The notes beneath the pieces are model-generated. The model saw nothing but the letters and a program-made list of their open reading frames with translations. It was not told the DNA's origin and searched no databases. This document shows, piece after piece, positions 1 to 64,000 of a stretch of DNA of 64,000 bases (positions within the stretch are counted from its first letter, which is position 1; each line of letters opens with the position of its first letter). The translations under genes were made by a program, and so were the position numbers. This DNA comes from a virus, in IMG/VR virus record IMGVR_UViG_3300032050_000011, one strand, 5' to 3'.

Positions 1-1
1 A

Positions 2-601
2 TATTTTTTCAGTCTCTATCTCGGCGTTGTATAGGTCAGTAACCAGGTCTCTGGATATCTTGCTTTTCCAGGCTGCTAGCTGCGGCTTACATTGCCATAG
101 CTTAAATTTAGTCACGTCATTCATTGACGGCGTGCTGTCCTGGCTTGATGCAACTCCATGTAGTAAGGTTAGAGCAACTATTGCCTGCTGACGTAATTCT
201 GGCTCTGTTGCTCCAGCATAGGCCCTATCTCTTGACCATATGCCAGAACCAGCTGAAGTGCTTATAAAGTGCGGAGATATACCGCTGCCTATGCTTTGTC
301 TTGTTCGACTTATTGGAAAATAAGGATTACAATCGTCGTCGCTTATTCCTGCTACTAGAGGCCATCTTTCTATCTCTGCAGACTCATAGACCCTTGGCCA
401 TTTGCCACTAAAATGACGAAGCTCTCTATATAAAGAATTTAAGTCAATTCTTATATCAGCCTCTTCCTCTTTACATACAGAATCTAGTCTAAATAACTCT
501 TTTTCTAGTTCAACAAGATCTTTAAGAATTTCCCTATCGTTGCCTAGCTCTTCTAGTCTTCTAGATATGTCTGCATCTATAATATTTACTATTGACTTCA
601 T
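2..601 (-). CDS. hypothetical virion/baseplate-region protein (partial, runs off the window start)
   Basis: ATG at 601 overlaps the stop of 598..1710 (ATGA); reads MKSIVNIIDADISRRLEELG...; not in ORF track. Confidence 0.6.
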   Translation of the reverse strand, partial: MKSIVNIIDADISRRLEELGNDREILKDLVELEKELFRLDSVCKEEEADIRIDLNSLYRELRHFSGKWPRVYESAEIERWPLVAGISDDDCNPYFPISRTRQSIGSGISPHFISTSAGSGIWSRDRAYAGATEPELRQQAIVALTLLHGVASSQDSTPSMNDVTKFKLWQCKPQLAAWKSKISRDLVTDLYNAEIETEKI

Positions 602-1710
602 GATGCTTTTGTTTTTTTAGTAAGTTTTACTATAGCTTGGCTAATAACCGGACTACCCAGATTTCCAGTGCCCTGTATTCTAGTTATTTCATATATAAGA
701 GGGTACTTTCCTCCTGCTAAAAGTGTCTCGCCTGAGGTAGTAAGTTTGCCCTGTATTTCTGTGTCACCTTTCTGCGATATGTTTCCTTTTATAGCCATGT
801 CGCCTTCTTGAGACCAGTTGCCCTTAGTCTTTATGTCTTTTGCCTCTGCATCTATTAGTTCAGATGATTTTACCAAGGTCTTCTTGGTCTCAAGACTCCA
901 CTCTTCGCTAGATTTAAAAGCAGTTTTCTTTGTATTTACATTAAACTCTTCTTCAGAGTTAAAAGTAGTTAGTTTATTATCTATAGTGTAGGATTCCTCT
1001 TCCTTGTCGATAGTAAGGAGTGTTTTACCTGAGCCTATAAATATCTTATTTTGCTCTTTATCTAGCATTAGATATTGCGGTCCAGTAGTTGAGTTATCCG
1101 TTAAAAAATATGAACCGTTTTTGTCGAATTGATAAAAGCTAGAGCCAATTTCATAGTTGTATTCTGGTTCTGGATAGAGCGAATTCTCGCTTGGCGGAGA
1201 ATTAAGCGCACTTATGTTAGTTGGAATACCTTTAAAAGTTACACGATATTCGCCACTGCTGTTTATTACTTCCTGTATTCCATTAAATTCTTTTATATAC
1301 GATATGCTGCCGTCTGCAGGTAGAATTTCTTTTCTGCCTAGGTGTGACAATGCACCAATTATTACGCCTTCTAAGATCTGACCATTTATGCAGGCCACTA
1401 GAACTGTATCACCTGCTACGCACTTTAGATTTCCATAGCTTACATTGGAGCTACCAGGATCAAAGCCTCTTAGATTAAACTCTTCATAGTTATATAGTCC
1501 ACCAAACTTGACTAAAATTGTACATGTTATAGGTACGAGTCTACCTCTATCTATTGTCTCAACTATATATTTGGTTTGATTTTTTTCACTTGAGTAAACC
1601 AACTCCCTAACTGTTCCAACTTTAATAGAATAATCCCTATTGCTTGCGCCGCTAAAAAGATTATGCTCGTCCTCTATATATTCTTTAGGAAGATCGTTTG
1701 ATATTCTCAT
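598..1710 (-). CDS. baseplate central spike (gp5/gpV-like)
   Basis: OB-fold-like N-terminus (GDTVLVACINGQILEGVIIG), repetitive beta-strand C-terminus; follows hub gene. Confidence 0.65.
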   Translation of the reverse strand: MRISNDLPKEYIEDEHNLFSGASNRDYSIKVGTVRELVYSSEKNQTKYIVETIDRGRLVPITCTILVKFGGLYNYEEFNLRGFDPGSSNVSYGNLKCVAGDTVLVACINGQILEGVIIGALSHLGRKEILPADGSISYIKEFNGIQEVINSSGEYRVTFKGIPTNISALNSPPSENSLYPEPEYNYEIGSSFYQFDKNGSYFLTDNSTTGPQYLMLDKEQNKIFIGSGKTLLTIDKEEESYTIDNKLTTFNSEEEFNVNTKKTAFKSSEEWSLETKKTLVKSSELIDAEAKDIKTKGNWSQEGDMAIKGNISQKGDTEIQGKLTTSGETLLAGGKYPLIYEITRIQGTGNLGSPVISQAIVKLTKKTKAS

Positions 1711-3665
1711 TTATTGCCACCTAATTTTTGTGCATCTGGATCAGCAAAAGATGAAGAGGTCGATGCTCTGTAGTTCTTTTCTTCAGTAGGCGTTAGAAGC
1801 GAGGCATCCTGATCTAGTGCGCCACCACTATCGGTCTGTATTCTATTTAAGTTTTCATCTACAAATATACCTCTAGAAAATACTATGTTTGTAGTAAAAG
1901 ATCGATGATCTTCTTCATATGAAATATTGTGAGATATCGATTCAACATGTGCAATAAAGAAAATTGTTTCTTTTTTATTTTTCTGAATATCGTTGAAGTT
2001 GTTATTTATGTCTAAAACTCTAGAGTCTATCTTGATATTGTCACCAACCTGAATATATCGATCCTGTCCTACTAGATGCAGTGATCCGTTTAGCATAGTG
2101 TGAGTATGGAAATACCATTCTTTCATTAAATATTTTAGGCCATGCATCTTACTAATGTCAGCATCACGGGCTATAACTGCGTTAGGGAGAACGTATGTTG
2201 TCTCTCGCCTGCTCCTAAGGCCATCTCTCGCTATAGATCTGGGATCATAGAAATTGCTACCAAGAGCAAGATAGTTTGCCATAGCCTGAGTGTCAGTGCC
2301 GCTAAACGCATACGAGGCATCTATAGATACCTCTACGAAATTGATCTTATCTCTCCAGTTGGTTCCGCAGCTACTAAACAATACATCGTTGTAGTCTATT
2401 TCTATACATCTTATATTCTTAAATTCAGAAACATATTGATCTACAAGACTACTAACTGAGTCACTAGACTTGCCATCACCAACATAATAGCTATCATTAT
2501 ATAAACGAGATTTATCTACTACGAATGGTTTGCACCTATTGTATAACGCTAGGGACGGCGTGCTTTCATTTTCAAATCTAACTTCTGCTATAAGTTCACT
2601 AGTGAGTCTATTCATGTTACGAGTTATGACGTCCCACATAGTATGCTCGCCATAAACGCTATCATGAGTTAGAAAAACAAAAGAATCGTCTTTACCACTA
2701 TATTTATCATAATCGACGAGTATTCCGCACCCACTTTTTGTATCTATAAATCCAGTTCCTGTATTTTCTTTCAAATTCATGTATTTTTTTAACTTGTCTG
2801 GCAACCTAAATTCGTTCTGGGCTCTCCCTAGAAGTTTTCCCTGAGTAACTTGATTAATCTTATCGCCAAAAAGTGCCTTGGCATTATTTTGATTGACGCC
2901 CCAGAGTTTTATTAAAAAATCAATAGTATCAGAAACATTAAAATAATTTTTATTTTTCGCAGCTTTATCAGCTACTTCAGATTTGGCAGGAGTGTTATCT
3001 ATGGCAGATTTATTTTTTGCTGCCTCTTTTACCTCTGAACTAGTCTTAGTCATATCAGCAAGAGCACCACTAGTCTGCTTATCTTTACTTATTGGCGTGC
3101 TCTTTGAACTCTTACCAACGCTTCCTTCTACATTAGATCTTTGTATAAAGTCTGTGTATAGAAAACTTAGTGCCATACCCACGGCAGTTTCCTCTGGATT
3201 TCTACCAAGAGGATCCACATATAGCATGCTGTTAAATATAGTACCCCAGTCAGTTCCAGTCACAACATAATATTTTAAGGTAGAGCCATCTTGTGGATTA
3301 ACCGATGATACACTTCTAACGGAGTCTATTCTTCCTAGCATCTTAAATGATTTTTCATTTACCGTATCTGTGTGGTTGTATTTAGCTCCAACGCCTATTT
3401 GAGAATTTGACATTAAAATTACACACCAACTGCCTGGTGTTATAGCACTTACCCAATTTTTAGAAGCAGCTAGTCTTATTTCAAAAGTGCCAGCGGGAGC
3501 TCCCTTGCTCTTATTTGTTGCCATAGACAAAAGAGATGCAGAGTTTAATATAACTTGATCAGGCTCAAACTCATCTTTATTTATGTATTTATTGCCAAAT
3601 CTTTCTCTATAGTTGTATACTATAAATAACCCATTTGGGGTTTTTACTTTTACTTTATTTGTCAT
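1707..3665 (-). CDS. baseplate hub protein (gp27/gpD-like)
   Basis: 652 aa between tape measure and spike; GTFEIRL, GRIDSV and C-terminal HVESISH..FTT..RG patterns typical of hub proteins. Confidence 0.6.
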   Translation of the reverse strand: MTNKVKVKTPNGLFIVYNYRERFGNKYINKDEFEPDQVILNSASLLSMATNKSKGAPAGTFEIRLAASKNWVSAITPGSWCVILMSNSQIGVGAKYNHTDTVNEKSFKMLGRIDSVRSVSSVNPQDGSTLKYYVVTGTDWGTIFNSMLYVDPLGRNPEETAVGMALSFLYTDFIQRSNVEGSVGKSSKSTPISKDKQTSGALADMTKTSSEVKEAAKNKSAIDNTPAKSEVADKAAKNKNYFNVSDTIDFLIKLWGVNQNNAKALFGDKINQVTQGKLLGRAQNEFRLPDKLKKYMNLKENTGTGFIDTKSGCGILVDYDKYSGKDDSFVFLTHDSVYGEHTMWDVITRNMNRLTSELIAEVRFENESTPSLALYNRCKPFVVDKSRLYNDSYYVGDGKSSDSVSSLVDQYVSEFKNIRCIEIDYNDVLFSSCGTNWRDKINFVEVSIDASYAFSGTDTQAMANYLALGSNFYDPRSIARDGLRSRRETTYVLPNAVIARDADISKMHGLKYLMKEWYFHTHTMLNGSLHLVGQDRYIQVGDNIKIDSRVLDINNNFNDIQKNKKETIFFIAHVESISHNISYEEDHRSFTTNIVFSRGIFVDENLNRIQTDSGGALDQDASLLTPTEEKNYRASTSSSFADPDAQKLGGNK

Positions 3666-3824
3666 GATATAGATCTTTTATTATCCAATACTCTTGTGAA
3701 TTTCTTATATATCGTATGTCGTCTTCCACTGTATTTGGCTTTATTAAATTTAGTTGAAATTTAATGTCTAAAAATTGTATAATTTTAGATAGAATAAATA
3801 TTGAAAAAAATAGTATGACAAATA

Positions 3825-6800
3825 TCATTCTGATTTTCCAGTCGTGTTGTTTGTGGGCTTCTTTTCTTGTTTTACCCCAGCGTTATTCTGCTGTAATTGC
3901 TTAGTAGAATTTACAGTTGTCACATTTGTTTGAGCCGATTGTCCAGGTGACTTCTTTCCAGTAATTTTTTCATGAAAATAATCGGCAGCACCTCTTATTA
4001 CTGTTGCAAAGCTTTCAGCACCATCAACAATAGTTTTAGCAGCACCATCTTTCATGTCTTCAGTTGATTTTGGTTTAGGTTTTGATACATCTGTACTAGC
4101 TATAGCTCCAGCAAATTTTGCCATAAGCTCTTCTAAACCTTTAGTCGGACTTTTCTCGTACTGTCCAAAGAGTTTTTCAAATGCTTTCTGCGCATATAGT
4201 CGTTCTTGCTCTTGCTTAGATGCTTGTGCCTTATCGACAGAAGCTTGCGGAGTATCTGGTAGAGTATTTGTTTGATCACTTAAATTAGCATTTGCAGGAG
4301 TAAGTCTAGACATAAGTTCACTAAATCTTTGTTTACCCATTATTTGTCTAAGCTTTTGCTCGTTTTTCTTCATGTACTCAACCGTCTTATCCGGATTATT
4401 ACCTTCTTGTAACATATCATTTAATTGAAGAAGCTCAGGTCCACTAGTTGGCATTGAAAGAAGATCAGTAGTGAATGATTTTCTGAGCTTACTGTAATAT
4501 GCTTTAGAGATGTTTTCAGCATTAACGCCACCGCTCTCAAGTGCCTCTAACTTTGATTTTTCGTCCTCAGTGAGTCCTCCTTTTGCTTTTTTTTCTAATA
4601 GATCTTTTGCACGCTTAACTTCATCCAAACTCATTTCAGCAACTCTAAATGCCTCTAAAGGATTAAGGCCTTTATTCATTAACTCATTAGCCTCTACAGC
4701 AGTGGCAAAACTTCGACTAGTGGAAGAAGATCTATCTGTTGTTTTTTGAATTGACTCTACTGCTGCTGCTCTGGCAGCTGAGTCAGTGAAGCCAGATTTT
4801 TTAAATTGAGATACCAGTGACATAATAGACTGTCCAAGTTGCATATTTCCGCCACCGTATTTTTGCATTGTCACATTAAGGTCAGTAATTGTGTGACCCA
4901 GCTCTTTAATAAAATCGTTGTCAAATCCTTCTTGTATACCTATAGCAATAGATTGATTTAAGTCTTTTTGAGTGCCACCAGCACGATTATTTTGAGCCGC
5001 TAGCTGTATATAATCGGCCTCAGTCATTACTCCTTTTTGCTCAAGAAGACCGGCTGTCTGAAATACACTTCCAAACTCGCCTTTCTTAAACCTACCCTTT
5101 ACCATGGTAGGCATATTTCTAATTACATCATCGTAGCTTACTCCGTAATTACTTAAGCGATCAAGTTCACCGCCGCCATACTCACCTGTAATTGCTATTT
5201 TTTTTGCGTAGTCAAGCGCTGCATTGTTGCCAATACTGGCTCTAGCTAAGCCTATCCCTCTGTCCATGTACTTATTACCTAGATAAGTTTCATACGCATT
5301 GGCTGCTATTTTTTCTTGTTTTATAGTTTCGGCTGTAGCTGCAACTTTTTCTGCACTAACTGTACCTTCTGCCACGGCCTTTGCATCTCCAAAAATATTA
5401 AGAAGACCAAAAAGACCCGCAGCCCTGGTGTTTCTCCTGGCTTGATTAAGTATTTGCGCGCCACCAACTAATTGACTATTTTTTTGCAATTCAATCGCTT
5501 CATTTTCTGCTTGTTTTGCATATATACTTTGAGACAAATCTGATATGCTCAGATTGTCCACTCCCCTAATATTGCCCATAACAATTTGATTTGCTTGCTG
5601 TTGTAGTACAGTATTGGCTCTTGTTTTTCTTAGCTCACCTTCTACGAATAGATCCTCGTAAATCTTAGCCGCTCCACCGCCAAACATCGCAGCCGCTCCA
5701 AGATAACCACCGCCAACGCCTTCTTGGCGCTCTTGCCTTTCTTTTTGCTGCTCTTTTTGCCTGTTAATTTCGCCTAACTTCAAATTATCTTGCTGAACTT
5801 TATTTAGCTTTTCTACAGTTTTAGTTAAAGCATCCAGTTCTTTACCGGCCTTAAGTATCGCGTCTATATCTCCACTTTGATCGGCTGACTGCTTTGTCTC
5901 AAATGCTGTGGCCTGCATTTTCCTTAATTCATCTATGCCTTTGCCCTCAGTAAGAGCAGCAACATCTTTACTCAAACCTAAGCCAAGAGCCTTACTAGAC
6001 CACGTGCCTTGCTGAATATTTTTTATAGTTGCAACATTAGCAGCTCTGTCGGCCCTGTAATCTCTTGAACTCTTTTTACCAGCTCTAACCTCTTCTTTAA
6101 GCTCATCAAATCCTACGTCTTCAGCAAAATCTTCTAAAAAACCTTCAATTCGTCTCTGTACTTTCTCATCACCATACTCGCTCACACGCTTTACTTCGCC
6201 AGCTTTTTTATATGCCGCTGACTTTTTTGAAGAAAGTGCTATTTCTCTGTCAATTTCTTCTAGTCGCTTGGTGTCTGCTGCTACTTGTTCAGGAGATCTA
6301 TCTTTTGATTCATTTATCGTGCGCATTAATTCAGTGCGCTCACGACTCTTCTCATGCGCAGCTTTTTTAAATATCTGCTGTTGCTGCTCTAGACTTATTG
6401 CAGAAGAGTATCGAACATCGCTATCCCCTATATAGTCTCTATAAGATATCGCCATTCCAGCTGAATGAGATGAAGTAGCTATACTTCTAGAAATATTTCT
6501 TTCTGTAGAAATTACTGCAGAGTGTTTATGTAGTTGTGTAGCAGCCTGAGAATAGAATCGTTGAATTGACGATATTGCGTCGTTCTCAATGTCAGTAATC
6601 GCACCAGATGCATCTTCGGGGGACATGTTAGATGTTTGAATTTTTTTTATCGCTATTTCATTCTGTCTTTTGATTATGGCAACGTTCTGCTCTAGTTGTT
6701 GCAATAGCGATTGTGCAACTGTCTTTAAATTGCCAGAAAGAGCGTCTACATTTGCAAATACGGAATTTTGTCTGGCATACTCCGCTGCTTCATCGGCTAC

Positions 6801-6836
6801 ACTCTTATTATCTCGCTTTGTGTTCGGTTGCTGCAT
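3825..6836 (-). CDS. tail tape measure protein
   Basis: 1003 aa helical, A/Q/K/G-rich; directly downstream of frameshifted chaperone pair. Confidence 0.75.
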   Translation of the reverse strand: MQQPNTKRDNKSVADEAAEYARQNSVFANVDALSGNLKTVAQSLLQQLEQNVAIIKRQNEIAIKKIQTSNMSPEDASGAITDIENDAISSIQRFYSQAATQLHKHSAVISTERNISRSIATSSHSAGMAISYRDYIGDSDVRYSSAISLEQQQQIFKKAAHEKSRERTELMRTINESKDRSPEQVAADTKRLEEIDREIALSSKKSAAYKKAGEVKRVSEYGDEKVQRRIEGFLEDFAEDVGFDELKEEVRAGKKSSRDYRADRAANVATIKNIQQGTWSSKALGLGLSKDVAALTEGKGIDELRKMQATAFETKQSADQSGDIDAILKAGKELDALTKTVEKLNKVQQDNLKLGEINRQKEQQKERQERQEGVGGGYLGAAAMFGGGAAKIYEDLFVEGELRKTRANTVLQQQANQIVMGNIRGVDNLSISDLSQSIYAKQAENEAIELQKNSQLVGGAQILNQARRNTRAAGLFGLLNIFGDAKAVAEGTVSAEKVAATAETIKQEKIAANAYETYLGNKYMDRGIGLARASIGNNAALDYAKKIAITGEYGGGELDRLSNYGVSYDDVIRNMPTMVKGRFKKGEFGSVFQTAGLLEQKGVMTEADYIQLAAQNNRAGGTQKDLNQSIAIGIQEGFDNDFIKELGHTITDLNVTMQKYGGGNMQLGQSIMSLVSQFKKSGFTDSAARAAAVESIQKTTDRSSSTSRSFATAVEANELMNKGLNPLEAFRVAEMSLDEVKRAKDLLEKKAKGGLTEDEKSKLEALESGGVNAENISKAYYSKLRKSFTTDLLSMPTSGPELLQLNDMLQEGNNPDKTVEYMKKNEQKLRQIMGKQRFSELMSRLTPANANLSDQTNTLPDTPQASVDKAQASKQEQERLYAQKAFEKLFGQYEKSPTKGLEELMAKFAGAIASTDVSKPKPKSTEDMKDGAAKTIVDGAESFATVIRGAADYFHEKITGKKSPGQSAQTNVTTVNSTKQLQQNNAGVKQEKKPTNNTTGKSE

Positions 6837-6845
6837 ACTTAACCT

Positions 6846-7295
6846 TTAAAAATCGATGTTGACGTCGTCTCCAAAATTATCGCCATACTGCTTCTTTAAC
6901 TCCTGCACCATCCATTCTTCTTGATCGTCAGTGCGCTGCTGCGAATTATTGCTGTTTGCAGTAGACTCCATCTCGGCGCGCTCCTGTTCATCAGCCCAAT
7001 CAAGTGCTTTCTGGCGCTTATCATCTTCTATTTTATCAGTTTCTTCCTCAAGTCGTCTTTCGCGCTGCTTTTCTCTCTCATGTTTATCAAAAAATTCATA
7101 TAGTAACTCGTAAACATTGTAAGAGTTAAGCAGCGGATCTTTTAGTGGCCTATTATAAGTTTTGCTCCACCAACTTCGTAGAAATAACTCGGTGGAGTCT
7201 AGAGAGTCTGCTTTAAGCAAACTATTTGAAATTGCTATGTTATGTATAGCCTCGTATACTGGGAGACCCTCTAGATCTCCCGCCGTCAGTTTCCC
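6846..7295 (-). CDS. tail assembly chaperone, -1 frameshift extension (gpGT-like)
   Basis: Frame is open from slippery G GGA AAC (7295-7289) through the 6846..7220 ORF. Confidence 0.75.
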   Translation of the reverse strand, partial: GKLTAGDLEGLPVYEAIHNIAISNSLLKADSLDSTELFLRSWWSKTYNRPLKDPLLNSYNVYELLYEFFDKHEREKQRERRLEEETDKIEDDKRQKALDWADEQERAEMESTANSNNSQQRTDDQEEWMVQELKKQYGDNFGDDVNIDF

Positions 7296-7663
7296 GCTAG
7301 AGGTTCCCCAACAGACTTCTTTTTGACTTCAGAGGTCCATTCTTCGCTTTTTTCCATACATTTTGAGAATACTTCATACAAAATATCTTCATCTAGAAAA
7401 TCAAGATTATCTATAGATTGCTTGAACCATTCTGGTCCCTGAACTACTCTTATTCTAAGATTTGCCACAACACCAGAAATTGCAGATAGACTAACAGACG
7501 GATTTACCGTATCTGCTGATAATCTAGATCGCTCTATCTCTAGGCGTCTTTTATCTGAAATGTTCAATACGCACTTTACAGTAAAAGTGCCCTCGTATTT
7601 TTTCCCAGTTGTCTCGCCTATTAAACTTACGTCAAAAGATTTTTCATTCTTTGGAAGTTCCAT
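7286..7663 (-). CDS. tail assembly chaperone (gpG-like)
   Basis: 125 aa between tubes and tape measure; ends in slippery GGGAAAC; SD AAGGAGAGG. Confidence 0.75.
   Translation of the reverse strand: MELPKNEKSFDVSLIGETTGKKYEGTFTVKCVLNISDKRRLEIERSRLSADTVNPSVSLSAISGVVANLRIRVVQGPEWFKQSIDNLDFLDEDILYEVFSKCMEKSEEWTSEVKKKSVGEPLAGN
7289..7295 (-). other. -1 programmed ribosomal frameshift site GGGAAAC with downstream hairpin
   Basis: X XXY YYZ heptamer in correct phase, 7-nt spacer, then GGGAGATC...GGTCTCCC stem. Confidence 0.8.
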
Positions 7664-7724
7664 GACCTCTCCTTAGTGCTTATTTTTATTTATTATACGC
7701 AAATATGCGCAAAATCAGCAGATG

Positions 7725-8249
7725 CTATCCTGGCTTAGCTGGATTGACCACTTCATCTATAAAACCAATTGCCATAAAGTCTAATGTCATTTCTGCCATT
7801 CCTTCTGACCTTACTGACTCTGATCTTCTAGTTATAAGTGCTTTATTTGTCTGAAAAATTAAATTATCTGTCTGTGAATCGCGAACTTCTATATCTATAT
7901 ATTTTTGATGTGCAAAATTTAACATGTTAGCCTGCATAAGCTTATAGCCCGGACCATTGCCTGGTATTCTAAGGCCAGATATAGTGCCGTTTACTTTTAC
8001 ACGATTTGGAGCAAGTTCATGCGGCATATAGGAGTCTATAGTTGTTATCTCTTCAGCTTCGGTGTGTATAGTCCAAGATATCCCGGTGGCAAAAGCTAGT
8101 ATATTACCGTTAACTCTAAGTATACATCTAGCACCGCTAAAATATTTAGCAACGGGTTTTGCCGCCACTATAGAACCAACGCCACTAATTGCGTTACTAG
8201 CTACACTCTCTAATAAATTAAAATTATCTAGCTTATTTTGTCCACTCAT
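7725..8249 (-). CDS. tail tube-like protein (paralog 4)
   Basis: YFSGARCILRVNG...FATGISW homologous to neighbouring tubes. Confidence 0.7.
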   Translation of the reverse strand: MSGQNKLDNFNLLESVASNAISGVGSIVAAKPVAKYFSGARCILRVNGNILAFATGISWTIHTEAEEITTIDSYMPHELAPNRVKVNGTISGLRIPGNGPGYKLMQANMLNFAHQKYIDIEVRDSQTDNLIFQTNKALITRRSESVRSEGMAEMTLDFMAIGFIDEVVNPAKPG

Positions 8250-8251
8250 AG

Positions 8252-8809
8252 TTAGTCAAATTGTTGCCCTCTGCCTGAAAAATCAGCCAGAAAGCTATCC
8301 TCATCTGCATAAAGTGCTGTAAAAGAAAATACTTGCTGTGCAAGCGTATCTACTGATACACTAAAGCTAGCACGCGTAATTCTGGCATTTCTTATTTTAG
8401 CAGCTGGAACGTTGTCCTGCCATATTTCTATATCAAAGCCAGAAGCCTGATCTAGTCTGCCTGGATTAAGCGATTCGTTAGTTCTAGAATCAGTGGCATA
8501 TTTAAGAGGATCATTTGCCGGACTGTTGAAGCTCTTCCAGTTTCCTATTCCGTTGCCAGTCTCTTTGTCTGCAGTGTTTACTATGTTAGCATCAGAGATA
8601 CCAGAGACATATCTTATTATAGTAAACTCACCATTAACTTTATAGCTTAAAGGCTCTACGGAAGAGGCCTCATACATACCCAACAGCACTGGCGCAGAGT
8701 GATTTATATCAATCGAATACGATATATTGGTTGCGTAGGCAAGAGTCTTATTATTGACCTTTATTTTTGCTCGTGCACCTGTAAAAAAAAATGGTCTAAT
8801 TTTGCTCAT
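8252..8809 (-). CDS. tail tube-like protein (paralog 3)
   Basis: FFTGARAKIKVN...YATNISY...VNGEFTIIRY. Confidence 0.7.
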   Translation of the reverse strand: MSKIRPFFFTGARAKIKVNNKTLAYATNISYSIDINHSAPVLLGMYEASSVEPLSYKVNGEFTIIRYVSGISDANIVNTADKETGNGIGNWKSFNSPANDPLKYATDSRTNESLNPGRLDQASGFDIEIWQDNVPAAKIRNARITRASFSVSVDTLAQQVFSFTALYADEDSFLADFSGRGQQFD

Positions 8810-8811
8810 GA

Positions 8812-9411
8812 TTAACTCAGATCTCTTTTTGTCGTTGAGTGAGAGGATGACCTATCTCCGTCGCTATCCATAAGTATACCGTTAAAAGAAAACTGATCAG
8901 TCATAAGTGCGCGCTTATTTAACGACCCAGATTTTCCAGTTATACGACAATCTCTTATTCTAAGAACAGGTATATTTTCATTTGTTTCAAATTTAGATTT
9001 AACATATATCTCTAAGTCAAATGTAAGCGAGCTAAGTATAAGTCCTGGATCCAGTTGATCGCCTATGCGTCCAGAATTGGCGTCGTTCCATTCATTTACT
9101 GAGTTGCCACCTTTGCTTGCGCCTACAATAGCTTGACCAGCAGATGAAATCTCGGCCTGTCCATCTACAAATCTTACTAGCGAAACTTGATCAGAGCCTG
9201 CTTCTTTAGTGTAGCGTATTACAGAAAAAGTACCTGAAACAGCATAGGATGTAGGTTCATAGCTTGCTACTTCTAGCATGCCCATGGCCCTTACGCCTAC
9301 ATGACTTATGGTTAACTGATAAGAAACATCTGTAGCAAACGCCATAGTTAGACTACCTAACTTTATCTTAGCGTTTGCCCCAGTTATGAACGAAGGCGTT
9401 ATTCCCGCCAT
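8812..9411 (-). CDS. tail tube protein (paralog 2)
   Basis: PSFITGANAKIKLG...IRDCRIT; close paralog of 9433..9999. Confidence 0.75.
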   Translation of the reverse strand: MAGITPSFITGANAKIKLGSLTMAFATDVSYQLTISHVGVRAMGMLEVASYEPTSYAVSGTFSVIRYTKEAGSDQVSLVRFVDGQAEISSAGQAIVGASKGGNSVNEWNDANSGRIGDQLDPGLILSSLTFDLEIYVKSKFETNENIPVLRIRDCRITGKSGSLNKRALMTDQFSFNGILMDSDGDRSSSHSTTKRDLS

Positions 9412-9432
9412 TCTTGCCTCATTTTACGGAAA

Positions 9433-9999
9433 TTATCCGTTGAGATCAATGTCTCCAGAAGTTCCTGCCGCGGTATCATCATCGTGATTCATGAGTACAG
9501 CAGTGAAGCTAAACTGATCTACTATAAGACCACGTTTAGTTACTGAACCTGATTTTCTAGTAAAACGACAATCGCGTATTTTCACGATAGATTCTACCGG
9601 TCCACCAACAGGATTATCTGAGGCTAGTTTAGAAAATATTTCTAGATCAAAAGTTTTAGAAGATATTATTTTAGCCGGATCAAATTGATCGCCAACTACA
9701 GAATTTGTAGTAGTATCTTGCCATTCATTGATAGAGTTACCATTATTAGATGAACCTGGTATGCTAGTTCTTCCAGTCATCTGAGTAGCTGCTTTAGTAT
9801 ATCTGATTACACTAAGAGTGCCGCTAACATAATAAGATATAGGCTCATTTGTAACTACTTCAAATCGACCGATTGTCTCTACGCCAATAGTAGCTACATC
9901 AACTGAGTAGCTGACATCTTGAGCATAAGCCATAGTCATACTGCCTAACTTAATTTTGGCGTTTGCGCCGGTAATAAAAGAAGGAACTTGTCCTGCCAT
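9433..9999 (-). CDS. tail tube protein (paralog 1)
   Basis: Start moved to MAGQVPS (SD AGGGAG); first tube-sized gene after the sheath region, with its own TGATATAAT promoter. Confidence 0.8.
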   Translation of the reverse strand: MAGQVPSFITGANAKIKLGSMTMAYAQDVSYSVDVATIGVETIGRFEVVTNEPISYYVSGTLSVIRYTKAATQMTGRTSIPGSSNNGNSINEWQDTTTNSVVGDQFDPAKIISSKTFDLEIFSKLASDNPVGGPVESIVKIRDCRFTRKSGSVTKRGLIVDQFSFTAVLMNHDDDTAAGTSGDIDLNG

Positions 10000-10087
10000 A
10001 AAAAACTCCCTGTGGTTCGGTTCCACGTACCTTGAATTTGTGCTTACTTATGTAAACTTATAGATTATATCAGCTATATACTTAAGC

Positions 10088-10116
10088 AAAAACAAAGGCC
10101 CTCTTTCGAGGGCCCA
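10088..10116 (-). terminator. intrinsic terminator
   Basis: GGCCCTC-GAAA-GAGGGCC followed by TTTGTTTTT on - strand. Confidence 0.8.
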
Positions 10117-10147
10117 GTAGCATATCTATAGACATAGAATTTGCGGA

Positions 10148-10864
10148 TTACGGTTTTTTACTTTTTGCTTTTTCAGCCTTTTCTTCTGCTCGTATCATCA
10201 TATCTTCTGGATTTCCAGTTTTTGCACGAATTGAATCCATGCGGATTCTTCCTTTGCCACTAGCCCCTCTGTGTTGAGGCTCTGACAAAATGGAACCGTC
10301 GTCCGTATTTGATTTTTCAGAATCTTTTTTAGACTTTGTAAGAGCCCATTGGCCATTTGGAAAAGAAATTAGGACCTCTTCGCTCTTCTTAAGCTTCATT
10401 TCTTTTTTAGCAGAATCTTCGTCTTTATCTTCGCCATGTTTCTTTTCGTTGTGACGATCAAGCGCTTCAGCTATAAGCTTCTTATCTTCTTTCTCGTCCG
10501 GATGCTTATCTTCTTTCTTCTTGACATTTACACCACCGCCAGAGATACCAGCAGTGATAGAAGAACCAAGATTAGACCCCAAAGGTGCACCCTGTGATCC
10601 AAATTTAGCTAACTGCTCTTTAGACTTCTTCTTTTTTTGACGAAGAGCCGCAAGATCTTCAGCTTCAATTTCTCCATCGCCATCGACATCTAGTTTATGT
10701 CGCTTGCCTTTATGTGAAGATTTACTGTCTTCAGATTTTGCAGTGTTTACCATAGAAGAGCCAACACTCATAGTATCTGAACCATCGCTTAGCATCGCTG
10801 CTTGCTTTTCCAGCGCTTCCCTGGCTTCCAAAAGTTTTTTCTCAAGTTCTAGTAATTTTTTCAT
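10148..10864 (-). CDS. charged putative internal head protein with EF-hand-like loop and NGQW tag
   Basis: LDVDGDGEIEAEDL (DxDxDG) loop; LKKSEEVLISFPNGQWALTKS; several LxK[SQF] sites. Confidence 0.55.
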   Translation of the reverse strand: MKKLLELEKKLLEAREALEKQAAMLSDGSDTMSVGSSMVNTAKSEDSKSSHKGKRHKLDVDGDGEIEAEDLAALRQKKKKSKEQLAKFGSQGAPLGSNLGSSITAGISGGGVNVKKKEDKHPDEKEDKKLIAEALDRHNEKKHGEDKDEDSAKKEMKLKKSEEVLISFPNGQWALTKSKKDSEKSNTDDGSILSEPQHRGASGKGRIRMDSIRAKTGNPEDMMIRAEEKAEKAKSKKP

Positions 10865-10892
10865 ATATTTCTCGTTTTAAGATTATAACTAA

Positions 10893-13073
10893 TTAAGCTT
10901 CAGCTCTTGTGATAGTTATATCATTAAGTACGAAATCAATGCCTTCAACTAAAACAGCTACTAAACTTATGTTGATCGTATTGCCAGTTATCTTAACAGA
11001 TAGATCTTTATAGCCATTTGGTGCGGCAGTAGTAGATACTGTTATTCCTTGTGCAAGATATGTGCTTAATAGCGATGAGGCAATAGATCTAACTTCAGAT
11101 ACAGATATGGTATTCTTTTTACCAACAAATACGTTTTCAAGTTGATTTCTAAAATCAAAACTTAACACGTCTGCAGCATACATAACATTTGCTCTGTTGT
11201 ATACCCAGTTTCCGTCTTTTTGATAAGTGGTATTATCAAGAAGACATCTGATACCACCAGACTGAGGCTGCTCAAAGAAAGTTATTCCGCCTTGTATAGC
11301 TTCGTTGTATTTAACATTAGGATTAAAGTCTTGTACGATATCTTCTTCAGGGGTAGACATCGACTGAGAGGTGTGTCTAATTCCGCTAACATTAAAGAAT
11401 TTAAACGTTAGAGGAGTTCCTATTGGCGAACCGCAACGAGCTCCAGCAAGCATACATGATTGTGCCCAAGGCTGAAACCACTTTATGTTACCCTGAGAAT
11501 CAGTATTCTTAGTGTCCTGAATACATAGCTGTATACGCGGATCAGCAAGTAGACCAGATCTCTCTCTACATGCATCAAAGCTATTTTTATAAGAAAGATA
11601 AGCCTGTCTCTCACTTCTATTTTTTGTAGTACTCATTAAGTTACAGTGAGTCTTAACTGCCTGATGTATACCAAGTATTGTGTAGCTAGACGAGGAATCT
11701 GTTGTGTTATCTGCAATATCACTAGAAGGAGTATCTGAGGCTAGGATTGCATCTCTAGAAAATAGAGGAACCACAGCGCTAACTCTGATCTCTTCGAATG
11801 CCGCTAAAGCTGCAGTTATAGAAGACGTAGTTGTTGCTCCAAGAGCTCCACCAGAAAGTCCAGCTTCACTCATCGCATCAACTAGACCAACAGCAGATTG
11901 ATCATCGATATCTGCAATAGATGAATCTTTAAAAAAGCTTGCCACTTCAGACGCATCTTTTTTGATACGAGCAGGCTTGATAGTTAATGAATTTGAACAT
12001 TTCGCACCAATAGTAACTTCATCAAGTACGCTAGGTGATAATGAGTTATATAGCGTGCTAGTAAGAGAAGCTTTCCAGCCTGGATTAAGATTTATCGCGT
12101 TAACTAGTTGAAGTAGGGTTGGATAAGACTCTTTGCTTATTGAGATCGCTGAGCCAGCATCTAGAATAATTGAACTAGACGTTACTTCTACTGTAGCAGT
12201 TGCACTAGCTCCGCTAAAACCAACCTGCATAACAACGTTACCGCCAATAAGTTCTTGCTCTTCTAGTAAGTCTCTTGTTTGCTTAAGAGTAAGTGTCATT
12301 TTTGATTCTTGAGATGATACTTCAAGACCCTCGGCAATATTCATTGCAGCAAGAGGTGCACCAGTGCCATCTTTAAGTTCTAGTGCTTTACCAGAACCAT
12401 TTCGGCTCGCTAATGGATCTGCATCAATTTCTATAGATAGAGAAGATGCGCCATCAACGCCGCTAACAGTAAATGATACGTCAGCAACAGACCACGTAGC
12501 AGCGTCAGCAGCTAGCGCAGCGTTGTCGGCATAACCGCCTGCAACACTTACAGAACTCTTAACACCGTTAACATAGATATCGAATGATCCAGCAGCAATA
12601 AGTGACTCGTCAAAATCCGCAGATGATTCAGACATTGGCGCAACTTCAGCCGTTTCTTCTGCAGAGAAAGTAATAGTATTTCCACCTATTCCGTGCTCAA
12701 GAGAGCGAACAGTGCCGAATGAGTTTGGCAATGACATAGTGGCTCTAGTGGACGAATTAGTTTTATAAATATAAACAGCCTGTGCACCATTAGGCACAGC
12801 ACCATCAGAAGCTGGAGAAAATAGAAAGTTCATCGCATCTACGATCGGACCAGATCCGTATTTTTGTCTTACTTCAGAAATCTGATTAGGTAAGAAAAAA
12901 TTTCTAGACATATCGGCTTCTTCACTACCAGGTTTACCTCTAGTAGATTCACCAAATATTGCCACTAGACCTACGATACCAAGCGGAAAATTACCACCTA
13001 AATCTATTGTCAACTTAGAATAAGCACCAGGCCTATAAATAGTTGCGCCATTGAAGGATACATTAATCGCCAT
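10893..13073 (-). CDS. tail sheath protein
   Basis: IYRPGAYS N-terminus, LSGG, C-terminal DNTTY...; 726 aa upstream of tubes. Confidence 0.9.
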   Translation of the reverse strand: MAINVSFNGATIYRPGAYSKLTIDLGGNFPLGIVGLVAIFGESTRGKPGSEEADMSRNFFLPNQISEVRQKYGSGPIVDAMNFLFSPASDGAVPNGAQAVYIYKTNSSTRATMSLPNSFGTVRSLEHGIGGNTITFSAEETAEVAPMSESSADFDESLIAAGSFDIYVNGVKSSVSVAGGYADNAALAADAATWSVADVSFTVSGVDGASSLSIEIDADPLASRNGSGKALELKDGTGAPLAAMNIAEGLEVSSQESKMTLTLKQTRDLLEEQELIGGNVVMQVGFSGASATATVEVTSSSIILDAGSAISISKESYPTLLQLVNAINLNPGWKASLTSTLYNSLSPSVLDEVTIGAKCSNSLTIKPARIKKDASEVASFFKDSSIADIDDQSAVGLVDAMSEAGLSGGALGATTTSSITAALAAFEEIRVSAVVPLFSRDAILASDTPSSDIADNTTDSSSSYTILGIHQAVKTHCNLMSTTKNRSERQAYLSYKNSFDACRERSGLLADPRIQLCIQDTKNTDSQGNIKWFQPWAQSCMLAGARCGSPIGTPLTFKFFNVSGIRHTSQSMSTPEEDIVQDFNPNVKYNEAIQGGITFFEQPQSGGIRCLLDNTTYQKDGNWVYNRANVMYAADVLSFDFRNQLENVFVGKKNTISVSEVRSIASSLLSTYLAQGITVSTTAAPNGYKDLSVKITGNTINISLVAVLVEGIDFVLNDITITRAEA

Positions 13074-13126
13074 ACTTTCTCCTATTGCGTCATTATTGCT
13101 TTAATCATTATAACATGCATATTTAG

Positions 13127-13372
13127 TTAAATACTAACACCATATAATTTAAGGGCCCTATCAAACTGTTCCATGGTGGCTTCTGATTCTAGCCCCCTGG
13201 CCTTAAAGTCAGCAGCCAATATTTCTTTTTTATGTATAGGTGGTATAAGATCTTTTCTTTGTGAAAACCAGACATCAAACTTCACTCTCTTCTGAGCTAG
13301 TCCTTTCGCTGAAGAGGCGGCATGACGCTCTAGTTCCATTTTTTTTATCTCAGCTTTCAAATTATCATTCAT
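13127..13372 (-). CDS. hypothetical virion-module protein
   Basis: Coupled ORF in structural operon. Confidence 0.6.
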   Translation of the reverse strand: MNDNLKAEIKKMELERHAASSAKGLAQKRVKFDVWFSQRKDLIPPIHKKEILAADFKARGLESEATMEQFDRALKLYGVSI

Positions 13373-14058
13373 ACATCGCTCCGATACTGACTTATGTTTG
13401 TAACTACTTCTTCTATATCGCCATCTGACATATTAATGTCGCTGTTCGTAGTAGCACCTATATCTAGCTCTAGTACTGGCTCTACATATTGATCGCCCTC
13501 AAGATAGTTCTGGACTGTGCATCTAAATCTTATCCATCTAGACCAGACGTTATCAGCCATATACTTGCTCTCTTTATTGTACTCAGAGGCTCTAAATGTA
13601 TATAATTGCAGACCAAGATTATACCCAGCCATCTTTTCTTTATAGAGAATATAGTTTAGTATATAGTAAAGCCAAAGAACATGATCCTTAGACTTATCGG
13701 CATGTATCCCTATATCTAATGAAACGCTAGAGACACCAGTCAACATCTCAGAGTTCTCGCCAGAACCAAAATAATCTGAAACGGCAGCCCTGCTCTCATC
13801 CTCACTCTCATCTGCAAGATGTATCGTAAAAGAAGGCACTTTAGTAGGGTCAAAGGACCATGCCTGTAGTACAGGTATTTTTGTAGTAGTAAACCAATTA
13901 TATATCTTGTCTATGTGTGCTTGACCATAGGACGCCTGCATTTCATTTCTAAGAAACTGTGCAAATATGCAATCAAATGCAGCTCTGTTATTTTTTAGGT
14001 TAGCTATTCCTAGCTGTACAAGTCTTTGGAGAGCAACTTCTGACATAACAAAAGCCAT
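13369..14058 (-). CDS. tail completion/neck protein (putative)
   Basis: PSFTIHLADESE motif; position just upstream of sheath. Confidence 0.5.
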   Translation of the reverse strand: MAFVMSEVALQRLVQLGIANLKNNRAAFDCIFAQFLRNEMQASYGQAHIDKIYNWFTTTKIPVLQAWSFDPTKVPSFTIHLADESEDESRAAVSDYFGSGENSEMLTGVSSVSLDIGIHADKSKDHVLWLYYILNYILYKEKMAGYNLGLQLYTFRASEYNKESKYMADNVWSRWIRFRCTVQNYLEGDQYVEPVLELDIGATTNSDINMSDGDIEEVVTNISQYRSDV

Positions 14059-14061
14059 AGA

Positions 14062-14784
14062 TCATCCTCCGTATTGTGCCATAATGTAGCGTATGGCATC
14101 GTCTATTCTGTCCTGGAGCTGATTATTTATCTGCTCTAGCTTTTCAGTCATATCGGCCTTTTTAGCAGGCCTTACCCATTTTGAATTAGGATCTTGCTTA
14201 TCGCTTGCGGTTCTAAATTGAGTTGCAACAGACTTTGAATTATCATATGTGTATTCATGCTGCGGCACAGGTAGCGCCTCTATTGTGTCTATAGACTCTG
14301 TAGGATCACTGGATCCGCCTCTTTGCTTTTCAAGTCTTGCCTGCTTGTCTGCCTTTAATTGCAGTCTTTGCTTATTGATTTGTTTTATTGCGTTTTCTAT
14401 AGTTTTTGGCATTGAGCTTTCGCTAGATCTTTCGCGCATAGGTATTTTTTTATATCTAGAGCCATCATGGGCCATTTTTGCATTAGATAGTAGTTTTGGC
14501 AACATAGGGAACGGCGGTTCCGAAAAGTCAGTTTTTCCAGATAGTGTAGTTATCTTAAACAGATTTCCATCGCGTATCGCCATAAGCTCTTGTACAAATT
14601 TATGAGAGTTATGGTCTCCTCCGTCTATAACAGCCTCTTCTAGAGCATCAGCTACCATATCTATTACAGCTTCTCTTACATTATCAGATGCACTATCGCA
14701 AATGCTTTCAGCCTCATCTAGAGAAAAGCCTTTTGCCATCAGTCTGTGTTTTAAATTTTCTAACTCATGACCTACATCTAGCAT
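14062..14784 (-). CDS. putative neck/virion morphogenesis protein
   Basis: Position; FRTASDKQDPNSKW motif resembles phage neck-region proteins. Confidence 0.45.
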   Translation of the reverse strand: MLDVGHELENLKHRLMAKGFSLDEAESICDSASDNVREAVIDMVADALEEAVIDGGDHNSHKFVQELMAIRDGNLFKITTLSGKTDFSEPPFPMLPKLLSNAKMAHDGSRYKKIPMRERSSESSMPKTIENAIKQINKQRLQLKADKQARLEKQRGGSSDPTESIDTIEALPVPQHEYTYDNSKSVATQFRTASDKQDPNSKWVRPAKKADMTEKLEQINNQLQDRIDDAIRYIMAQYGG

Positions 14785-16295
14785 TAGCGTGCCTTTTTAA
14801 TTATTCTGGCTTTCATGTCACATAGGAAGTTAGATTTTTCTAGATCTGTCCATTCTTTGTCAAATGTTATAGATATTTGACCTTTATTATCTATTTCTAT
14901 TTTTGGTCTAGGTAAGTACATGTATTCATTTTCGTAGACCTTTTTTGGATCTATCTTTTTAGATTGTACGACATCTACTTTAGAGGGTTTTTTAGAAAGT
15001 TCATCTACTTTCTCTTGCAGTTCTAACAACCTAGACTCTAGATCTTCTATTTCTTTGCCAGCATCTTGGTTTAGTTTGTTGTGCTTATCTACGACAGTTA
15101 GTAGCGAATTCTCTAGCTTATCAAATAGCGCCATTATCTTAGACTCTACTTGCTGAAGGTCTACCGCAACGCCATTGCGTATCTCTTTTCGCATATTTTC
15201 TACTTCAGTGTAGATATTGGCAAGATTGTGTTTTCGATAATTATCTGCAAGTTGCTCTAGTCCGCCATATATAGCGTCATCTGAAAGTTTTTCATCGTCT
15301 AGTATGTCGAATACTTTTTCATCTTCATCTGAGTACCACTCGAATACAGACATGACATCTGCACAGAGCTGAGGCAGTGACTTATTAGTAAATTGATGTA
15401 TTACTTTATGGCCATCACTTATACGACCAGAATACACATCATTCATGTGTTTTCTTAGGCTTATAGTATAGGAATCTATCTTGACATCTCTAAAATCCTC
15501 ATCACTCATATCTTTAACGGCAGTGCTAAGCATTCTGAAGCAGCCATTACCTATGAGCTTCAGTGCTTCGCCATGACTTATGTCAAATGTAGCAGTTCGC
15601 TGATTATCACCACGAAGTATATTTTTATTTAGTTTCTCTAATATAACTAGATCTTGTAGTTTGCTGGATTTTTTTAAGGCAGAGTGCGCATACATTTCTA
15701 GCCCTACTCTGCAGCAATCCCGCAGTTCCCAGTCTAATAGACTATGAAGAGGTGCAAACTGCAGATCTTTAAGTTCATGTGTATCTTTTGGTTTTCCGTC
15801 AAAAGAATCTACTAGAAATACTTTAGAGTCATTACCGTTTATCTTAGCATGACCAATTTCATTTAGATCTCCAGCGTCTAGTCCTGTCTCTTCTTTAAGT
15901 TCTCTTTTTGCTGCTTGGACAAAATCTTCACCGGGATCAACGTGCCCTCCTGGCGTTTGCCATTTACCATCGTTTCCAATGCCAACAAGAATATGCCCAC
16001 TATCGTCAGTAACAACAAGACCTACCCCCTGTCCTCTATAATATTGCTCAAATGATTTTTTAAGTTTCTTTTTAGATTTGCGCTCTGTTTTTTCGCCCTT
16101 GCCATGTTTTTCATGGTGCTCGCTAGTCCAATCGCCGCCTCTATTTTTGTTTTTACTTTCTGGCGCATCTGAATTTGAAGAGTATTTTGCGGCTACACTT
16201 TTAGGTGGACATCCACGAGCCTGAGTGCACTTGCCTTTCCCATGAAGGATCTGCATCATAAATCTATATTGTTTTTTACTGGCTGCTTGAGGCAT
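14784..16295 (-). CDS. Nudix hydrolase domain protein with coiled-coil C-terminus (probable virion protein)
   Basis: Nudix box GGHVDPGEDFVQAAKRELKEETGL; start moved to MPQAASKK (SD GGAG, TATAAT at 16323-16328). Confidence 0.8.
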   Translation of the reverse strand: MPQAASKKQYRFMMQILHGKGKCTQARGCPPKSVAAKYSSNSDAPESKNKNRGGDWTSEHHEKHGKGEKTERKSKKKLKKSFEQYYRGQGVGLVVTDDSGHILVGIGNDGKWQTPGGHVDPGEDFVQAAKRELKEETGLDAGDLNEIGHAKINGNDSKVFLVDSFDGKPKDTHELKDLQFAPLHSLLDWELRDCCRVGLEMYAHSALKKSSKLQDLVILEKLNKNILRGDNQRTATFDISHGEALKLIGNGCFRMLSTAVKDMSDEDFRDVKIDSYTISLRKHMNDVYSGRISDGHKVIHQFTNKSLPQLCADVMSVFEWYSDEDEKVFDILDDEKLSDDAIYGGLEQLADNYRKHNLANIYTEVENMRKEIRNGVAVDLQQVESKIMALFDKLENSLLTVVDKHNKLNQDAGKEIEDLESRLLELQEKVDELSKKPSKVDVVQSKKIDPKKVYENEYMYLPRPKIEIDNKGQISITFDKEWTDLEKSNFLCDMKARIIKKAR

Positions 16296-16341
16296 AGTAC
16301 TCCAAATATCTCTTGCCCTTACATTATATCTTAAATGCTGG

Positions 16342-17136
16342 CTAGAGCTCCTTACCATCCGGCTTAAATAAAAAATCTCGCTTAACCATAATATGCTGAG
16401 GCAATCGTTTAGCTACTTTTTGACCATTGACCATCTGCTGCGTGGCGCGTATCTCATGCATGTTCTGCATTACATTATACACAGGATTCGCGGAATATGT
16501 TATAGATAGCACTTCACCTATATCTTCTATGCTATCATAGCTAGGAGCTTTTCCTGCGACCCAGACTATATTGCCATTAACTATAGTAAAATCAACATCT
16601 TGCACATACTTCTTAAGTGCGCCATTAACTACGGACGATATATCGAAAACTCTTATTATTGGATACTTGACGCTGGTTGCTCCACTTGTTCCGTCATATT
16701 GTCTCAGGTCAGTTAGACGTATCTGAAAATCAGGGCACAATAACTTATCAAATATATTGAAGTCAGCCTGATTGCCATCTGGATACTCGGTAGGGAACGT
16801 TATCACCGCTGTCCCTATTTCCCAGACTCCTTGGACTTCAAATAGTTTTTCTAGTGAATTATTAGTAAAAACACCAAATATCTCTTTTTCTTGTATATAT
16901 ATTATCTGACTATTGTCGCAAAATGCACAATCTGGATCGTGGTTGTTATCGTCTAGACTTTTCATGTTAGGGCATGGCGCTGCCATGCGATGCACAAAGC
17001 GTATGCCTCTGTTTTGAACTATCTGATCCCAGGATTCGCCTCTGATGCTTATATCAGTTATAAGATCAGGCATCATAGATGGATATGACTTGGCTGTTTT
17101 AGGATACTGCTGATTTGGTTTATCTAGTGGCGACAT
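16342..17136 (-). CDS. putative head-closure/neck protein
   Basis: CP..DPDCAFC Cys cluster at N-terminus; position upstream of neck and sheath genes. Confidence 0.5.
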   Translation of the reverse strand: MSPLDKPNQQYPKTAKSYPSMMPDLITDISIRGESWDQIVQNRGIRFVHRMAAPCPNMKSLDDNNHDPDCAFCDNSQIIYIQEKEIFGVFTNNSLEKLFEVQGVWEIGTAVITFPTEYPDGNQADFNIFDKLLCPDFQIRLTDLRQYDGTSGATSVKYPIIRVFDISSVVNGALKKYVQDVDFTIVNGNIVWVAGKAPSYDSIEDIGEVLSITYSANPVYNVMQNMHEIRATQQMVNGQKVAKRLPQHIMVKRDFLFKPDGKEL

Positions 17137-17151
17137 TAGATGCCTCTTATC

Positions 17152-17286
17152 TTATTTAGTTTTTACTTTATATAGATGATCGATATGTGGATGAACTTCA
17201 AGCTCATGAATCTCACCCGCTTGAAAAGGCTGTTCAGTCTTCGCTAAGCTCCACTGACCATTATATAAGTAGGTAACTTTTTCCAT
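17152..17286 (-). CDS. 44-aa NGQW-tag microprotein
   Basis: MEKVTYLYNGQWSLAKTEQP...KVKTK*; TGATAAAAT 7 nt upstream (leaderless); not in ORF track. Confidence 0.7.
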   Translation of the reverse strand: MEKVTYLYNGQWSLAKTEQPFQAGEIHELEVHPHIDHLYKVKTK

Positions 17287-17307
17287 AGCTTATATTTTAT
17301 CAGACTG

Positions 17308-17997
17308 CTAGTCTGAGATACCAAACTTTATACGCATTATCTTCTCTTCTCGCGGTGAAAGAGTTTTCAGTATTATCTTTAGGTTACGTGCTATATCTTC
17401 TGTATCTAGCTTGTCGGCACTGAATTCTATGCTAGACTTATGCAGTCTATCTAGTAGACTTCTGTCTTCTTCTGAATTAGGACTACTGTCTAGTGATAGT
17501 GGTATCTTAGCTATCTCTAGCAGATCTTTTAACTTATCTTCTTTCATGTTCATAAGTTTACTAAGTTCTTCTAGATTAGGTTCTTTGCCATATAGACGAA
17601 CATGCTGACTCATGATCTGAAATATTTTATTTACACTCTCTACTAAATGCACTGGCAGTCGAACAGTTCTTCCAGTGTCTGCTATGGCTCTAGTAATAGA
17701 CTGACGTATCCACCATGTTGCATAAGTGCTAAATCTATAGCCACGCTTATACTCAAATTTCTCTACGGCCTTCATGAGGCCAAGATTTCCCTCTTGTATA
17801 AGATCTAGCAGATCCATGCCGCTATAGGTATATTTCTTAGCTATAGAGACTACTAGTCGCAGATTTGACTCTACTAATCGCTGCTTGGCTGCCTCATCGC
17901 CTTCAAAAGCGAGCTTAGCAAAGTAGAGTTCCTCTTTAAGAGTCAGCATCGGTATAGCACCCATCTGCTCTAAATAAATCTTTAGTCTATTGCTCAT
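17308..17997 (-). CDS. RpoD-like sigma-70 factor lacking region 1.1 and region 4.2
   Basis: [47 protein letters not shown]; stops at RIKFGISD before the -35-binding helix-turn-helix. Confidence 0.9.
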
Positions 17998-18056
17998 GAA
18001 ATGATTATACCGATTAGCCTACATGCTGCTTGTATGCCTTTACTTTTTAGACTATT

Positions 18057-18689
18057 TTATTTGTGGATTTTAAACTTTCCTGGTGCAACCAGAATCTCAT
18101 CCTCTCCGTATGCAGACTGCTGCTGTTCTTTGGCGCTAGATCCCCAGTCTTCGTCTGGCTCGTTTGGCCCAAGAGCAGCCCCATCAGGCTCATGCAGTCC
18201 ACCTCTGTGTCCATACATCTTAGGCATACTATGTATGTCATCTTCAGGAACCCACGCGCTCGAGAAGTCGCCTGGCTTAGCATCTGCTCCGAAACTAGCA
18301 TTGTGTGAAAAACCTGCAGCAATACCTGGAGTCCATGACCAACTTGTCATTTCATCGTTATGATAGTGATCGCCCTTATTGCGCCTAGCATAATTTTCAG
18401 CACTATTGTCGCCTCTATGTAGCAAAAACTCTAGTTTGTTAGTTATTGGATTTTTTCTATATTGAGCTAGTCTCATTAATTTATTAAGAGCTCTAGCTCT
18501 CATGTTGCCGCTCATGCGAGGAATATCCTGCTTATCTACACTACTAGTAACATCACCAGTCACCCATCCTTGCACACTATATCTATCTTTGTTAGATATA
18601 TCCTTATCTGGGTTAAACGGAATTTTCTTCTGTCTAGATCCTTTCTCGAGTACCCATTGTCCGTTATGTAGATATGATATTTTTTCCAT
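18057..18689 (-). CDS. ADP-ribosyltransferase-like protein with N-terminal NGQW tag
   Basis: R-S-E signature: LHRG, TSWS..A..F, EDEILV. Confidence 0.65.
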   Translation of the reverse strand: MEKISYLHNGQWVLEKGSRQKKIPFNPDKDISNKDRYSVQGWVTGDVTSSVDKQDIPRMSGNMRARALNKLMRLAQYRKNPITNKLEFLLHRGDNSAENYARRNKGDHYHNDEMTSWSWTPGIAAGFSHNASFGADAKPGDFSSAWVPEDDIHSMPKMYGHRGGLHEPDGAALGPNEPDEDWGSSAKEQQQSAYGEDEILVAPGKFKIHK

Positions 18690-18702
18690 AAATATCTAAG
18701 TG

Positions 18703-19008
18703 TTAGTGATCATGCGGATATTTGTCTGATCCAGACTCATCATGTAAAGATAACCAGCTATTAACATGATCGTCGAATTTTTCTTGATGTTTTGGATTGC
18801 TTAGCTGAACATGTGCAGCAGGGTGATCTATTGAAGCATATGCATGTCCGGCATCTTTATGATACTTAATATGTTTTGGTTTAACTTGATTATTGAAATT
18901 AGCTATTGCTCTTTGGAAATGAGCTTCGCTTTTTTGCAATATCTCTTCTATCTGCTCATCGGCCTTCTTTTGAAGTATCCACTTGTCCCAGTCTGGAAAT
19001 TCTTTCAC
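18703..19008 (-). CDS. hypothetical protein (may extend upstream to ATA at 19047, IEKLSYLNEQ)
   Basis: LQKK and LQKS sites; in-frame upstream degenerate tag 7 nt after TGGTAGAAT. Confidence 0.55.
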   Translation of the reverse strand: MKEFPDWDKWILQKKADEQIEEILQKSEAHFQRAIANFNNQVKPKHIKYHKDAGHAYASIDHPAAHVQLSNPKHQEKFDDHVNSWLSLHDESGSDKYPHDH

Positions 19009-19054
19009 GTGATGCTCCTGTTCATTTAAGTAGCTCAGTTTTTCTATAGTCTAT

Positions 19055-19088
19055 ATTCTACCATCTCATCGAGTCAATCTAGTATAAT
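19055..19088. promoter_or_regulatory. divergent -10 elements at the strand switch
   Basis: TGGTAGAAT on - strand (hexamer 19060-19055) and TATAAT on + strand (19083-19088). Confidence 0.55.
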
Positions 19089-19175
19089 ATTCTCACGCAT
19101 TTACCTGATCCGCGAAGCGGTTAGGGGGCCCCTGCCAGTTAGGTTACAACTACTTAACTCACCTAAGAGACCACT

Positions 19176-20440
19176 ATGACTCAGTATCTATTTACCGAAG
19201 ATCAGATTCATCGCATGCTCATACTCTATGCGCTCTTGAATCTAAACATAGACTGGCGTGCGATCAAATACGGAGAGCTGCTATGCCACAACGACTACTA
19301 AGACTAAACGGCGTAATAAACTCACAGCTAGACATACGCGATATCATAGAGACCTATGCGCTGCTCAAAATAATCAGAAAACTAGAGATCTATGGCGATC
19401 ACGAGGCCTGGTATGACCACATATGAACTACTGCGTGTCGTACTCGCGGCCGCGCAGCTAGTTGCCACACTGGCAGCACCCTGGGTCGTCATCTATCTTG
19501 ATCGGAGACGCAATGGCGGACAATGAGCAAGTGCGCATATATTCGGCCGATGAGCTGCGAGCAATCTGCCCGATGCTTCGCATCCTGCATCAGCTCGGAT
19601 TAATCGGCCTGGTGAGTGTGCGCATGGCTGGCTATATCGATTGGGGCAGCGAAGGCTATATAATAACTAGTTATGACAGACTTTGAAGCACGCAAGACTA
19701 TCTGGGCCACTATCGGCAGACTCTTCGTCTGTGACGAGGTGACGATCTGGATTTTCTCAGCAGACGATATGATAGAGGCGAACCGGCTGCCTGATGGCAG
19801 CGGAAGCAGACTCTATTATTGCGGCGTAGCGCATGGTATAGAACCATGAGCTGGCGTGAGCTCATGGCGGGCGAAGATATGCGAGTGGTGCGAGATATGT
19901 TTCTCACGGTGCAGCGGCTGGATTTGCTCGATAGAGCCACGTCGTTTCAGGAGTTTGTGGACTGGATGGGAGCGCTGAGCTGGTATGCATCAACCTATAA
20001 GCCTAGATAATTTTGACGCGATGATGCGGCTGCTAGATGTGTTTAATGCTCTGGGTATTCTGGAGGGAATGGACTATCTGGTGGTCTGGGAGAAGAGGCC
20101 GAAGCTGACGCTGAATAGGCTGGGTAATTTTGAGTTTGTGAATCCTCAGGAAGTCTATGGCGCGAGTTTGAGTTTCTGGGACGACGCAGGTCGTGTGGTG
20201 GCCACGAGAAGATTTACGCTAGTGGAGCGGTTTGATGATGAGTATTGATGAAGAGTTCTATGTAGAGTTGAGCATGTGGTTTACGCTGTTGAGGCTGGGG
20301 TTGGCTGAGTTATGAGTAGAGTTGATCTAGAGCATCTGTTGTATATTCTAGAGTTCATAGATAAGCTGGATGTTATAAAGCACGAGATGAGTCAGTGTTC
20401 GAGTTGGCGAGGCGGCGGTTATTTCTGGCCACGCTGTTAA
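19176..20440 (+). CDS. chain of nine overlapping micro-ORFs (19176-19301, 19283-19426, 19413-19526, 19513-19686, 19673-19849, 19846-20010, 19985-20248, 20235-20315, 20312-20440)
   Basis: Hand translation; consecutive overlaps including ATGA, SD-like GGAG/GAGG before several starts; seven carry the KL-helix motif. Confidence 0.65.
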
Positions 20441-20690
20441 AAAATAATAAAAAAATATTATAAAAAAATTAGGGTACCGGTACCTCTGTGTTTGATCTAT
20501 TAGGGATCAGAGGCCAGTGGGCCCTATTTTTATGAAAAAGTGCTCTGCCAGAGTTCGCAGGGTACCAGAACCTGACCGGCTCGAAGTAAGGTTAGATGGT
20601 TTAGAGGTTACCCGGTCCTAACCGGTTAAATTTTTTTAAACCTGTTAAAACTGTTTTATAATTTTAAACCGGCTCGATATAGTCTACGAG
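20439..20690. other. non-coding block with A-tracts, palindromes and short repeats (candidate origin or genome end)
   Basis: A-tracts, GGTACCGGTACC (20473-20484), TAACCGGTTA (20619-20628), GGTTA and AACCKGTTA repeats. Confidence 0.35.
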
Positions 20691-20734
20691 GCCGGTGGCG
20701 GGCAGCGCCTGCGCAAGGGTTGCCGGTCTAGACT

Positions 20735-20811
20735 GACTCGATCTAATAACAACAAAGCAAGCATAAAGCTTGCCAACTAGGGGGTTATATGAATCAGCGT
20801 AAAGCAACTGT
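20735..20811 (+). repeat. 77-bp exact direct repeat (promoter, leader and gene start), copy 1
   Basis: Identical to 21765-21841. Confidence 0.9.
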
Positions 20812-21280
20812 GTCTGCGATCCTGTTCGTTCTCTCTGACAAAGGCATCAGCTACGAGTTCAACGGTCCTGTGAATGCGAGTGATCTCATGACCGAGAATG
20901 ATAGGTCTAAGACAGTAGACATGATCTGCAAGGGTTTTCTAGAAGGCGAGGTCGAGATGAGCGATGAAGGCAAGGCCAAGTATTTCACTCAGCCGACAGA
21001 GCTAAGAAAGTATGTAGTTGGCCTTGTTAACAACTGGCTACGTAAGGCGCCAGAACTAAACGGTGGCCAGAAGTATCAGGTGAAAAACCCTGGTTCTAGA
21101 GCAGGATCTGGAAACGAGACGATTAAAGCTCTTAAGCAACTGCTGACGATAACCGATGACCAGGACGCGAGACGAGCGATTGAAGCCGAGATCGCTAGCC
21201 AACTCGAGACCATCAAACCCAAAGTCGAGATAAACTTCGACGCCATCCCAGCTCACCTACGCCATCTGCTAGACAGATAG
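20789..21280 (+). CDS. early protein family A, paralog 1 (unknown function)
   Basis: GLVNNWLRK..ELNGG, KNPGSR, C-terminal IPAHLRHL. Confidence 0.85.
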   Translation: MNQRKATVSAILFVLSDKGISYEFNGPVNASDLMTENDRSKTVDMICKGFLEGEVEMSDEGKAKYFTQPTELRKYVVGLVNNWLRKAPELNGGQKYQVKNPGSRAGSGNETIKALKQLLTITDDQDARRAIEAEIASQLETIKPKVEINFDAIPAHLRHLLDR

Positions 21281-21287
21281 GTCAATC

Positions 21288-21315
21288 GGGGGACGAAAGT
21301 CCCCCTCTTTTTTTT
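21288..21315 (+). terminator. intrinsic terminator
   Basis: GGGGGAC-GAAA-GTCCCCC plus T-tract. Confidence 0.85.
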
Positions 21316-21387
21316 GACACTGCTACGCCAGCAAGCCAGCTCAGACAGACTCGATATACTAATATGAGATTAATAAAGGGGGGTTTT

Positions 21388-21567
21388 ATGGAAGAGAGTT
21401 ATAATGATAGTGTTCTTGATCAGATGATAGTCAGTCATGAGTGGAATCAGAATGGCAGAGTGTTTAAGAATCAGTCAGAGTTAGAGGATTATAAGAAGAG
21501 GGCGATAGAGTTCTTTGGAGATCGAGAAGAGGTGGTGAAGTATCTGGAGTACTGGAGGAAAGGGTAG
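21388..21567 (+). CDS. hypothetical protein
   Basis: Start after GGGGGG SD, downstream of promoter motif 21345. Confidence 0.6.
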   Translation: MEESYNDSVLDQMIVSHEWNQNGRVFKNQSELEDYKKRAIEFFGDREEVVKYLEYWRKG

Positions 21568-21649
21568 GCTCTGCCTGTCCTCTCCTCTATATATTGACAC
21601 TGCTACGCCAGCAGGCTAGCAAGCCAGCTCAGACAGACTCGATATATAA

Positions 21650-21756
21650 ACAACAACCAGATGGTTGTAAAAGTCCTGTATGGACATTGGCTTGGGCTAG
21701 CTTATTAGCATCCGGTGGGCAGTTGGCAGTTCAGACACCTAAAATGATGAACTGCA
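21650..21756 (+). ncRNA. candidate structured small RNA
   Basis: Between two promoter copies; hairpins ACAACC/GGTTGT, GTCC/GGAC, GCAGTTCA/TGAACTGC. Confidence 0.4.
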
Positions 21757-21764
21757 CTTTAACA

Positions 21765-21841
21765 GACTCGATCTAATAACAACAAAGCAAGCATAAAGCT
21801 TGCCAACTAGGGGGTTATATGAATCAGCGTAAAGCAACTGT
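21765..21841 (+). repeat. 77-bp exact direct repeat, copy 2
   Basis: Identical to 20735-20811. Confidence 0.9.
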
Positions 21842-22310
21842 AGCAGCTATTGTTAGTGTACTAGCAGATCGCGGAGTGGCCTATGAGTTTGATGGTCCGG
21901 TCTCTGCAGCAGATATGATGACCAGTGCAGATAAAGAGAAGACAGTCGACATCATCTGCAAGGGTTTTATGAGTGGCGAGGTAGAGATGAGTGACGAGGG
22001 TAAGACCAAGTATTTCTCTCAGCCAGCAGAGCTAAGAAAGTATGTGGTTGGCCTTGTTAACAACTGGCTGCGTAAGGCCACCGAGCTGAATGGTGGCCAG
22101 AAGTATCAGGTGAAAAACCCTGGCAGTCGCAAAGGCTCTAGCAACGAGACAGTCAGAGCCCTTCGCCAGCTCTTGGCTATCACTAGCGATTCAGAAGCGA
22201 AGCAGGCTATCGAAGCCGAGATCGCTAGTCAGCTAGAAAGCCTTAAGCCAAAGGTCGAGATAAATAGTGATGCGATCCCAGCCCACCTAAGACATCTGAT
22301 TAAGTTCTAG
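21819..22310 (+). CDS. early protein family A, paralog 2
   Basis: Highly similar to 20789..21280. Confidence 0.85.
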   Translation: MNQRKATVAAIVSVLADRGVAYEFDGPVSAADMMTSADKEKTVDIICKGFMSGEVEMSDEGKTKYFSQPAELRKYVVGLVNNWLRKATELNGGQKYQVKNPGSRKGSSNETVRALRQLLAITSDSEAKQAIEAEIASQLESLKPKVEINSDAIPAHLRHLIKF

Positions 22311-22315
22311 CTAGT

Positions 22316-22342
22316 AGGCGGGACGAAAGTCCCGCCTTTTTT
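22316..22342 (+). terminator. intrinsic terminator
   Basis: AGGCGGGAC-GAAA-GTCCCGCCT plus T-tract. Confidence 0.85.
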
Positions 22343-22434
22343 GACACTGCTACGCCAGCGAGCCAGCTCAGACAGACTCGATATATAAACATGAATGAGA
22401 TGAATAGGTCATCTCAGCAGCTAGGAGGTCAGCT

Positions 22435-22737
22435 TTGATAACAACCAATGACATGTTGGCAGTTCTTGAGAGTTTTGAGAGTGCGCCCAGTGCACACATC
22501 CTGGTGAAGAGTTTTGTGACTGCAGTATCAGAAGAAGAGATTGATGAGATCTATTCAGCCAGCGAAGGCTTTAATGACCAGCAGACAGAGTCGATACTTA
22601 GTGAGATGGATAAGAGTCAGATGACTGAGCTGGTTGAGCATTTTAGACAGATAGCTGAAGAGCTGAGAGAGGCTATGGAGCCTGAGGACTTCGAAGAGAG
22701 CTATGGCGAGGCAACCAGATTGCTGGAGAACTTCTAG
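22435..22737 (+). CDS. acidic hypothetical protein
   Basis: SD AGGAGG with TTG start; E/D-rich. Confidence 0.7.
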   Translation: MITTNDMLAVLESFESAPSAHILVKSFVTAVSEEEIDEIYSASEGFNDQQTESILSEMDKSQMTELVEHFRQIAEELREAMEPEDFEESYGEATRLLENF

Positions 22738-22740
22738 ACC

Positions 22741-22764
22741 GGAGGGCGAAAGCCCTCCTTTTTT
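22741..22764 (+). terminator. intrinsic terminator
   Basis: GGAGGGC-GAAA-GCCCTCC plus T-tract. Confidence 0.85.
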
Positions 22765-22860
22765 GACACTGCTACGCCAGCAGGCCTAGGCTGACAGACA
22801 GAGCGCGCACACTCCTCGACAGACTCGATATACAAACATGAGATAAAAAGGGGGGAATTT

Positions 22861-23019
22861 ATGGAAAGACTGCAGCTGATTCAGGCTATCGAGCTACTAG
22901 AGTATAAGGCAAAGGTCTATGCAGAGTTCTGGGGACCCGGCAGTGCAGAAGTAGTCATGATCGGCTACGAGATTAGCGAGCTTAAGTTTAAGCTGCTTGA
23001 CCTTATGATCGAGAATTGA
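22861..23019 (+). CDS. 52-aa WGPG family microprotein
   Basis: MERLQLIQAIELLEYKAKVYAEFWGPGSAEV...; paralog of 25341..25505; not in ORF track. Confidence 0.7.
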   Translation: MERLQLIQAIELLEYKAKVYAEFWGPGSAEVVMIGYEISELKFKLLDLMIEN

Positions 23020-23128
23020 CCGTTCGCGCAAGCGATAATTTGGCGGCTGATGAGGTCAACCGCACGCTGAAGCTCCGAGGGAGCTGCTCTTTAAACGCCA
23101 GGCTTCAGCGACCCAAAGCTCCCTCACC
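23020..23128 (+). ncRNA. candidate structured RNA with pseudoknot
   Basis: CGC-GCAA-GCG; GCGGCTGA/TCAACCGC; CGCTGAAGC/GCTTCAGCG whose loop GAGGGAGCT matches downstream AGCTCCCTC. Confidence 0.45.
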
Positions 23129-23199
23129 TTATAAAAAACCGACTCGATTTATTCATATGCCGAAGCACTAGCGCCTCGGCTGTAACTAAGGGGTTAAAA

Positions 23200-23685
23200 A
23201 TGGTAAATCAAAAGAGAGCAGTCACAAACGCGGTCCTTAAAGTCAAGCCAGACTATGTCCTGAACGGCGACGTGACTCTAGCCAGCGTGCTCACAGACAG
23301 CGACAAGGCAGAGCTGAAGCAGATACTCATCAGCGGCTTCCTAGAAGGCGAGATAGAGATGAGCGACGAAGGCAAGACCAAGTATTTCTCTCAGCCAGCA
23401 GAGTTGGCTAAGTATGTCACCGGCCTAATCAACAACTGGGTTAGGAAGAACTCAGAGTTCAATGGCGGCGGCAGCTTCAGCTACACAGCCAAGAATCCTG
23501 GATCCCGCCGTGGTTCCAGCAATGAGACAGTCAGAGCCCTTCGCCAGCTACTGGCAATAACAACAGACCAAGAGGCTAGACAGGCTATCGAAACAGAGAT
23601 CACTAGTCAGCTAGAAAGCCTTAAGCCAAAGGTCGAGATCAAGATCGAGGCTATCCCAGCCCACCTAAGACATCTGTTAGGCTAG
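23200..23685 (+). CDS. early protein family A, paralog 3
   Basis: GLINNWVRK..EFNGG, KNPGSR, IPAHLRHL. Confidence 0.85.
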   Translation: MVNQKRAVTNAVLKVKPDYVLNGDVTLASVLTDSDKAELKQILISGFLEGEIEMSDEGKTKYFSQPAELAKYVTGLINNWVRKNSEFNGGGSFSYTAKNPGSRRGSSNETVRALRQLLAITTDQEARQAIETEITSQLESLKPKVEIKIEAIPAHLRHLLG

Positions 23686-23694
23686 TCATCTAGC

Positions 23695-23726
23695 AGGCAG
23701 GAGCATAACACTCCTGCCTTTTTTTT
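23695..23726 (+). terminator. intrinsic terminator
   Basis: AGGCAGGAG...CTCCTGCCT plus T-tract. Confidence 0.85.
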
Positions 23727-23924
23727 GACACTGCTACGCCGCGGGAGCTCAGTTGGCCTGCCACTAGCCTGACATCCGGCAGGCGCGCGTGACCGACGTG
23801 AGCCAGAGCATGGGACGAGGCTGTTCGCGGCTAGACCCCCACCCTCTTCGCCTACACACGCCAGTAATATTAATCACTTGTATAACTCCAACAGATTCGA
23901 TATGACACCCGGAGAGGTGCATTC

Positions 23925-25282
23925 ATGGTGGTTTATGAAGCAGATTTAGAGCGCTCGCTAGTAGGTCTAGGCGGTCTAGCCTCTGAGAGCTCTAGTAGCA
24001 ATTCTAAAGTTGACGAAGTCGAAGCCTCGTCCCAGGCAGGTGAGGCTTCTAGCTCTCCAAGTAGGGCTGATACCTATGTAGAAGCAGACAAGCTCCTAGG
24101 TCTTCTGATTAGCTTTATGATGGGCAGAATACTGTCTAGACTAGGTATATAGTGAGGTAGTAAGTTATGTGTCTAGACTTTAGACTAACGATGCTAGTGC
24201 TTGATATGCTGCTGCGAATAGGCGTTGCAACAGGATCAGGGCGAGTTCAATCTCTATATAGCAAAAGGAGTAACCTCTTATGGAAGCAATCGAAATAATC
24301 AAAACCATCGCACTCCTATGTCAAATAACGGTAGCAACCTCCGGGGTAGCCAGAGACGCAAGGTTAAGCTCAGAAGAAGCTCAAAAAGACTGTCACAAAT
24401 ATTATGCCAAATGTATCCATAGCCCCAGAGCAAGAATGTCATACGATATGGCAGATGACCTCAGAAAGTGCATGGAAAAACGGTAAATCGCACGAACTGG
24501 AGTAGATTATGGTGGCAATAACTAGTAGAAAAACTACACGTCTAAGATACTGGATGAGCTGGGTTATGCTAGATATAGTAGCTAGGCTAGGTATAGGAGA
24601 TGAGTAGTATGACAGAGCTATGTGACTTTCAAGGAAAGGCTCTGCTGCGCTATCGGAGAAAGGTTATGGAGCGCTGCTTTTTAGTGGCGCTGTTTAAACT
24701 AGAACTGATAACTAGCAGTCAACTAGTAAGCATGGGCAATATAAGCTGGCTACGGGTAGGTAGACCCTATGGATAAGTTAACTGGATTTCAGGGGAGGAC
24801 TATGTGTCGCTATGAGAGAAAGATTGCGATGCGCTATTTTATAGTGGCGCTATTTAGACTAGAGATAATAACGGGCAGCGATCTAGAGGCTATAGCGAGC
24901 CGGAACTGCGAGCTCATAAATCACGAGATTATGTGGAGTTTTTTAAACTAGGGAGGTCTAGATGTTCTATGAGAAAAGAATTCAGCGAAAGGTCTCTAGA
25001 GAGCGAGATCAGCTAAACAAGATGACTAGGTGTATAAGCATCATGCTGGCTATGAGCAAGTTAGGCATTCTAAATAAGAGAGACTACAGCTCTTTTAGAG
25101 AACGAGTGCTCAGGCTATTCAACAGTGATTTCTAGCAGGCTGAACTAGACATGGACAGCGAAGGCGATCTACTACTGCTTAAAACTATATGGGGAATGGC
25201 ATTTGTTCTTGTAGTTTTTGAATTTAGAGGCTACAGGAAAGCAATCTGGATAAATACTCTGCATAAAATTAGTATAGTTTGA
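23925..25282 (+). CDS. cluster of micro-ORFs (23925-24152, 24167-24298, 24509-24607, 24600-24776, 24769-24951, 24962-25135, 25151-25282), all with the KL-helix motif
   Basis: Hand translation; SDs and overlaps; 24600 and 24769 are tandem paralogs. Confidence 0.65.
24280..24486 (+). CDS. small four-Cys protein, paralog of 42203..42373
   Basis: I(K/R)TI.LLC...C..YY.KC...L..C...R pattern. Confidence 0.7.
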   Translation: MEAIEIIKTIALLCQITVATSGVARDARLSSEEAQKDCHKYYAKCIHSPRARMSYDMADDLRKCMEKR

Positions 25283-25340
25283 GAGGTCTAGGTCTGCTAC
25301 AACAGATTCGATATAAACACATGAGATAAAAGGGGGATTT

Positions 25341-25505
25341 ATGGAAAAGCAACGGCTTATTGAGAAGATTGAAGAGCTTGAGAAGCGACTAGATGTTCAC
25401 TGGGAGTTGTGGGGTCCAGGCTGTGTTGAGGTGGCAGAACTAAAGGCAGAGATCTATGAGGCCAACATGCAGCTAATCGACTGTATAGCAGAGGAGGTGG
25501 CATGA
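25341..25505 (+). CDS. 54-aa WGPG family microprotein
   Basis: MEKQRLIEKIEELEKRLDVHWELWGPGCVEV...; same promoter and leader as 22861. Confidence 0.7.
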   Translation: MEKQRLIEKIEELEKRLDVHWELWGPGCVEVAELKAEIYEANMQLIDCIAEEVA

Positions 25506-26628
25506 GACTGGTTTTGCACACTATGAAGTATCCGCTATATACGGTGTTCTTCTCGCTAGCAGACGACGAAACTATAGCAGAGAGTCCTGACTTCTATGAG
25601 CTAGAGGATGCGCTGGAATTCTTTAACTCTGTAGCGAGTGATTTCAAGCAGATTAACAGATACGACTCCTATGAGTCAAAAACCAAGGTTATCTTACAAA
25701 CAACTGCAAGTGCAGAAAGGAGCGGCTATGGGCTATTTGTATGAGAATGACGGCTTGCCTTATAAGCTTACAGTAAACCTAGAAAACGAGTTTGGCTTTA
25801 GCGAGTTCGATGAGCTGCCAGACGACGGCGAGTTCGAGAACATCGATCAAGAGGTTCTTGCACTAGACTTCGAGAACCTAGATGTAGGCGATGAGCTAGA
25901 AGACTACAGTGATGACTTTGAAGAATAGCTAGCACTAGCGCCAGCAGCCAGTTAAACTGCGCTGCTGGTTTTTTACATTTCTATACCAGAGCTGGCTTCG
26001 GCAGGCCCGATATAAACGCGTGGTTGATAATTCAGTCAGCCTAACTAGGGAGCAGCATGTCTAAGTTGCTAAGTGTATCAGTCAGATATGAAGGCGATAT
26101 CAATAGCTTTGTCAGCCTGCGCTATGCCGATGGCAGCGAGCAGCATTTCAGCTCTATAGAAGGTCCCTGGGAAGATGACGCCAGCGGCAGCAGAGTTTTC
26201 GAAACTGACCCAGTAATGGATAACTTTCTTCGCTCTATCTGGGAAAAGCACGCAGCAGACTCAGACACAATTTCAGAGCTAGAGCTTGACAGTGAGCTCA
26301 ACTTGATATCTAGAGTAGACGAACCAGCTTTTGAGCAATAGATCTAGGCGAGGCGAAAGCCTCGTACTCTAGCAGGCAGTATATTTATACCATCAAAGGA
26401 TCTAGTATGAACGAGACTACACGGCAAAAACTAATAGATATGCTATCTGACTATACAGAGAGTTCATTTGATCTTAGTGATCATATTAACTATGGCAGTA
26501 GTTTTAAAGGACTCTACAATATGACTGACCAAGAGCTAGTAGAAGAGTATGAGATGTATGCAGATGATGATGACGAGTTGCTAGCTGAATCCCGAGCAGC
26601 TCTAGCTATAGACAAGATGCTGGAATAG
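25502..26628 (+). CDS. acidic hypothetical proteins (25502-25744, about 25728-25928, 26057-26341, 26407-26628)
   Basis: ORF track with SDs; D/E-rich. Confidence 0.6.
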
Positions 26629-26632
26629 CTCT

Positions 26633-27146
26633 ATGACTGACCGTATGGCTACATACATGCTCTGGCATTTTTTATGGCGGATAGAGATAATAGGCGACGA
26701 AGTTAACTGGAAACTAGGCAGCAGAGGAAGATACTGCGACTAGAAAAGAAGCGCTGGCTAAATGAATAAGCGTATAGAAGAAGGAGTTATCTATGCAGTA
26801 TGGCGCCTAGGCCTACTAGACTACTATGAGGCTAGAATTATGTTTAGTATTATAGCGGTAAGACGAATGTATGAAGACTGGGAATGAGGGCGCCGCGTAT
26901 CTAGAAGAGCGCATGATATTCCTGCTGCGCAAGCTAGGCGTTATAGATCACAGCGATGCCTTAATTCTGCTTAGTCTGCTGCTGCGGCACTTCTATGATG
27001 ATTACACTGAGGAGGACTAGCTGAGGAATAGAATGTATAATGGCAATGAATTTAAACGTTTAGCAAAAGTTCTGCTCAAGCTTGAAGTCATCAATGAATC
27101 TGCTTATTGGAGTATACTAATGAGCGGTGTAATAGTCTGGGAGTAA
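26633..27146 (+). CDS. four KL-helix micro-ORFs (26633-26743, 26762-26887, 26871-27020, 27033-27146)
   Basis: Hand translation: HFLWRIEII, YAVWRLGLL, FLLRKLGVI, KVLLKLEVI. Confidence 0.6.
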
Positions 27147-27149
27147 GCC

Positions 27150-27365
27150 ATGAGAATAATTATGTTAGTGTTAGCCATAAGCTGTACTAGTATATCTAAG
27201 CGAGAAGTCTATTATCTAGTGACTACTGATCATACCGTCTACAGATGCAGCGAATATCATCATGGAGCCTATGGAGCATCAGCTCTAGACTGCCTAGACT
27301 TGTCTACAAGCGAGCACATAGATCTGATAGCAAATCCCTATAACATAAAGGAAGTGGAGAAATGA
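27150..27365 (+). CDS. small putative lipoprotein
   Basis: Hydrophobic N-terminus with LAISC lipobox-like site. Confidence 0.5.
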   Translation: MRIIMLVLAISCTSISKREVYYLVTTDHTVYRCSEYHHGAYGASALDCLDLSTSEHIDLIANPYNIKEVEK

Positions 27366-27676
27366 AGAAGCTAATTAGAGACAGAATTCCAGAGCTAGCA
27401 GCAGCCAGCGGACGACAACTAAATATTAGAGTGGCGGATGAGACAGAATTCAAAGCTCTATTACGCGAGAAGCTCATAGAAGAAGCACTAGAAGTAAAAG
27501 GTGCAACCGATACTGAGCTAGTAGAAGAGCTAGCGGATGTTTTAGAGGTTCTTGCTGCACTCTGTAAAGCTCATGGCCTAGAAGAAAGTGTGTTTGAAGT
27601 AGGTAAGAAGAAAGCCGAAGAGCGAGGTGTGTTTGATAAGCGAATTGTACTAGAGCCGGAGGCTAAGGATGTTTGA
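27362..27676 (+). CDS. MazG-like nucleotide pyrophosphohydrolase (PRA-PH-like)
   Basis: KLIRDRIPE, KLIEEALE, EELADVLEV, ERGVF. Confidence 0.8.
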   Translation: MKKLIRDRIPELAAASGRQLNIRVADETEFKALLREKLIEEALEVKGATDTELVEELADVLEVLAALCKAHGLEESVFEVGKKKAEERGVFDKRIVLEPEAKDV

Positions 27677-28628
27677 CGGCAAAAGTGAGAAAGCCAGATT
27701 AACTAGAGAAAAGCATGGCATGACCGAGTATCTGAAGCTAAAGCTAGAGCAAGAAGACTGGCATGGCGTAGCAGATGCAGCCATGGATATTCGTGAGCTG
27801 GTAGCCAAGCTAGATCTCTTAGAGGAGTTGGATGAGCAAGCCTAGTGTATACTATCGTGGCGGTATTCCATATAGCTATGATATGCATATAAAGAAACGC
27901 ATGTTTTATACGCTGTGGGGGCTTGGTTTATGCAGGTGAAGTATACTAGAATTGTGTTAGGTTTTTCTAGCATGCTAGATAAGCTAGAAATAAACAGACC
28001 TGACACTCTTGCTCTAGTTACTATGAGTTTTTTCTGGACGTATATGCTACATGATACATCTGCTAGATTTGGAGTCAGCGATGCTCTTGAACTTGAAGAC
28101 TAAGGCTTTCATATATAGGTTCTCTGCTATATTTGGACTGCGAATATATCTAGCTCAACGCGAAGAAGAAGACTATGTTAGACTACATAGAATGTATAGA
28201 CTTATAAGAGATATCATCGAGGATGAAGATACACGAGACGATAAGGCAGAGTTTGGTATACTGCGAGGCATCTGGCATGCAAGCAATGGTTTTACTGCTA
28301 TATATACTCGCAACATGAGCTTTAAAGATAGCATAGTGGCAAAGGTAAAGCATGCATTTGACTTCGACTATAATAGCTGGTAATAGCGAGCGCTCTTATA
28401 AAAAAGATCTGACGTGCATAAGAGAGCTGCATGACGTTCTCATAAGACTACAGATTCCTAGACCTCGTATAGCTTCATTATTTTATTATTGGAGACCAAT
28501 TGAAGAGCATTAATACTGAGTTTTTTATACTTATAGATTTTGTGCTTGCGGTTGATAGGCTAGGATTTGAGTGGGACGAGCACTATAAATTATATAGCTA
28601 TTGGCTAGCAAACATGAGGATGACATGA
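27669..28628 (+). CDS. small ORFs 27669-27845, 27832-27939, 27930-28103, 28051-28383, 28358-28513, 28500-28628
   Basis: Overlapping chain; the first has a DWHGVADAAMDIRE motif; most carry the KL-helix motif. Confidence 0.55.
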
Positions 28629-29254
28629 AGATAGCATGCATAAGTGATACTCACCAGCATCATAAGAAGCTAGTTATGCCAGCTTGCGACATGATTATTC
28701 ATGCAGGCGACTTCACCTATCATGGGACTCACGAAGAAGTCAAAAAGTTCTTGAACTGGTATGGTGAGCAGCGAGCTAAATATAAACTATTAATTTGCGG
28801 CAATCATGAGGTAGAGATTAGCAAACAGCCATTTCAGCTCTTGCAACAGATGTGCGAGAACGAAGGTGTTCAAATCCTACATAACACTCATACTGTAATA
28901 GAAGGACTAACTATATTTGGCAGTCCTTATTCTAAGCGATTTGGCAACTGGGCTTATATGAAAGATGAAGCTGAGCTAGCCGATATCTACAACAGTATCC
29001 TGCCAGATACTAATATACTTATAACACATGGTCCAGCCTATGGTCAACTCGACCTCTGTCCTGGTGGCAACGTTGGATCAAAGTCACTAGCAGCAGCTAT
29101 AGATAACTTGCCAAACCTAAAATTACACGTGACTGGACATATACATGAGAGTCGCGGTACTCTGCTTAGAAACGGAGTATTGACGGTTAATGCTGCGATC
29201 TGCGGTATTCCGTATACCGATATAGTTTCAAATCCTATAACAGTGGAGTTGTAG
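28625..29254 (+). CDS. calcineurin-like metallophosphoesterase
   Basis: SDTH, HAGD, GNHE, THGP, GHIHE; start moved to MKIACISD. Confidence 0.9.
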   Translation: MKIACISDTHQHHKKLVMPACDMIIHAGDFTYHGTHEEVKKFLNWYGEQRAKYKLLICGNHEVEISKQPFQLLQQMCENEGVQILHNTHTVIEGLTIFGSPYSKRFGNWAYMKDEAELADIYNSILPDTNILITHGPAYGQLDLCPGGNVGSKSLAAAIDNLPNLKLHVTGHIHESRGTLLRNGVLTVNAAICGIPYTDIVSNPITVEL

Positions 29255-30878
29255 TGAGTAGTTCAGAGCGTGCTATTATAGGTCTAGAGACGACGCTAGA
29301 TAAATTAGAGCTTATGGAAAGCTACCATGAACTATTTTTTATCTTTAATAAGTTAGCGAATTTCTGGCAATCACGAGGCTATGACGTATGAAAAAGAGAT
29401 TCAATGATAAAAATTGATTACTCTCACATGACTAGATGCATGAAATGCGACACCGAGATGAGTCTAGAGCATGATTTCAGAGACGCAATCTCTAACTATG
29501 CTTTCGTTTTCTGTCACTATTGTCTCAATGTTGGTCCATCTTCGCAGCATAGAAAAGCAGAAGAAGCCATAGTTGAAGCAACACACTTATGGAACATATA
29601 TAACATGTGTCTCTGGGCATCAGAGTACACTAATCAAGGAGAAAGATGAACTATTACGTTTACTATTCAGACGACACAGTTGGACATTCAATCAGAGAGT
29701 TTCAGGGCGAAGATGAAGCCCGGGAGTTTGCATTTGAGCTAGTTTCTAGTGATCCAGCGATCTCACTTAAGATTATTAAAGGTTTCGAGATAACTGACGA
29801 CGAATACGTATGAGAAGATTGCTTATAGCCAAATATTCAGCCTGCTATCTGATATCGCTGATATTTAGTGCTATATGCTTTAACCTTAGTTTTATGTTTA
29901 TAGCGCTCGGCGAGGTTATGCCTTGCTTGGGCGCTAGCTTTATGACCTATGTTTTTTATACAGCAGCGGAAGCCTGCTCTATAATGCTGGAGTTCTTGAT
30001 TGCCGGAGAATGAGATTAAACAGATGATATTACTACTCTGGCTCACACTAGCACTTGTTGCAGCGATAGCTTGCATAATTACTTTTATTACTATAACTAA
30101 TTGGTTATCTAATAATAAAAAAGTAAAATCTAGACTAGTTAAACTAAAGCTAATAGTTGTATTGATGAAACTTAAACTGCTAAAACCTGGAGATCTATTT
30201 TGGGACGTCTGATCGAGTACACAATAAGATATTTCTGTATCAATGCTGATTGCATAGCTGATGTAGAATCACTAGACGTCTTTGATTCTGCTTATGTTTC
30301 GGCTTATAATATGACTAAAATGACTCGCAAATTACTAGAAACAAATAACTGGGATCCAGACGACACTGATGTATACGACAACTACAATTGACATTAACAG
30401 ATTCGAAATTAAAACGGAGGTTATATGAAAACATATATTGTACTTTTTTTATTACTTTTTTTCTATTCATGCAGCTCATGTGAACATCTTAGGTCAGATC
30501 AGCAGCAAGTAGAAGAGCAGAGGCTTCTAGTAGAACCTCCAGGAAGTTTTAGATGATAGTCTACGTGTGGGTGGTGTTGATATGTCTTGTCTACCTAAAG
30601 ATAAACAAAAACTTAAAGTAGATTTTGTGTTCAACATCTACAGGACAATATTTGGAGTAGATTTTATGGATACTCTGCAGTCAGAGAATATAGTTAGTTT
30701 CGGATCTAAGGCATTTTTAATAGCAGTAAATGGTTTACCACAAAAGCGAGCACCTATAGATCCAGCTTCTTTTAACTTTAGAAAATATAGCTTTAATGAG
30801 CTAGAGGGCGGAGATTTCTTCAACTTATCAGAAGAAGAATACGTTTACCTATTAGCTAATTCAGTTGCTGTTAGATAA
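29254..30878 (+). CDS. small hypothetical ORFs (29254-29391, 29404-29649 Zn-ribbon, 29646-29813, 29810-30013 membrane, 30000-30212 membrane, 30200-30391, 30567-30878)
   Basis: ORF track plus hand translation. Confidence 0.5.
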
Positions 30879-30884
30879 CATAGT

Positions 30885-30961
30885 GGGATTATAGCTCAAT
30901 TGGTTAGAGCTCCCGGCTCATAACCGGGTGGTTCCAGGTTCAAGTCCTGGTGGTCCCACCA
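30885..30961 (+). tRNA. tRNA with CAT anticodon, most likely tRNA-Ile2 (lysidine type)
   Basis: Cloverleaf: GGGATTA/TGGTCCC acceptor, CCCGG-CTCATAA-CCGGG arm, TTCAAGT T-loop, encoded CCA; CGGCTCATAACCG arm resembles Ile2; lacks initiator GGG/CCC next to the loop. Confidence 0.9.
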
Positions 30962-30978
30962 ATTTTTAGGAGGTTCAT

Positions 30979-31487
30979 ATGCCAGAAAAACCAAGTAGAT
31001 CTCCTGACTTTGTGCTAGCATCATGGCATTTTTACTTCAAAGAGATGCTGCAGTGGAATTCAACTGGCGATCAGACTTTCTATATAGAGCAAAGACGAGA
31101 GAGTATAGTCTTCTACGACGAACTCTGGGATAACTGGAAGCGCTACGACCACGACCAAGTTGGTGAATTGGGCGATGCAGAAAAAGTATATGAAGCTTAT
31201 ATAAATTGGCAACTTGAAAATATACTATTGGATCGAGCATGAAAAAGCCAGAAAGAGATCCAGACTTTGTACATGAAAAGTGGGAATTCTTCTTTGAAGA
31301 AGGAGTCCAGTGGAACTCTGGAGAGAAATTTCTTTATGATATAAAAGTAACTAAAAATATTGAAGTTATGTTCTTTGATCCAGCTGATGACTCGTGGAAC
31401 TGCTACTATAGTGGTGGGGACGAGGAGAGTTTAGTAACTAATGGTTATCTTAACTGGCTAGCAGAAAAGGAGATACTATGTTCTTAG
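30979..31487 (+). CDS. two tandem paralogs (30979-31242, 31239-31487)
   Basis: Shared KP.R.PDFV...W.F.F.E..QWNS and Y.NW..E..L. Confidence 0.75.
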
Positions 31488-31623
31488 ATGTCACAATCAC
31501 TGCAGTTCTTGCCTTAATTTTTATGTTTGTATTGACTGTAACTTCATCTATGGTCGTCAGATACGTGACTACAGCCAATAATTATAAGCTGCCAACCAAC
31601 CAGAACAGATTCGATAACAAGCT

Positions 31624-32147
31624 ATGAATCTAACTAGATATAGATTAGACAATGGTCAGACTCGCATGATGTTGATCATAGTTTTTCATAAATTAGGAGT
31701 GTCTGCTTATGAGCGCCCGAGCATATACATTTCAGAAGCGAAGAAATGGTATAGTAACGACTTATACTGATCATTGGTGCTTTTATCAAGTTGTATTACA
31801 TAATACAACTGTTTTTACACAGCACAGCGACAAGTCTATTACTCTTAATTCTGGCGGTTGGCGAACAGCAACGACTAAGACGGCTATAAACAGAGCATTT
31901 GACCTACTTAATATACCTGCTAGACTATGGCAGAAAAACTTCGAGTGGTTTGTTAGCTATGACGGAGCGACGTTTCCATTTGAAGACGGCATGCGGCTTG
32001 GCGGACGCCTATACTCTTTTGTTAATAAACTAGGTGTGTTAGATGACGACTCTATTTAACGATGAGTTGGTTGATCTAGCACTAGTTCTGCTAAAGCTAG
32101 ACATTATAACTTTCGAAGAATACTGGCATAACTTTAACATATATTAA
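31624..32147 (+). CDS. 31624-31770 micro-ORF, 31709-32059 hypothetical (ITLNSGGWRTATTK), 32043-32147 micro-ORF
   Basis: All three carry the KL-helix motif (VFHKLGV, FVNKLGVL, VLLKLDII). Confidence 0.6.
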
Positions 32148-32619
32148 GAGGCAATAATGAACAGTAATCAGATCTTCTATTTTGTCCTACTTATATTAAA
32201 TGCTATAACTGCAACAACAACAGATATCATTTTATTACGCTTTATAACTCTAATTTTTGTTGGTTTTTGCGCTGCAATGATTTCTTTAGAAAGAAAGTCA
32301 GATGATAGCTAGCCTTAACAGAATCGATATAATCATATGAAAAAGGGGAAAATATGGATGACAATCGACTTGGTGTGTACATTTGGACTATATTAAATGG
32401 CTGTGTAGTTCTTTATTTTATTAGAATTTTTAGCTAAGGAGGCATTATGTTAGTTTTTTCAGATGGAATGACTTTTGATACTTCTGGTGATCTAAGGATT
32501 ATTTGGGAAAAAGATGGCTTATATGTGTGTGGCAAGGGCATTCTAGTTCCTGTTGGTACCTACGACGAAGCACTACTAGTAATTGAAAGACTGGAATTTG
32601 CATAGATAAAAGGACTAAA

Positions 32620-33102
32620 ATGGATGATTTAAAGCTGATAAACGCTAGACTTCAAGAGCTGAATAAAGAGTTCAGAGAGCTTTCTGCTCTGAAGAAAGAA
32701 CTTCAAGATAAAAGTAAGGCCCAGACAGTAAAAGAGAAGTACGGCGATTTTAAGTTTATGATTAAGTCGCCAACATTAATTGAAGAAATAGACTTTGAAA
32801 AGCTTATGAAAGAGGCTGACTTACAGGTAGGTAGAAATGAGTTTGGACTTCCTGTCATTGCTTATGATTTTGGTAACGGCTTATCTTATCTATCAATTGT
32901 AAGAGATGAAAAAGAAGCAAAAGTGAGATTAGCAGTAGATGAGCTGCTTAAGATAGCTGACGCAGCAAAAGAAGATTTTAAGCTGAACAACAACAAGATA
33001 ACTGAGGCAACTGAGTTGTTTGTTAAGTTTGAGGAGGCGCTTGAATTCAACAGCAACGAAATTACGCGAGTTGTTACAGATTCAGAAAACCTATCTGAGT
33101 AA
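32620..33102 (+). CDS. coiled-coil hypothetical protein
   Basis: ORF track, SD AAGGA. Confidence 0.65.
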   Translation: MDDLKLINARLQELNKEFRELSALKKELQDKSKAQTVKEKYGDFKFMIKSPTLIEEIDFEKLMKEADLQVGRNEFGLPVIAYDFGNGLSYLSIVRDEKEAKVRLAVDELLKIADAAKEDFKLNNNKITEATELFVKFEEALEFNSNEITRVVTDSENLSE

Positions 33103-33309
33103 TATCTGTCAGCAGCTGCGCAAACCTGAATATCAAAACGATGCTATGAATAGCTTAAAGAAGTCAGTAGAGACTGAGCTGGAGTCTCTTTCCTTTCAGC
33201 TTACATGGGCAGAGTCTGATATGCGCGGTGAACTTATAATGATTTTGACCAAATTGAAAATATGGACCTAAACCGATTCGATATTTTGACAACATCATAA
33301 GGGGGTTTT

Positions 33310-33540
33310 ATGATTAAGTGGTATGCAACAGAAGAACAAAAAAGAATTGCGGCTCTTAAACTCGAATCAACTGATTCTTTTCTAGCGCGTGGTGGAAAAA
33401 TTGAAGTTATTGGCTCAATGACTGAAGCAAAATCAAAGAAAATCGATGCACAAAAATTGCTCGATAAAGTAGTAGGCACTAAGCATGAAAAAGAAGTAAT
33501 GGCCTTGTTAAGATCACAGGGCATACAGGTGGAGGAGTAA
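33310..33540 (+). CDS. SutA-like RNA-polymerase-binding motif protein
   Basis: FLARGGKIEVI motif; promoter copy at 33272. Confidence 0.5.
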   Translation: MIKWYATEEQKRIAALKLESTDSFLARGGKIEVIGSMTEAKSKKIDAQKLLDKVVGTKHEKEVMALLRSQGIQVEE

Positions 33541-34639
33541 TGGAAAATATAGATAGCTTAATTAAAGAAAAGAAAGTCCGTCAGCTAAGAATTGAACTGG
33601 ACTACACAAAGGAGAGCATACTTAGCCTTCTAGCTTCGCTGCAAAATCAAAATATAGTAGGCTCTCCAGCGCTAATCAGTTCACTAACTGATTCACTTGT
33701 TAAGGTTAGCTCTGTAAAGTCAGAATTGGATGATAAAATACTTCACTTTTAAAGGAGTCGTATGAGCATTAACGAAGACGCAATTATTTGCACTTATAAT
33801 GGCTATCATTTAATAGAGGAGAAAGAGTACGAAGAGGACAACATAAAGAACTTTCATTTAGTATACGATGGCGACAAGTACGTCGGTATGATGCCATACT
33901 CTCCATATAACAGACCGAGTGGTGCAGTGTTTAAGATGTGGATTGACTGCGGCAGGCCTTCATATGAAGATATGCATGGTCAAAACGATAAGGCTATTCA
34001 TAGATACTACACTCAATGGCTAGATAGACAAATAGATAAACTATTAGTAGAAGAGATGACAAATGCGCTTTGAAGAACATCCGACCTGGCGAATGCTAGA
34101 AGAAGGCAAGCAGTACTTCAAGTTTCTTGAAGAAACTACTATTTCTGCAGACCTTGCTTCTACTGCTCGCCAGGCAATGACGTCGCTATACAGTCTTCAG
34201 CTTGAGGTTGAAAATCAACTTACTAATCAGGAGGACGAGGGTGAACAGTGATGCGATTAGATTATTTAAACTAATACAAGAGCGCAACGCCCTAGCGTTT
34301 GACAGAAGTCGCAAGCGATCTAAGGCTGGTAGACTAAGAGATAAGTTTAAAAAAACAGATTCTTTATCAAAAGAGCTTATTAAAGAATTTAACTTAGCAT
34401 TTACAGGCTATAAAAATGCCTGCAAAAAACTTGCAACATTTACTAAAAAGCACAGAAAATTCAGAAATTATGCTAAAAGTAAGTATCTAACAAGGCAAAA
34501 AACTGATGCGTCAAACCACATAGTGGGAATCTCGCTTATGCTAGATGGTCAACGAAATTTTTTTAGTATTAAAGCCATTGAGACGTGTTTGCAAGAAGTA
34601 GAGATTGAGCAGATCTTACTAGGGTTACCTCAGATATGA
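33540..34639 (+). CDS. hypothetical proteins (33540-33752, 33762-34073, 34063-34251, about 34241-34639)
   Basis: Coupled ORFs with SDs. Confidence 0.6.
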
Positions 34640-34974
34640 GAATATTAGCAATAGACGACACACGTGAACTCACTGAGGCTCATGTGCTGGTAAGAAATTT
34701 TAATGAAGGCATAAGGCAGCTAGAGCGAAATGGTCCATGGGATCTGCTACTACTTGATCATGATCTGGCTTCTTTTGATTCAGATGGCAGAGAAAAAACA
34801 GGCTATGATATCATGTGCTTTTTAGAAGAAAATCTGCACCTTGCTCCTAAAAAGATCGAGTGTGTTAGCGCTAATCCAGTAGGCAGATCAAGAATTACAG
34901 CTATGATAGTGAGGTTAAATGAAAAAATTAAACAGGCATCAGGCGATGGCGACAATATACAGGATATTCTATAA
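34636..34974 (+). CDS. receiver-like (cyclic-phosphate-processing type) domain protein
   Basis: LAIDDTR, LLLDHDL, TGYDIM, SANPVG. Confidence 0.7.
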   Translation: MRILAIDDTRELTEAHVLVRNFNEGIRQLERNGPWDLLLLDHDLASFDSDGREKTGYDIMCFLEENLHLAPKKIECVSANPVGRSRITAMIVRLNEKIKQASGDGDNIQDIL

Positions 34975-35592
34975 ATTAGATATTATAACTTTTGAAGAAC
35001 TAGACACGAGTGTAGATGGACTTCAAGTACTCATGCTGCATGACTGGTTCAAAGGAGATAGCTAGTGTTTTCACTTATTTTTCTAGCTGCTACAATTATT
35101 TATTTTTTTAAGTTTCATCATAAAGTATTGGATAGGCTTGGACTATCTGAACGAGATGATAATCTTATGGCCATTGGACTATTTTCAGGTGTAGTGCTTA
35201 GAAACGCCGCTATATTTCTTGAAGCCTTATTTGTCAGTGGCACAATATTTATGGGTGAACTATTAATTGCTCTTATCTTTATTTTTCTAATAAAGTCTAG
35301 ATACGATAAGTTATAATATAACAGGCTCGATTTCATATCATGAAAAACAAAAGGGGTTTGTATGTTTAGAACAGAAGTCGGTGAGTATAAAGGCCATAAG
35401 ACTATCTCCATATTTAATGATGATAAGTTTGTTGTTAGTTTTGGGATTAGCAAGGCGAAAGCAATACTAGAGGTTTTAGACGACGTAAAAGAGTTTGTCG
35501 AAAAAAATCAAACTAATAGTTCTTCAAAGATTAATTTTGATTCTCTTACTGAAGAGCAGAAAAAAGCCATTATGCAGTTCATAAAGGGTTAA
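34919..35592 (+). CDS. 34919-35065 KL-helix micro-ORF, 35065-35316 membrane protein, 35362-35592 hypothetical
   Basis: IFYKLDIITFEE matches the 32043 motif; EYKGH..I..FG..KAK pattern in 35362. Confidence 0.6.
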
Positions 35593-35744
35593 TGTGAAGA
35601 AGAATGCTTTACTAAAAGTTTTAGCGGCACTCGTTGTACCAGGCGCAGTGCCGCTTGTAATTGCTTATTATGCTTATAAATTGATTAAGTATAAGAATAA
35701 ATGAAAGGACCGAATGTCTCGGTCTTAGCAACATAAGGATTTTT

Positions 35745-36257
35745 ATGGCCCAAAATCAGCGGGAAGCAACGTTTCAGGCAATCACTAGTGTGTTGGAAAA
35801 CAGCGGTGTGAGCTTTAATCCTGGTGAAGACGTCAAAAGTGTTATCACCTCAGATCACAAGAAAAAAGTAAGAGAAATTCTAATAACTGGTCTCAAAGAT
35901 GGATCAATAACTTCTTCTACAGAATTTGCAGGAAAGATGACTAGCGACGTAGATTATAGTAAGTATTGCAGCGGATTAATCTCTAACTGGATTAAGAAGG
36001 ATCCGCGCTTGAATGGCAATGTAAAGCATCAGAGCTCTAGTGGTTCAGGTAAATCTGTTTCTCGTGTAGGTAACGGCGATTCACAGGTAAAAGAGCTTCG
36101 TAAATTACTTAAAGCAACTGCAGGTACAGACTCCGAGCAAGAAGTTCAAGAAGCCCTTAATTCCAGACTAGAAGAGTTAAAGGTTGAAAAAACTTCAAAA
36201 GCAAAGAGCTCAATAGTCGCGGAATCTGTGCCTGAAAATCTTAGGCACTTAGTTTAA
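35745..36257 (+). CDS. early protein family A, divergent paralog 4
   Basis: NQREAT, GLISNWIKKDPRLNG, VPENLRHL. Confidence 0.75.
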   Translation: MAQNQREATFQAITSVLENSGVSFNPGEDVKSVITSDHKKKVREILITGLKDGSITSSTEFAGKMTSDVDYSKYCSGLISNWIKKDPRLNGNVKHQSSSGSGKSVSRVGNGDSQVKELRKLLKATAGTDSEQEVQEALNSRLEELKVEKTSKAKSSIVAESVPENLRHLV

Positions 36258-36507
36258 TATGGATCCCATAGTAAAAAATATAATAATACTATTGTTTTGT
36301 GTAACGCTTTTATCAGAGTTTAAATGACCAGATGTGAAAAGCATCCTAAATTTAACGGTAAAAAAATGCCCAAGCATCAATGCTTGGGCTGTCTAAATCT
36401 ATACATTAAAATGCACAAATCGCCTAGAGCACCACATAAGCCCTCTAAAACTTTTAAGAGTGCTAAAACCTATACAAGAAAAACAAAATATAAAAAGGAC
36501 TAGCGTT

Positions 36508-37539
36508 ATGGATCAAAGAGAGTACCTAGCTCTACGAGATAAGGGTAGAAAGCACATGATAACTACATTAAAATGTTTTGAGTTTTGGGGACAAAGAGTA
36601 GGCCGCATAAACGGCGACATTAAGAATAAGTGGAGCGAAGCAAGATGGTATGCAGACCTAGGCTCAAGTTCTTTATTTGAGTTATTGAATGTTGATGTAG
36701 TATATAAGTCTGATCCAGATAAAGGTTTTAGATATAGAGTGCTGGATACTGCCAATCGAATCTCAATAAATCTATTCTTATTTAGATATATGGTTATTCT
36801 ATATAAGTTGTTTTTTTATAATGTAGCATACACTGCGGCCATGCTTAAGAATCCAGAGCATGCTAGAGACATAGTGTTGTCCGCTGACCATAGAAATAAA
36901 ATTATACTAGCAAAACCTTTTATTTTTACAGTTAAAATTTATTACGGAGTTAGGCGGTGGATTGCCGGTAAAATTCAGCGGGGGCGCTGACACTGCTACG
37001 CCGAATACCGCTATAGGCTACAACAGAATCGATATATTTCTAAAAGGATAACTATGAGTAAATTTGTTGGAATCAAAAAAGGTGACATTGTTCGTGTAAA
37101 GTTCATTGAGATGCGCGATCTTGTTGGCGTCAAAGGTACGAATAAAAGAAGACAAAGCTATCAGCTTGTAGGTGAATGGGAACTCGGAGCTAACATACTT
37201 GCCTTTACCTATGGCGGAGACTTTCTAGTTAAGAAAGACTTTCCTGACAACGCTAGTCCTCAAGAAACGCTTGAGCTACTTAACCATCTTGATGGTGGCG
37301 AATTTGACATACCTCAAGATATAGTAGCAGCTATTGATGTTATAGATGCTGCTTATAAGTTTGTAAGCGAAGACCATAAGATCTGCATGATCATGTCCGA
37401 CAGTGAATTGCTTATAAATGGAGAAAAACTTACCAATACAGGCGATGAAAAGCATCTAGATTTATTTGTCGAATTCGTAGAACGATATTTAACTAGTAAA
37501 GCGATAAATGATTCGCTTAAAAAGGAGAAGGATGTTTAA
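36508..37539 (+). CDS. hypothetical proteins (about 36508-36990, 37054-37539)
   Basis: ORF track. Confidence 0.6.
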
Positions 37540-37543
37540 GGTA

Positions 37544-37873
37544 CTATTTATATTCTTTATTCTTACAACCGGAAGCGTCGCTGGTGCAGCTATTATGGCA
37601 GCTATGATTTCTATCTCCGTATATTCCAATATTGACAGCACCCTTGATAAGCTCAGGAGTAACAGGTTCGTTGAACGGTTCATTAAGCCTATCTGGGCAT
37701 AGCTTGCTATATATTCTAGCTGTAGAAACAGAGCGCAGCTCCATGTAGCCGCAGCTCCTGCACTTCATCCAGTCCCGCGAATACTCGCTCATCCAGTGAG
37801 ATGAGAAAGTATAACCTTTACATAAAGGGCAAAGATTCATGAATGATTGCATATCATGGTCACTATAAGTCAT
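37544..37873 (-). CDS. Zn-ribbon protein (leaderless)
   Basis: CPLC...CRSC; TATAAT 7 nt upstream of ATG 37873. Confidence 0.55.
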   Translation of the reverse strand: MTYSDHDMQSFMNLCPLCKGYTFSSHWMSEYSRDWMKCRSCGYMELRSVSTARIYSKLCPDRLNEPFNEPVTPELIKGAVNIGIYGDRNHSCHNSCTSDASGCKNKEYK

Positions 37874-37958
37874 GTAAAACATTATACTTTGTAATAGGGC
37901 TTACTTGACTAAATATATGATATAATTAAGTTATTATAACTTCTTAAAAGTGGGGGTT

Positions 37959-38348
37959 ATGGGACGTGGCAAGAAAGATTCACCAGAAGACTGGAAAAGA
38001 TACAAGAAGCTGGAGCAAGAGAACGAAAAATTAAAAAGAGAAGTTACAAAACTTAGAAAATTAGTAAATTCAAATTGCATAGACCAGCTTGAAGAAAGAG
38101 AAGAGAAGGTAAAGGAAAGTCGCAGTAGAGGTATTGAGATTGAGCCTATAGAGCCTATATGTGAAAATTGTGGCAAAACAGAGTTTAAAAAGATTCAATT
38201 TAAAAGACTAGACGGTGAGTTTGAAATAAAAGTTTGTGCTGTCTGCTCTTACAGAGGTAATCTAAAAAAACTTAAGGTAAAAGATGAGCAAAGAAGTCTT
38301 AAAGATATCAAGCAACGGCCAATGGACTCTGGAGAAGAGCCTCAATAA
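37959..38348 (+). CDS. coiled-coil plus Zn-ribbon protein
   Basis: CENC...CAVC; TGATATAAT upstream. Confidence 0.65.
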   Translation: MGRGKKDSPEDWKRYKKLEQENEKLKREVTKLRKLVNSNCIDQLEEREEKVKESRSRGIEIEPIEPICENCGKTEFKKIQFKRLDGEFEIKVCAVCSYRGNLKKLKVKDEQRSLKDIKQRPMDSGEEPQ

Positions 38349-38907
38349 GGCTTCACTGTTTACTGCAGCTGCACTAGCGGGCATGCTGTCGCAGGATCCA
38401 GGTCAACTAAACACACAGAAAATTCCCTACGCTCCGCAAGATAGCAGTTCAAACGAGCAGGTGAGCCTTCATCCAGATCTTCATCACATTGCTTTCATAG
38501 AAAGTTCTAGTGGTAAAAACAAGAAACATAAGACGGTAAACTACGGATTGAATAGAGGTGATTCAGCTGCTGGCCTAACAGGTCTAATGCCTCATACTAT
38601 TAAAGAGATAGTCGGAAAAAACCCCGACATCAAAGCTAAGTATGGGTCACTCTTAGATAAAGATCATAATGAGATAACCTCATATGTAAACTCGAATGAA
38701 AACGCAGACAAAGAGCTTGCCAACAAACACTGGAGCAGGCTGTCTAGAGTCTTTCCAAGAGATGAACTAAGACGCGTCTATGCCTGGAAGAACGGCGTGA
38801 CGGGCGCAATTAAAGCATCGGATGACCAGGTAAAAAGCCATCCGTATGTTAGAAAATATCTCAACTTAAAATATCAAGAAAGAAGTCCCGCAAATACTAT
38901 AAAATAG
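38284..38907 (+). CDS. lytic transglycosylase (SLT-like) with N-terminal NGQW tag
   Basis: IAFIESS, AAGLTGLMP.T, AWKNG, YV motifs. Confidence 0.7.
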   Translation: MSKEVLKISSNGQWTLEKSLNKASLFTAAALAGMLSQDPGQLNTQKIPYAPQDSSSNEQVSLHPDLHHIAFIESSSGKNKKHKTVNYGLNRGDSAAGLTGLMPHTIKEIVGKNPDIKAKYGSLLDKDHNEITSYVNSNENADKELANKHWSRLSRVFPRDELRRVYAWKNGVTGAIKASDDQVKSHPYVRKYLNLKYQERSPANTIK

Positions 38908-38916
38908 TGCGAGAGA

Positions 38917-40626
38917 TTAACTCTCGCACGATTTACACTCATCGCCTCTACTAGCCATGTCCCCTTTTATAACCGAGCTAGATCTGCAATAATACAGAGT
39001 CTTTACACCGGCTTTCCAGGCATCTATATGTACTTCGTGGAACCATTTAGGATCCGCGTCTGCTGGAAAGAATAGGTTTAAAGACTGGGCTTGATCTATG
39101 AATTTTTGTCTTTGACCTGCTTGTCTAATGATAGATTTCTGATTTATCTCGTATGCAGTCTTAAATACTTCTTTCTCTGATTCAGATAGAAATTTTAACT
39201 GCTGAACCGAACCGTTGTCTACAAGTATTGATCTCCAGGTCTCGTCTGTGTTCTTGCCATATTTGTCTAGTATGACAGCAAGTTCTTTATTCTTTCTGAT
39301 GAATACGCCTTTAGCCGTTTTGTCTGTATAGGCATTTGCTATGATCGGCTCAATACCAGGACTCACATCGCCGGATATGATAGAGTTTGACCTAGTAGGA
39401 GCAACTGCAATAAGATGTGAGTTGTACATTCCAGTTCCTCTGCACCACTCAGGCTCGCCATGTATTTTTGCCATCTTGCGCGATTCATCAACAGCAGACT
39501 CATGTATGTTCTTAAAAACCTCTGCGTTTAGCATCATAGAGTCAAATGAATCAAATGGCAGATTCTTCTGCTGAAGCAGAGTATGCCAACCTAAAACACC
39601 TATGCCAATGGCTCTACCCTTGACGGCTGATCTCACCGAGCGCACGAAGCCTGGCAGATGTCTAGCTCTGTTGATGAACTCATTTAGTACACCATTTAAA
39701 AACTGGACCGTCAGGTTGACGAGATCAGTATTCTTCCACTCATCCCATTTGACTAGATTTATAGACGATAGGCAGCATATAAAACTGTGATCATCGTCTG
39801 TAAACAGAGTAATCTCACTGCAAATATTGGTCATTGATACTTTTAGATTATTATTCTTATAGGCTTGAGGAGCAGAGTTGTTGACTGTATCCTCAAACAT
39901 GATGTAGGGTTCGCCTGTTTCAAGTCTAGTTTTAAGCAGCTCGATCCAGCGTTGTCTTGCTTCTGAATTTCCGTTCTCTACCTTATTCATAAAATCATCT
40001 GAGACAACTGCACACTGATGCAGATTAAGACACTGCCTGTTTACATCACCTTGAGGTCGTCTAATCGACAGGAACTCTTCAAAATCTTTATGTGTAACTC
40101 TTAGGTTAAGAGAGGCTGCTCCGCGACGAACATTACCTTGTGAAGTAGCGATAATAGCTGTATCATAGCATTTTGCCCATGGCACTATACCCTCAGACTT
40201 TCCATTTGATCCGCCTCTAATTAACTCTCCGCGAGCTCTTATTCTATCTAGCGATATTCCTACTCCGCCACCATGCTTTGTAAGCATAGCCATCTCATGT
40301 AGTGATTTATAGATGCCATCTACAGAATCTGGTGTATCAATACCGAAGCAAGATATAGGAAGTCCTCTGTTAGTGCCGAGATTACTGAGCACCGGCGAAG
40401 CAGGGCAAAGCCAGTTCTTGTTGTACATTACGTCAAAAAACCTAGCCTCAAGCTGCTTGTTGTTTATGGCTTCTGCTGCAGCTCTAGCTACTCTTCTATA
40501 CATAGAGCGCGGAGTTTCGCCCTCTAGTAGATAGCCTTTTGAGATAGTAGCGTAGCCTTCTTCGGTCATCCAGTCTGGCGCTTCACCTTTTGATTTCAAC
40601 TCTTCTAGCTTAGTCGTTTTCTGCAT
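38917..40626 (-). CDS. nrdA: ribonucleotide reductase class I alpha subunit (short, no ATP cone)
   Basis: PISCF, TNICSEI, GIGVLG, APTRSNS, KTLYY, C-terminal CxxC; start moved to MQKTTKL (SD GGAGG). Confidence 0.95.
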   Translation of the reverse strand: MQKTTKLEELKSKGEAPDWMTEEGYATISKGYLLEGETPRSMYRRVARAAAEAINNKQLEARFFDVMYNKNWLCPASPVLSNLGTNRGLPISCFGIDTPDSVDGIYKSLHEMAMLTKHGGGVGISLDRIRARGELIRGGSNGKSEGIVPWAKCYDTAIIATSQGNVRRGAASLNLRVTHKDFEEFLSIRRPQGDVNRQCLNLHQCAVVSDDFMNKVENGNSEARQRWIELLKTRLETGEPYIMFEDTVNNSAPQAYKNNNLKVSMTNICSEITLFTDDDHSFICCLSSINLVKWDEWKNTDLVNLTVQFLNGVLNEFINRARHLPGFVRSVRSAVKGRAIGIGVLGWHTLLQQKNLPFDSFDSMMLNAEVFKNIHESAVDESRKMAKIHGEPEWCRGTGMYNSHLIAVAPTRSNSIISGDVSPGIEPIIANAYTDKTAKGVFIRKNKELAVILDKYGKNTDETWRSILVDNGSVQQLKFLSESEKEVFKTAYEINQKSIIRQAGQRQKFIDQAQSLNLFFPADADPKWFHEVHIDAWKAGVKTLYYCRSSSVIKGDMASRGDECKSCES

Positions 40627-41638
40627 CGCTACCTCCAAATACATAGTCAATATTCCAATTAGAACTTACACCCTTAGAGTAAGTAGTAACTCTCTGTGCA
40701 AAGAAATCCTGAAACTCTACTCCAGCGCTGAGAGCGTCGAACCACTCCATGCGCTTTATTGCGTCCTTGTCTATATTCTTCCAGTTACTAGAGTAACCTA
40801 GATCCTGAAGCTTAGTGTTAGTTCTATATCTGATGTATTGCTTTAGGTCGTCTTTATCTAGACCCTCAACACCTAGGTTGAACATCTTATCTACTGATAC
40901 GTCGCCAGTAGGACTTTTGAAGCACATATCAATGAAGTCGTCTTCTAGCTTAACAGTAAGTCTTGCAGCCTCATAGATATCTTCTTCTACGGCCTCTTTG
41001 ACGCCTGGATTTTCTTTGCAGTATTCTCTGAATAACCAGCAACCAGCTTCACTATGAAGCGACTCGTCTCTAATAGACCAAGTTACTATTTGACCAACGC
41101 CTTTTAATTTATTAAAGCGAGAAAAGTTTAGTAGGATGGCAAAACTAGAGAACAAGTGTACGCCTTCTGTGAAGGCAGAAAATACAGCGAGTGATCTTGC
41201 TATCTCTTCTTTGCTTGTCTTTATTGCTTTAATATCTTTTAATCTATTTAATTTTGCAACCGTTGCGTCATCTTTAAGAAATGCTGCATAGTCGTCGAGA
41301 CCAAGAGAATCATTGAGATAAGAATAACCCCAGATATGTATCGCCTCCATGCCTGCAAAAGTATTTGCCATCATGCAAACTTCTGGTTTAACAAACCATT
41401 TAGCAACTTTTCTAGACCAATAGTCTTCTACATGAATTTCTGCTTGAGTAAAGCCTTTAAGGACGTTGCCAACAACCGATCTCTCTACTTCATTAAGAGA
41501 AGTTTTCCAATCGTTTATGTCCCCTGCCATACTTACTTCTGTTGGAAGCCAGTGAGCCTGCTGTTGTTTTTCAAAATACTCGAAGGCTTTTGGATACTCG
41601 AAAGGTTTATATACTTCTCGTTTCTGAGTAAGAGACAT
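40610..41638 (-). CDS. nrdB: ribonucleotide reductase class I beta subunit
   Basis: EAIH..Y, EGVHLFSSF, RDESLH, DFF...VTTY. Confidence 0.95.
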   Translation of the reverse strand: MSLTQKREVYKPFEYPKAFEYFEKQQQAHWLPTEVSMAGDINDWKTSLNEVERSVVGNVLKGFTQAEIHVEDYWSRKVAKWFVKPEVCMMANTFAGMEAIHIWGYSYLNDSLGLDDYAAFLKDDATVAKLNRLKDIKAIKTSKEEIARSLAVFSAFTEGVHLFSSFAILLNFSRFNKLKGVGQIVTWSIRDESLHSEAGCWLFREYCKENPGVKEAVEEDIYEAARLTVKLEDDFIDMCFKSPTGDVSVDKMFNLGVEGLDKDDLKQYIRYRTNTKLQDLGYSSNWKNIDKDAIKRMEWFDALSAGVEFQDFFAQRVTTYSKGVSSNWNIDYVFGGSDAEND

Positions 41639-41860
41639 CGCTACTCCTTTTATGAGCTTTTCTATTTTTGCTTGTTTAGCGTAGAATAACTAGTGCATTA
41701 GATACGTGGGTGATAGTTAATTCTTGAATATGATAAGTTATTGAATTTATTATATCTATTTTTCATCTATTTCCCTTATCCGCATTGTGTTATGAAAATT
41801 ATACCATGCACTAGCCATTAAACATCAACAGATTCGATTTTTTTTTAACGGAGGATTTAC

Positions 41861-42178
41861 ATGAGTAAAATTATAGTTTGCACTTGTTGCCAATGTGAAT
41901 TTGAGCTAACACCTAAAAAACCTGGAAAAATAGGCGTATGCGAAGATTGCGCTAACGAAACTGTTACTAGGTATACTGGTAATATGATCTTTGATCACAA
42001 AACAGGAGCAGATATTCAGATCAACTCTGACCCTGAGCTTACTAAGTATATTATTGAATCAACTAAATTGCGCAGCAAGACTTCTAATCTAGGAAATAAT
42101 CTGAAGGCTAACTCCGGTAAGTCGCGCTCATCTGGGCTTGTTTACGCTGCAGGCGGTAGAAATCGTCGTCGTGAATAG
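41861..42178 (+). CDS. Zn-binding hypothetical protein
   Basis: CTCC...CEDC. Confidence 0.6.
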   Translation: MSKIIVCTCCQCEFELTPKKPGKIGVCEDCANETVTRYTGNMIFDHKTGADIQINSDPELTKYIIESTKLRSKTSNLGNNLKANSGKSRSSGLVYAAGGRNRRRE

Positions 42179-42202
42179 TATAATTAAACAAAGGAGGTAA
42201 GC

Positions 42203-42373
42203 ATGGATTTAATAAGGACGATCGTGCTTCTGTGCAGTGTTACGTCTGGCAGAGATTCCGCTGACTATGTTGAAAAACTCCAGTTAAAATGCCAGCAGCA
42301 TTATGTTAAGTGTTTAGAGAATACAAGTACATACAGAGATCTTTCTAGATGTATAAAAGAAAGAAAATTATGA
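42203..42373 (+). CDS. small four-Cys protein, paralog of 24280..24486
   Basis: MDLIRTIVLLCSVTSG...CQQHYVKC...LSRCIKER; SD AGGAGG; not in ORF track. Confidence 0.7.
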   Translation: MDLIRTIVLLCSVTSGRDSADYVEKLQLKCQQHYVKCLENTSTYRDLSRCIKERKL

Positions 42374-42380
42374 GGTTAAT

Positions 42381-42719
42381 ATGTCAAGCACTAAAGAACT
42401 AACGGATGTTGCAGTCGCAGAAAAAGAGAGTATACGAGAGCCGTCAAAGTATGACGTTATAGTTCACAATAACCAGCACACCTCATATGACGAGGTCATA
42501 ATCATACTATCTAATGCCTTTGAGATGAATTATCAGCAGGCACTAGATTTAGCAAATGTTGTTCACACAGAAGGCAAAGGCAGATGCGGAACTTATAGTA
42601 AAGAGGTCGCAGAAATGAAGCTAGTGCTTATAAACACTATAAAAGAATCACTGTCTCAAATAGTACCACAGAGAGCTAAAGAAATAAAGATGCTATTATT
42701 TACAATAGAGAAGAACTAG
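42381..42719 (+). CDS. clpS: ClpS adaptor (divergent pocket)
   Basis: YDVIVHNNQHT...VHTEGKGRCG...EVAEMK; directly upstream of clpA. Confidence 0.85.
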   Translation: MSSTKELTDVAVAEKESIREPSKYDVIVHNNQHTSYDEVIIILSNAFEMNYQQALDLANVVHTEGKGRCGTYSKEVAEMKLVLINTIKESLSQIVPQRAKEIKMLLFTIEKN

Positions 42720-42726
42720 GAGCAAT

Positions 42727-45027
42727 ATGACTAACAAGATTACAGAAGAAGTCATTAATGGTGTTATAGCTGAGTCTAATATAAACACAATATCTGTATG
42801 TAAGTTCTTTCGCTATTGTCTAAAAGAAGATTTTAAAGAAAATATATCTTTTTTAAAAGCAAAAGGCGCAGACATAGAGTTCTTAAAAGATTCTCTAGAC
42901 AATCATATAGAGGTAGAAGACGCACAACTTGAGATATTTAGTCAAGTTAAAACACTTATGAACAGATCATCTCAACTGGAACCAGCAATGACTCCAGAGT
43001 TGAGCAAAGTATTTGATCTTATGAAAAAAGCTGCAAGCAAAGATCAGCGACCAATGTATTTTGAAGATATGATAAATGCCATACATGTGCTAGGAAAGTC
43101 TGATCCTGACATGTACATAATCTACTTCTTAAAAAAATCTGGCTACAAGCATGATCCAGAATCTTCGCCTGGCGCACGCGGTAAATATAAGTTTATAGGA
43201 GAACTATGCGATGACTTAAATGCCAGAGCAAGCAAGAAACTCATAGATCCACTAATTGGTAGACGAAAAGAAGTAGAGCGGATGGTAGAAATTCTAGCTC
43301 ATTATAAGAAGAAAAACCCTATGCTTGTTGGTTTACCAGGTGTTGGTAAAACAGCAGTAGTCGAGGGTCTAGCCTCTATGATTGAGCAGAATTTAGTACC
43401 AGAGTCACTTAAAAAATCAAGAATATACTCATTGAATGTAGGCAACATATTGGCTGGTTCAAAGTTTCGTGGTGAATTTGAAGACAAGGTCAAGGGTGTA
43501 CTGCAAGATCTTAAGACTATGAAAGAAAAAGAAGGCATTAACGCCATACTATTCATAGACGAAGTGCATCAGGTGATGGGCGCAGGCGCAGGTGGAAGCA
43601 AGGAAGGTGTGGATCTAGCTAACATGATTAAGCCTGGTCTTGCCAATGGCGATCTTAGCTGTATCGGTGCAACAACAGATGATGAATACAACCAGAAGAT
43701 TCTTAAAGATAAAGCACTTATGCGCAGATTTCAGGTAGTAAAAATTGAAGAGCCTTCAGCAGAAGAGACTCTTCGCATACTAGAACAGGGAATAAAGCCC
43801 GTACTAGAGTCTTATCACGGAGTTAAATACTCTAGAGAAGTTCTAGAGCGAATAGTCGATCTATCAAAACAGTATGTAACCAGTCAGTTTTTTCCGGACA
43901 AGGCCATATCTATAGCCGACTCAGTCGGTGCTAGAATTAAAACTACACTTAAGGCGGAAAGAGTTGATGCTACAGTAGACGACGTAGAGGAGATAGTTTC
44001 TTCCATTACTGGAACGCCGGTGTCTGCTTTCAAAAAAACTCGTAGTAAAGAAACTTATGTCGATATAGCTAAAAATATAAAATCTACTATTTTTGGTCAG
44101 GATTCGGCGATTGATCGAGTAACTGAGCAGGTCGAATTAGCCAAAGCTGGATTGCGAGACGAGGGTCAGCCGATAGGTTCTTTTTTATTGCTAGGCCCAA
44201 CAGGAACAGGGAAGACCGAGTTGGCAAAGCAGATAGCTGCACAAACTGACTCGCATTTCTTTCAGCTCAATATGTCAGAATTCTCTGAAGAGCACGCCGT
44301 TGCAAAGTTGTTCGGAGCTCCTCCAGGCTATGAGGGACACGATCAAGGTGGTGTACTCACCAATGAGATAATGAAGTATCCGCACACTATCTTGCTTCTT
44401 GATGAGATTGAAAAGGCAAATAAGAAAGTCTATGACGCATTATTAGGCATCATTGACGGTGCGCAGATGACAGATGGCAGAGATAATAAGGTAGATTTTG
44501 GCAATGTGCTTATACTAATGACATCGAATGCTGGAGCTTCACAGGCCGCTAGAACTAAAAAACCGGTTGGAATAACTAGCGATGATGACGATGCAAAGAA
44601 TGCAAAAGCAAAGAGTATGGATGGCGTATTAAAGGATACATTTAGCCCGGAATTTAGAAACAAACTTACAGGCGTTGTATTGTTTGATTCATTGCAAAAA
44701 GATGTTATCATTAAAATAGTAGAAAAATTTATAAAAGTTGCACAAGTAAAGCTAATGGCAAAAGGCATAAAATTAACTGCAAGTAAAAAGGCAAAAGAAT
44801 TCATGGCAGACAAAGGCTATGATCCAGAGATGGGTGCTAGGCCTATTAAAAAGCTAATAGATGATCTTATAGTCAAACCTCTTGTTAAACCACTTCTTAA
44901 AAAAGAAGTTGAAGCTGGTGATACAGTAAAAGTTATATTAGTAGATAACGAGATTAAACTTGAATTCATAAAACCAAAGCAGCAAGAGGAGGTGGCGGAT
45001 GCAGTTGACCCTGGCACAGCAGGATAG
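42727..45027 (+). CDS. clpA: ATP-dependent Clp protease ATP-binding subunit (ClpA-like)
   Basis: Two AAA+ modules (GLPGVGKT, LFIDEVH; GPTGTGKT, DEIEKA), no ClpB middle domain, VGI docking loop. Confidence 0.9.
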   Translation: MTNKITEEVINGVIAESNINTISVCKFFRYCLKEDFKENISFLKAKGADIEFLKDSLDNHIEVEDAQLEIFSQVKTLMNRSSQLEPAMTPELSKVFDLMKKAASKDQRPMYFEDMINAIHVLGKSDPDMYIIYFLKKSGYKHDPESSPGARGKYKFIGELCDDLNARASKKLIDPLIGRRKEVERMVEILAHYKKKNPMLVGLPGVGKTAVVEGLASMIEQNLVPESLKKSRIYSLNVGNILAGSKFRGEFEDKVKGVLQDLKTMKEKEGINAILFIDEVHQVMGAGAGGSKEGVDLANMIKPGLANGDLSCIGATTDDEYNQKILKDKALMRRFQVVKIEEPSAEETLRILEQGIKPVLESYHGVKYSREVLERIVDLSKQYVTSQFFPDKAISIADSVGARIKTTLKAERVDATVDDVEEIVSSITGTPVSAFKKTRSKETYVDIAKNIKSTIFGQDSAIDRVTEQVELAKAGLRDEGQPIGSFLLLGPTGTGKTELAKQIAAQTDSHFFQLNMSEFSEEHAVAKLFGAPPGYEGHDQGGVLTNEIMKYPHTILLLDEIEKANKKVYDALLGIIDGAQMTDGRDNKVDFGNVLILMTSNAGASQAARTKKPVGITSDDDDAKNAKAKSMDGVLKDTFSPEFRNKLTGVVLFDSLQKDVIIKIVEKFIKVAQVKLMAKGIKLTASKKAKEFMADKGYDPEMGARPIKKLIDDLIVKPLVKPLLKKEVEAGDTVKVILVDNEIKLEFIKPKQQEEVADAVDPGTAG

Positions 45028-45398
45028 CGTTCGCTACTATAGATTAGTAGCTTTTTTGGTAAAACTTGAATTAGAAATAGAGATGACTCCAGCGATGGAA
45101 TATGTACTCTACAATACTATTAACTGGAGCCTAGCGCCAGAGTAAGGAAAAGATGCTTAATCTTTATAGTTTTGGAGAGACATCAAAAAAGATACTGGCT
45201 GCTTTTATGTACATAAGTTATTCATTAAATATGTTAGGCATTTTTATGTTTGGCTATAGTATAATTATTGCAATAGCGATTCAGTTTTTAGTAGATTTTA
45301 CGGTAGTCGCAGTTCTTTCCTATAGAGAAACTTTACAGGAAGTAGACTACCACATAAAGTTAAAAGCTACAAAAAGTGTATATAGATTATTAAAATAA
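44999..45398 (+). CDS. 44999-45145 KL-helix micro-ORF and 45153-45398 membrane protein
   Basis: VAFLVKLEL; SYSLNMLGI. Confidence 0.55.
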
Positions 45399-45408
45399 AT
45401 GAGGGTAC

Positions 45409-46113
45409 ATGCAAGTAAGGCTTGTAGCACATACAAAGATAGACGATTCATATATGAACCATCTACTTGAATCAGATGACGGTGCTGATGTCTTTATTAA
45501 TAATGTGCAGTCGCTAGAAGGTCTAGTCGCTTACATGGCTAGAGTAAGCTCTTCAGATCAGAAAAATCCTAGCTACGCAGGCCTCATCAGATACTGCATG
45601 AATCATGGTCACTGGTCAATATTAGAAACAGGTAACGCTACATTTGAGATAGAGACTTCCAGAGCTATCTCGGCTCAGATACTTAGGCATAGATCGTTCA
45701 GCTTCCAGGAGTTTAGTCAGCGCTATCAGTCGGTTGACGAAAGCGGTATAGAGTTGTTTGTAGCAAGAAGACAAGATGTAAAAAACAGACAGAACTCTAT
45801 AGACGATCTAGATGAAGCAGTAAAGCAAGAATGGGAAGATCGCCAACTAGAAAACTGGCGGTCAGCATTTGATCACTATAAGTGGGCTTTGGACAACGGT
45901 ATAGCTAAAGAAACTGCTCGCGCAGTGCTTCCGGTGCAAGCCAGAACTCGTATGTTCATGAACGGCACTCTAAGATCATGGGTGCACTATGTTAATTTAA
46001 GAACTGATCCGTCAACTCAGAAAGAGCACAGAGATATTGCTGAAGAAATAAAAAGTCAGCTAACACAGGCTTTTCCAGTTATAGCAGAGGCGGCAGGTTG
46101 GAAAACCAGATGA
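45409..46113 (+). CDS. thyX: flavin-dependent thymidylate synthase
   Basis: HWSILE, RHRSFSFQEFSQRY, QKEHR. Confidence 0.95.
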   Translation: MQVRLVAHTKIDDSYMNHLLESDDGADVFINNVQSLEGLVAYMARVSSSDQKNPSYAGLIRYCMNHGHWSILETGNATFEIETSRAISAQILRHRSFSFQEFSQRYQSVDESGIELFVARRQDVKNRQNSIDDLDEAVKQEWEDRQLENWRSAFDHYKWALDNGIAKETARAVLPVQARTRMFMNGTLRSWVHYVNLRTDPSTQKEHRDIAEEIKSQLTQAFPVIAEAAGWKTR

Positions 46114-47130
46114 AAAAAGAGCATATACTCATATTGCTTGAAAGAGTAGAAGAGATGCTTATTTCTAGTACGCCAGAAAATTGGCCAAATGGAATTAATT
46201 ACGAGGTTCGCTATGACGAACGCATAATAAATAAGATGCAGTTTACACTTAAGCGTTGTTTTATAACTTTATGGGAGAGTAGTAGCGGTAAGGGTATATC
46301 TTTGCAGTTTAGCGTTGGATCAAACTGCATAAATAGTTCCTATGAGGCACCTAACTTTTTCGTAAGATGGCTATGCCCCGTTTGGCGAACATGGAAAAGA
46401 ATTAAGTGGAGGCTTATGTACTTACATAAGCAGAATAAGAAAATTATAGCAAAAAAAGAATTAGACGAGCAAATAGCAGTATTTAATAATCTATATTACA
46501 CTCAGTTTCCTGACGATATAGACGACATTTTTTTAGACGATGAAGACTAGGAGGTCTTATGATGGATTTACTCAGATTCATGCTCTGCTCTCAGGTTGCA
46601 TTTGTAGAAAAGCGCATATATGAGCCAAATAACTCTAAAGCTTTTAAAGAGCAAGCACTGCAATTGATAGCACTAACTACGGAAAAGTCCAATAACTTAG
46701 ATACTTTTAAGCTAGGTGTTAATCTTGCAAAAATTAAGCTTGATGACAAAAAACCTAATTATATTGTGGCGTTGTTTTCAGATGACTATAAATACAAAAT
46801 GTTAGCTATAGAATTAGCAGAAGACATAGCAAGTAGTATAGATACAAGATTTGTGTCCGGAGGCTCAAAAGCCTATCTTGGTCTTTTGCCAGAGGTGAAA
46901 TTTATATGTTAAAACATGATCGCTATATGGTCGATAATATGGTTAAAAACAGTATAAATGCCTATCCTCCACCCTATGAAGCAGTAGGATGGCCTCCTGG
47001 TATACAGGACTTTATAAGGCAAGTAGCTCATGCAGCAGCAATGGAGATTATAGAAAATATCTATACACAGCTAGAACTAGAAGATAAAGCAGAGAGAATT
47101 ATTCTTTCTGAGGATAACCATATCAAATAG
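46110..47130 (+). CDS. hypothetical proteins (about 46110-46550, 46559-46912, 46906-47130)
   Basis: ORF track. Confidence 0.6.
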
Positions 47131-47160
47131 CAGATATTTGCTTTTGATAAAAAGGATTTT

Positions 47161-47832
47161 ATGTCTGACAATTCGATCGATGACATTGTGGTTAACGAAT
47201 TTACAGAACAGTCTGCGAGAAACTTTAGAAAGCATTTGATTTCTAGAGCGGTAAGTGATCCTGGAGTCCCCATCATAGTCTACATAGACTCATATGGTGG
47301 TTCACTTGATTCACTTAATTCTATGCTGGAAACCATAGAGCAGGTCGCCAGTCCTATAATCACCGTGTGTATGGGTAAAGCAATGAGCTGCGGTGCAGTC
47401 TTGCTTGCTGCAGGTGATCATCGTTTCTGCGGAAGATCATCGAGGGTGATGATACATCAGGCTACTGGTGGTGACTATGGTCCTATAGAGAGTCTACAGA
47501 AAAATGTAGATGAGTGCAAAAGAATGAACGAGTCTTTTATGGCTTTTCTCGCTAAACGCTGCGGAAAATCCTTAGATCAACTTAAAAAAATAATTAAAGA
47601 CAACGATTCTCGCGATCTATATCTTAGTGCAGAAGACTGCAGGAAGTTTGGTATAGTCGACTTCATAGGTATGCCTCACATAAAGCCTCTAACTATGTAT
47701 CAAATAGATATTGCACCAGAAAAAACATACGGAAAAGTTTTGAACTTGGAAAAGAAGAACTTAAACAGATTCGATAAAAAAACAAAAAAGAGGAGGACAA
47801 ATGCCAGATCAAACAGACGAAGTAAAAAATAA
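47161..47832 (+). CDS. clpP: ClpP-like protease subunit
   Basis: IDSYGG, AMSCGA (Ser), MIHQ (His), RDLY (Asp), FGIVD. Confidence 0.9.
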   Translation: MSDNSIDDIVVNEFTEQSARNFRKHLISRAVSDPGVPIIVYIDSYGGSLDSLNSMLETIEQVASPIITVCMGKAMSCGAVLLAAGDHRFCGRSSRVMIHQATGGDYGPIESLQKNVDECKRMNESFMAFLAKRCGKSLDQLKKIIKDNDSRDLYLSAEDCRKFGIVDFIGMPHIKPLTMYQIDIAPEKTYGKVLNLEKKNLNRFDKKTKKRRTNARSNRRSKK

Positions 47833-48133
47833 AGTAACGATTTCAAACGAAGATTGTGCAAATGTTATAAAGTATGCCACACACTTTAACGTGCCGTTAT
47901 CAGCTGAGTTGCAAGTTGCATTAGATAAATTTACAGCTGACAATTCGTTTGAAAATCAACTAGAGATTAAGCTTGAAATGTGCAAATGGATGCTGTCTAG
48001 CGCTCATGAGTCTTTTCAAGATAGTCTATGGGATGCACCAAAAAAAGCAGCAGAGTCCGTTGTCTTCAATCTTCAATTTGATAAAGATGTGAAAGACGTG
48101 CTTACTAAGGGCGACGATTCTGCCCAGGAATAG
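47801..48133 (+). CDS. hypothetical protein
   Basis: SD GGAGG; promoter copy at 47765. Confidence 0.65.
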   Translation: MPDQTDEVKNKVTISNEDCANVIKYATHFNVPLSAELQVALDKFTADNSFENQLEIKLEMCKWMLSSAHESFQDSLWDAPKKAAESVVFNLQFDKDVKDVLTKGDDSAQE

Positions 48134-48584
48134 GTGGTGGTTGGTTATCGGATGGTAAAGATGGTGGCAGATCGTTGGCCTCTGGCATAGGCGGTGGCAG
48201 ATCGCCACTCTCTGGTAGAGCCGGAGGTGTTTCTTTTGCAGCAGATGCTTGCTTTTGTTTAGCGGCGCTAGCTCTTGAAGCCAACTCAACCGCTGGATCT
48301 ACGACTCCTTCCTTGCCGAAGGATCTGTTTCCAGTGCAATGATCTTGCATTATGCCATCAATTCTTGATCTGGCGTATGTTCTAAATCCGGATGCACCGT
48401 GTTTTTGACTATCAAAATCACGTATTGCAAGCATTAGTCCATGCAATCCAGCATCATAGAGATCATTTGGATGAGTAATTCTATCCGGATACTTTTTGGA
48501 TTTGCGCGATGCAAGCTCATGTATATCTGGTAGATATTCTTTAAATAGGTCTTCTATTAGTTTTTGATGATGCTCATTTTTCAT
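48105..48584 (-). CDS. FliA/sigma-28-like region-2-only protein with Pro-rich tail
   Basis: DLYDAGLHGLMLAIRDFD...FRTYARSRIDGIMQD; leaderless after TGGTATAAT. Confidence 0.7.
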   Translation of the reverse strand: MKNEHHQKLIEDLFKEYLPDIHELASRKSKKYPDRITHPNDLYDAGLHGLMLAIRDFDSQKHGASGFRTYARSRIDGIMQDHCTGNRSFGKEGVVDPAVELASRASAAKQKQASAAKETPPALPESGDLPPPMPEANDLPPSLPSDNQPPPIPGQNRRP

Positions 48585-48615
48585 GTCACTATTATACCAT
48601 TAGCAGGAGGTATAA

Positions 48616-48897
48616 ATGAATTATATGTTTTACGAGTCTACTAGAATAGTAGAGAAACAAGAAAAACACGAAAAATCAAGAGCTTACGATCTTATTGAAT
48701 CTTTAGAAAAAAGCGGATTAGACAATCATCATCTGTTTTGTGCGCTGGAGTTGATGAGCAAAAGAGCACAGTCTGAATTTGAGTCAGCCGTCATTTTAAA
48801 AGCCAAACAGATACTCATAGCTCACAAGGAGAAAAATGAAACAGATGACATTAGTATTATTAGTCGCTTTAGTAGCTGCGTGCGCTCCCAAAGCTAG
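48616..48897 (+). CDS. hypothetical protein
   Basis: SD AGGAGG. Confidence 0.6.
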   Translation: MNYMFYESTRIVEKQEKHEKSRAYDLIESLEKSGLDNHHLFCALELMSKRAQSEFESAVILKAKQILIAHKEKNETDDISIISRFSSCVRSQS

Positions 48898-49654
48898 CAA
48901 TGAAATTAGCCAAGCAAACAGCTATAGGGTTGTAAAGCCAACAAGCGGCAAGCATCACGCTATCTTCCAAATTAGAAGTCCAAATGGTGGTGGCTGTACT
49001 GCTTTTGTTATCTCTAATAGAAGAGCTATTACGGCTGGTCATTGTGTGGAAATTTCAAAGCAACTTTTAGAAAACAAAAAAGAAATTCAAACGACAACTG
49101 CTGGTTTTGTAAAAGCTATAGCTATAGAAATAGAGAGAACTGATTGTACAAATGTCCATCCCAAGTTTCTTTGTGAAAAGAGACTAAGAGAAATGAGAGC
49201 TATGCTTAAAAATTCTAACTCTCTTCTTACAAGGCTGATTAATAATCAACCAGATAAATTTAAAGTACTAGATTCTGAAGGCAAAGAGCTTAAAGTTGAG
49301 CCAATTGCACTAACTAGTGAATTTTCTTTTAGAGACTTTGCGGTTCTTCAGGGTGATTTTTCTGAGTTTGAGAAGCTTCCTTTAGCTGAAAGTGTTGATC
49401 TGTTGCCAGGTGAACTTCTGCGAACTTGCGGGTTTGCGAATCTTAAAATTCCTGCAGCCTGTACAAACTTTATTGCCTTAGGCAACGAAGGATTCGCTTA
49501 CAAGGGCAACGGTTACTTAGTAAAAGGCATGAGTGGTGGACCTGTTATCAATAGCAAAGGTGAAGTAGTAGGAATCAACGTCGCCGTAGGCGCAGACGCA
49601 GTATTTATGACTCCGGTAGTGGGAGTTCTAGATCGTTTTGCTAAGGAGGACTAG
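48836..49654 (+). CDS. trypsin-like serine protease, lipoprotein
   Basis: Lipobox LVAAC; TAGHC, DFAVL, GMSGGP. Confidence 0.85.
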   Translation: MKQMTLVLLVALVAACAPKASNEISQANSYRVVKPTSGKHHAIFQIRSPNGGGCTAFVISNRRAITAGHCVEISKQLLENKKEIQTTTAGFVKAIAIEIERTDCTNVHPKFLCEKRLREMRAMLKNSNSLLTRLINNQPDKFKVLDSEGKELKVEPIALTSEFSFRDFAVLQGDFSEFEKLPLAESVDLLPGELLRTCGFANLKIPAACTNFIALGNEGFAYKGNGYLVKGMSGGPVINSKGEVVGINVAVGADAVFMTPVVGVLDRFAKED

Positions 49655-50904
49655 TGAAAGAGCTCGATATTTTGCAGGCTATATCTGATGAGAGCAGTAA
49701 GAATGGTAAATTTGCTTTACTTAAAAAATATTCTAGCGATCAGCGTCTAGCTCAACTACTAGACGCTGCGCTTAACTACAAAAGAATCTTCTACATAAAT
49801 AAAATGGATCTAGGTCAGTCATTGATTAATGAAGGCGTAGCTTTCCCAGACCTACATGATGAATTCATGCAGTTACTTTCTAGACTAGAAAAGCGCGAAA
49901 TAACTGGCAATGAAGCTAGAATAGAGGTTGTATTCTTTCTAATCAAGTGCTCCAAGCAGCAGCAAGACTGGTATCTTAAAATTTTAAGAAAAGATCTTAA
50001 GGCGGGTTTCAGCGCTGAAACAGCAGCAGAAGCTGGGTTTGACATACCGCTATTTGACGTAATGTTGGCCAAAGACGGAAAATCTTGCAAGAACCTGAAA
50101 GATATAATTTCTAAAGGCGTCTATGCTAGTCCTAAGTTTGATGGCTACAGATGCCTAGCTGTAATAAATGAAGGCGAAGTAACTCTCTACTCTAGGGCTG
50201 GAACAGAGTTTCACAACTTTCCATCCATAGTAGAGTCATTAAAGCGCAGCTTTCCTAGTGGTCAACATGTGTTTGATGGTGAGATTATGTCTGATGACTT
50301 TCAGTCTATGCAGAAGTCAGCGTTTGCCAGCAAGCGAGGGACTGTGGTCGGTGACGTCAAGTACTATGTATTTGGATATGTTCCCTATCAAGAATGGGAC
50401 AGCAAGCAGTTCAAGCTAAAAACAAAAGAAAGGCTAGATATATTAGGTAATCTTCAAAAATCATTTGAGCCTAACGTTGTAATGGTGTCACAAAAATTCA
50501 TAAACTCACTAGACGAAGCTCTTAAATTTGAGCGAGACTGCTTGAGCTACGGCTATGAAGGCGCAATGCTACTGCCAGATATTCCATATTATCTTGGCAA
50601 AAAATCTAATAAACTACTTAAATTAAAGACTATGCAGTCACAGGATTGCACTGTTAGAGGTTTTTATGAAGGCGAAGCAGGCACTAGAAATCAAGGCACA
50701 CTTGGTGGTCTAGAATTAATCCAAGAGAATGGCATTGCCTGCAGATGCGGCACTGGCTTCTCTGACGAAGATAGACTATATATCTGGAGCAACGGTCAAG
50801 AATTTATAGGGCGAATAGCAGAGATAAAATACCAGGAGCTAACTGAGGACGGAGTCATGCGTTTTCCTGTTTTTATGAGATGGCGTGATGATAAGGCTAA
50901 GTAA
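49654..50904 (+). CDS. ATP-dependent DNA ligase
   Basis: KFDG, FDGE, YEGAM, LLKLK, RFP motifs. Confidence 0.95.
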   Translation: MKELDILQAISDESSKNGKFALLKKYSSDQRLAQLLDAALNYKRIFYINKMDLGQSLINEGVAFPDLHDEFMQLLSRLEKREITGNEARIEVVFFLIKCSKQQQDWYLKILRKDLKAGFSAETAAEAGFDIPLFDVMLAKDGKSCKNLKDIISKGVYASPKFDGYRCLAVINEGEVTLYSRAGTEFHNFPSIVESLKRSFPSGQHVFDGEIMSDDFQSMQKSAFASKRGTVVGDVKYYVFGYVPYQEWDSKQFKLKTKERLDILGNLQKSFEPNVVMVSQKFINSLDEALKFERDCLSYGYEGAMLLPDIPYYLGKKSNKLLKLKTMQSQDCTVRGFYEGEAGTRNQGTLGGLELIQENGIACRCGTGFSDEDRLYIWSNGQEFIGRIAEIKYQELTEDGVMRFPVFMRWRDDKAK

Positions 50905-50905
50905 T

Positions 50906-51804
50906 ATGAATCAAGAGGTAGACGCTGTAGATGTATGCCTGAACTTAATTTTGGTTCTTCAACGACTAAATCTAGGCGTACGTCACGTTAGAAGAACACC
51001 TATGGCATTTGAGTTAGCCATACTATTAGACGAAGGTAAAACAGCTCTAGACGCATACAGAAAAGAGCACAGCATAGGTTCAAGTTGGTGGGGATAAGCA
51101 CTTTTATTATGACGTTTAATTTAAAATCCGCTGACAGGATGCAGATGTATCTTGAAAGTGCCATAATAATGGATTATCTTGAGTTTTTAGCTAATATAAA
51201 CATCATATATATCGATCGTGCATTGCTAGAAGATATTGGAGAAGGGAGTCGATTGCATGTCTACATTGAATAACAAGATAGAGTGCTTAAAAAGACTTAT
51301 AAAGCTAGATCATCATCATGAGCTTATGTACTGGATGGTTGAGTCTAGGCTAGCTGCTGCCGATATAATGAGCTCGAAGAACAAATCAGATCAGCATATA
51401 GCAGAAGTAATTTATCTAAACTTACAGCAAGCTAAAATCGATGAAAAGATAATTCTACTAGACTATGAATGGACCATACTGCCTAGAGAACATATCAAGA
51501 TAATGGTTGTCACCGAGAAAGAGTCACAGACATTCATTTACGAAGCTTAAAATAAAATTTGTATAATATCATTATTGCATGATGCAATAATAACGTTTTA
51601 GGAGGAAGCATGGTTTCTGTTTCACGAAAAAAGAAAAAAGTACCAAAATCATTTGAGCAAGCAACTAGAATTCTGCTTGAATGGCAATTTGAACAAAATC
51701 TAAAAGAAAAAATAGATGGCTTTTATCAAAAAAAACTTAAAGAATTAGATCAAGAAATTGCTCAACTTGAAATTGAAAATAACAATAAAAACTTAAACAA
51801 ATAA
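50906..51804 (+). CDS. small hypothetical ORFs (50906-51097, 51109-51273, about 51257-51550, 51610-51804)
   Basis: ORF track; the first two carry the KL-helix motif. Confidence 0.55.
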
Positions 51805-51839
51805 AAACAATAACAAATTCGATATAAAAAAGAGGTTTT

Positions 51840-52169
51840 ATGAAAGCATTATTAATTTTAACTACTTTATGTTTTTCGCTTGCTGCAAGTGCAGAAGTAA
51901 GAATAATTAAATTTTCAGCCGAGTGGTGCAAGCCGTGCAAAGACTACAAGCCGGTTATCGATAAAGTAGTAAAAGAACTAAAGCTTGACATGCAAGAGGT
52001 CGACATCGATAAGAATCCTAACCTAGCGAATAAATTTGCAGTTGAAGGCGTGCCAACGACAGTGTTCCTTGAAGGCGATAAAGAGGTTGCTAGAATTTTA
52101 GGTTCTGTTGACGAAAAATTTTTAAAACAATTTACTGAGAATGTAATAAAATCAACAAAGGGGAAATAG
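51840..52169 (+). CDS. thioredoxin with signal peptide
   Basis: WCKPC, VPT; N-terminal LAASA signal. Confidence 0.85.
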   Translation: MKALLILTTLCFSLAASAEVRIIKFSAEWCKPCKDYKPVIDKVVKELKLDMQEVDIDKNPNLANKFAVEGVPTTVFLEGDKEVARILGSVDEKFLKQFTENVIKSTKGK

Positions 52170-52170
52170 C

Positions 52171-53668
52171 ATGTTGTCACTTATCTATGGCGGTATTACA
52201 CATCATTATTTAGCAAAAGACCTTCCCTACTGTAATCCTATTAAAGGCGGTATGGGAACGATCCATAATGAGTATGTTATAGCCATGGCTGGCTCTAAAG
52301 ATTTCAGACTTGGTCTAATATCGGGTAAAGACTCTGCATGCGGAAATATAATGGGTCCAATATCTGCAACTAAAATAAGTGACAATATTGATTTTATGCT
52401 AGGCGGTTACAATACTAATTTCAAAAAATTTCGTGACAGAATGATAGAACCACCTTCAATCGGCGGGATAACGCCTGTTGTTGGGCTTGATTTTAAAATA
52501 CCACTATTCGAGTACGAAGATACTAAATTGTCACTAGATACTTTAGTATCTTTCGGAGTGATAACGCACGCAATAAATCTTAGTTTTTGAGGTTAATATG
52601 TATACATTAATACTAATAGTTGTGTCTCTGGGACAATACCCTGCAGTAACATCTATTGACTTTGACAATAGTGCAACGTGTCTTAAGGCTTTATCTACCT
52701 CTCTGGAGTTAGAGGGTCAGGGCTTAAAAATTAAAGCAAGGTGTGTACCAAAATGATTAGATTATTTTTAGCAAGCGCAGGCTTAGGCCTAAGTTGTAAA
52801 TTGTTCTACATATCAGAAGATTTTGTAACGCAAACCATATGTCTGCTATTTATTCCGCTTTTCGTACTAGGCGTTAACTCTGCGATAAAGCAAATAGCGG
52901 TAGATGATAATGATGAGTAACATGGAATGCCCTTTCTGTTCAGTTCCGTGCCGCACCAAATGGTGTCCGTATAATGAGCAAGAGGATACGGAGGGCAAAG
53001 TGAAGAGATCAGACATGAGAAAGATCATATATGAAACACTTGAGTCGGGCTGGTCGCACCCGGAGGCTAATGCAAAACTTGCAGAAGACATTTTAGTAGC
53101 CATAGAGCGAGCAGGCATGCTACCGCCAATAGCTTTTTTACCTAAACTTAAAATATCAGATAATGCATGGGAGTCGGAGCAAGATGGCTAAGGTTATAGT
53201 CCACAAACCAACTCATGTATTTGATTACGAAACAGTAAACAGTATGACGGTTTGTTTGTGGAACCTGCAGTTGCGACTATTTGAACTAGATGAAGAGACT
53301 CTTATAAATTACTTTAACACTGTATTTGTGTCTGATATCTACGAGAACAACAGATATACCAATAAGATACTAAAGATATGCACACTTGAATGGCCAATGT
53401 CTGAGCAAGACAGACTGTGTTTGGCTACCCATATTGCGGTTCAACTGCTGGGACTAGGAGAGTTATGAATTACACTAGGTACTTACTATTGATGATACTT
53501 GGACTGACGCTGTGTTTTCCTCCCGCTATTCTTATGCTAGTGATTTTAAGTGCAATACTTAATTATTTCTTTTTTAGCAATAGTATATTGTTTGGTGGAC
53601 TCTTGGTAATCTATTCTCTTTATAAGATGGCTAAAATCTATTCTGCCAGAAAGGAATGGGATGATTAG
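52171..53668 (+). CDS. hypothetical and membrane proteins (52171-52590, 52904-53191, about 53184-53468, about 53465-53668, plus short unlisted ORFs)
   Basis: ORF track; 52171 ends in an alternating beta pattern with C-terminal F. Confidence 0.5.
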
Positions 53669-53824
53669 GATGTGGTTGCTAGTTATTCAAATGAGTCACG
53701 GATATGTGGAGCAAGGCTTCTTCATTGAAAGAGATAACTGTATAAAAATGGGTAAAGAGATTGTTGGCAAGTCTAAGTATATGACCTATGAATGCAAGAG
53801 GCGAAAAGTCAAAATTAAATAATA

Positions 53825-54394
53825 TTAGTCGTCTTCGCCCTCTATCTCGTCTATTAGACCTAGATCAAGAGCTTTTTCTGAAGAAATATAAGTATCAAAG
53901 TCCATCATTTTTTGGAGTTGCGCTAGCTTAAAACCTGAATCTTTTTCATTTATCTTAGATAAATAAATAGCCATGCAGATCTTATCCATCTCATCATTTT
54001 CTTGTACTGCACGCTTAACATCATTAAAATGACCATTGACATCCATCTGACCTCTATGTATCATCAATCTTGAATGCTTACTCATGACTCTAACATCTGC
54101 CGCTTGCAATATGATGCTACCCATACTCATCGCTACGCCTATTACCTTAACGGTAACAGCATTTCCGCAGTCTTTTATAGCATCATAGGCCGCAAAACCA
54201 AGATTGACATCTCCGCCGCTTGAGTCAAGCACTACTAATATTTCGCCATCTGTTTTATCTAGATACTTTATCAACTTAACAAACTTATGTATGTTCTCAC
54301 TGTCGACTTCGCCCTGCAAGTAGATTATTCTGCCGCGTATATCTATACCATGCTCTATGAGAATATCAAAATCAGTCTGTCGCCTGTCGTTCAT
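53825..54394 (-). CDS. clpP: second ClpP-like protease subunit
   Basis: RIIYLQGEVD, DSSGG, AMSMGS, MIH, DTY, LGLID; start moved to MNDRRQ. Confidence 0.85.
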   Translation of the reverse strand: MNDRRQTDFDILIEHGIDIRGRIIYLQGEVDSENIHKFVKLIKYLDKTDGEILVVLDSSGGDVNLGFAAYDAIKDCGNAVTVKVIGVAMSMGSIILQAADVRVMSKHSRLMIHRGQMDVNGHFNDVKRAVQENDEMDKICMAIYLSKINEKDSGFKLAQLQKMMDFDTYISSEKALDLGLIDEIEGEDD

Positions 54395-54487
54395 ATATGT
54401 CCCTTGACACTGCCACGGCAGCATACTATATCTAGCATTATACCTGGTCTTGCTTTGGCAGATTCGATATAAAATCAAGAGGTTAAG

Positions 54488-54781
54488 ATGAGTAAAACAA
54501 ATGAAGAACTTGTAAGAGAATTTTTAGAAAAAGGTGGAAAAATAGAAGTGCTACCACCTGCTGACAATAATCAGGTAAATCCTATATCTAGTATTACAAG
54601 TCAGCCAGTTAAACTTCTCTCGCTAGAAGAGGCAGAGTCCCTATACGGCGAAAAAACAGAAAGAAAAAGTAAGGCTAAAAAGCCTGACCTAAAAAACATA
54701 AACATGAATCTAATACCCGATCATTTGAAGAAATACATATTGTCGAAGTTCGACAATGATATTACAAAGGAGAACGAATGA
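54488..54781 (+). CDS. SutA-like motif protein
   Basis: EFLEKGGKIEVL; also INMNLIPDHLK. Confidence 0.5.
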   Translation: MSKTNEELVREFLEKGGKIEVLPPADNNQVNPISSITSQPVKLLSLEEAESLYGEKTERKSKAKKPDLKNINMNLIPDHLKKYILSKFDNDITKENE

Positions 54782-55935
54782 AGCCAATTAGAATCTTAGA
54801 GGTGCTAAAGCTTGCAATGGCAGCACGCAAGAATGACGATGTATTTAATCCGCTATTTACAGGCGATGCTGGTCTGGGTAAATCTCAGATCTGTCAAAAG
54901 TTTGTAGATGTAATGAGGGTCACGGGTTTTCCAGAGGCAGGTATCGATGCAGATCCTGATTTCGGTTTTCTTGACCTACGCATTGCCTACTACGAAGCTC
55001 CCGACCTTATCGGGTTTCCTGAAACTGTCTCAGATGACAGAGGCACCAAGCGCACGACTCATTGTCTACCTGATTTCTGGCCAACAAGAGGCCAAGGTCT
55101 TATTCTTCTCGAGGAACCTAACCGCGGCACAACCGGTGTCATGAACTGTCTCATGCAGCTTCTAACCGACCGTAAAATAAATAAATACGAGCTGCCACAA
55201 GGCTGGATCGTAGCGTCCTGTATCAACCCAGACACGGCAGAATATGATGTGAATGCCATGGATGCCGCTCTTCGTAACCGCTTCGAGGAATACGAGGTCG
55301 AATACGATGCAATCTCCTTCATTGATTACATCGAATCAGCAGGCTGGCATGACACAGTGCAGATGTTCATTAAATCAGGTGTCTGGGTCTACAAGGACAC
55401 AAAGTCCATCGGCGACAACGGCAAGTATATCTCGCCTCGTACCTGGTCCAAAGTCAATGCTGCGGAGAAAGCAGGTGTAGGTGCAGATCGTCGTCTCCAC
55501 CGCGAGACCATGACATCCATTCTAGGCCGTGACATCGGTAATGAGTATCACAAGTTCTGTTATGACGAAGCTCCGGTTACTGCTAAAGATCTTATTGCAG
55601 ACAAAAAGAAAGCTCTCAAGCGTCTTGAAAAGCAATCTGATCCTAACTCTTATAAAGGCGATATGATTGCTGTTACAGTGGAATCAATCGCTCAGTATTA
55701 TTCTTGTACGATCGACGATGACAAAGATAAAGGTCTTGTTGGCGAGAATACAATGGCAGAGGTTGCCAAGATCATTCCTTCCGATCAGGCCATCAATCTT
55801 ATCAAGCAGTGCGGTTTCAAGCAGAGCAAAGGTTCTATCACCACTTTCTTCCGTGATTTTGTTGCTCGCCACCCTGACTTGACAAAAGTATTGAAAGGTA
55901 ATATTAGATTAGATAGAAGCGTAGGAAAAGATTAA
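54778..55935 (+). CDS. MoxR-type AAA+ ATPase
   Basis: GDAGLGKS, LLEEPNR, NP, MDAALRNRF, SPRTW. Confidence 0.85.
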   Translation: MKPIRILEVLKLAMAARKNDDVFNPLFTGDAGLGKSQICQKFVDVMRVTGFPEAGIDADPDFGFLDLRIAYYEAPDLIGFPETVSDDRGTKRTTHCLPDFWPTRGQGLILLEEPNRGTTGVMNCLMQLLTDRKINKYELPQGWIVASCINPDTAEYDVNAMDAALRNRFEEYEVEYDAISFIDYIESAGWHDTVQMFIKSGVWVYKDTKSIGDNGKYISPRTWSKVNAAEKAGVGADRRLHRETMTSILGRDIGNEYHKFCYDEAPVTAKDLIADKKKALKRLEKQSDPNSYKGDMIAVTVESIAQYYSCTIDDDKDKGLVGENTMAEVAKIIPSDQAINLIKQCGFKQSKGSITTFFRDFVARHPDLTKVLKGNIRLDRSVGKD

Positions 55936-55973
55936 CCAATACGCTTTTAAGCCTGTAGAATTATAGGCAATTC

Positions 55974-56012
55974 GGCCGCATGGTTTATCCCTTTGTCCAT
56001 GCGGCCTTTTTT
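55974..56012 (+). terminator. intrinsic terminator
   Basis: GGCCGCATGG...CCATGCGGCC plus T6. Confidence 0.75.
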
Positions 56013-56024
56013 AAATGAGGTTTT

Positions 56025-57134
56025 ATGAATAATGAGATGCTCACTAAAGTAATAAATCTAGTTAATTCAACTAATGAAATGATAAAACTTAGAAACGAAG
56101 AAATACAACTTTATCATAAACTTACTAGGGCTATCATTGGTCAAAAACTATTAAAAGACCAAAAATCTAAAGAAGTTAAATCTATCGAACTACCCGTAAA
56201 GACACAAAATATTCTGAAAGAGCACGGCGTAAGATTTGGTTGGCCACATGGAACAAGCATTAAATTATATGACTCTGGTGCAGTAGAAGTATTAGCAAGT
56301 ATAAAAAATACAACTACTTATATATTCGTAATTGAAGATAATACTATATTAATTCCAGCTTAGGTAAGTACCATAATGGCAAGAAAAAAGAAAGTTCTAA
56401 GAGAATACAACGTCTGCAAGTGCTTAGTAACTAACATACAGTCAGTTACAGGGCATAAAACACACGAGATACTATCATATATGCATTCTCTAGCAGAGAA
56501 CTGCATAAAAGAGAATGGATTAAGAGTAGATAAATATGAAGAAGTGTCCTACTACGAGCCGACTATAATTGACTACTCCTATTATCCTAACACTAAGATA
56601 TATCTAGCCGTATCTATTAGTAGAATTTCTAATCTAATAGAAGAAGACAATTCCGACGACTTAGTACAGTGCATGTATGTAGACTACAAGTTCTACACGC
56701 CTTCTTCTATTAAAAAACTAACACAAGAACAGTTTGACGATATAGTTATCGATGCAATGCTGACTGACTTTTCTATGGACTTTGATCCGCCTGCTATAAA
56801 GAAAAGAAAGACGCTTGTTCAACTAAAGAAAGAAGAAAAAGAGCGTGAGGCTAAAGAAAAAGTAAGACAAATTAATTATCTAAAAAAAGAACTAAAAAGT
56901 CTTCTTAGGCAAACTCTAGAATATAAAGCAAATGCTGTAGATGACAGTTCCACTAAATCTACAAGAAACTACTATGTTAGACAATTTAAAAAAAGTGAAA
57001 GAGAAATAAACTATGTAATTAATCAGCTAAAAAACCTAGGCGATAAAACACATGAGGTGCTTTTGACCCCAACAGATTCGATAAATAATCAAACGGAGGG
57101 CAAATGTCAAACCAAAGTCAAACTCAAGCTCTAG
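56025..57134 (+). CDS. hypothetical proteins (56025-56363, 56376-57134)
   Basis: ORF track. Confidence 0.6.
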
Positions 57135-58585
57135 ATCTCACAGAAGAAGAGAAACAACATCTTGAAGAACTAAAGCGCAAAGCCAAAGAAGCTGGCATGC
57201 GATCTCGTGAAGAAGCCCTAGAAGCTGCGAAGCGCGAAATGGTGGGTGCAGACGAACAAAAGCAATGTTTGCAAACCGCAATATTTCAGACGACTAAAAC
57301 AAATCCATTCATGGGCTCTGTACTTCAGTGTATGAACATGACCTATAGCCACGTGATTCCAACTGCTGGTGTTATGTTTAATGCTGAGTTGAAGCGCTGG
57401 GATATGCTGTTAAATCCATATTTTTTCTGTCGTAAACTAAATGAAGTACAACGTAAAGCAGTTTTATTGCATGAGCTCTATCATATTACTCACAAGCATC
57501 CGCTACGTGTTCCATTCATGAAACTATCAAGCCATAAGCGTCAGCTCATGAACATCGCTATGGACATGGCAATTAACCAATTCATTAAAGATCTTCCAGC
57601 CGGATGCCCTCAGTGTCCGCCGCGTAAGCCAGGCCAATTCGCGTCCTTGCCATGCGAAAATCCAGACTGCTGTGGCTCAGGTATCGACATCAAAGATTTC
57701 TTCGACACAGACAAAAATGGCAAAATAGTTCAATGGGAAGCACGTCAGCCAGCTGAGCACTATTACGAAAAGCTAATGGAAAGATTTCAGGATCCAGATC
57801 CGGAAGATCAAGACAATAAGGATGGCAACGCAGGTGGTGGTGCAAGCAGCGGCGATCTTCCAAAAACAACTGATGTTCACCACTGGGATGGCTCAAGTGA
57901 AGAAAAAGATATGCTTGAAGCAACTGAAGATCTAGTTAAGCGTGCAATGATTAAATGCAAGTTTGGCCACGATGAGCTGCCAGGTCATATCAGAGAACTA
58001 CTTGACCATATTAAGCAGCGCAGAGCAGAGCTAGACTACAAACGTCTGATTCTTCAGGCGATGAAGTCCTCGCTTCCTGCCAACTTTCGCGTCAAATCAT
58101 GGACTCGTAAGAGCAAACGCTATGGCGCAAAAGCACCAGGCAATAAGAATGGAGAAGAACCTAAGCTAGATAATTTTATCGACACATCAGGATCTATCTC
58201 CATCGAAGAAGCAAATAACTTCCTAGATATCGTAGATGAGTTCTTGCGTGTTGGCGCTAGGAAGTGTACACTCAATATGTTTCATACTTCTAACTATTAT
58301 CGCGAAGACTACAAGCGAGGTCAGCGTATCAAGCGTGAAGATATTCAGTCAGGCGGAACATGCCTAGAAGATTCATTCCGCGTGATTGCAAAATCTAGAC
58401 CTGACCTAGCGATTATCTTAACCGATGGCTACTACAGCCATGTTGATACAAAGAAGCTGGTAGGCCCAAATGGCAGGTTTCCAAATACTGTGTTTATCAT
58501 CAGCAAGGATGGTACTACGGATCATCCGTTTAAAAATGAACCGTGGGCAAAGACAGTACAGATTCCAGGCAGTGTGAAGCGATGA
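57104..58585 (+). CDS. HExxH metallopeptidase-like plus VWA domain protein (DUF2201-type), MoxR partner
   Basis: HELYH, NIAMD.AIN; DTSGS, GGT, LTDG MIDAS motifs. Confidence 0.85.
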   Translation: MSNQSQTQALDLTEEEKQHLEELKRKAKEAGMRSREEALEAAKREMVGADEQKQCLQTAIFQTTKTNPFMGSVLQCMNMTYSHVIPTAGVMFNAELKRWDMLLNPYFFCRKLNEVQRKAVLLHELYHITHKHPLRVPFMKLSSHKRQLMNIAMDMAINQFIKDLPAGCPQCPPRKPGQFASLPCENPDCCGSGIDIKDFFDTDKNGKIVQWEARQPAEHYYEKLMERFQDPDPEDQDNKDGNAGGGASSGDLPKTTDVHHWDGSSEEKDMLEATEDLVKRAMIKCKFGHDELPGHIRELLDHIKQRRAELDYKRLILQAMKSSLPANFRVKSWTRKSKRYGAKAPGNKNGEEPKLDNFIDTSGSISIEEANNFLDIVDEFLRVGARKCTLNMFHTSNYYREDYKRGQRIKREDIQSGGTCLEDSFRVIAKSRPDLAIILTDGYYSHVDTKKLVGPNGRFPNTVFIISKDGTTDHPFKNEPWAKTVQIPGSVKR

Positions 58586-59014
58586 GTAACTTTGGCTTAA
58601 ACTTAAGAAGCCACAAATGGCGCTGGACCTATGACGAGCAAGGTACAGACGCCTACAATGTATTGGGTGCACTAGAGTGCACTCTTTATAATTTAAGCAT
58701 AATGGCGCCATTAAATAATTATTGGAATATGGATGAAATGGAGCGTTTTGGTTTTGAGTTTAGCTTCTTAACCAAGCGAAACATAAAGGACAACTGTGGA
58801 CAATAGTAGGATCGCCTTAAAAGGCCTCAGAAAGAACGATCAAGGAGACATAGTCGAGTATGATCTTAGCATAAAATTAAATGAAATAACTGTAATCTCT
58901 ATGGTTAGAGATGAGGCCTATGTATCTATATTTAATGGTCGTTGTTATAGGGTTAGTCATAGTTTTGATGAATTAAAAAGACTAATAGAAAACACAGAAA
59001 CAAGCCAACTGTAG
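58582..59014 (+). CDS. small hypothetical ORFs (58582-58806, 58796-59014)
   Basis: ORF track, overlaps. Confidence 0.5.
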
Positions 59015-59060
59015 CAGTGTCAGAGGCTATTTATAGTAAATTATATGGTATAATATAGGT

Positions 59061-59576
59061 ATGGAAAACACTAAGCTGCTTGATTCTTTACAAGAAATTT
59101 ATGATGACCTAATCTGGCTCGAAGAGCAGGTTGCCTCTGATCTAAATAAGGGGCCCAACTATTGGAAAGACAAGGACCCGGCTAAGTATAAGAAAATGCT
59201 AACAAAATTGCGAAGAGATCGCAAAACACCTGGCCATAAAGAGCGCGGCTATCAGCAGGTTCTTCAGGCTAAGCGGCGTGAAAAAGGTAAGCCTGGCACG
59301 CGTAGCGGCCAAAATGGCAAGAAGGGTCACTCTTCAGGGCATATGAAGACTAAGACAGGTGCTGCAGCGAAGCGCTATGCTTCTGCCGAGAAAAAGCATG
59401 GTAAGAAGATGTCAATGAACCGCAAGAACAACAATAAAGGATACGCCTCGGGCAACGTAAAGCTTATATCTCAGAAATACAATAAGGGCGACGAAAAGTA
59501 TTCTAGAAAAGCACCTGAAAATAATCTTAAAAGTAAATTAAAAAAACTAAAAAAAGCATTACTTGATTATCTTTAA
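59061..59576 (+). CDS. very basic protein with degenerate HNH-like motif (leaderless)
   Basis: K/R/G-rich; NRKNNNKGYASGNVKLIS; TGGTATAAT 6 nt before ATG. Confidence 0.6.
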   Translation: MENTKLLDSLQEIYDDLIWLEEQVASDLNKGPNYWKDKDPAKYKKMLTKLRRDRKTPGHKERGYQQVLQAKRREKGKPGTRSGQNGKKGHSSGHMKTKTGAAAKRYASAEKKHGKKMSMNRKNNNKGYASGNVKLISQKYNKGDEKYSRKAPENNLKSKLKKLKKALLDYL

Positions 59577-59582
59577 TTAAAT

Positions 59583-60143
59583 ATGGAAAAACTACACATA
59601 TCTGAAAATGGTCAGTGGCAGCTAAATAAAGTTTTACTAAATTCAATAAGTCCTGCGGACGCAGAAGTTAAGAATCCAGAAGCAGACAGAAGAAATATAT
59701 CGGTGGTAAACAAGCAGCTGCCAAACGGTCTGATCTATAAGCAGTTTAAAGTACGCGGAAGCAACAGCAACGCTAGAATTCATACGTTATATGAGAAAAA
59801 TAACCCCGAACCTGTAAGCATAATGAATACATCAGATTCTCAAGATGTCGGCAACGACAAAATCTATAAGAATACAGTTAACTGGGCGTCAACTATACCA
59901 GAGCATCAAAAAAAAGGTCTTGGTAGACAGCTATATTTGGCCGCACTAATGCATTTGGGCACAATACACTCTGATGATAACATATCTCCGCATATACATA
60001 AACTCTGGGGCAGTCTATCAAAGATACCTGGGCTTTCGGTGCGACTGAGTGCTGGAGATAGTGAACTGCATAGACACAGAGCAGAACTAGATCCAAGCAA
60101 AAAACTAGATCTTAATTCGCTATTTCATAGTATAAATCTCTAA
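59583..60143 (+). CDS. GNAT acetyltransferase-like protein with N-terminal NGQW tag
   Basis: PEHQKKGLGRQLY acetyl-CoA motif, SD..S....LW. Confidence 0.7.
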   Translation: MEKLHISENGQWQLNKVLLNSISPADAEVKNPEADRRNISVVNKQLPNGLIYKQFKVRGSNSNARIHTLYEKNNPEPVSIMNTSDSQDVGNDKIYKNTVNWASTIPEHQKKGLGRQLYLAALMHLGTIHSDDNISPHIHKLWGSLSKIPGLSVRLSAGDSELHRHRAELDPSKKLDLNSLFHSINL

Positions 60144-60169
60144 TAGCGTAAAATTAAAGCCACAACCAT

Positions 60170-60511
60170 ATGACAGCTAATTATAAAAGAAAAAGACTTA
60201 TTGAAAAAAATAGCTCGGATAGGGAGACGACTGCGATTCGTAAGCAGCTCAATTCCTCAGAGAGAATTAAGACAAAAAATGAGATTAAAAAAAATATAAG
60301 CGATAGAATACAAATAGCTCAAGAACTAAGATGGGAGTTCGAGGTGAAGCAGTCATCAGAATGCCATCATAATGAAATATTTGGCCCACACGTGCATATG
60401 CAAACAATGCTAGCACTGCTGGATGTAGGTGATTTCGATCTATATCGCTGCACATGCCTAGACACTTACAAACTATCCGATGAACAGATATTGAAAATGT
60501 TTGGCCTATAA
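60170..60511 (+). CDS. hypothetical protein
   Basis: ORF track. Confidence 0.55.
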   Translation: MTANYKRKRLIEKNSSDRETTAIRKQLNSSERIKTKNEIKKNISDRIQIAQELRWEFEVKQSSECHHNEIFGPHVHMQTMLALLDVGDFDLYRCTCLDTYKLSDEQILKMFGL

Positions 60512-60566
60512 TTACTCTGTAATTTCATAAACGTATAATATCTTTAAGATTATAAAAAGAGGTAGT

Positions 60567-61583
60567 ATGCGACTTGGCTTTGCCTGCAAATATATGCATG
60601 ATATTGAGCTTCCAGCAAAAGAGCTAGAGGCTATCGAGTCACGACTTAACTGTCGTACGACCACGTTTACGTGGGCAAATAAACAGAAGCGCTCTGTCGC
60701 AGAGGAGCGATTGCACTCAATACTAGATCATAACCTAGCTGCACTCGGCGGAATTATAGACTATGTGGGAACACTGGATCCTGAATTGCGTATGTTTCGC
60801 ATCAGCAGTGATATATGCCCGCTATACACACATCCAAATTGGATCAGCTTCTGGAAAAGCTGCGAACTACAATCGAAGCTTGAAAAAGAATTAACGCATA
60901 TAGGTGGCAAGACGCGGGATCTAGGCATCAAGGTTTCCTTTCACCCAGCTCAGTTTACTGTGCTAGCGAGTGACAAGGACGATGTGGTAGACAGGTCACT
61001 AGAAGAGTTTGAATATCATGCGGATATGGCTCGATGGCTTGGCTACGGCAAATCTTTTCAAGATGGCTGCAAGATAAATATACATATTGGTGGTAAAGGC
61101 GGTACCTCTACGCTTATAAAAAACCTAGGTCGACTATCTGATGTGGCTAGAAATCTAATCACAATAGAAAATGACGAGTTTAGTTATAGCCTAGATGAGA
61201 CAATTAAACTTAAACAACATGTCGCATTAGTTTTAGATGTACACCATCACTGGATAAACACAGGCAAATATATCGAACCTGACTCAGACAGCGTTAAGCA
61301 GGTTATAGAAAGTTGGCGAGGTATAAGACCTAGTATGCACTATAGTATATCTAAACAATCAGTTTTTGCCGATCATTCGTCAGATGAAAAACCTGATCTT
61401 GCACTACTATTAAGTGCTGGCTACAAAAAAACAGCTTTAAGAGCTCATTCAGACGACTACTGGAATCTGGCATGCAATGACTGGATCTCGGGCTTCAGAA
61501 AAGACTTTGACATAATGTGTGAAAGCAAGAGTAAGAATTTAGCCTCTATAAAATTGTTAGATTATTTGCGAGGTAAACAATGA
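60567..61583 (+). CDS. uvsE: UV damage endonuclease
   Basis: RLGFAC, FRISS, HPAQF, NIHIGG, IENDE, LDVHHH, RAHSD. Confidence 0.9.
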   Translation: MRLGFACKYMHDIELPAKELEAIESRLNCRTTTFTWANKQKRSVAEERLHSILDHNLAALGGIIDYVGTLDPELRMFRISSDICPLYTHPNWISFWKSCELQSKLEKELTHIGGKTRDLGIKVSFHPAQFTVLASDKDDVVDRSLEEFEYHADMARWLGYGKSFQDGCKINIHIGGKGGTSTLIKNLGRLSDVARNLITIENDEFSYSLDETIKLKQHVALVLDVHHHWINTGKYIEPDSDSVKQVIESWRGIRPSMHYSISKQSVFADHSSDEKPDLALLLSAGYKKTALRAHSDDYWNLACNDWISGFRKDFDIMCESKSKNLASIKLLDYLRGKQ

Positions 61584-63705
61584 ACGCAATTATTCTAGGT
61601 TGGCTTTTCATAGGATCAGTCGTAAATCTTTTCATACATTACAGAAACGCTGATAAATTTGGCACTGCACTTATGGGTGGACAGCTCAACATACTTGTAT
61701 TTCTACTTATGGGCTTCACTAATCATATACTTTGGCCACTCGCTCTCTACACCGAACTCACTAGAAAACTCTGACAGATTCGATATTAATACATGAGAGT
61801 TAGTGATAAAATTCAGATAGTTGAAAATTTTTTGGCATGCTTGGACAAACTTGTTGAATTTACTCAAGTAGAATCAGATACTGGCATTGAGACTAGTGAT
61901 CTAGTTCTAGTTCTAAGAATTGGAATTTATATAGATTAAATGCTAGAACAGATTAACCCCGCTGTTCTATCATCGGGCACAACTAATAGGATTTGGTTGT
62001 GCCCTCTTTATAAGAGGAATATGCTGCCAGAAGGATCGAAGTCCATAATAAAACTAATATCTTTTCTAGATAATCTAGATTTATTGATTTTTTATAGCGG
62101 AAATTCAGAAACACTCATGTGGGAGTTTGCTACTCCCGGAACAAAAATAGGTCAAAAACTGGAGGTACTAGATGCTAAGCTCTACACAGATGAAATATAT
62201 CGAGCTAGAGAAGAAGAAAGAGGCTTACAAGAAGTTCTTGGAAGAATTAAAGGAGGCTACTCAGGCAGTAGTGAATGAAGTCGGAGTCGGCGGTCATTTT
62301 CAAGATGCTGAAGGTACCGTTTATCAGGTTGAAGAATCTGACGGGAAATTCGTGTACTTTGACAGATTCGAAATTAAACGCACGAGACGTAGTGGCGAAA
62401 AATCTGGCACACTATCTCTAACAAAAGCAAAAGAACTAGGTTATGGAGTAGCATAGCTTGTTAAATTTCAAACGTTTTAGGAGTTACCATGTCTATTTTT
62501 AAAGATCGTGTCTATGAAGAGATGGATGACATATCCAGGCTTATTGAGCCATATCAATGTGGTCTGAACGAAGACCTATCGAAGTTTCCAGATAGGCTAG
62601 AAATTGATCCAGATCAGCTAGAGTCTACATGGGGAACAAACGTGCGTGATATAGTTAGAAGATATGCAAAATCTGCGGAGCTCAATGCTCTTTCAGAAAA
62701 CGTCTGGGACCTAGATCCTAATTTCTTTCAGTTTGAGATAGTTAACTCAGAAGGTGAGCAAACAGATTCACTGCGTTACAATTTTGCTACTAAAGAAATA
62801 GACGGCAAAATTTTTCTAGTGAAGAAAATGTTCTGCGTTGAAGACGACGGTGTCATGAACATAATTATTAAAAATGTAGAAAATAAACTTAGCATGTATA
62901 ATCGTCACGCTGATTCAAAAAGAATAAATGAGATTGCTGATCTATTCAATGCAGAAGAAGTAAAGCAGAAAAGATCAGCCAGTAAAAAAATGCGTTGTCT
63001 AAGAAATCATATAGTTGGTCTGATTAAGTCTAAAAAGCTAGACATACGAGATGCAGAGCTTGCCGCTAGATTCAGCAACTGGATAGTGCTCTATGCTAAT
63101 GATGGAAGTTTACCTGCGCTTGCAAATATTACGAAGCTAAAAATTATGACTCATCAGAATAAACCTATATATTCAATTGATGAAAGGAGCACCGTATGAA
63201 GTTTGATGATCGCCTAAAGTCTTTAACAAGTAGTATTGATCCAGGTGCACCTCTTATAAGACTAAAGATGTCTAGTGATTTGAAGACAATAAGAGCAGAG
63301 TCGATGCCGTGGTTTCCTCCTGCCGACGATCCTAGTTTTCTAGGTCGATTAATCACTGAGTGTGTTAGACGTACTCAGACTATTAATGGCTATACGATAG
63401 ATTATGCTGCAACTAAGTCAAATATAACTGAGTCAGTTGTAGATAATTTTTCTCATCTATATACAAGGGTATCTACGAATAAAGAACCAACTAGAACCAA
63501 GACATTTAAGGCAATTAAGCAGCTGCAGCGAAAAGCACGTCGCGAAGAAGATATATTCGAAGACTTTTTTGCTATTGCAGAATACAATGATCAGGTTACT
63601 AGAGAAGACAGTATTACAAGTGTGAGCAATCAAGTTCATCGTAAAAATATACTCTATTTAATAGAGTCACTAGTGAGGAAGCATGGAAGTGAGAACAATA
63701 ACTAA
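61580..63705 (+). CDS. hypothetical proteins (61580-61774 membrane, 61793-61939, 61940-62278, 62172-62456, 62489-63199, 63196-63705)
   Basis: ORF track plus hand translation. Confidence 0.55.
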
Positions 63706-64000
63706 TGAAATGGTGCTTAAATATGCACCGATGATTGAAAGCTACATGGCTAATTCAGTTAGAAAAAACTGGAACGAGGCCTGTCTAAGTAAAAACAATG
63801 ATTGCGTAAGCTTAGGCAACAGCGGCTGGACTATGGCCGATATCCGCTCATATCTAATGACGGAAGTTTTTATAGCATTACGCAACTATAGCCCAGACCA
63901 CAATACGAAAGAGTCTACTTTTGTATATGGCCATCTTAGTAAGCGAGTTGGTTCACTAATGAAAAAACTAACAAATAAATCAAAAGGCTATGGGTTTTGG
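63689..64000 (+). CDS. divergent sigma-region-2-like protein (partial, runs off the window end)
   Basis: VLKYAPMI...DIRSYLMTEVFIALRNYSPDHNTKESTFVYGHLSKRV; not in ORF track. Confidence 0.5.
   Translation, partial: MRTITNEMVLKYAPMIESYMANSVRKNWNEACLSKNNDCVSLGNSGWTMADIRSYLMTEVFIALRNYSPDHNTKESTFVYGHLSKRVGSLMKKLTNKSKGYGFW

What the first reader, a model, noticed from the sequence alone, without database searches (positions are those of the whole stretch)
10148..60143. NGQWxLxK tag fused to different cargo enzymes: candidate capsid-loading signal for injected effectors
Seen: the same peptide heads unrelated proteins. MEKISYLHNGQWVLEKGS precedes an ART domain (18689), MSKEVLKISSNGQWTLEKSLNKA a lytic transglycosylase (38284), MEKLHISENGQWQLNKV a GNAT (59583), and MEKVTYLYNGQWSLAKT an unannotated 44-aa ORF (17286). 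It also occurs internally as LKKSEEVLISFPNGQWALTKS in the charged protein beside the sheath (10864). A degenerate copy (ATA start, IEKLSYLNEQ) lies in frame upstream of 18703..19008. All sit in TATAAT-class units, and the tag ends in LxK, which recurs as LKKS/LQKS/LNKA in these proteins and in the Nudix protein. Established: T4 internal proteins use a short N-terminal capsid-targeting sequence removed by the prohead protease, and T4 packages and injects the ART Alt. Inference: a modular packaging tag plus cleavage site delivering ADP-ribosylating, acetylating and peptidoglycan-cleaving effectors with the DNA.
Basis: partly seen in the sequence, partly recalled or inferred. Interest (0 to 1): 0.85.

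Follow-up and report, generated by a model that had tools for sequence, protein, structure and literature searches.

The report
Portable capsid-loading tag on phage enzymes
An uncultured 166-kb phage and its relatives put one short peptide (NGQW...LxK) on many unrelated proteins, and sister phages build the same proteins into the head-maturation protease instead, so the peptide most likely loads cargo into the capsid for delivery with the DNA; no experiment has shown this yet.

Summary
NGQW occurs 8 times in the 165,836-bp genome against about 0.15-0.19 expected: 5 in the window and 3 more in a paralogous trio outside it. Synonymous codons vary, so selection acts on the peptide. The motif is E-h-h-x-h-x-x-N-G-Q-W-x-L-x-K. 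In IMG/VR it occurs only in this phage clade. It is not strictly N-terminal: of 59 contexts, 30 were N-terminal, 22 internal and 7 C-terminal.

New evidence favours a head-cargo reading. Five unrelated cargo families alternate between "tag + cargo" and insertion into the prohead-protease gene. The LxK end aligns with [LM]xK at those fusion junctions. It matches the invariant MCP site LNK|A, which aligns with the mature N-terminus of the Staphylococcus phage 812 capsid protein. Such sites are about 8-fold enriched in the scaffold. In more distant phages the same modules form giant polyproteins joined by L-x-K|[GSA] linkers.

The lytic transglycosylase is confirmed by fold (Z 12). The GNAT call is weak. 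The ART call rests on an R/S/ExE motif only. Packaging, cleavage and the tag's receptor are untested, and the complex prediction gave no verdict.

This is a new variant of the T4 capsid-targeting principle. The scan has found T4-type tags on other DNA; this tag is unrelated to them in sequence.

The parts
10148..10864 (-). 238-aa charged protein beside the sheath gene, with an internal tag at 10334-10378
   Evidence: Homologs in relatives keep this slot between sheath and tube; in one relative (L129) the tag is C-terminal. No Pfam or PHROG family.
10882..10887 (-). TATAAT box 18 nt upstream of the 238-aa gene
14784..16358 (-). 524-aa NUDIX protein; positional counterpart of the NUDIX-headed cargo polyproteins of distant phages
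   Evidence: Pfam NUDIX E 8e-18. P0008 occupies the same slot upstream of the sheath gene and carries 4 ART-like and 2 g191-like modules.
17152..17286 (-). 44-aa ORF consisting of the tag (17239-17286) plus 28 residues; a truncated remnant
   Evidence: 57% identical to residues 8-49 of a 511-codon reading frame (about 504 aa from its start codon) in relative L129.
18057..18689 (-). 210-aa protein: N-terminal tag (18642-18689) plus a domain with a conserved R / S-W / E-x-E pattern (ART-like, unverified)
   Evidence: The family has 545 representative clusters. R is kept in 205 of 207 domain copies, S in 193, and the two E in 195 and 196. No Pfam or PDB HMM hit. AF2 pLDDT 40.
18703..19008 (-). 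101-aa protein carrying the second, portal-like leader (W-D-x-W-I-L...LxK)
19009..19047 (-). Decayed tag relic in frame upstream of the 101-aa ORF (ATA in place of ATG; NGQW lost)
   Evidence: Upstream sequence.
37918..37926 (+). Extended -10 box (TGATATAAT) 358 nt upstream of the transglycosylase gene
   Evidence: ORF 37950-38348(+) lies in between.
38284..38907 (+). 207-aa protein: tag (38284-38337), Ala/Gly-rich hydrophobic segment, then a lytic transglycosylase domain (about 38419-38898)
   Evidence: AF2 pLDDT 80, above 90 in the domain. VIA Z 12.1 to MltC and 12.0 to Slt70, rmsd 2.5-2.9 over about 130 residues; T7 core protein Z 9.9. E73 is invariant and S74 nearly invariant. Homologous to an insertion in the prohead protease of at least 23 relatives.
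59046..59054 (+). Extended -10 box (TGGTATAAT) 7 nt upstream of the two-gene unit 59061/59583
   Evidence: The surrounding plus-strand genes carry the AACAGATTCGATA-type element instead.
59061..59576 (+). 171-aa protein co-transcribed with the tagged gene; found fused to an ART-like module elsewhere
   Evidence: P0096 carries a g190-like part (residues 30-143) and an ART-like part (189-329).
59583..60143 (+). 186-aa protein: N-terminal tag (59583-59630) plus a domain with GNAT motif A (weak call)
   Evidence: All 4 family members are tagged. Pfam Acetyltransf_7 E 0.02-0.04 at residues 103-124. hhalign to the true GNAT cargo family gives 41% probability. The module recurs in polyproteins.

Best explanation
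The 15-18-residue peptide E-h-h-x-h-x-x-N-G-Q-W-x-L-x-K is a portable prohead-loading module. It probably forms a beta-hairpin around the N-G turn. It docks its cargo to a conserved component of the assembling head; the receptor is unknown, and the maturation protease itself is the leading candidate. The L-x-K that follows is the site where the SPO1/kayvirus-type prohead protease cuts, freeing the cargo inside the capsid. The cargo includes a lytic transglycosylase, an ART-like enzyme, a GNAT-like protein, basic low-complexity proteins and a His-rich trio. It would then leave the capsid with the DNA at infection. Shown here: the motif, its restriction to this clade, its modularity, its interchange with protease fusions, and the match of LxK to conserved head-protein sites. 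Inferred: physical packaging, cleavage and ejection.
For: 1. Non-chance peptide under protein-level selection: 8 observed against about 0.15-0.19 expected, with synonymous codon variation.
2. Clade specificity: a degenerate DNA pattern for the tag hits at least 107 IMG/VR stretches. Every true tag lies on a contig that shares genes with this genome.
3. Rosetta-stone interchange in five unrelated cargo families: the transglycosylase (this window against at least 23 protease ORFs); a bona fide GNAT (Pfam in 6 of 6 members, best E 2e-6); an ART-like domain; a roughly 500-aa HEAT-repeat protein (45% identity, E 3e-131); and a C-terminal His/Trp domain. Each is found either behind the tag or inserted in, or appended to, the prohead-protease ORF. 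The K of LxK aligns with [LM]-x-K at the fusion junction.
4. In several relatives a short protease gene is followed immediately by a tagged gene. Tagged genes also sit just downstream of the MCP gene.
5. Protease identity: all 45 N-domains hit PHROG 1028, head maturation protease. hhalign to SPO1 gp3.2 gives 91% probability. Gene order is portal, protease, scaffold, MCP, as in SPO1.
6. Cut site: MCP L27-x-K29|A30 is invariant in 45 relatives. It aligns with SPO1 gp6.1 LNK23|A24 and with VVK24|S25 of phage 812. The deposited 439-residue chain of phage 812 (9row) starts at S25 of the 463-residue protein.
7. [LIVM]xK[ASG] occurs 10 times in the scaffold against 1.24 expected (z 8.6, the top protein genome-wide) and 8 against 2.6 in the protease. 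There is no genome-wide excess. Several scaffold L-x-K-S sites are invariant.
8. In distant phages the same modules (NUDIX, ART-like, g191-like, transglycosylase) are concatenated in 1,000-2,400-aa proteins. Each module is preceded by ...E-x-D-L-x-K|[GSA], in register with the tag's LxK. One such protein sits in the structural operon upstream of the sheath gene.
9. K after the tag is kept in 18 of 18 N-terminal tags but only 3 of 6 C-terminal tags. Fisher p is about 0.01 by my own arithmetic.
10. The phage has a separate M15 peptidase next to the trio, so the tagged transglycosylase is not needed as the endolysin. This is an inference.
Against: No virion proteome, N-terminal data or close cultured relative exists; the best GenBank phage MCP is 30% identical. 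The tag's receptor is unidentified. The commonest tagged gene slot in the clade lies in the recombination/replication module next to an SbcC-like gene. TATAAT promoters also drive replication genes, so late expression is not established. Internal tags without a following Lys exist, in 5 of 20 cases. Interchange with protease fusions shows a shared destination, not that the tag itself does the targeting. The hairpin prediction has low confidence (pLDDT 40-58).
Confidence: 0.65

Rival explanations
1. The LxK-terminated peptide is only a protease-removable propeptide. It would keep enzymes inactive until the head protease cuts them, or serve as an extended substrate-recognition element. Targeting to the head would be done by something else.
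For: The tag always ends in the inferred cut motif at N-termini. Polyprotein modules in distant phages have the L-x-K linker without NGQW, so cutting does not need NGQW.
Against: C-terminal tags with nothing behind them, and some without Lys, would have no role as propeptides. NGQW replaces the protease domain as the N-terminal partner in five families, which fits a tethering role.
Confidence: 0.12
2. The tag docks proteins to another virion part (neck, tail tube lumen or baseplate) rather than the capsid interior. The transglycosylase would then be a tail-associated lysin.
For: Three window copies lie in the tail/neck gene block: beside the sheath, and next to a PHROG 'virion structural protein'. 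Tail-associated peptidoglycan hydrolases are common (established knowledge).
Against: The same cargo domains are inserted in the prohead protease, which works inside proheads. Tagged genes cluster beside protease and MCP genes in relatives. The LxK match is to head-protein sites.
Confidence: 0.1
3. The tag is an intracellular docking motif for a phage hub protein unrelated to virions, for example in replication or recombination, or a degron for the phage's ClpP-like proteases.
For: The commonest tagged slot is next to the SbcC-like and polymerase genes. The genome encodes two ClpP-like paralogs (sequence reading, not tested). Some tagged genes lie near them in relatives.
Against: This does not explain the five-fold interchange with the prohead protease, the tagged transglycosylase or the match to MCP and scaffold sites. 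Internal positions are atypical for Clp degrons (established knowledge).
Confidence: 0.08
4. The conserved stretch is a DNA-level recombination patch that lets accessory gene cassettes move between slots. The peptide would be incidental.
For: Tagged genes behave as mobile cassettes. The slot between the helicase and the lysin holds the trio here, two other tagged genes in L100 and the g191 homolog elsewhere.
Against: Codons vary synonymously at almost every tag position. The peptide is conserved down to 64% MCP identity. It occurs inside and at the ends of ORFs.
Confidence: 0.03

Closest known systems
Phage T4 capsid targeting sequence (CTS) on IPI-III and Alt, removed by the prohead protease gp21
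   Same: A short shared peptide on unrelated proteins. It ends in the same motif at which the head protease cuts the major capsid and scaffold proteins. The cargo includes an ART-like enzyme and small basic proteins, and the cargo genes are scattered and polymorphic.
   Different: There is no sequence relation. The inferred cut is after Lys (h-x-K), not Glu. The protease and MCP are of the SPO1/kayvirus type; the Pfam scan gave no T4 S77 hit. The tag is longer, centred on N-G-Q-W, and works at N-terminal, internal and C-terminal positions. It is interchangeable with insertion into the protease gene.
phiKZ / SPN3US-type giant phages: ejection and inner-body proteins with propeptides cut by the prohead protease
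   Same: Many head-packaged enzymes are processed by one protease at a simple motif (abstracts of PMC10052503 and PMC7411985, listed).
   Different: Those phages cut after Glu, and no single portable hairpin-like tag has been defined for them. The lineage here is different and the genome is 166 kb.
T7 gp16 internal core protein with an N-terminal lytic transglycosylase domain
   Same: A family-1 transglycosylase fold carried inside the capsid and ejected to open the cell wall. The model matches the T7 core protein chain 9jyy_I at Z 9.9.
   Different: T7 gp16 is a large core subunit bound to the portal. Here the domain is a 207-aa tagged protein, or an insert in the protease.
HK97 prohead protease C-terminal capsid-targeting tail and encapsulin cargo-loading peptides (own knowledge, not tested here)
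   Same: A short peptide tethers a protein to the interior of an HK97-fold shell.
   Different: Those peptides are C-terminal and extended, bind the shell protein, and are not followed by a cut site. The receptor of the NGQW tag is unknown.

Membership tests
T4-type CTS / internal-protein system | The same short peptide heads otherwise unrelated proteins | tested here: met
   Eight proteins in this genome and more than 10 cargo families in the clade.
T4-type CTS / internal-protein system | The peptide ends in the motif at which the prohead protease cuts MCP and scaffold | tested here: met
   This holds at motif level only. LxK matches the invariant MCP site LNK|A, which aligns to the mature N-terminus of phage 812 MCP. 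Scaffold sites are enriched at z 8.6. Actual cleavage was not testable.
T4-type CTS / internal-protein system | T4-type gp21 (S77) protease cutting after Glu | tested here: not met
   There is no Pfam hit for the protease. It matches PHROG 1028 and SPO1 gp3.2. The inferred P1 residue is Lys.
T4-type CTS / internal-protein system | Strictly N-terminal position | tested here: not met
   30 N-terminal, 22 internal and 7 C-terminal among 59 contexts.
T4-type CTS / internal-protein system | Tagged proteins are physically inside capsids and injected | not testable with these tools
   There is no cultured close relative. Support is indirect only.
Family-1 lytic transglycosylase (SLT domain), for ORF 38284-38907 | Lysozyme-like alpha-helical fold of the SLT catalytic domain | tested here: met
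   Z 12.1 to MltC and 12.0 to Slt70, rmsd 2.5-2.9 A over 128-134 residues. All top rows are transglycosylases.
Family-1 lytic transglycosylase (SLT domain), for ORF 38284-38907 | Catalytic Glu in an E-S motif at the end of the first helix | tested here: met
   Among 24 sequences E73 is invariant and S74 is nearly invariant, at 90% or more.
Family-1 lytic transglycosylase (SLT domain), for ORF 38284-38907 | Match to the Pfam SLT profile | tested here: inconclusive
   No Pfam family at E <= 0.01.
R-S-E ADP-ribosyltransferases, for ORF 18057-18689 | Arg on strand 1, an S-x-[ST] motif, and E-x-E before a hydrophobic strand | tested here: met
   Of 207 domain copies, R is kept in 205, S-W in 193 and 195, and E-x-E in 195 and 196, within ...LLHRG / SW / E-x-E-v-i-V. 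This is a pattern match only.
R-S-E ADP-ribosyltransferases, for ORF 18057-18689 | ART fold or a profile match to a known ART family | tested here: inconclusive
   AF2 pLDDT 40. No Pfam or PDB profile hit.
GNAT acetyltransferases, for ORF 59583-60143 | Motif A (Q/R-x-x-G-x-G/A) and a profile match | tested here: inconclusive
   The motif is present. Acetyltransf_7 scores E 0.02-0.04, below the cutoff, in 2 of 4 members. hhalign to the true GNAT cargo family gives 41% probability.
SPO1/kayvirus-type prohead protease, for genome 10969-12534 | Homology to head maturation proteases and the portal-protease-scaffold-MCP gene order | tested here: met
   PHROG 1028 in 45 of 45 N-domains, best E 2e-14. 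hhalign to SPO1 gp3.2 gives 91% probability. Gene order.

The most novel reading that the evidence does not exclude
The prohead protease is itself the cargo carrier of this phage clade. Cargo rides into the procapsid either covalently, inserted between the protease domain and its capsid-protein-mimicking tail, or non-covalently, through the NGQW hairpin docking on the protease. The protease then cuts everything loose at L-x-K. The tag would be a small, transferable handle for loading arbitrary proteins into an HK97-fold capsid.
Probability: 0.3. Interest if true: 0.85.

Novelty: new variant of a known kind. Interest (0 to 1): 0.72.

Why it matters
Capsid-delivered proteins are a phage's first strike against host defences, yet a defined loading signal is known essentially only for T4-like phages. 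This work points to an unrelated signal in an SPO1-like lineage with a Lys-specific protease. It is longer, position-independent and interchangeable with fusion to the protease. It also gives a clade-wide catalogue of likely injected enzymes: a transglycosylase, GNAT, ART-like, NUDIX and HEAT-repeat proteins, and polyproteins of these in more distant phages. If confirmed, the tag offers a simple rule for finding injected effectors in uncultured phages and a compact handle for packaging foreign proteins. It also defines a large ART-like domain family that no profile library recognises (545 representative clusters).

Tried and rejected
- Complex prediction of the 44-aa tagged protein with the protease N-domain, MCP and scaffold gave no verdict (score 0.00). 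It is evidence neither way.
- The AF2 model of the ART-like protein was too poor to search (pLDDT 40).
- Sequence and profile searches of the ART-like and g191 families against PDB and Pfam gave nothing usable.
- A full-text search for the motif returned only unrelated papers.
- I could not find an accessible paper stating the MCP cleavage site of SPO1-like phages. I relied on the PDB chain that starts right after the aligned Lys. My recollection that about 23 residues are removed from the Listeria A511 and Twort-like MCP is unverified.
- A resemblance between the tag and the scaffold C-terminus was rejected. It holds only in the closest relatives, and the region fits a conserved helical motif.
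- The ART-like and g191 proteins have no homologs in five complete relatives, so they are accessory genes.
- A DNA-level element was rejected because codons vary synonymously.
- An unrelated phage protein family that contains NGQW in another context was excluded as coincidental.

Full report
WHAT THE WINDOW IS
The window is bases 81008-145007 of a single 165,836-bp phage contig with 38.7% G+C. It encodes a contractile tail: PHROG 279 sheath at 10893-13073, a NUDIX protein, a 'virion structural protein', and a sigma factor with regions 1.2, 2 and 3 only. The head module lies outside the window at genome 700-19,400, in the order terminase, portal, protease, small protein, scaffold, MCP. The MCP is at most 30% identical to any GenBank phage; the nearest are SPO1-like Bacillus phages. 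It is 64-93% identical to 80 uncultured IMG/VR contigs, several of them complete at 150-177 kb. There is therefore no cultured close relative and no virion proteome.

THE OBSERVATION
Genome-wide there are eight NGQW, all in credible ORFs. The three extra copies head a paralogous trio at genome 38540-40858. Composition predicts 0.185 copies, and 60 second-order Markov simulations gave a mean of 0.15 and a maximum of 2. Codons for N, G, Q, L and K differ between copies, so the peptide is what is conserved, not the DNA. Aligning 22 N-terminal tags shows an invariant Glu seven residues before the Asn, hydrophobic positions between them, then N-G-Q-W, a nearly invariant Leu and usually Lys. The two structure models draw a two-stranded hairpin around the N-G turn, at low confidence.

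DISTRIBUTION
Ten complete or large relatives each carry 1-5 copies. Every true tag was on a contig that shares genes with this genome. The remaining hits were an unrelated protein family and chance matches. The tag is thus specific to this clade, which argues for a phage-encoded partner rather than a universal host one.

The tag is not strictly N-terminal. Of 59 distinct contexts, 30 were N-terminal, 22 internal and 7 C-terminal. Tagged genes sit in all modules: beside the protease, downstream of the MCP, between sheath and tube, next to the SbcC-like gene (the commonest slot), and in a hot spot between a helicase and the lysin gene. That hot spot holds the trio here, two other tagged genes in L100, and the g191 homolog in a third phage. 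The 44-aa ORF is the surviving N-terminus of a reading frame of 511 codons, about 504 aa from its start codon, seen in L129.

EVIDENCE THAT THE CARGO GOES TO THE HEAD
The cargo part of ORF 38284-38907 is 29-32% identical (E 1e-12 to 1e-19) to a domain inserted in the prohead-protease ORF of at least 23 relatives. The insert lies between the protease domain and a C-terminal segment that mimics the MCP N-arm, followed by a zinc ribbon. The alignment starts exactly at the tag's L-E-K, which matches L-D-K or M-E-K in the fusions. Both are followed by the same Ala/Gly-rich hydrophobic stretch.

Four further unrelated families behave the same way:
- A genuine GNAT domain (Pfam Acetyltransf_7 in 6 of 6 members, best E 2e-6).
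- An ART-like domain.
- A roughly 500-aa HEAT-repeat protein (45% identity, E 3e-131).
- A C-terminal His/Trp-rich domain.
One relative's 702-aa protease carries GNAT and ART-like inserts in tandem, separated by L-N-K. In other relatives a short protease gene is followed directly by a tagged gene. The protease assignment rests on PHROG 1028 hits in all 45 N-domains, a 91% hhalign match to SPO1 gp3.2, and gene order. The tag is therefore interchangeable with covalent attachment to an enzyme that works inside proheads.

EVIDENCE THAT LxK IS THE CUT SITE
- MCP L27, K29 and A30 are invariant in 45 relatives.
- The stretch aligns with L-N-K23|A24 of SPO1 gp6.1 and with V-V-K24|S25 of Staphylococcus phage 812. 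A deposited 439-residue chain of phage 812 begins at S25 of the 463-residue protein.
- The protease's own C-terminal mimic repeats the site; MCP residues 27-56 are 70% identical to protease residues 438-467.
- The scaffold has 10 [LIVM]xK[ASG] sites against 1.24 expected, the strongest excess in the genome. The protease has 8 against 2.6, and there is no genome-wide excess. Several scaffold sites are invariant across the clade.
- In an unbiased set, all 18 N-terminal tags keep the Lys, against 3 of 6 C-terminal tags.

POLYPROTEINS IN DISTANT PHAGES
A profile of the ART-like family found 545 representative clusters. Short members start with the tag. About two thirds of the best 150 are proteins of 400-2,400 residues with up to four copies of the domain. 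Thirteen of these also contain the NUDIX module, 14 the transglycosylase and 12 the g191-like module. One fuses the neighbour gene 59061-59576 to an ART-like module. Each module is preceded by a linker ending ...E-x-D-L-x-K, then G, S or A. This is in register with the tag's LxK in the window proteins. One such 1,617-aa protein lies in the structural operon upstream of the sheath gene, in the slot of this window's NUDIX protein. The window's three 'effector' genes therefore belong to one module set that elsewhere is made as a single chain with Lys-ended junctions.

WHAT THE CARGO IS
- The 207-aa protein is a family-1 lytic transglycosylase by fold: Z 12 to MltC and Slt70, and Z 9.9 to the T7 internal core protein. 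E73 is invariant and S74 nearly invariant. A separate M15 peptidase next to the trio is the likelier endolysin (inference).
- The ART call rests on near-invariant R, S-W and E-x-E in 207 domain copies. There is no profile or fold support.
- The GNAT call for 59583-60143 is weak.
- The trio and the 238-aa protein have no recognisable family.

MECHANISM AND LIMITS
The most likely mechanism is that the hairpin docks cargo in the assembling prohead and the protease releases it at LxK. Because fusion partners and adjacent genes often interact, the protease itself is my leading candidate for the receptor, at about 30%. The scaffold and the MCP inner face are the alternatives. The single complex prediction gave no verdict.

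Late expression is not established. Extended -10 boxes precede the tagged units (window 10882, 37918, 59046), but the same class precedes replication genes. Packaging, cleavage and ejection are all inferred.

COMPARISON AND NOVELTY
In function this parallels the T4 capsid targeting sequence and gp21 processing. It is not a member of that system: the protease type, the P1 residue, the tag sequence and the positional freedom all differ. This scan has reported T4-type tags on other genomes. This one is an independent, sequence-unrelated solution in an SPO1-like lineage, with the added feature of interchange with protease fusion. I rate it a new variant of a known kind.

Noticed in passing
G000:C1:10969-12534 (L003:2970-4535, minus strand), outside the window: The prohead protease ends in a copy of the MCP's mature N-terminal arm, followed by a CxxC...CxxC zinc ribbon. 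MCP residues 27-56 are 70% identical to protease residues 438-467, including the L-x-K|A site. The feature is conserved in all relatives. It may be how the protease is built into the shell.
   Followed up: partly
window 18703-19008 (-); also L003 (portal, and the two genes downstream of the MCP): A second shared N-terminal leader, W-[DN]-x-W-[IL]...L-x-K-[SAG], heads the portal protein, two proteins just downstream of the MCP, and the 101-aa protein in the window. Relatives have it in the same places. It may be a portal-like propeptide used as a second tag.
   Followed up: partly
window 38338-38400 (+): Directly after the tag, the transglycosylase has a 14-16-residue Ala/Gly-rich hydrophobic segment. 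It is conserved in the protease fusions and in the polyproteins. It could be a membrane-insertion element of an ejected protein.
   Followed up: no
L021:11509-12954 and L101:1270-2067: In two relatives the tag is immediately preceded by a match to the C-terminal, sigma-28-binding end of FlgM (Pfam E 2e-7 in L021). This suggests a tagged anti-sigma-like cargo.
   Followed up: no
L001:2923-3777 (genome 30922-31776), outside the window: The gene in the clade's commonest tagged slot, next to the SbcC-like gene, has lost NGQW in this genome. It keeps ...L-E-K followed by the Cys/Trp-rich motif that follows the tag in relatives. It has its own TGGTATAAT box.
   Followed up: partly
P0008, P0009, P0011, P0013 and others; L221:2692-7545: Giant polyproteins of 1,300-2,400 aa occur in distant phages, one with 63% G+C. 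They string together NUDIX, up to four ART-like modules, g191-like or GNAT modules, transglycosylase and a VTC domain, joined by conserved ...A-S-E-x-D-L-x-K linkers.
   Followed up: partly
window 17308-17997 (-): The phage sigma factor matches sigma-70 regions 1.2, 2 and 3 but not region 4. This fits the -10-only TATAAT or TGnTATAAT boxes found before minus-strand genes.
   Followed up: no
L118, L119, L123, L130 and about 15 other loci: An unrelated family of 270-300-aa phage proteins contains NGQW in a different conserved context (...E-G-[VI]-Q-H-K-V-NGQW-[IL]-L-Y-K) on contigs that share no genes with this clade. The match is coincidental, and is a caveat for motif-only searches.
   Followed up: partly

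Follow-up and report, generated by a model that had tools for sequence, protein, structure and literature searches.

Comparisons among the sequences of this phage and its relatives indicate that a crowd of tightly packed small open reading frames (ORFs) carrying one common motif are real small genes, which appear to form a phage accessory repertoire under purifying selection with turnover. The motif is a constraint at the protein level. Its consensus, with K/R as position 0, is the ten-residue [LFM]-Phi-x-[LTVIM]-L-x-[KR]-L-[GDE]-[LIV]. Every protein of the leave-one-out scan set carries a single copy (185/185), which lies N-terminally, centrally or C-terminally, any position being tolerated; the protein ends within 3 residues past it in 26 of the 185 (14%).

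The motif had been noticed in a sequence-only reading of the window, the 64,000-nucleotide stretch of DNA analysed here, and all 23 of the peptides quoted there (23/23) fall in the frame of the ORF named for them. When small genes between 19 and 37 kb were called without regard to the motif (n = 29), the core Phi-x-[KR]-L-[GDE]-Phi was present in 12 of them, compared with a mean of 0.55 and a maximum of 5 in 2000 residue shuffles. A scoring profile trained on other phages, with this genome left out, gave 22 matches on the + strand and 0 on the − strand in 19.1–37 kb. Order-3, -4 and -5 Markov sequences that keep the CTAG bias gave means of 0.65–0.75 matches and at most 4. The frequency comparison with shuffled controls that the reading had proposed therefore favours a real motif (12/29 vs 0.55), as do the Markov controls (22 vs about 0.7). 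Genome-wide, 19 matches scored at least 12, against 1–3 in reversed, complemented or trimer-shuffled DNA. De novo EM on the motif-blind set reached the same motif (LL 141 vs 126–137 for shuffles); since this margin is narrow, the case for the motif rests on the remaining tests.

We considered whether DNA bias (CTAG/AAGCTAG), or the in-frame reading of a DNA element, could have produced the motif as a side effect. CTAG is about 2–2.6 times over-represented across the whole window, CTA is the commonest Leu codon, and a separate promoter-like element translates as N-R-L-D-I and yields a few false matches. However, the Markov sequences retained this bias and fell far short of the observed count, motif codons are degenerate across genomes of 35–50% GC, and orthologues exchange K/R and G/D/E with dN/dS well below 1. 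Codon use at the motif in 221 members was similar to the same-ORF background (Leu at +1, p = 0.59; Arg at 0, p = 0.98; Lys at 0, p = 0.15; Gly at +2, p = 0.25). The Markov, codon and orthologue controls refute the DNA-bias explanation, which has virtually no probability left.

In the window, 22 small ORFs score at least 9 and about 10 more score 5–9 or are degenerate. The earlier figure of about 35 is thus an upper bound; members occur over the span first given, 19176–62278, but are concentrated in 19.2–35.3 kb with just three further on. All are on the + strand. A conserved non-coding element at a strand switch (19080..19133, +; TAGTATAAT ... CCGCG ... GGGGCCCC), probably a promoter/leader, heads the first motif operon. 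The first gene after it is a degenerate 41-aa member whose counterpart in relatives has a clear motif (19176..19301). It is followed by members of 47 aa (19283..19426, score 14.1; dN/dS 0.33 with its L002 orthologue), 57 aa with Q at position 0 (19513..19686, 9.5; orthologues in L002, L004 and L091), 54 aa from a family of five orthologues that vary between K and R and among G, D and E (19846..20010, 14.6), 87 aa with a degenerate N-terminal motif (8.3) and a conserved C-terminal part (19985..20248), 26 aa (20235..20315, 17.9; dN/dS 0.17 vs L091) and 42 aa, ATGA-coupled to the preceding gene (20312..20440, 11.5). The 87-aa member, absent from the earlier reading, had no match in the Atlas search.

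A promoter-like element, AAC[AC]G[AG][CT]TCGA, with 12 copies in the genome, all on +, lies upstream of the second cluster (23890..23901, +). This cluster contains members of 75 aa with the motif at the extreme C-terminus (23925..24152, 15.3), 43 aa (weak; 24167..24298, 5.1), 32 aa (24509..24607, 12.5), 55–58 aa (24600..24776, 14.0), 60 aa (24769..24951, 14.0) and 57 aa (24962..25135, 10.6). The members had been called unrelated; their flanks are indeed mostly dissimilar, but the genes at 24600 and 24769 are recent paralogues of each other. Further members are a weak one of 36 aa that had been overlooked (26633..26743, 7.6), 41 aa (26762..26887, 8.4), 49 aa with the best score (26871..27020, 20.3), 37 aa (27033..27146, 16.7), 58 aa with a C-terminal motif (27669..27845, 10.0), 35 aa with G at position 0 (27832..27939, 13.3), 57 aa (27930..28103, 13.5), 42 aa (weak; 28500..28628, 6.4), 45 aa (29254..29391, 10.2) and 70 aa with a hydrophobic N-terminus (30000..30212, 9.2). 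Another promoter-like element (31604..31615, +) lies upstream of the 31.6-kb cluster. Here a 48-aa member (31624..31770, 14.9) precedes a 116-aa protein that joins a Kyano_Gp96 domain (PF23790, E 3.6e-10) to a C-terminal motif (31709..32059, 13.3). This is the clear case of the motif appended to a larger protein, as had been claimed, but proteins above 90 aa are not enriched in it (1 match vs 2.1 expected). Downstream are a 34-aa member (32043..32147, 15.9) with a 10-residue stretch in common with the 34919 ORF, a weak 52-aa member (32447..32605, 8.0) and a weak 76-aa candidate (33041..33271, 6.6), both with C-terminal motifs, a 48-aa member (34919..35065, 7.5) and an 83-aa hydrophobic protein of uncertain membership (weak motif, 5.7; 35065..35316). 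The three distant members have 48 aa (44999..45145, 12.5; downstream of clpA), 69 aa (50888..51097, 9.9) and 85 aa, or 112 aa from 61940 (weak; 62021..62278, 7.8).

An element of the 19080..19133 type also precedes the motif array in L002, L003, L004, L008, L011, L020, L024, L091, L092, L266-268 and L272. The operon behind it consists nearly entirely of motif genes, 14 in a row in L020. Motif genes overlap or abut and are presumably co-transcribed. The description of these genes as early effectors derives from their position and the promoter-like element, which would be compatible with early expression.

Leave-one-position-out scans defined the residue preferences. Leu was found at −2 in 82% and at +1 in 89%, L/V/I at +3 in 93% with almost no aromatics (Phe about 1%), K/R at position 0 in 77% (Arg 40%, Gln 2%) and G/D/E at +2 in 79% (Gly 45%, Asp 17%, Glu 17%). 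Position −6 was hydrophobic in 90% and −5 in 70%, and −3 was L/T/V/M, with Thr in 25%. Since −6, −5 and −3 were never used in selection and are nevertheless informative, they count in support of a real motif. In the pattern first proposed, Phi-x-x-Phi-x-[KR]-L-[GDE]-Phi-Phi, the last listed position, +4, is weakly conserved (Ile 21%, Leu 10%), whereas −6, −5 and −3 are conserved. The motif is amphipathic with a mean hydrophobicity of 0.8, hydrophobic residues at six of ten positions on a face wider than usual, and a basic residue at the edge of that face. The median net charge of members is +2.

As the sequence-only reading had led us to look for, motif arrays were found clade-wide, in most relatives. 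The related 165–177 kb myoviruses contain about 407 non-redundant microproteins with the motif; by their unrelated flanks these sort into about 358 groups, of which 326 have a single member. Array orientation follows the coding strand (L010, L107, L117). One genome (G002) has 26 matches on one strand within 5 kb, with tandem duplication visible, and a complete genome (G001) has about 30 motif genes; some genomes have lone members, 1–4 per genome, and one subclade has lost the array. Pooled orthologue pairs gave a dN/dS of 0.21 in the motif and 0.28 in the flanks, ratios biased downward by the choice of motif-bearing orthologues at ≥50% identity; the latter value indicates that the flanks are likewise under selection. 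Flank similarity within one genome is barely above that between genomes. In composition the flanks are intermediate between off-frame translations and established genes, with Arg, Trp and His near random and Asp, Glu and Cys near real genes, which is consistent with a recent origin. A transmembrane-like stretch was present in only 6 of 292 members.

We propose that the motif docks as a helix followed by a strand and in this way connects many variable peptides to one hub, a reading to which we give slightly better than even chances. Background-level codon use, the single copy per protein, the Leu preferences, purifying selection and the clade-wide arrays all support the earlier suggestion of a docking motif on fast-evolving microproteins; the fold, the single shared partner and the adaptor role are what we infer from these patterns. 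A short amphipathic helix would span positions −7 to +1, with a Schellman-type C-cap ending it at G/D/E and the last hydrophobic residue forming a short strand. The anchors at −6, −2, +1 and +3 would sit in pockets shaped for Leu on a partner common to all members, either a conserved machine of the host or a phage protein that is near-universal. From this hub the variable flanks would be displayed, each engaging its own target, and the resulting library of adaptors or displayed peptides would serve host take-over or counter-defence. Tandem duplication of a motif-bearing unit followed by flank replacement might create further members, and members might be lost freely. A bolder version, which we regard as tentative and rather doubtful, is that the operon continually makes peptides of 25–90 aa out of near-random sequence, each with one constant docking helix for a single partner in host or phage, such as a protease, a chaperone or RNA polymerase. 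The phage could then rapidly sample and exchange new inhibitors of host defences, or adaptors that direct these to degradation. Helices ending in Leu-x-x-Leu-Gly-Phi are very widespread in protein structures, as the weak profile matches to V-ATPase chains 7qsu/7qss illustrate. Because they are so common, convergence on a stable mini-fold, by which the motif may have arisen, counts against the docking reading.

Phage ClpA and ClpS, put forward earlier as possible partners, are excluded as a general hub because motif-rich complete genomes are without them. ClpA is missing from the complete genome with about 30 motif genes, and 17 further genomes or large genome fragments of the clade gave full-length matches to neither protein. 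The ClpP-like, MoxR-type ATPase/vWA and chaperonin-like genes are near-universal in the clade, motif-poor genomes included, so that their distribution speaks neither for nor against any of them as the hub. Gene-content profiling across the clade gave no convincing phage hub; the sole gene fitting the profile (174 aa, upstream of a DnaB-like helicase) does so in dependence on one motif-poor clade.

That profiling result would also suit a self-association helix, with members forming homo- or hetero-oligomers, mixed bundles or a coat displaying the flanks and needing no separate hub. The unusually wide face, the small Thr at −3 and the presumed co-transcription of overlapping or abutting members fit such assembly. 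However, there is no heptad repeat in what is a single short capped helix, and lone members and the fusion to a folded domain better suit a plug than a polymer, so we consider self-association unlikely. Hardly different in probability, and likewise unlikely, is a fate or sorting tag, namely a degron, a chaperone-binding tag that would stabilise peptides unstable on their own, or a packaging/localisation address. One copy per protein at a free position would suit a tag, the clade encodes ClpP-like proteases, a chaperonin-like protein and a MoxR-type ATPase/vWA-metallopeptidase pair, and the motif shares L-x-K with the probable site of head maturation at the beginning of the major capsid protein. 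Against this, the residue after K/R is Leu rather than the Ala/Ser of the capsid site, Arg replaces Lys in 40% of members, N-G-Q-W-x-L-x-K is a candidate cargo tag of its own in this genome, T4-type packaging tags are N-terminally fixed, and ClpA and ClpS are missing from motif-rich genomes.

The amphipathicity, hydrophobicity, edge basic residue and positive charge could instead indicate an in-plane membrane anchor bringing diverse peptides to the inner membrane. Membrane-targeting helices, such as those of MinD and FtsA, tolerate or favour Phe/Trp and vary in spacing, whereas the motif strongly prefers Leu at −2 and +1, nearly excludes aromatics at +3 and has fixed spacing. A membrane anchor would not require such specific residues, which argues against this reading; we think it quite improbable. 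Least probable of these is a microprotein family of great age and extreme divergence, a helical hairpin like SHOCT, in which the motif is only the core of the fold, conserved for stability and binding no common ligand. About 22% of members (33/153) continue with Phi-[STDN], the start of a second helix, and tandem duplication is seen in G002 and at 24600/24769. Yet the second-helix signature is missing from most members, the protein stops directly behind the motif in 14%, SHOCT is not among the Pfam families listed for 110 members, and flanks from one genome resemble each other hardly more than flanks from different genomes.

Among the unexplained genes of phages, small early ones make up the largest block, and as a rule they are taken for unrelated orphans. 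The motif gives hundreds of small phage genes, most below annotation cut-offs, one common testable handle, and naming the common partner could explain how as many as about 30 genes per genome work in a widespread uncultured clade. If the motif is instead a packaging or degradation tag, the arrays would be a further form of a known sort of system. The adaptor reading, if true, would provide a tractable example of genes born with a docking site already in place.

The motif arrays appear to match no described family or system. Searches of Pfam, PHROG, PDB sequences and 1.8 billion proteins returned no match accounting for the motif, bearing out what had been supposed, and no PHROG or Pfam family was matched by more than one of 110 members. 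The nearest isolated phage by tail sheath, Myxococcus phage Mx1 (OR576727.2; 170 kb), has 31% identity; the 95 kb of Mx1 examined held no motif array and 3 scattered matches at score ≥12, a background level. The beta-clamp-binding motif, QL[SD]LF, has Gln first and a large hydrophobic pair at its end; it was rejected since position 0 is K/R and +4 is not conserved. The ClpP-docking IGF/IGL loop, [LIV]-G-[FL], has an invariant Gly and was rejected on the 45% Gly at +2 and the rarity of Phe at +3.

SHOCT (PF09851) packs two helices and a conserved Glu into 30 aa, and 89% of the proteins that have it carry it C-terminally (PMC3581485). SHOCT and the motif both have a short amphipathic helix ending at a conserved Gly, and a minority of motif members continue into a similar second helix; the motif differs in its free position, its infrequent second-helix signature (33/153) and Glu at +8 in only 11%. 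We rejected membership, as SHOCT was not among the 25 Pfam families listed for 110 members at E ≤ 1 and the two-helix Gly/Glu C-terminal pattern was absent. The internal proteins IPI, IPII and IPIII of T4 are likewise hypervariable small phage proteins united by one short tag, an N-terminal capsid targeting sequence cleaved in the head, and have a counter-defence role. The motif floats, which rules out an N-terminally fixed tag of T4 type, and lacks the Ala/Ser cleavage context of the clade's capsid protein, in which Ala follows L-x-K where the motif has Leu. The SPO1 host-takeover module has 26 genes, among them adaptor-like Gp53, which competes with MecA for the ClpC N-terminal domain (PMC6873191). 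It resembles the arrays as a phage gene cluster thought to remodel host machines, with Gp53 a phage protein acting as protease adaptor; homology to the module was not found. To our knowledge its proteins have no common motif and different targets, whereas here the same motif recurs in nearly every gene of an operon.

The pattern of class 1a leucine-rich nuclear export signals (NESs) is Phi-x3-Phi-x2-Phi-x-Phi, a spacing that the hydrophobic positions −6, −2, +1 and +3 reproduce. A class 1a NES forms a helix then a short strand and is bound by CRM1 (PMC5358978). Many unrelated proteins put a helix-strand peptide into one groove, but the motif also fixes K/R at 0 and G/D/E at +2. The likeness is a structural analogy only: CRM1 is a eukaryotic system with none in bacteriophage, and CRM1 cargo was rejected as this genome is that of a tailed bacteriophage with sigma-70-type factors and Shine-Dalgarno signals. 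The F-box and SOCS/BC-box adaptors of poxviruses and giant viruses are expanded families with a constant docking motif and variable target-binding parts, as we read the phage microproteins, although they serve eukaryotic ubiquitin systems with folded substrate domains. We know of no equivalent family in phages, and if the adaptor reading is true, the motif arrays would be the bacterial-virus counterpart of these repertoires.

The small ORFs studied here form an array that is real, undescribed and present across a clade of related 165-177 kb myoviruses, and they carry a precise protein motif. The sequence-only reading had counted about 35 members. In the window, 22 small + strand ORFs matched the motif profile at a score of at least 9 and about 10 others were weaker; all 23 of the motif peptides it quoted were in frame. 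When genes were called blind to the motif over 19-37 kb, 12 of 29 small genes matched the core pattern compared with 0.55 in shuffles. The same calls showed no excess among proteins longer than 90 aa. CTAG is approximately 2-2.6-fold over-represented across the whole window, against a usual bacterial pattern of avoidance, and CTA is the main Leu codon preceding G/D/E. Because of this over-representation, stricter controls were applied. A profile trained without this genome, on a set that held a few first-operon orthologues from the related loci L003 and L004, gave 22 matches on the + strand and 0 on the - strand of 19.1-37 kb, compared with 0.65-0.75 in order-3 to order-5 Markov sequences. Codon use within the motif was at or near background (ten tests, lowest p ~0.013), indicating that the constraint acts on the protein. 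An artefact of DNA bias was ruled out by the Markov controls, the background codon use and scans of altered DNA.

Leave-one-position-out scans gave the consensus [LFM]-Phi-x-[LTVIM]-L-x-[KR]-L-[GDE]-[LIV]. With the K/R taken as position 0, positions -6, -5 and -3 were conserved although they lay outside the search pattern. K and R interchange inside orthologue families, as do G, D and E. Each protein carried a single copy (185 of 185), placed anywhere along the chain. With the motif masked, 407 members, a set containing some background matches, fell into 358 groups. The dN/dS of orthologue pairs was 0.21 for the motif and 0.28 for the flanks, calculated from motif-bearing pairs with at least 50% identity, a choice that lowers the ratio. 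The composition of the flanks was intermediate between off-frame translation and established genes, and many members in the window overlap or adjoin neighbouring ORFs. Local duplication was seen in the related genome G002 and in the ORFs starting at 24600 and 24769; most members from the same genome were no closer to each other than to members from other genomes.

The window spans 81,008-145,007 of a virus record 165,836 bp long. The virus is a myovirus, and its closest isolate is Myxococcus phage Mx1 (tail sheath 31%). The - strand up to 19 kb carries the tail sheath and head-tail genes; beyond lies a + strand block, chiefly of small genes, that also encodes ClpS/ClpA, two ClpP-like genes, sigma-70-type factors and a vWA-metallopeptidase. 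A 229-aa sigma-70-type factor at 17308-17997 (-) has regions 1.2, 2 and 3, with region 4 unmatched, and blastp against 18 genomes or fragments found it only in G000, G001, G002 and G022. The near-universal 97-aa ORF at 54488-54781 has an N-terminal segment resembling the RNAP-binding SutA (PF20661, E 0.0014, below cut-off), and its stretch F-L-x-x-G-G-K-I-E-V has a similar counterpart in the ORF at 33310-33540. Near the N-terminus of unrelated proteins at 18057-18689 (-), 38284-38907 and 59583-60143, N-G-Q-W-x-L-x-K was found, a second shared tag that is separate from the motif and probably marks head cargo. Two genes lying outside the window, at genome 10969-12534 and 8314-9762, have a segment in common: K-A-L-x-A-G-Y-G-G, N-terminal in the major capsid protein, is copied in the C-terminal region of the probable prohead protease, where a four-Cys finger comes after it. 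Every clade genome aligned shows this. In five relatives (G018, G024, G027, G028, G029) with tail sheath genes of the L027 type, the sheath match is in two pieces within open frames of 860-960 aa, which suggests an insertion of ~200 aa, possibly an intein or an extra domain.

Relatives were gathered by way of the family of 163-aa paralogues lying beside the arrays; this gave ~150 loci and 17 genomes, complete or partial. At a score of at least 12, the richest genomes had 31, 26, 23, 19, 15 and 13 motif ORFs and the poorest 0-3, with a background of 1-3; several of the genomes counted, this one not among them, had fed the profile training set. Where the coding strand is inverted, the arrays invert along with it. 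When a tree was built from a neighbouring head-tail protein, genomes rich in the motif fell on either side of the midpoint root, while the motif was almost absent from one subclade (G007, L339, L332, L302, L316; support 100/98), beside which the long-branch L334 was placed. The array is thus probably ancestral in the clade, and it is dispensable. In L302 and L316, only ~300 bp separate the conserved non-coding element from the first 163-aa gene. In most clade genomes the early region also contains a second multi-copy family of small proteins, which is Cys-rich (L159; G001 116375-116972); one of its branches is lacking both in this genome and in four motif-poor ones.

The first motif operon is placed behind this conserved element (19080-19133, +). 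Its eight ORFs in the window comprise six with the motif, one degenerate and one without, and the related locus L020 has 14 consecutive first-operon ORFs with the motif. The element was rejected as a genome end as contig ends did not cluster at it. Two further motif clusters in the window are placed after AAC[AC]G[AG][CT]TCGA, which occurs on the + strand at 20667, 23137, 23890, 25301, 30396, 31604, 33271, 35320, 41827, 47764 and 57071. This genome has 12 copies, all +, G001 has 19 on + and other genomes have at most 4. A phage sigma factor probably uses it as a promoter. Read as protein it gives N-R-L-D-I, a mimic of the motif. Host-type sigma-70 promoters showed no excess over 19-36 kb (35 vs 34.1 by chance), and tRNA was the only Rfam family found in 19-37 kb.

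Leu-x-x-Leu-Gly-Phi at the end of a helix makes a Schellman C-cap. In its spacing at -6, -2, +1 and +3, the motif matches helix-strand docking peptides, for example class 1a export signals. These signals bind their groove with a helix that continues into a short strand (PMC5358978). We lean towards helix-strand docking, in which the motif would be a constant plug for a shared partner and the variable flanks the functional ends. One motif per gene, the strict Leu, the free position, selection on the flanks and the ORF at 31709, where the motif is fused to a folded domain, all fit such a plug. That the motif is instead a self-assembly helix appears unlikely, and a tag for degradation, stabilisation or sorting slightly more so; a membrane anchor is improbable, and a mere folding core very improbable. 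For the docking plug, we infer the fold, the shared partner, the adaptor role and the early timing of the members.

We considered several candidates for the shared partner. Phage ClpA/ClpS, named by the sequence-only reading, were excluded as a general hub since motif-rich genomes without these genes exist. A core phage protein bearing the same helix was rejected, as no conserved family gave consistent scores. The 161-170 aa paralogues, with four copies in the window (20789-21280, 21819-22310, 23200-23685 and 35745-36257) and invariant N-W-x-R-K and P-G-x-R, occur in 3-5 copies in almost all clade genomes, including motif-poor ones. The 163-aa paralogue interleaved with the arrays was confidently predicted as a two-part helical fold (pLDDT 88) that had no clear match in the PDB (best Z 5.3). 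Among the genes of this genome, only one tracks the motif in presence: an ORF of 174 aa lying upstream of the DnaB-like helicase (genome 43,049-43,573, outside the window; L359:150-671). Its model is helical (pLDDT 79) and came closest to a designed helical protein (best Z 8.1). The gene is absent from motif-poor G007, which has an unrelated 300-aa gene instead, and from G033, both of which keep helicase and primase. The co-loss with the motif is probably one evolutionary event, and the 174-aa protein is only a lead as the partner. A complex prediction with the 174-aa and 163-aa proteins and two copies of the member at 26871 scored 0.00 and gave no answer, counting neither for nor against binding. 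The hub could just as well be a host protein or the product of a near-universal phage gene; the near-universal clade proteins include the ClpP-like ones at 47161 and 53825, the MoxR-type one at 54778 with 57104, a chaperonin-like protein and the ORFs at 47801, 51257, 54488, 59061 and 62489.

In line with the sequence-only reading, which knew of no described family like this one, the members are explained by none of the matches in Pfam, PHROG, PDB sequences or a large protein library. Pfam and PHROG searches found no family common to the members, and a PDB sequence profile search gave three weak matches only (E 0.27-0.91). A profile search of 1.84 billion representatives matched a single clade member, along with two long repeat proteins that reach their score by adding up weak repeats; one of the two comes from a chromosome-scale contig of a eukaryote. 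An Atlas search with the 87-aa member (19985..20248) had no match, and the literature searched, which took in only a minority of subscription papers, contained no account of the motif or array. Tests of the motif family against SHOCT, beta-clamp motifs, the docking loops of ClpP and T4-type tags at the N-terminus all came out negative. Phage adaptors exist, for example SPO1 Gp53 (PMC6873191), but Gp53 is a single protein, unlike the motif array. By analogy, the array would function most like a motif-tagged repertoire of viral adaptors or effectors.
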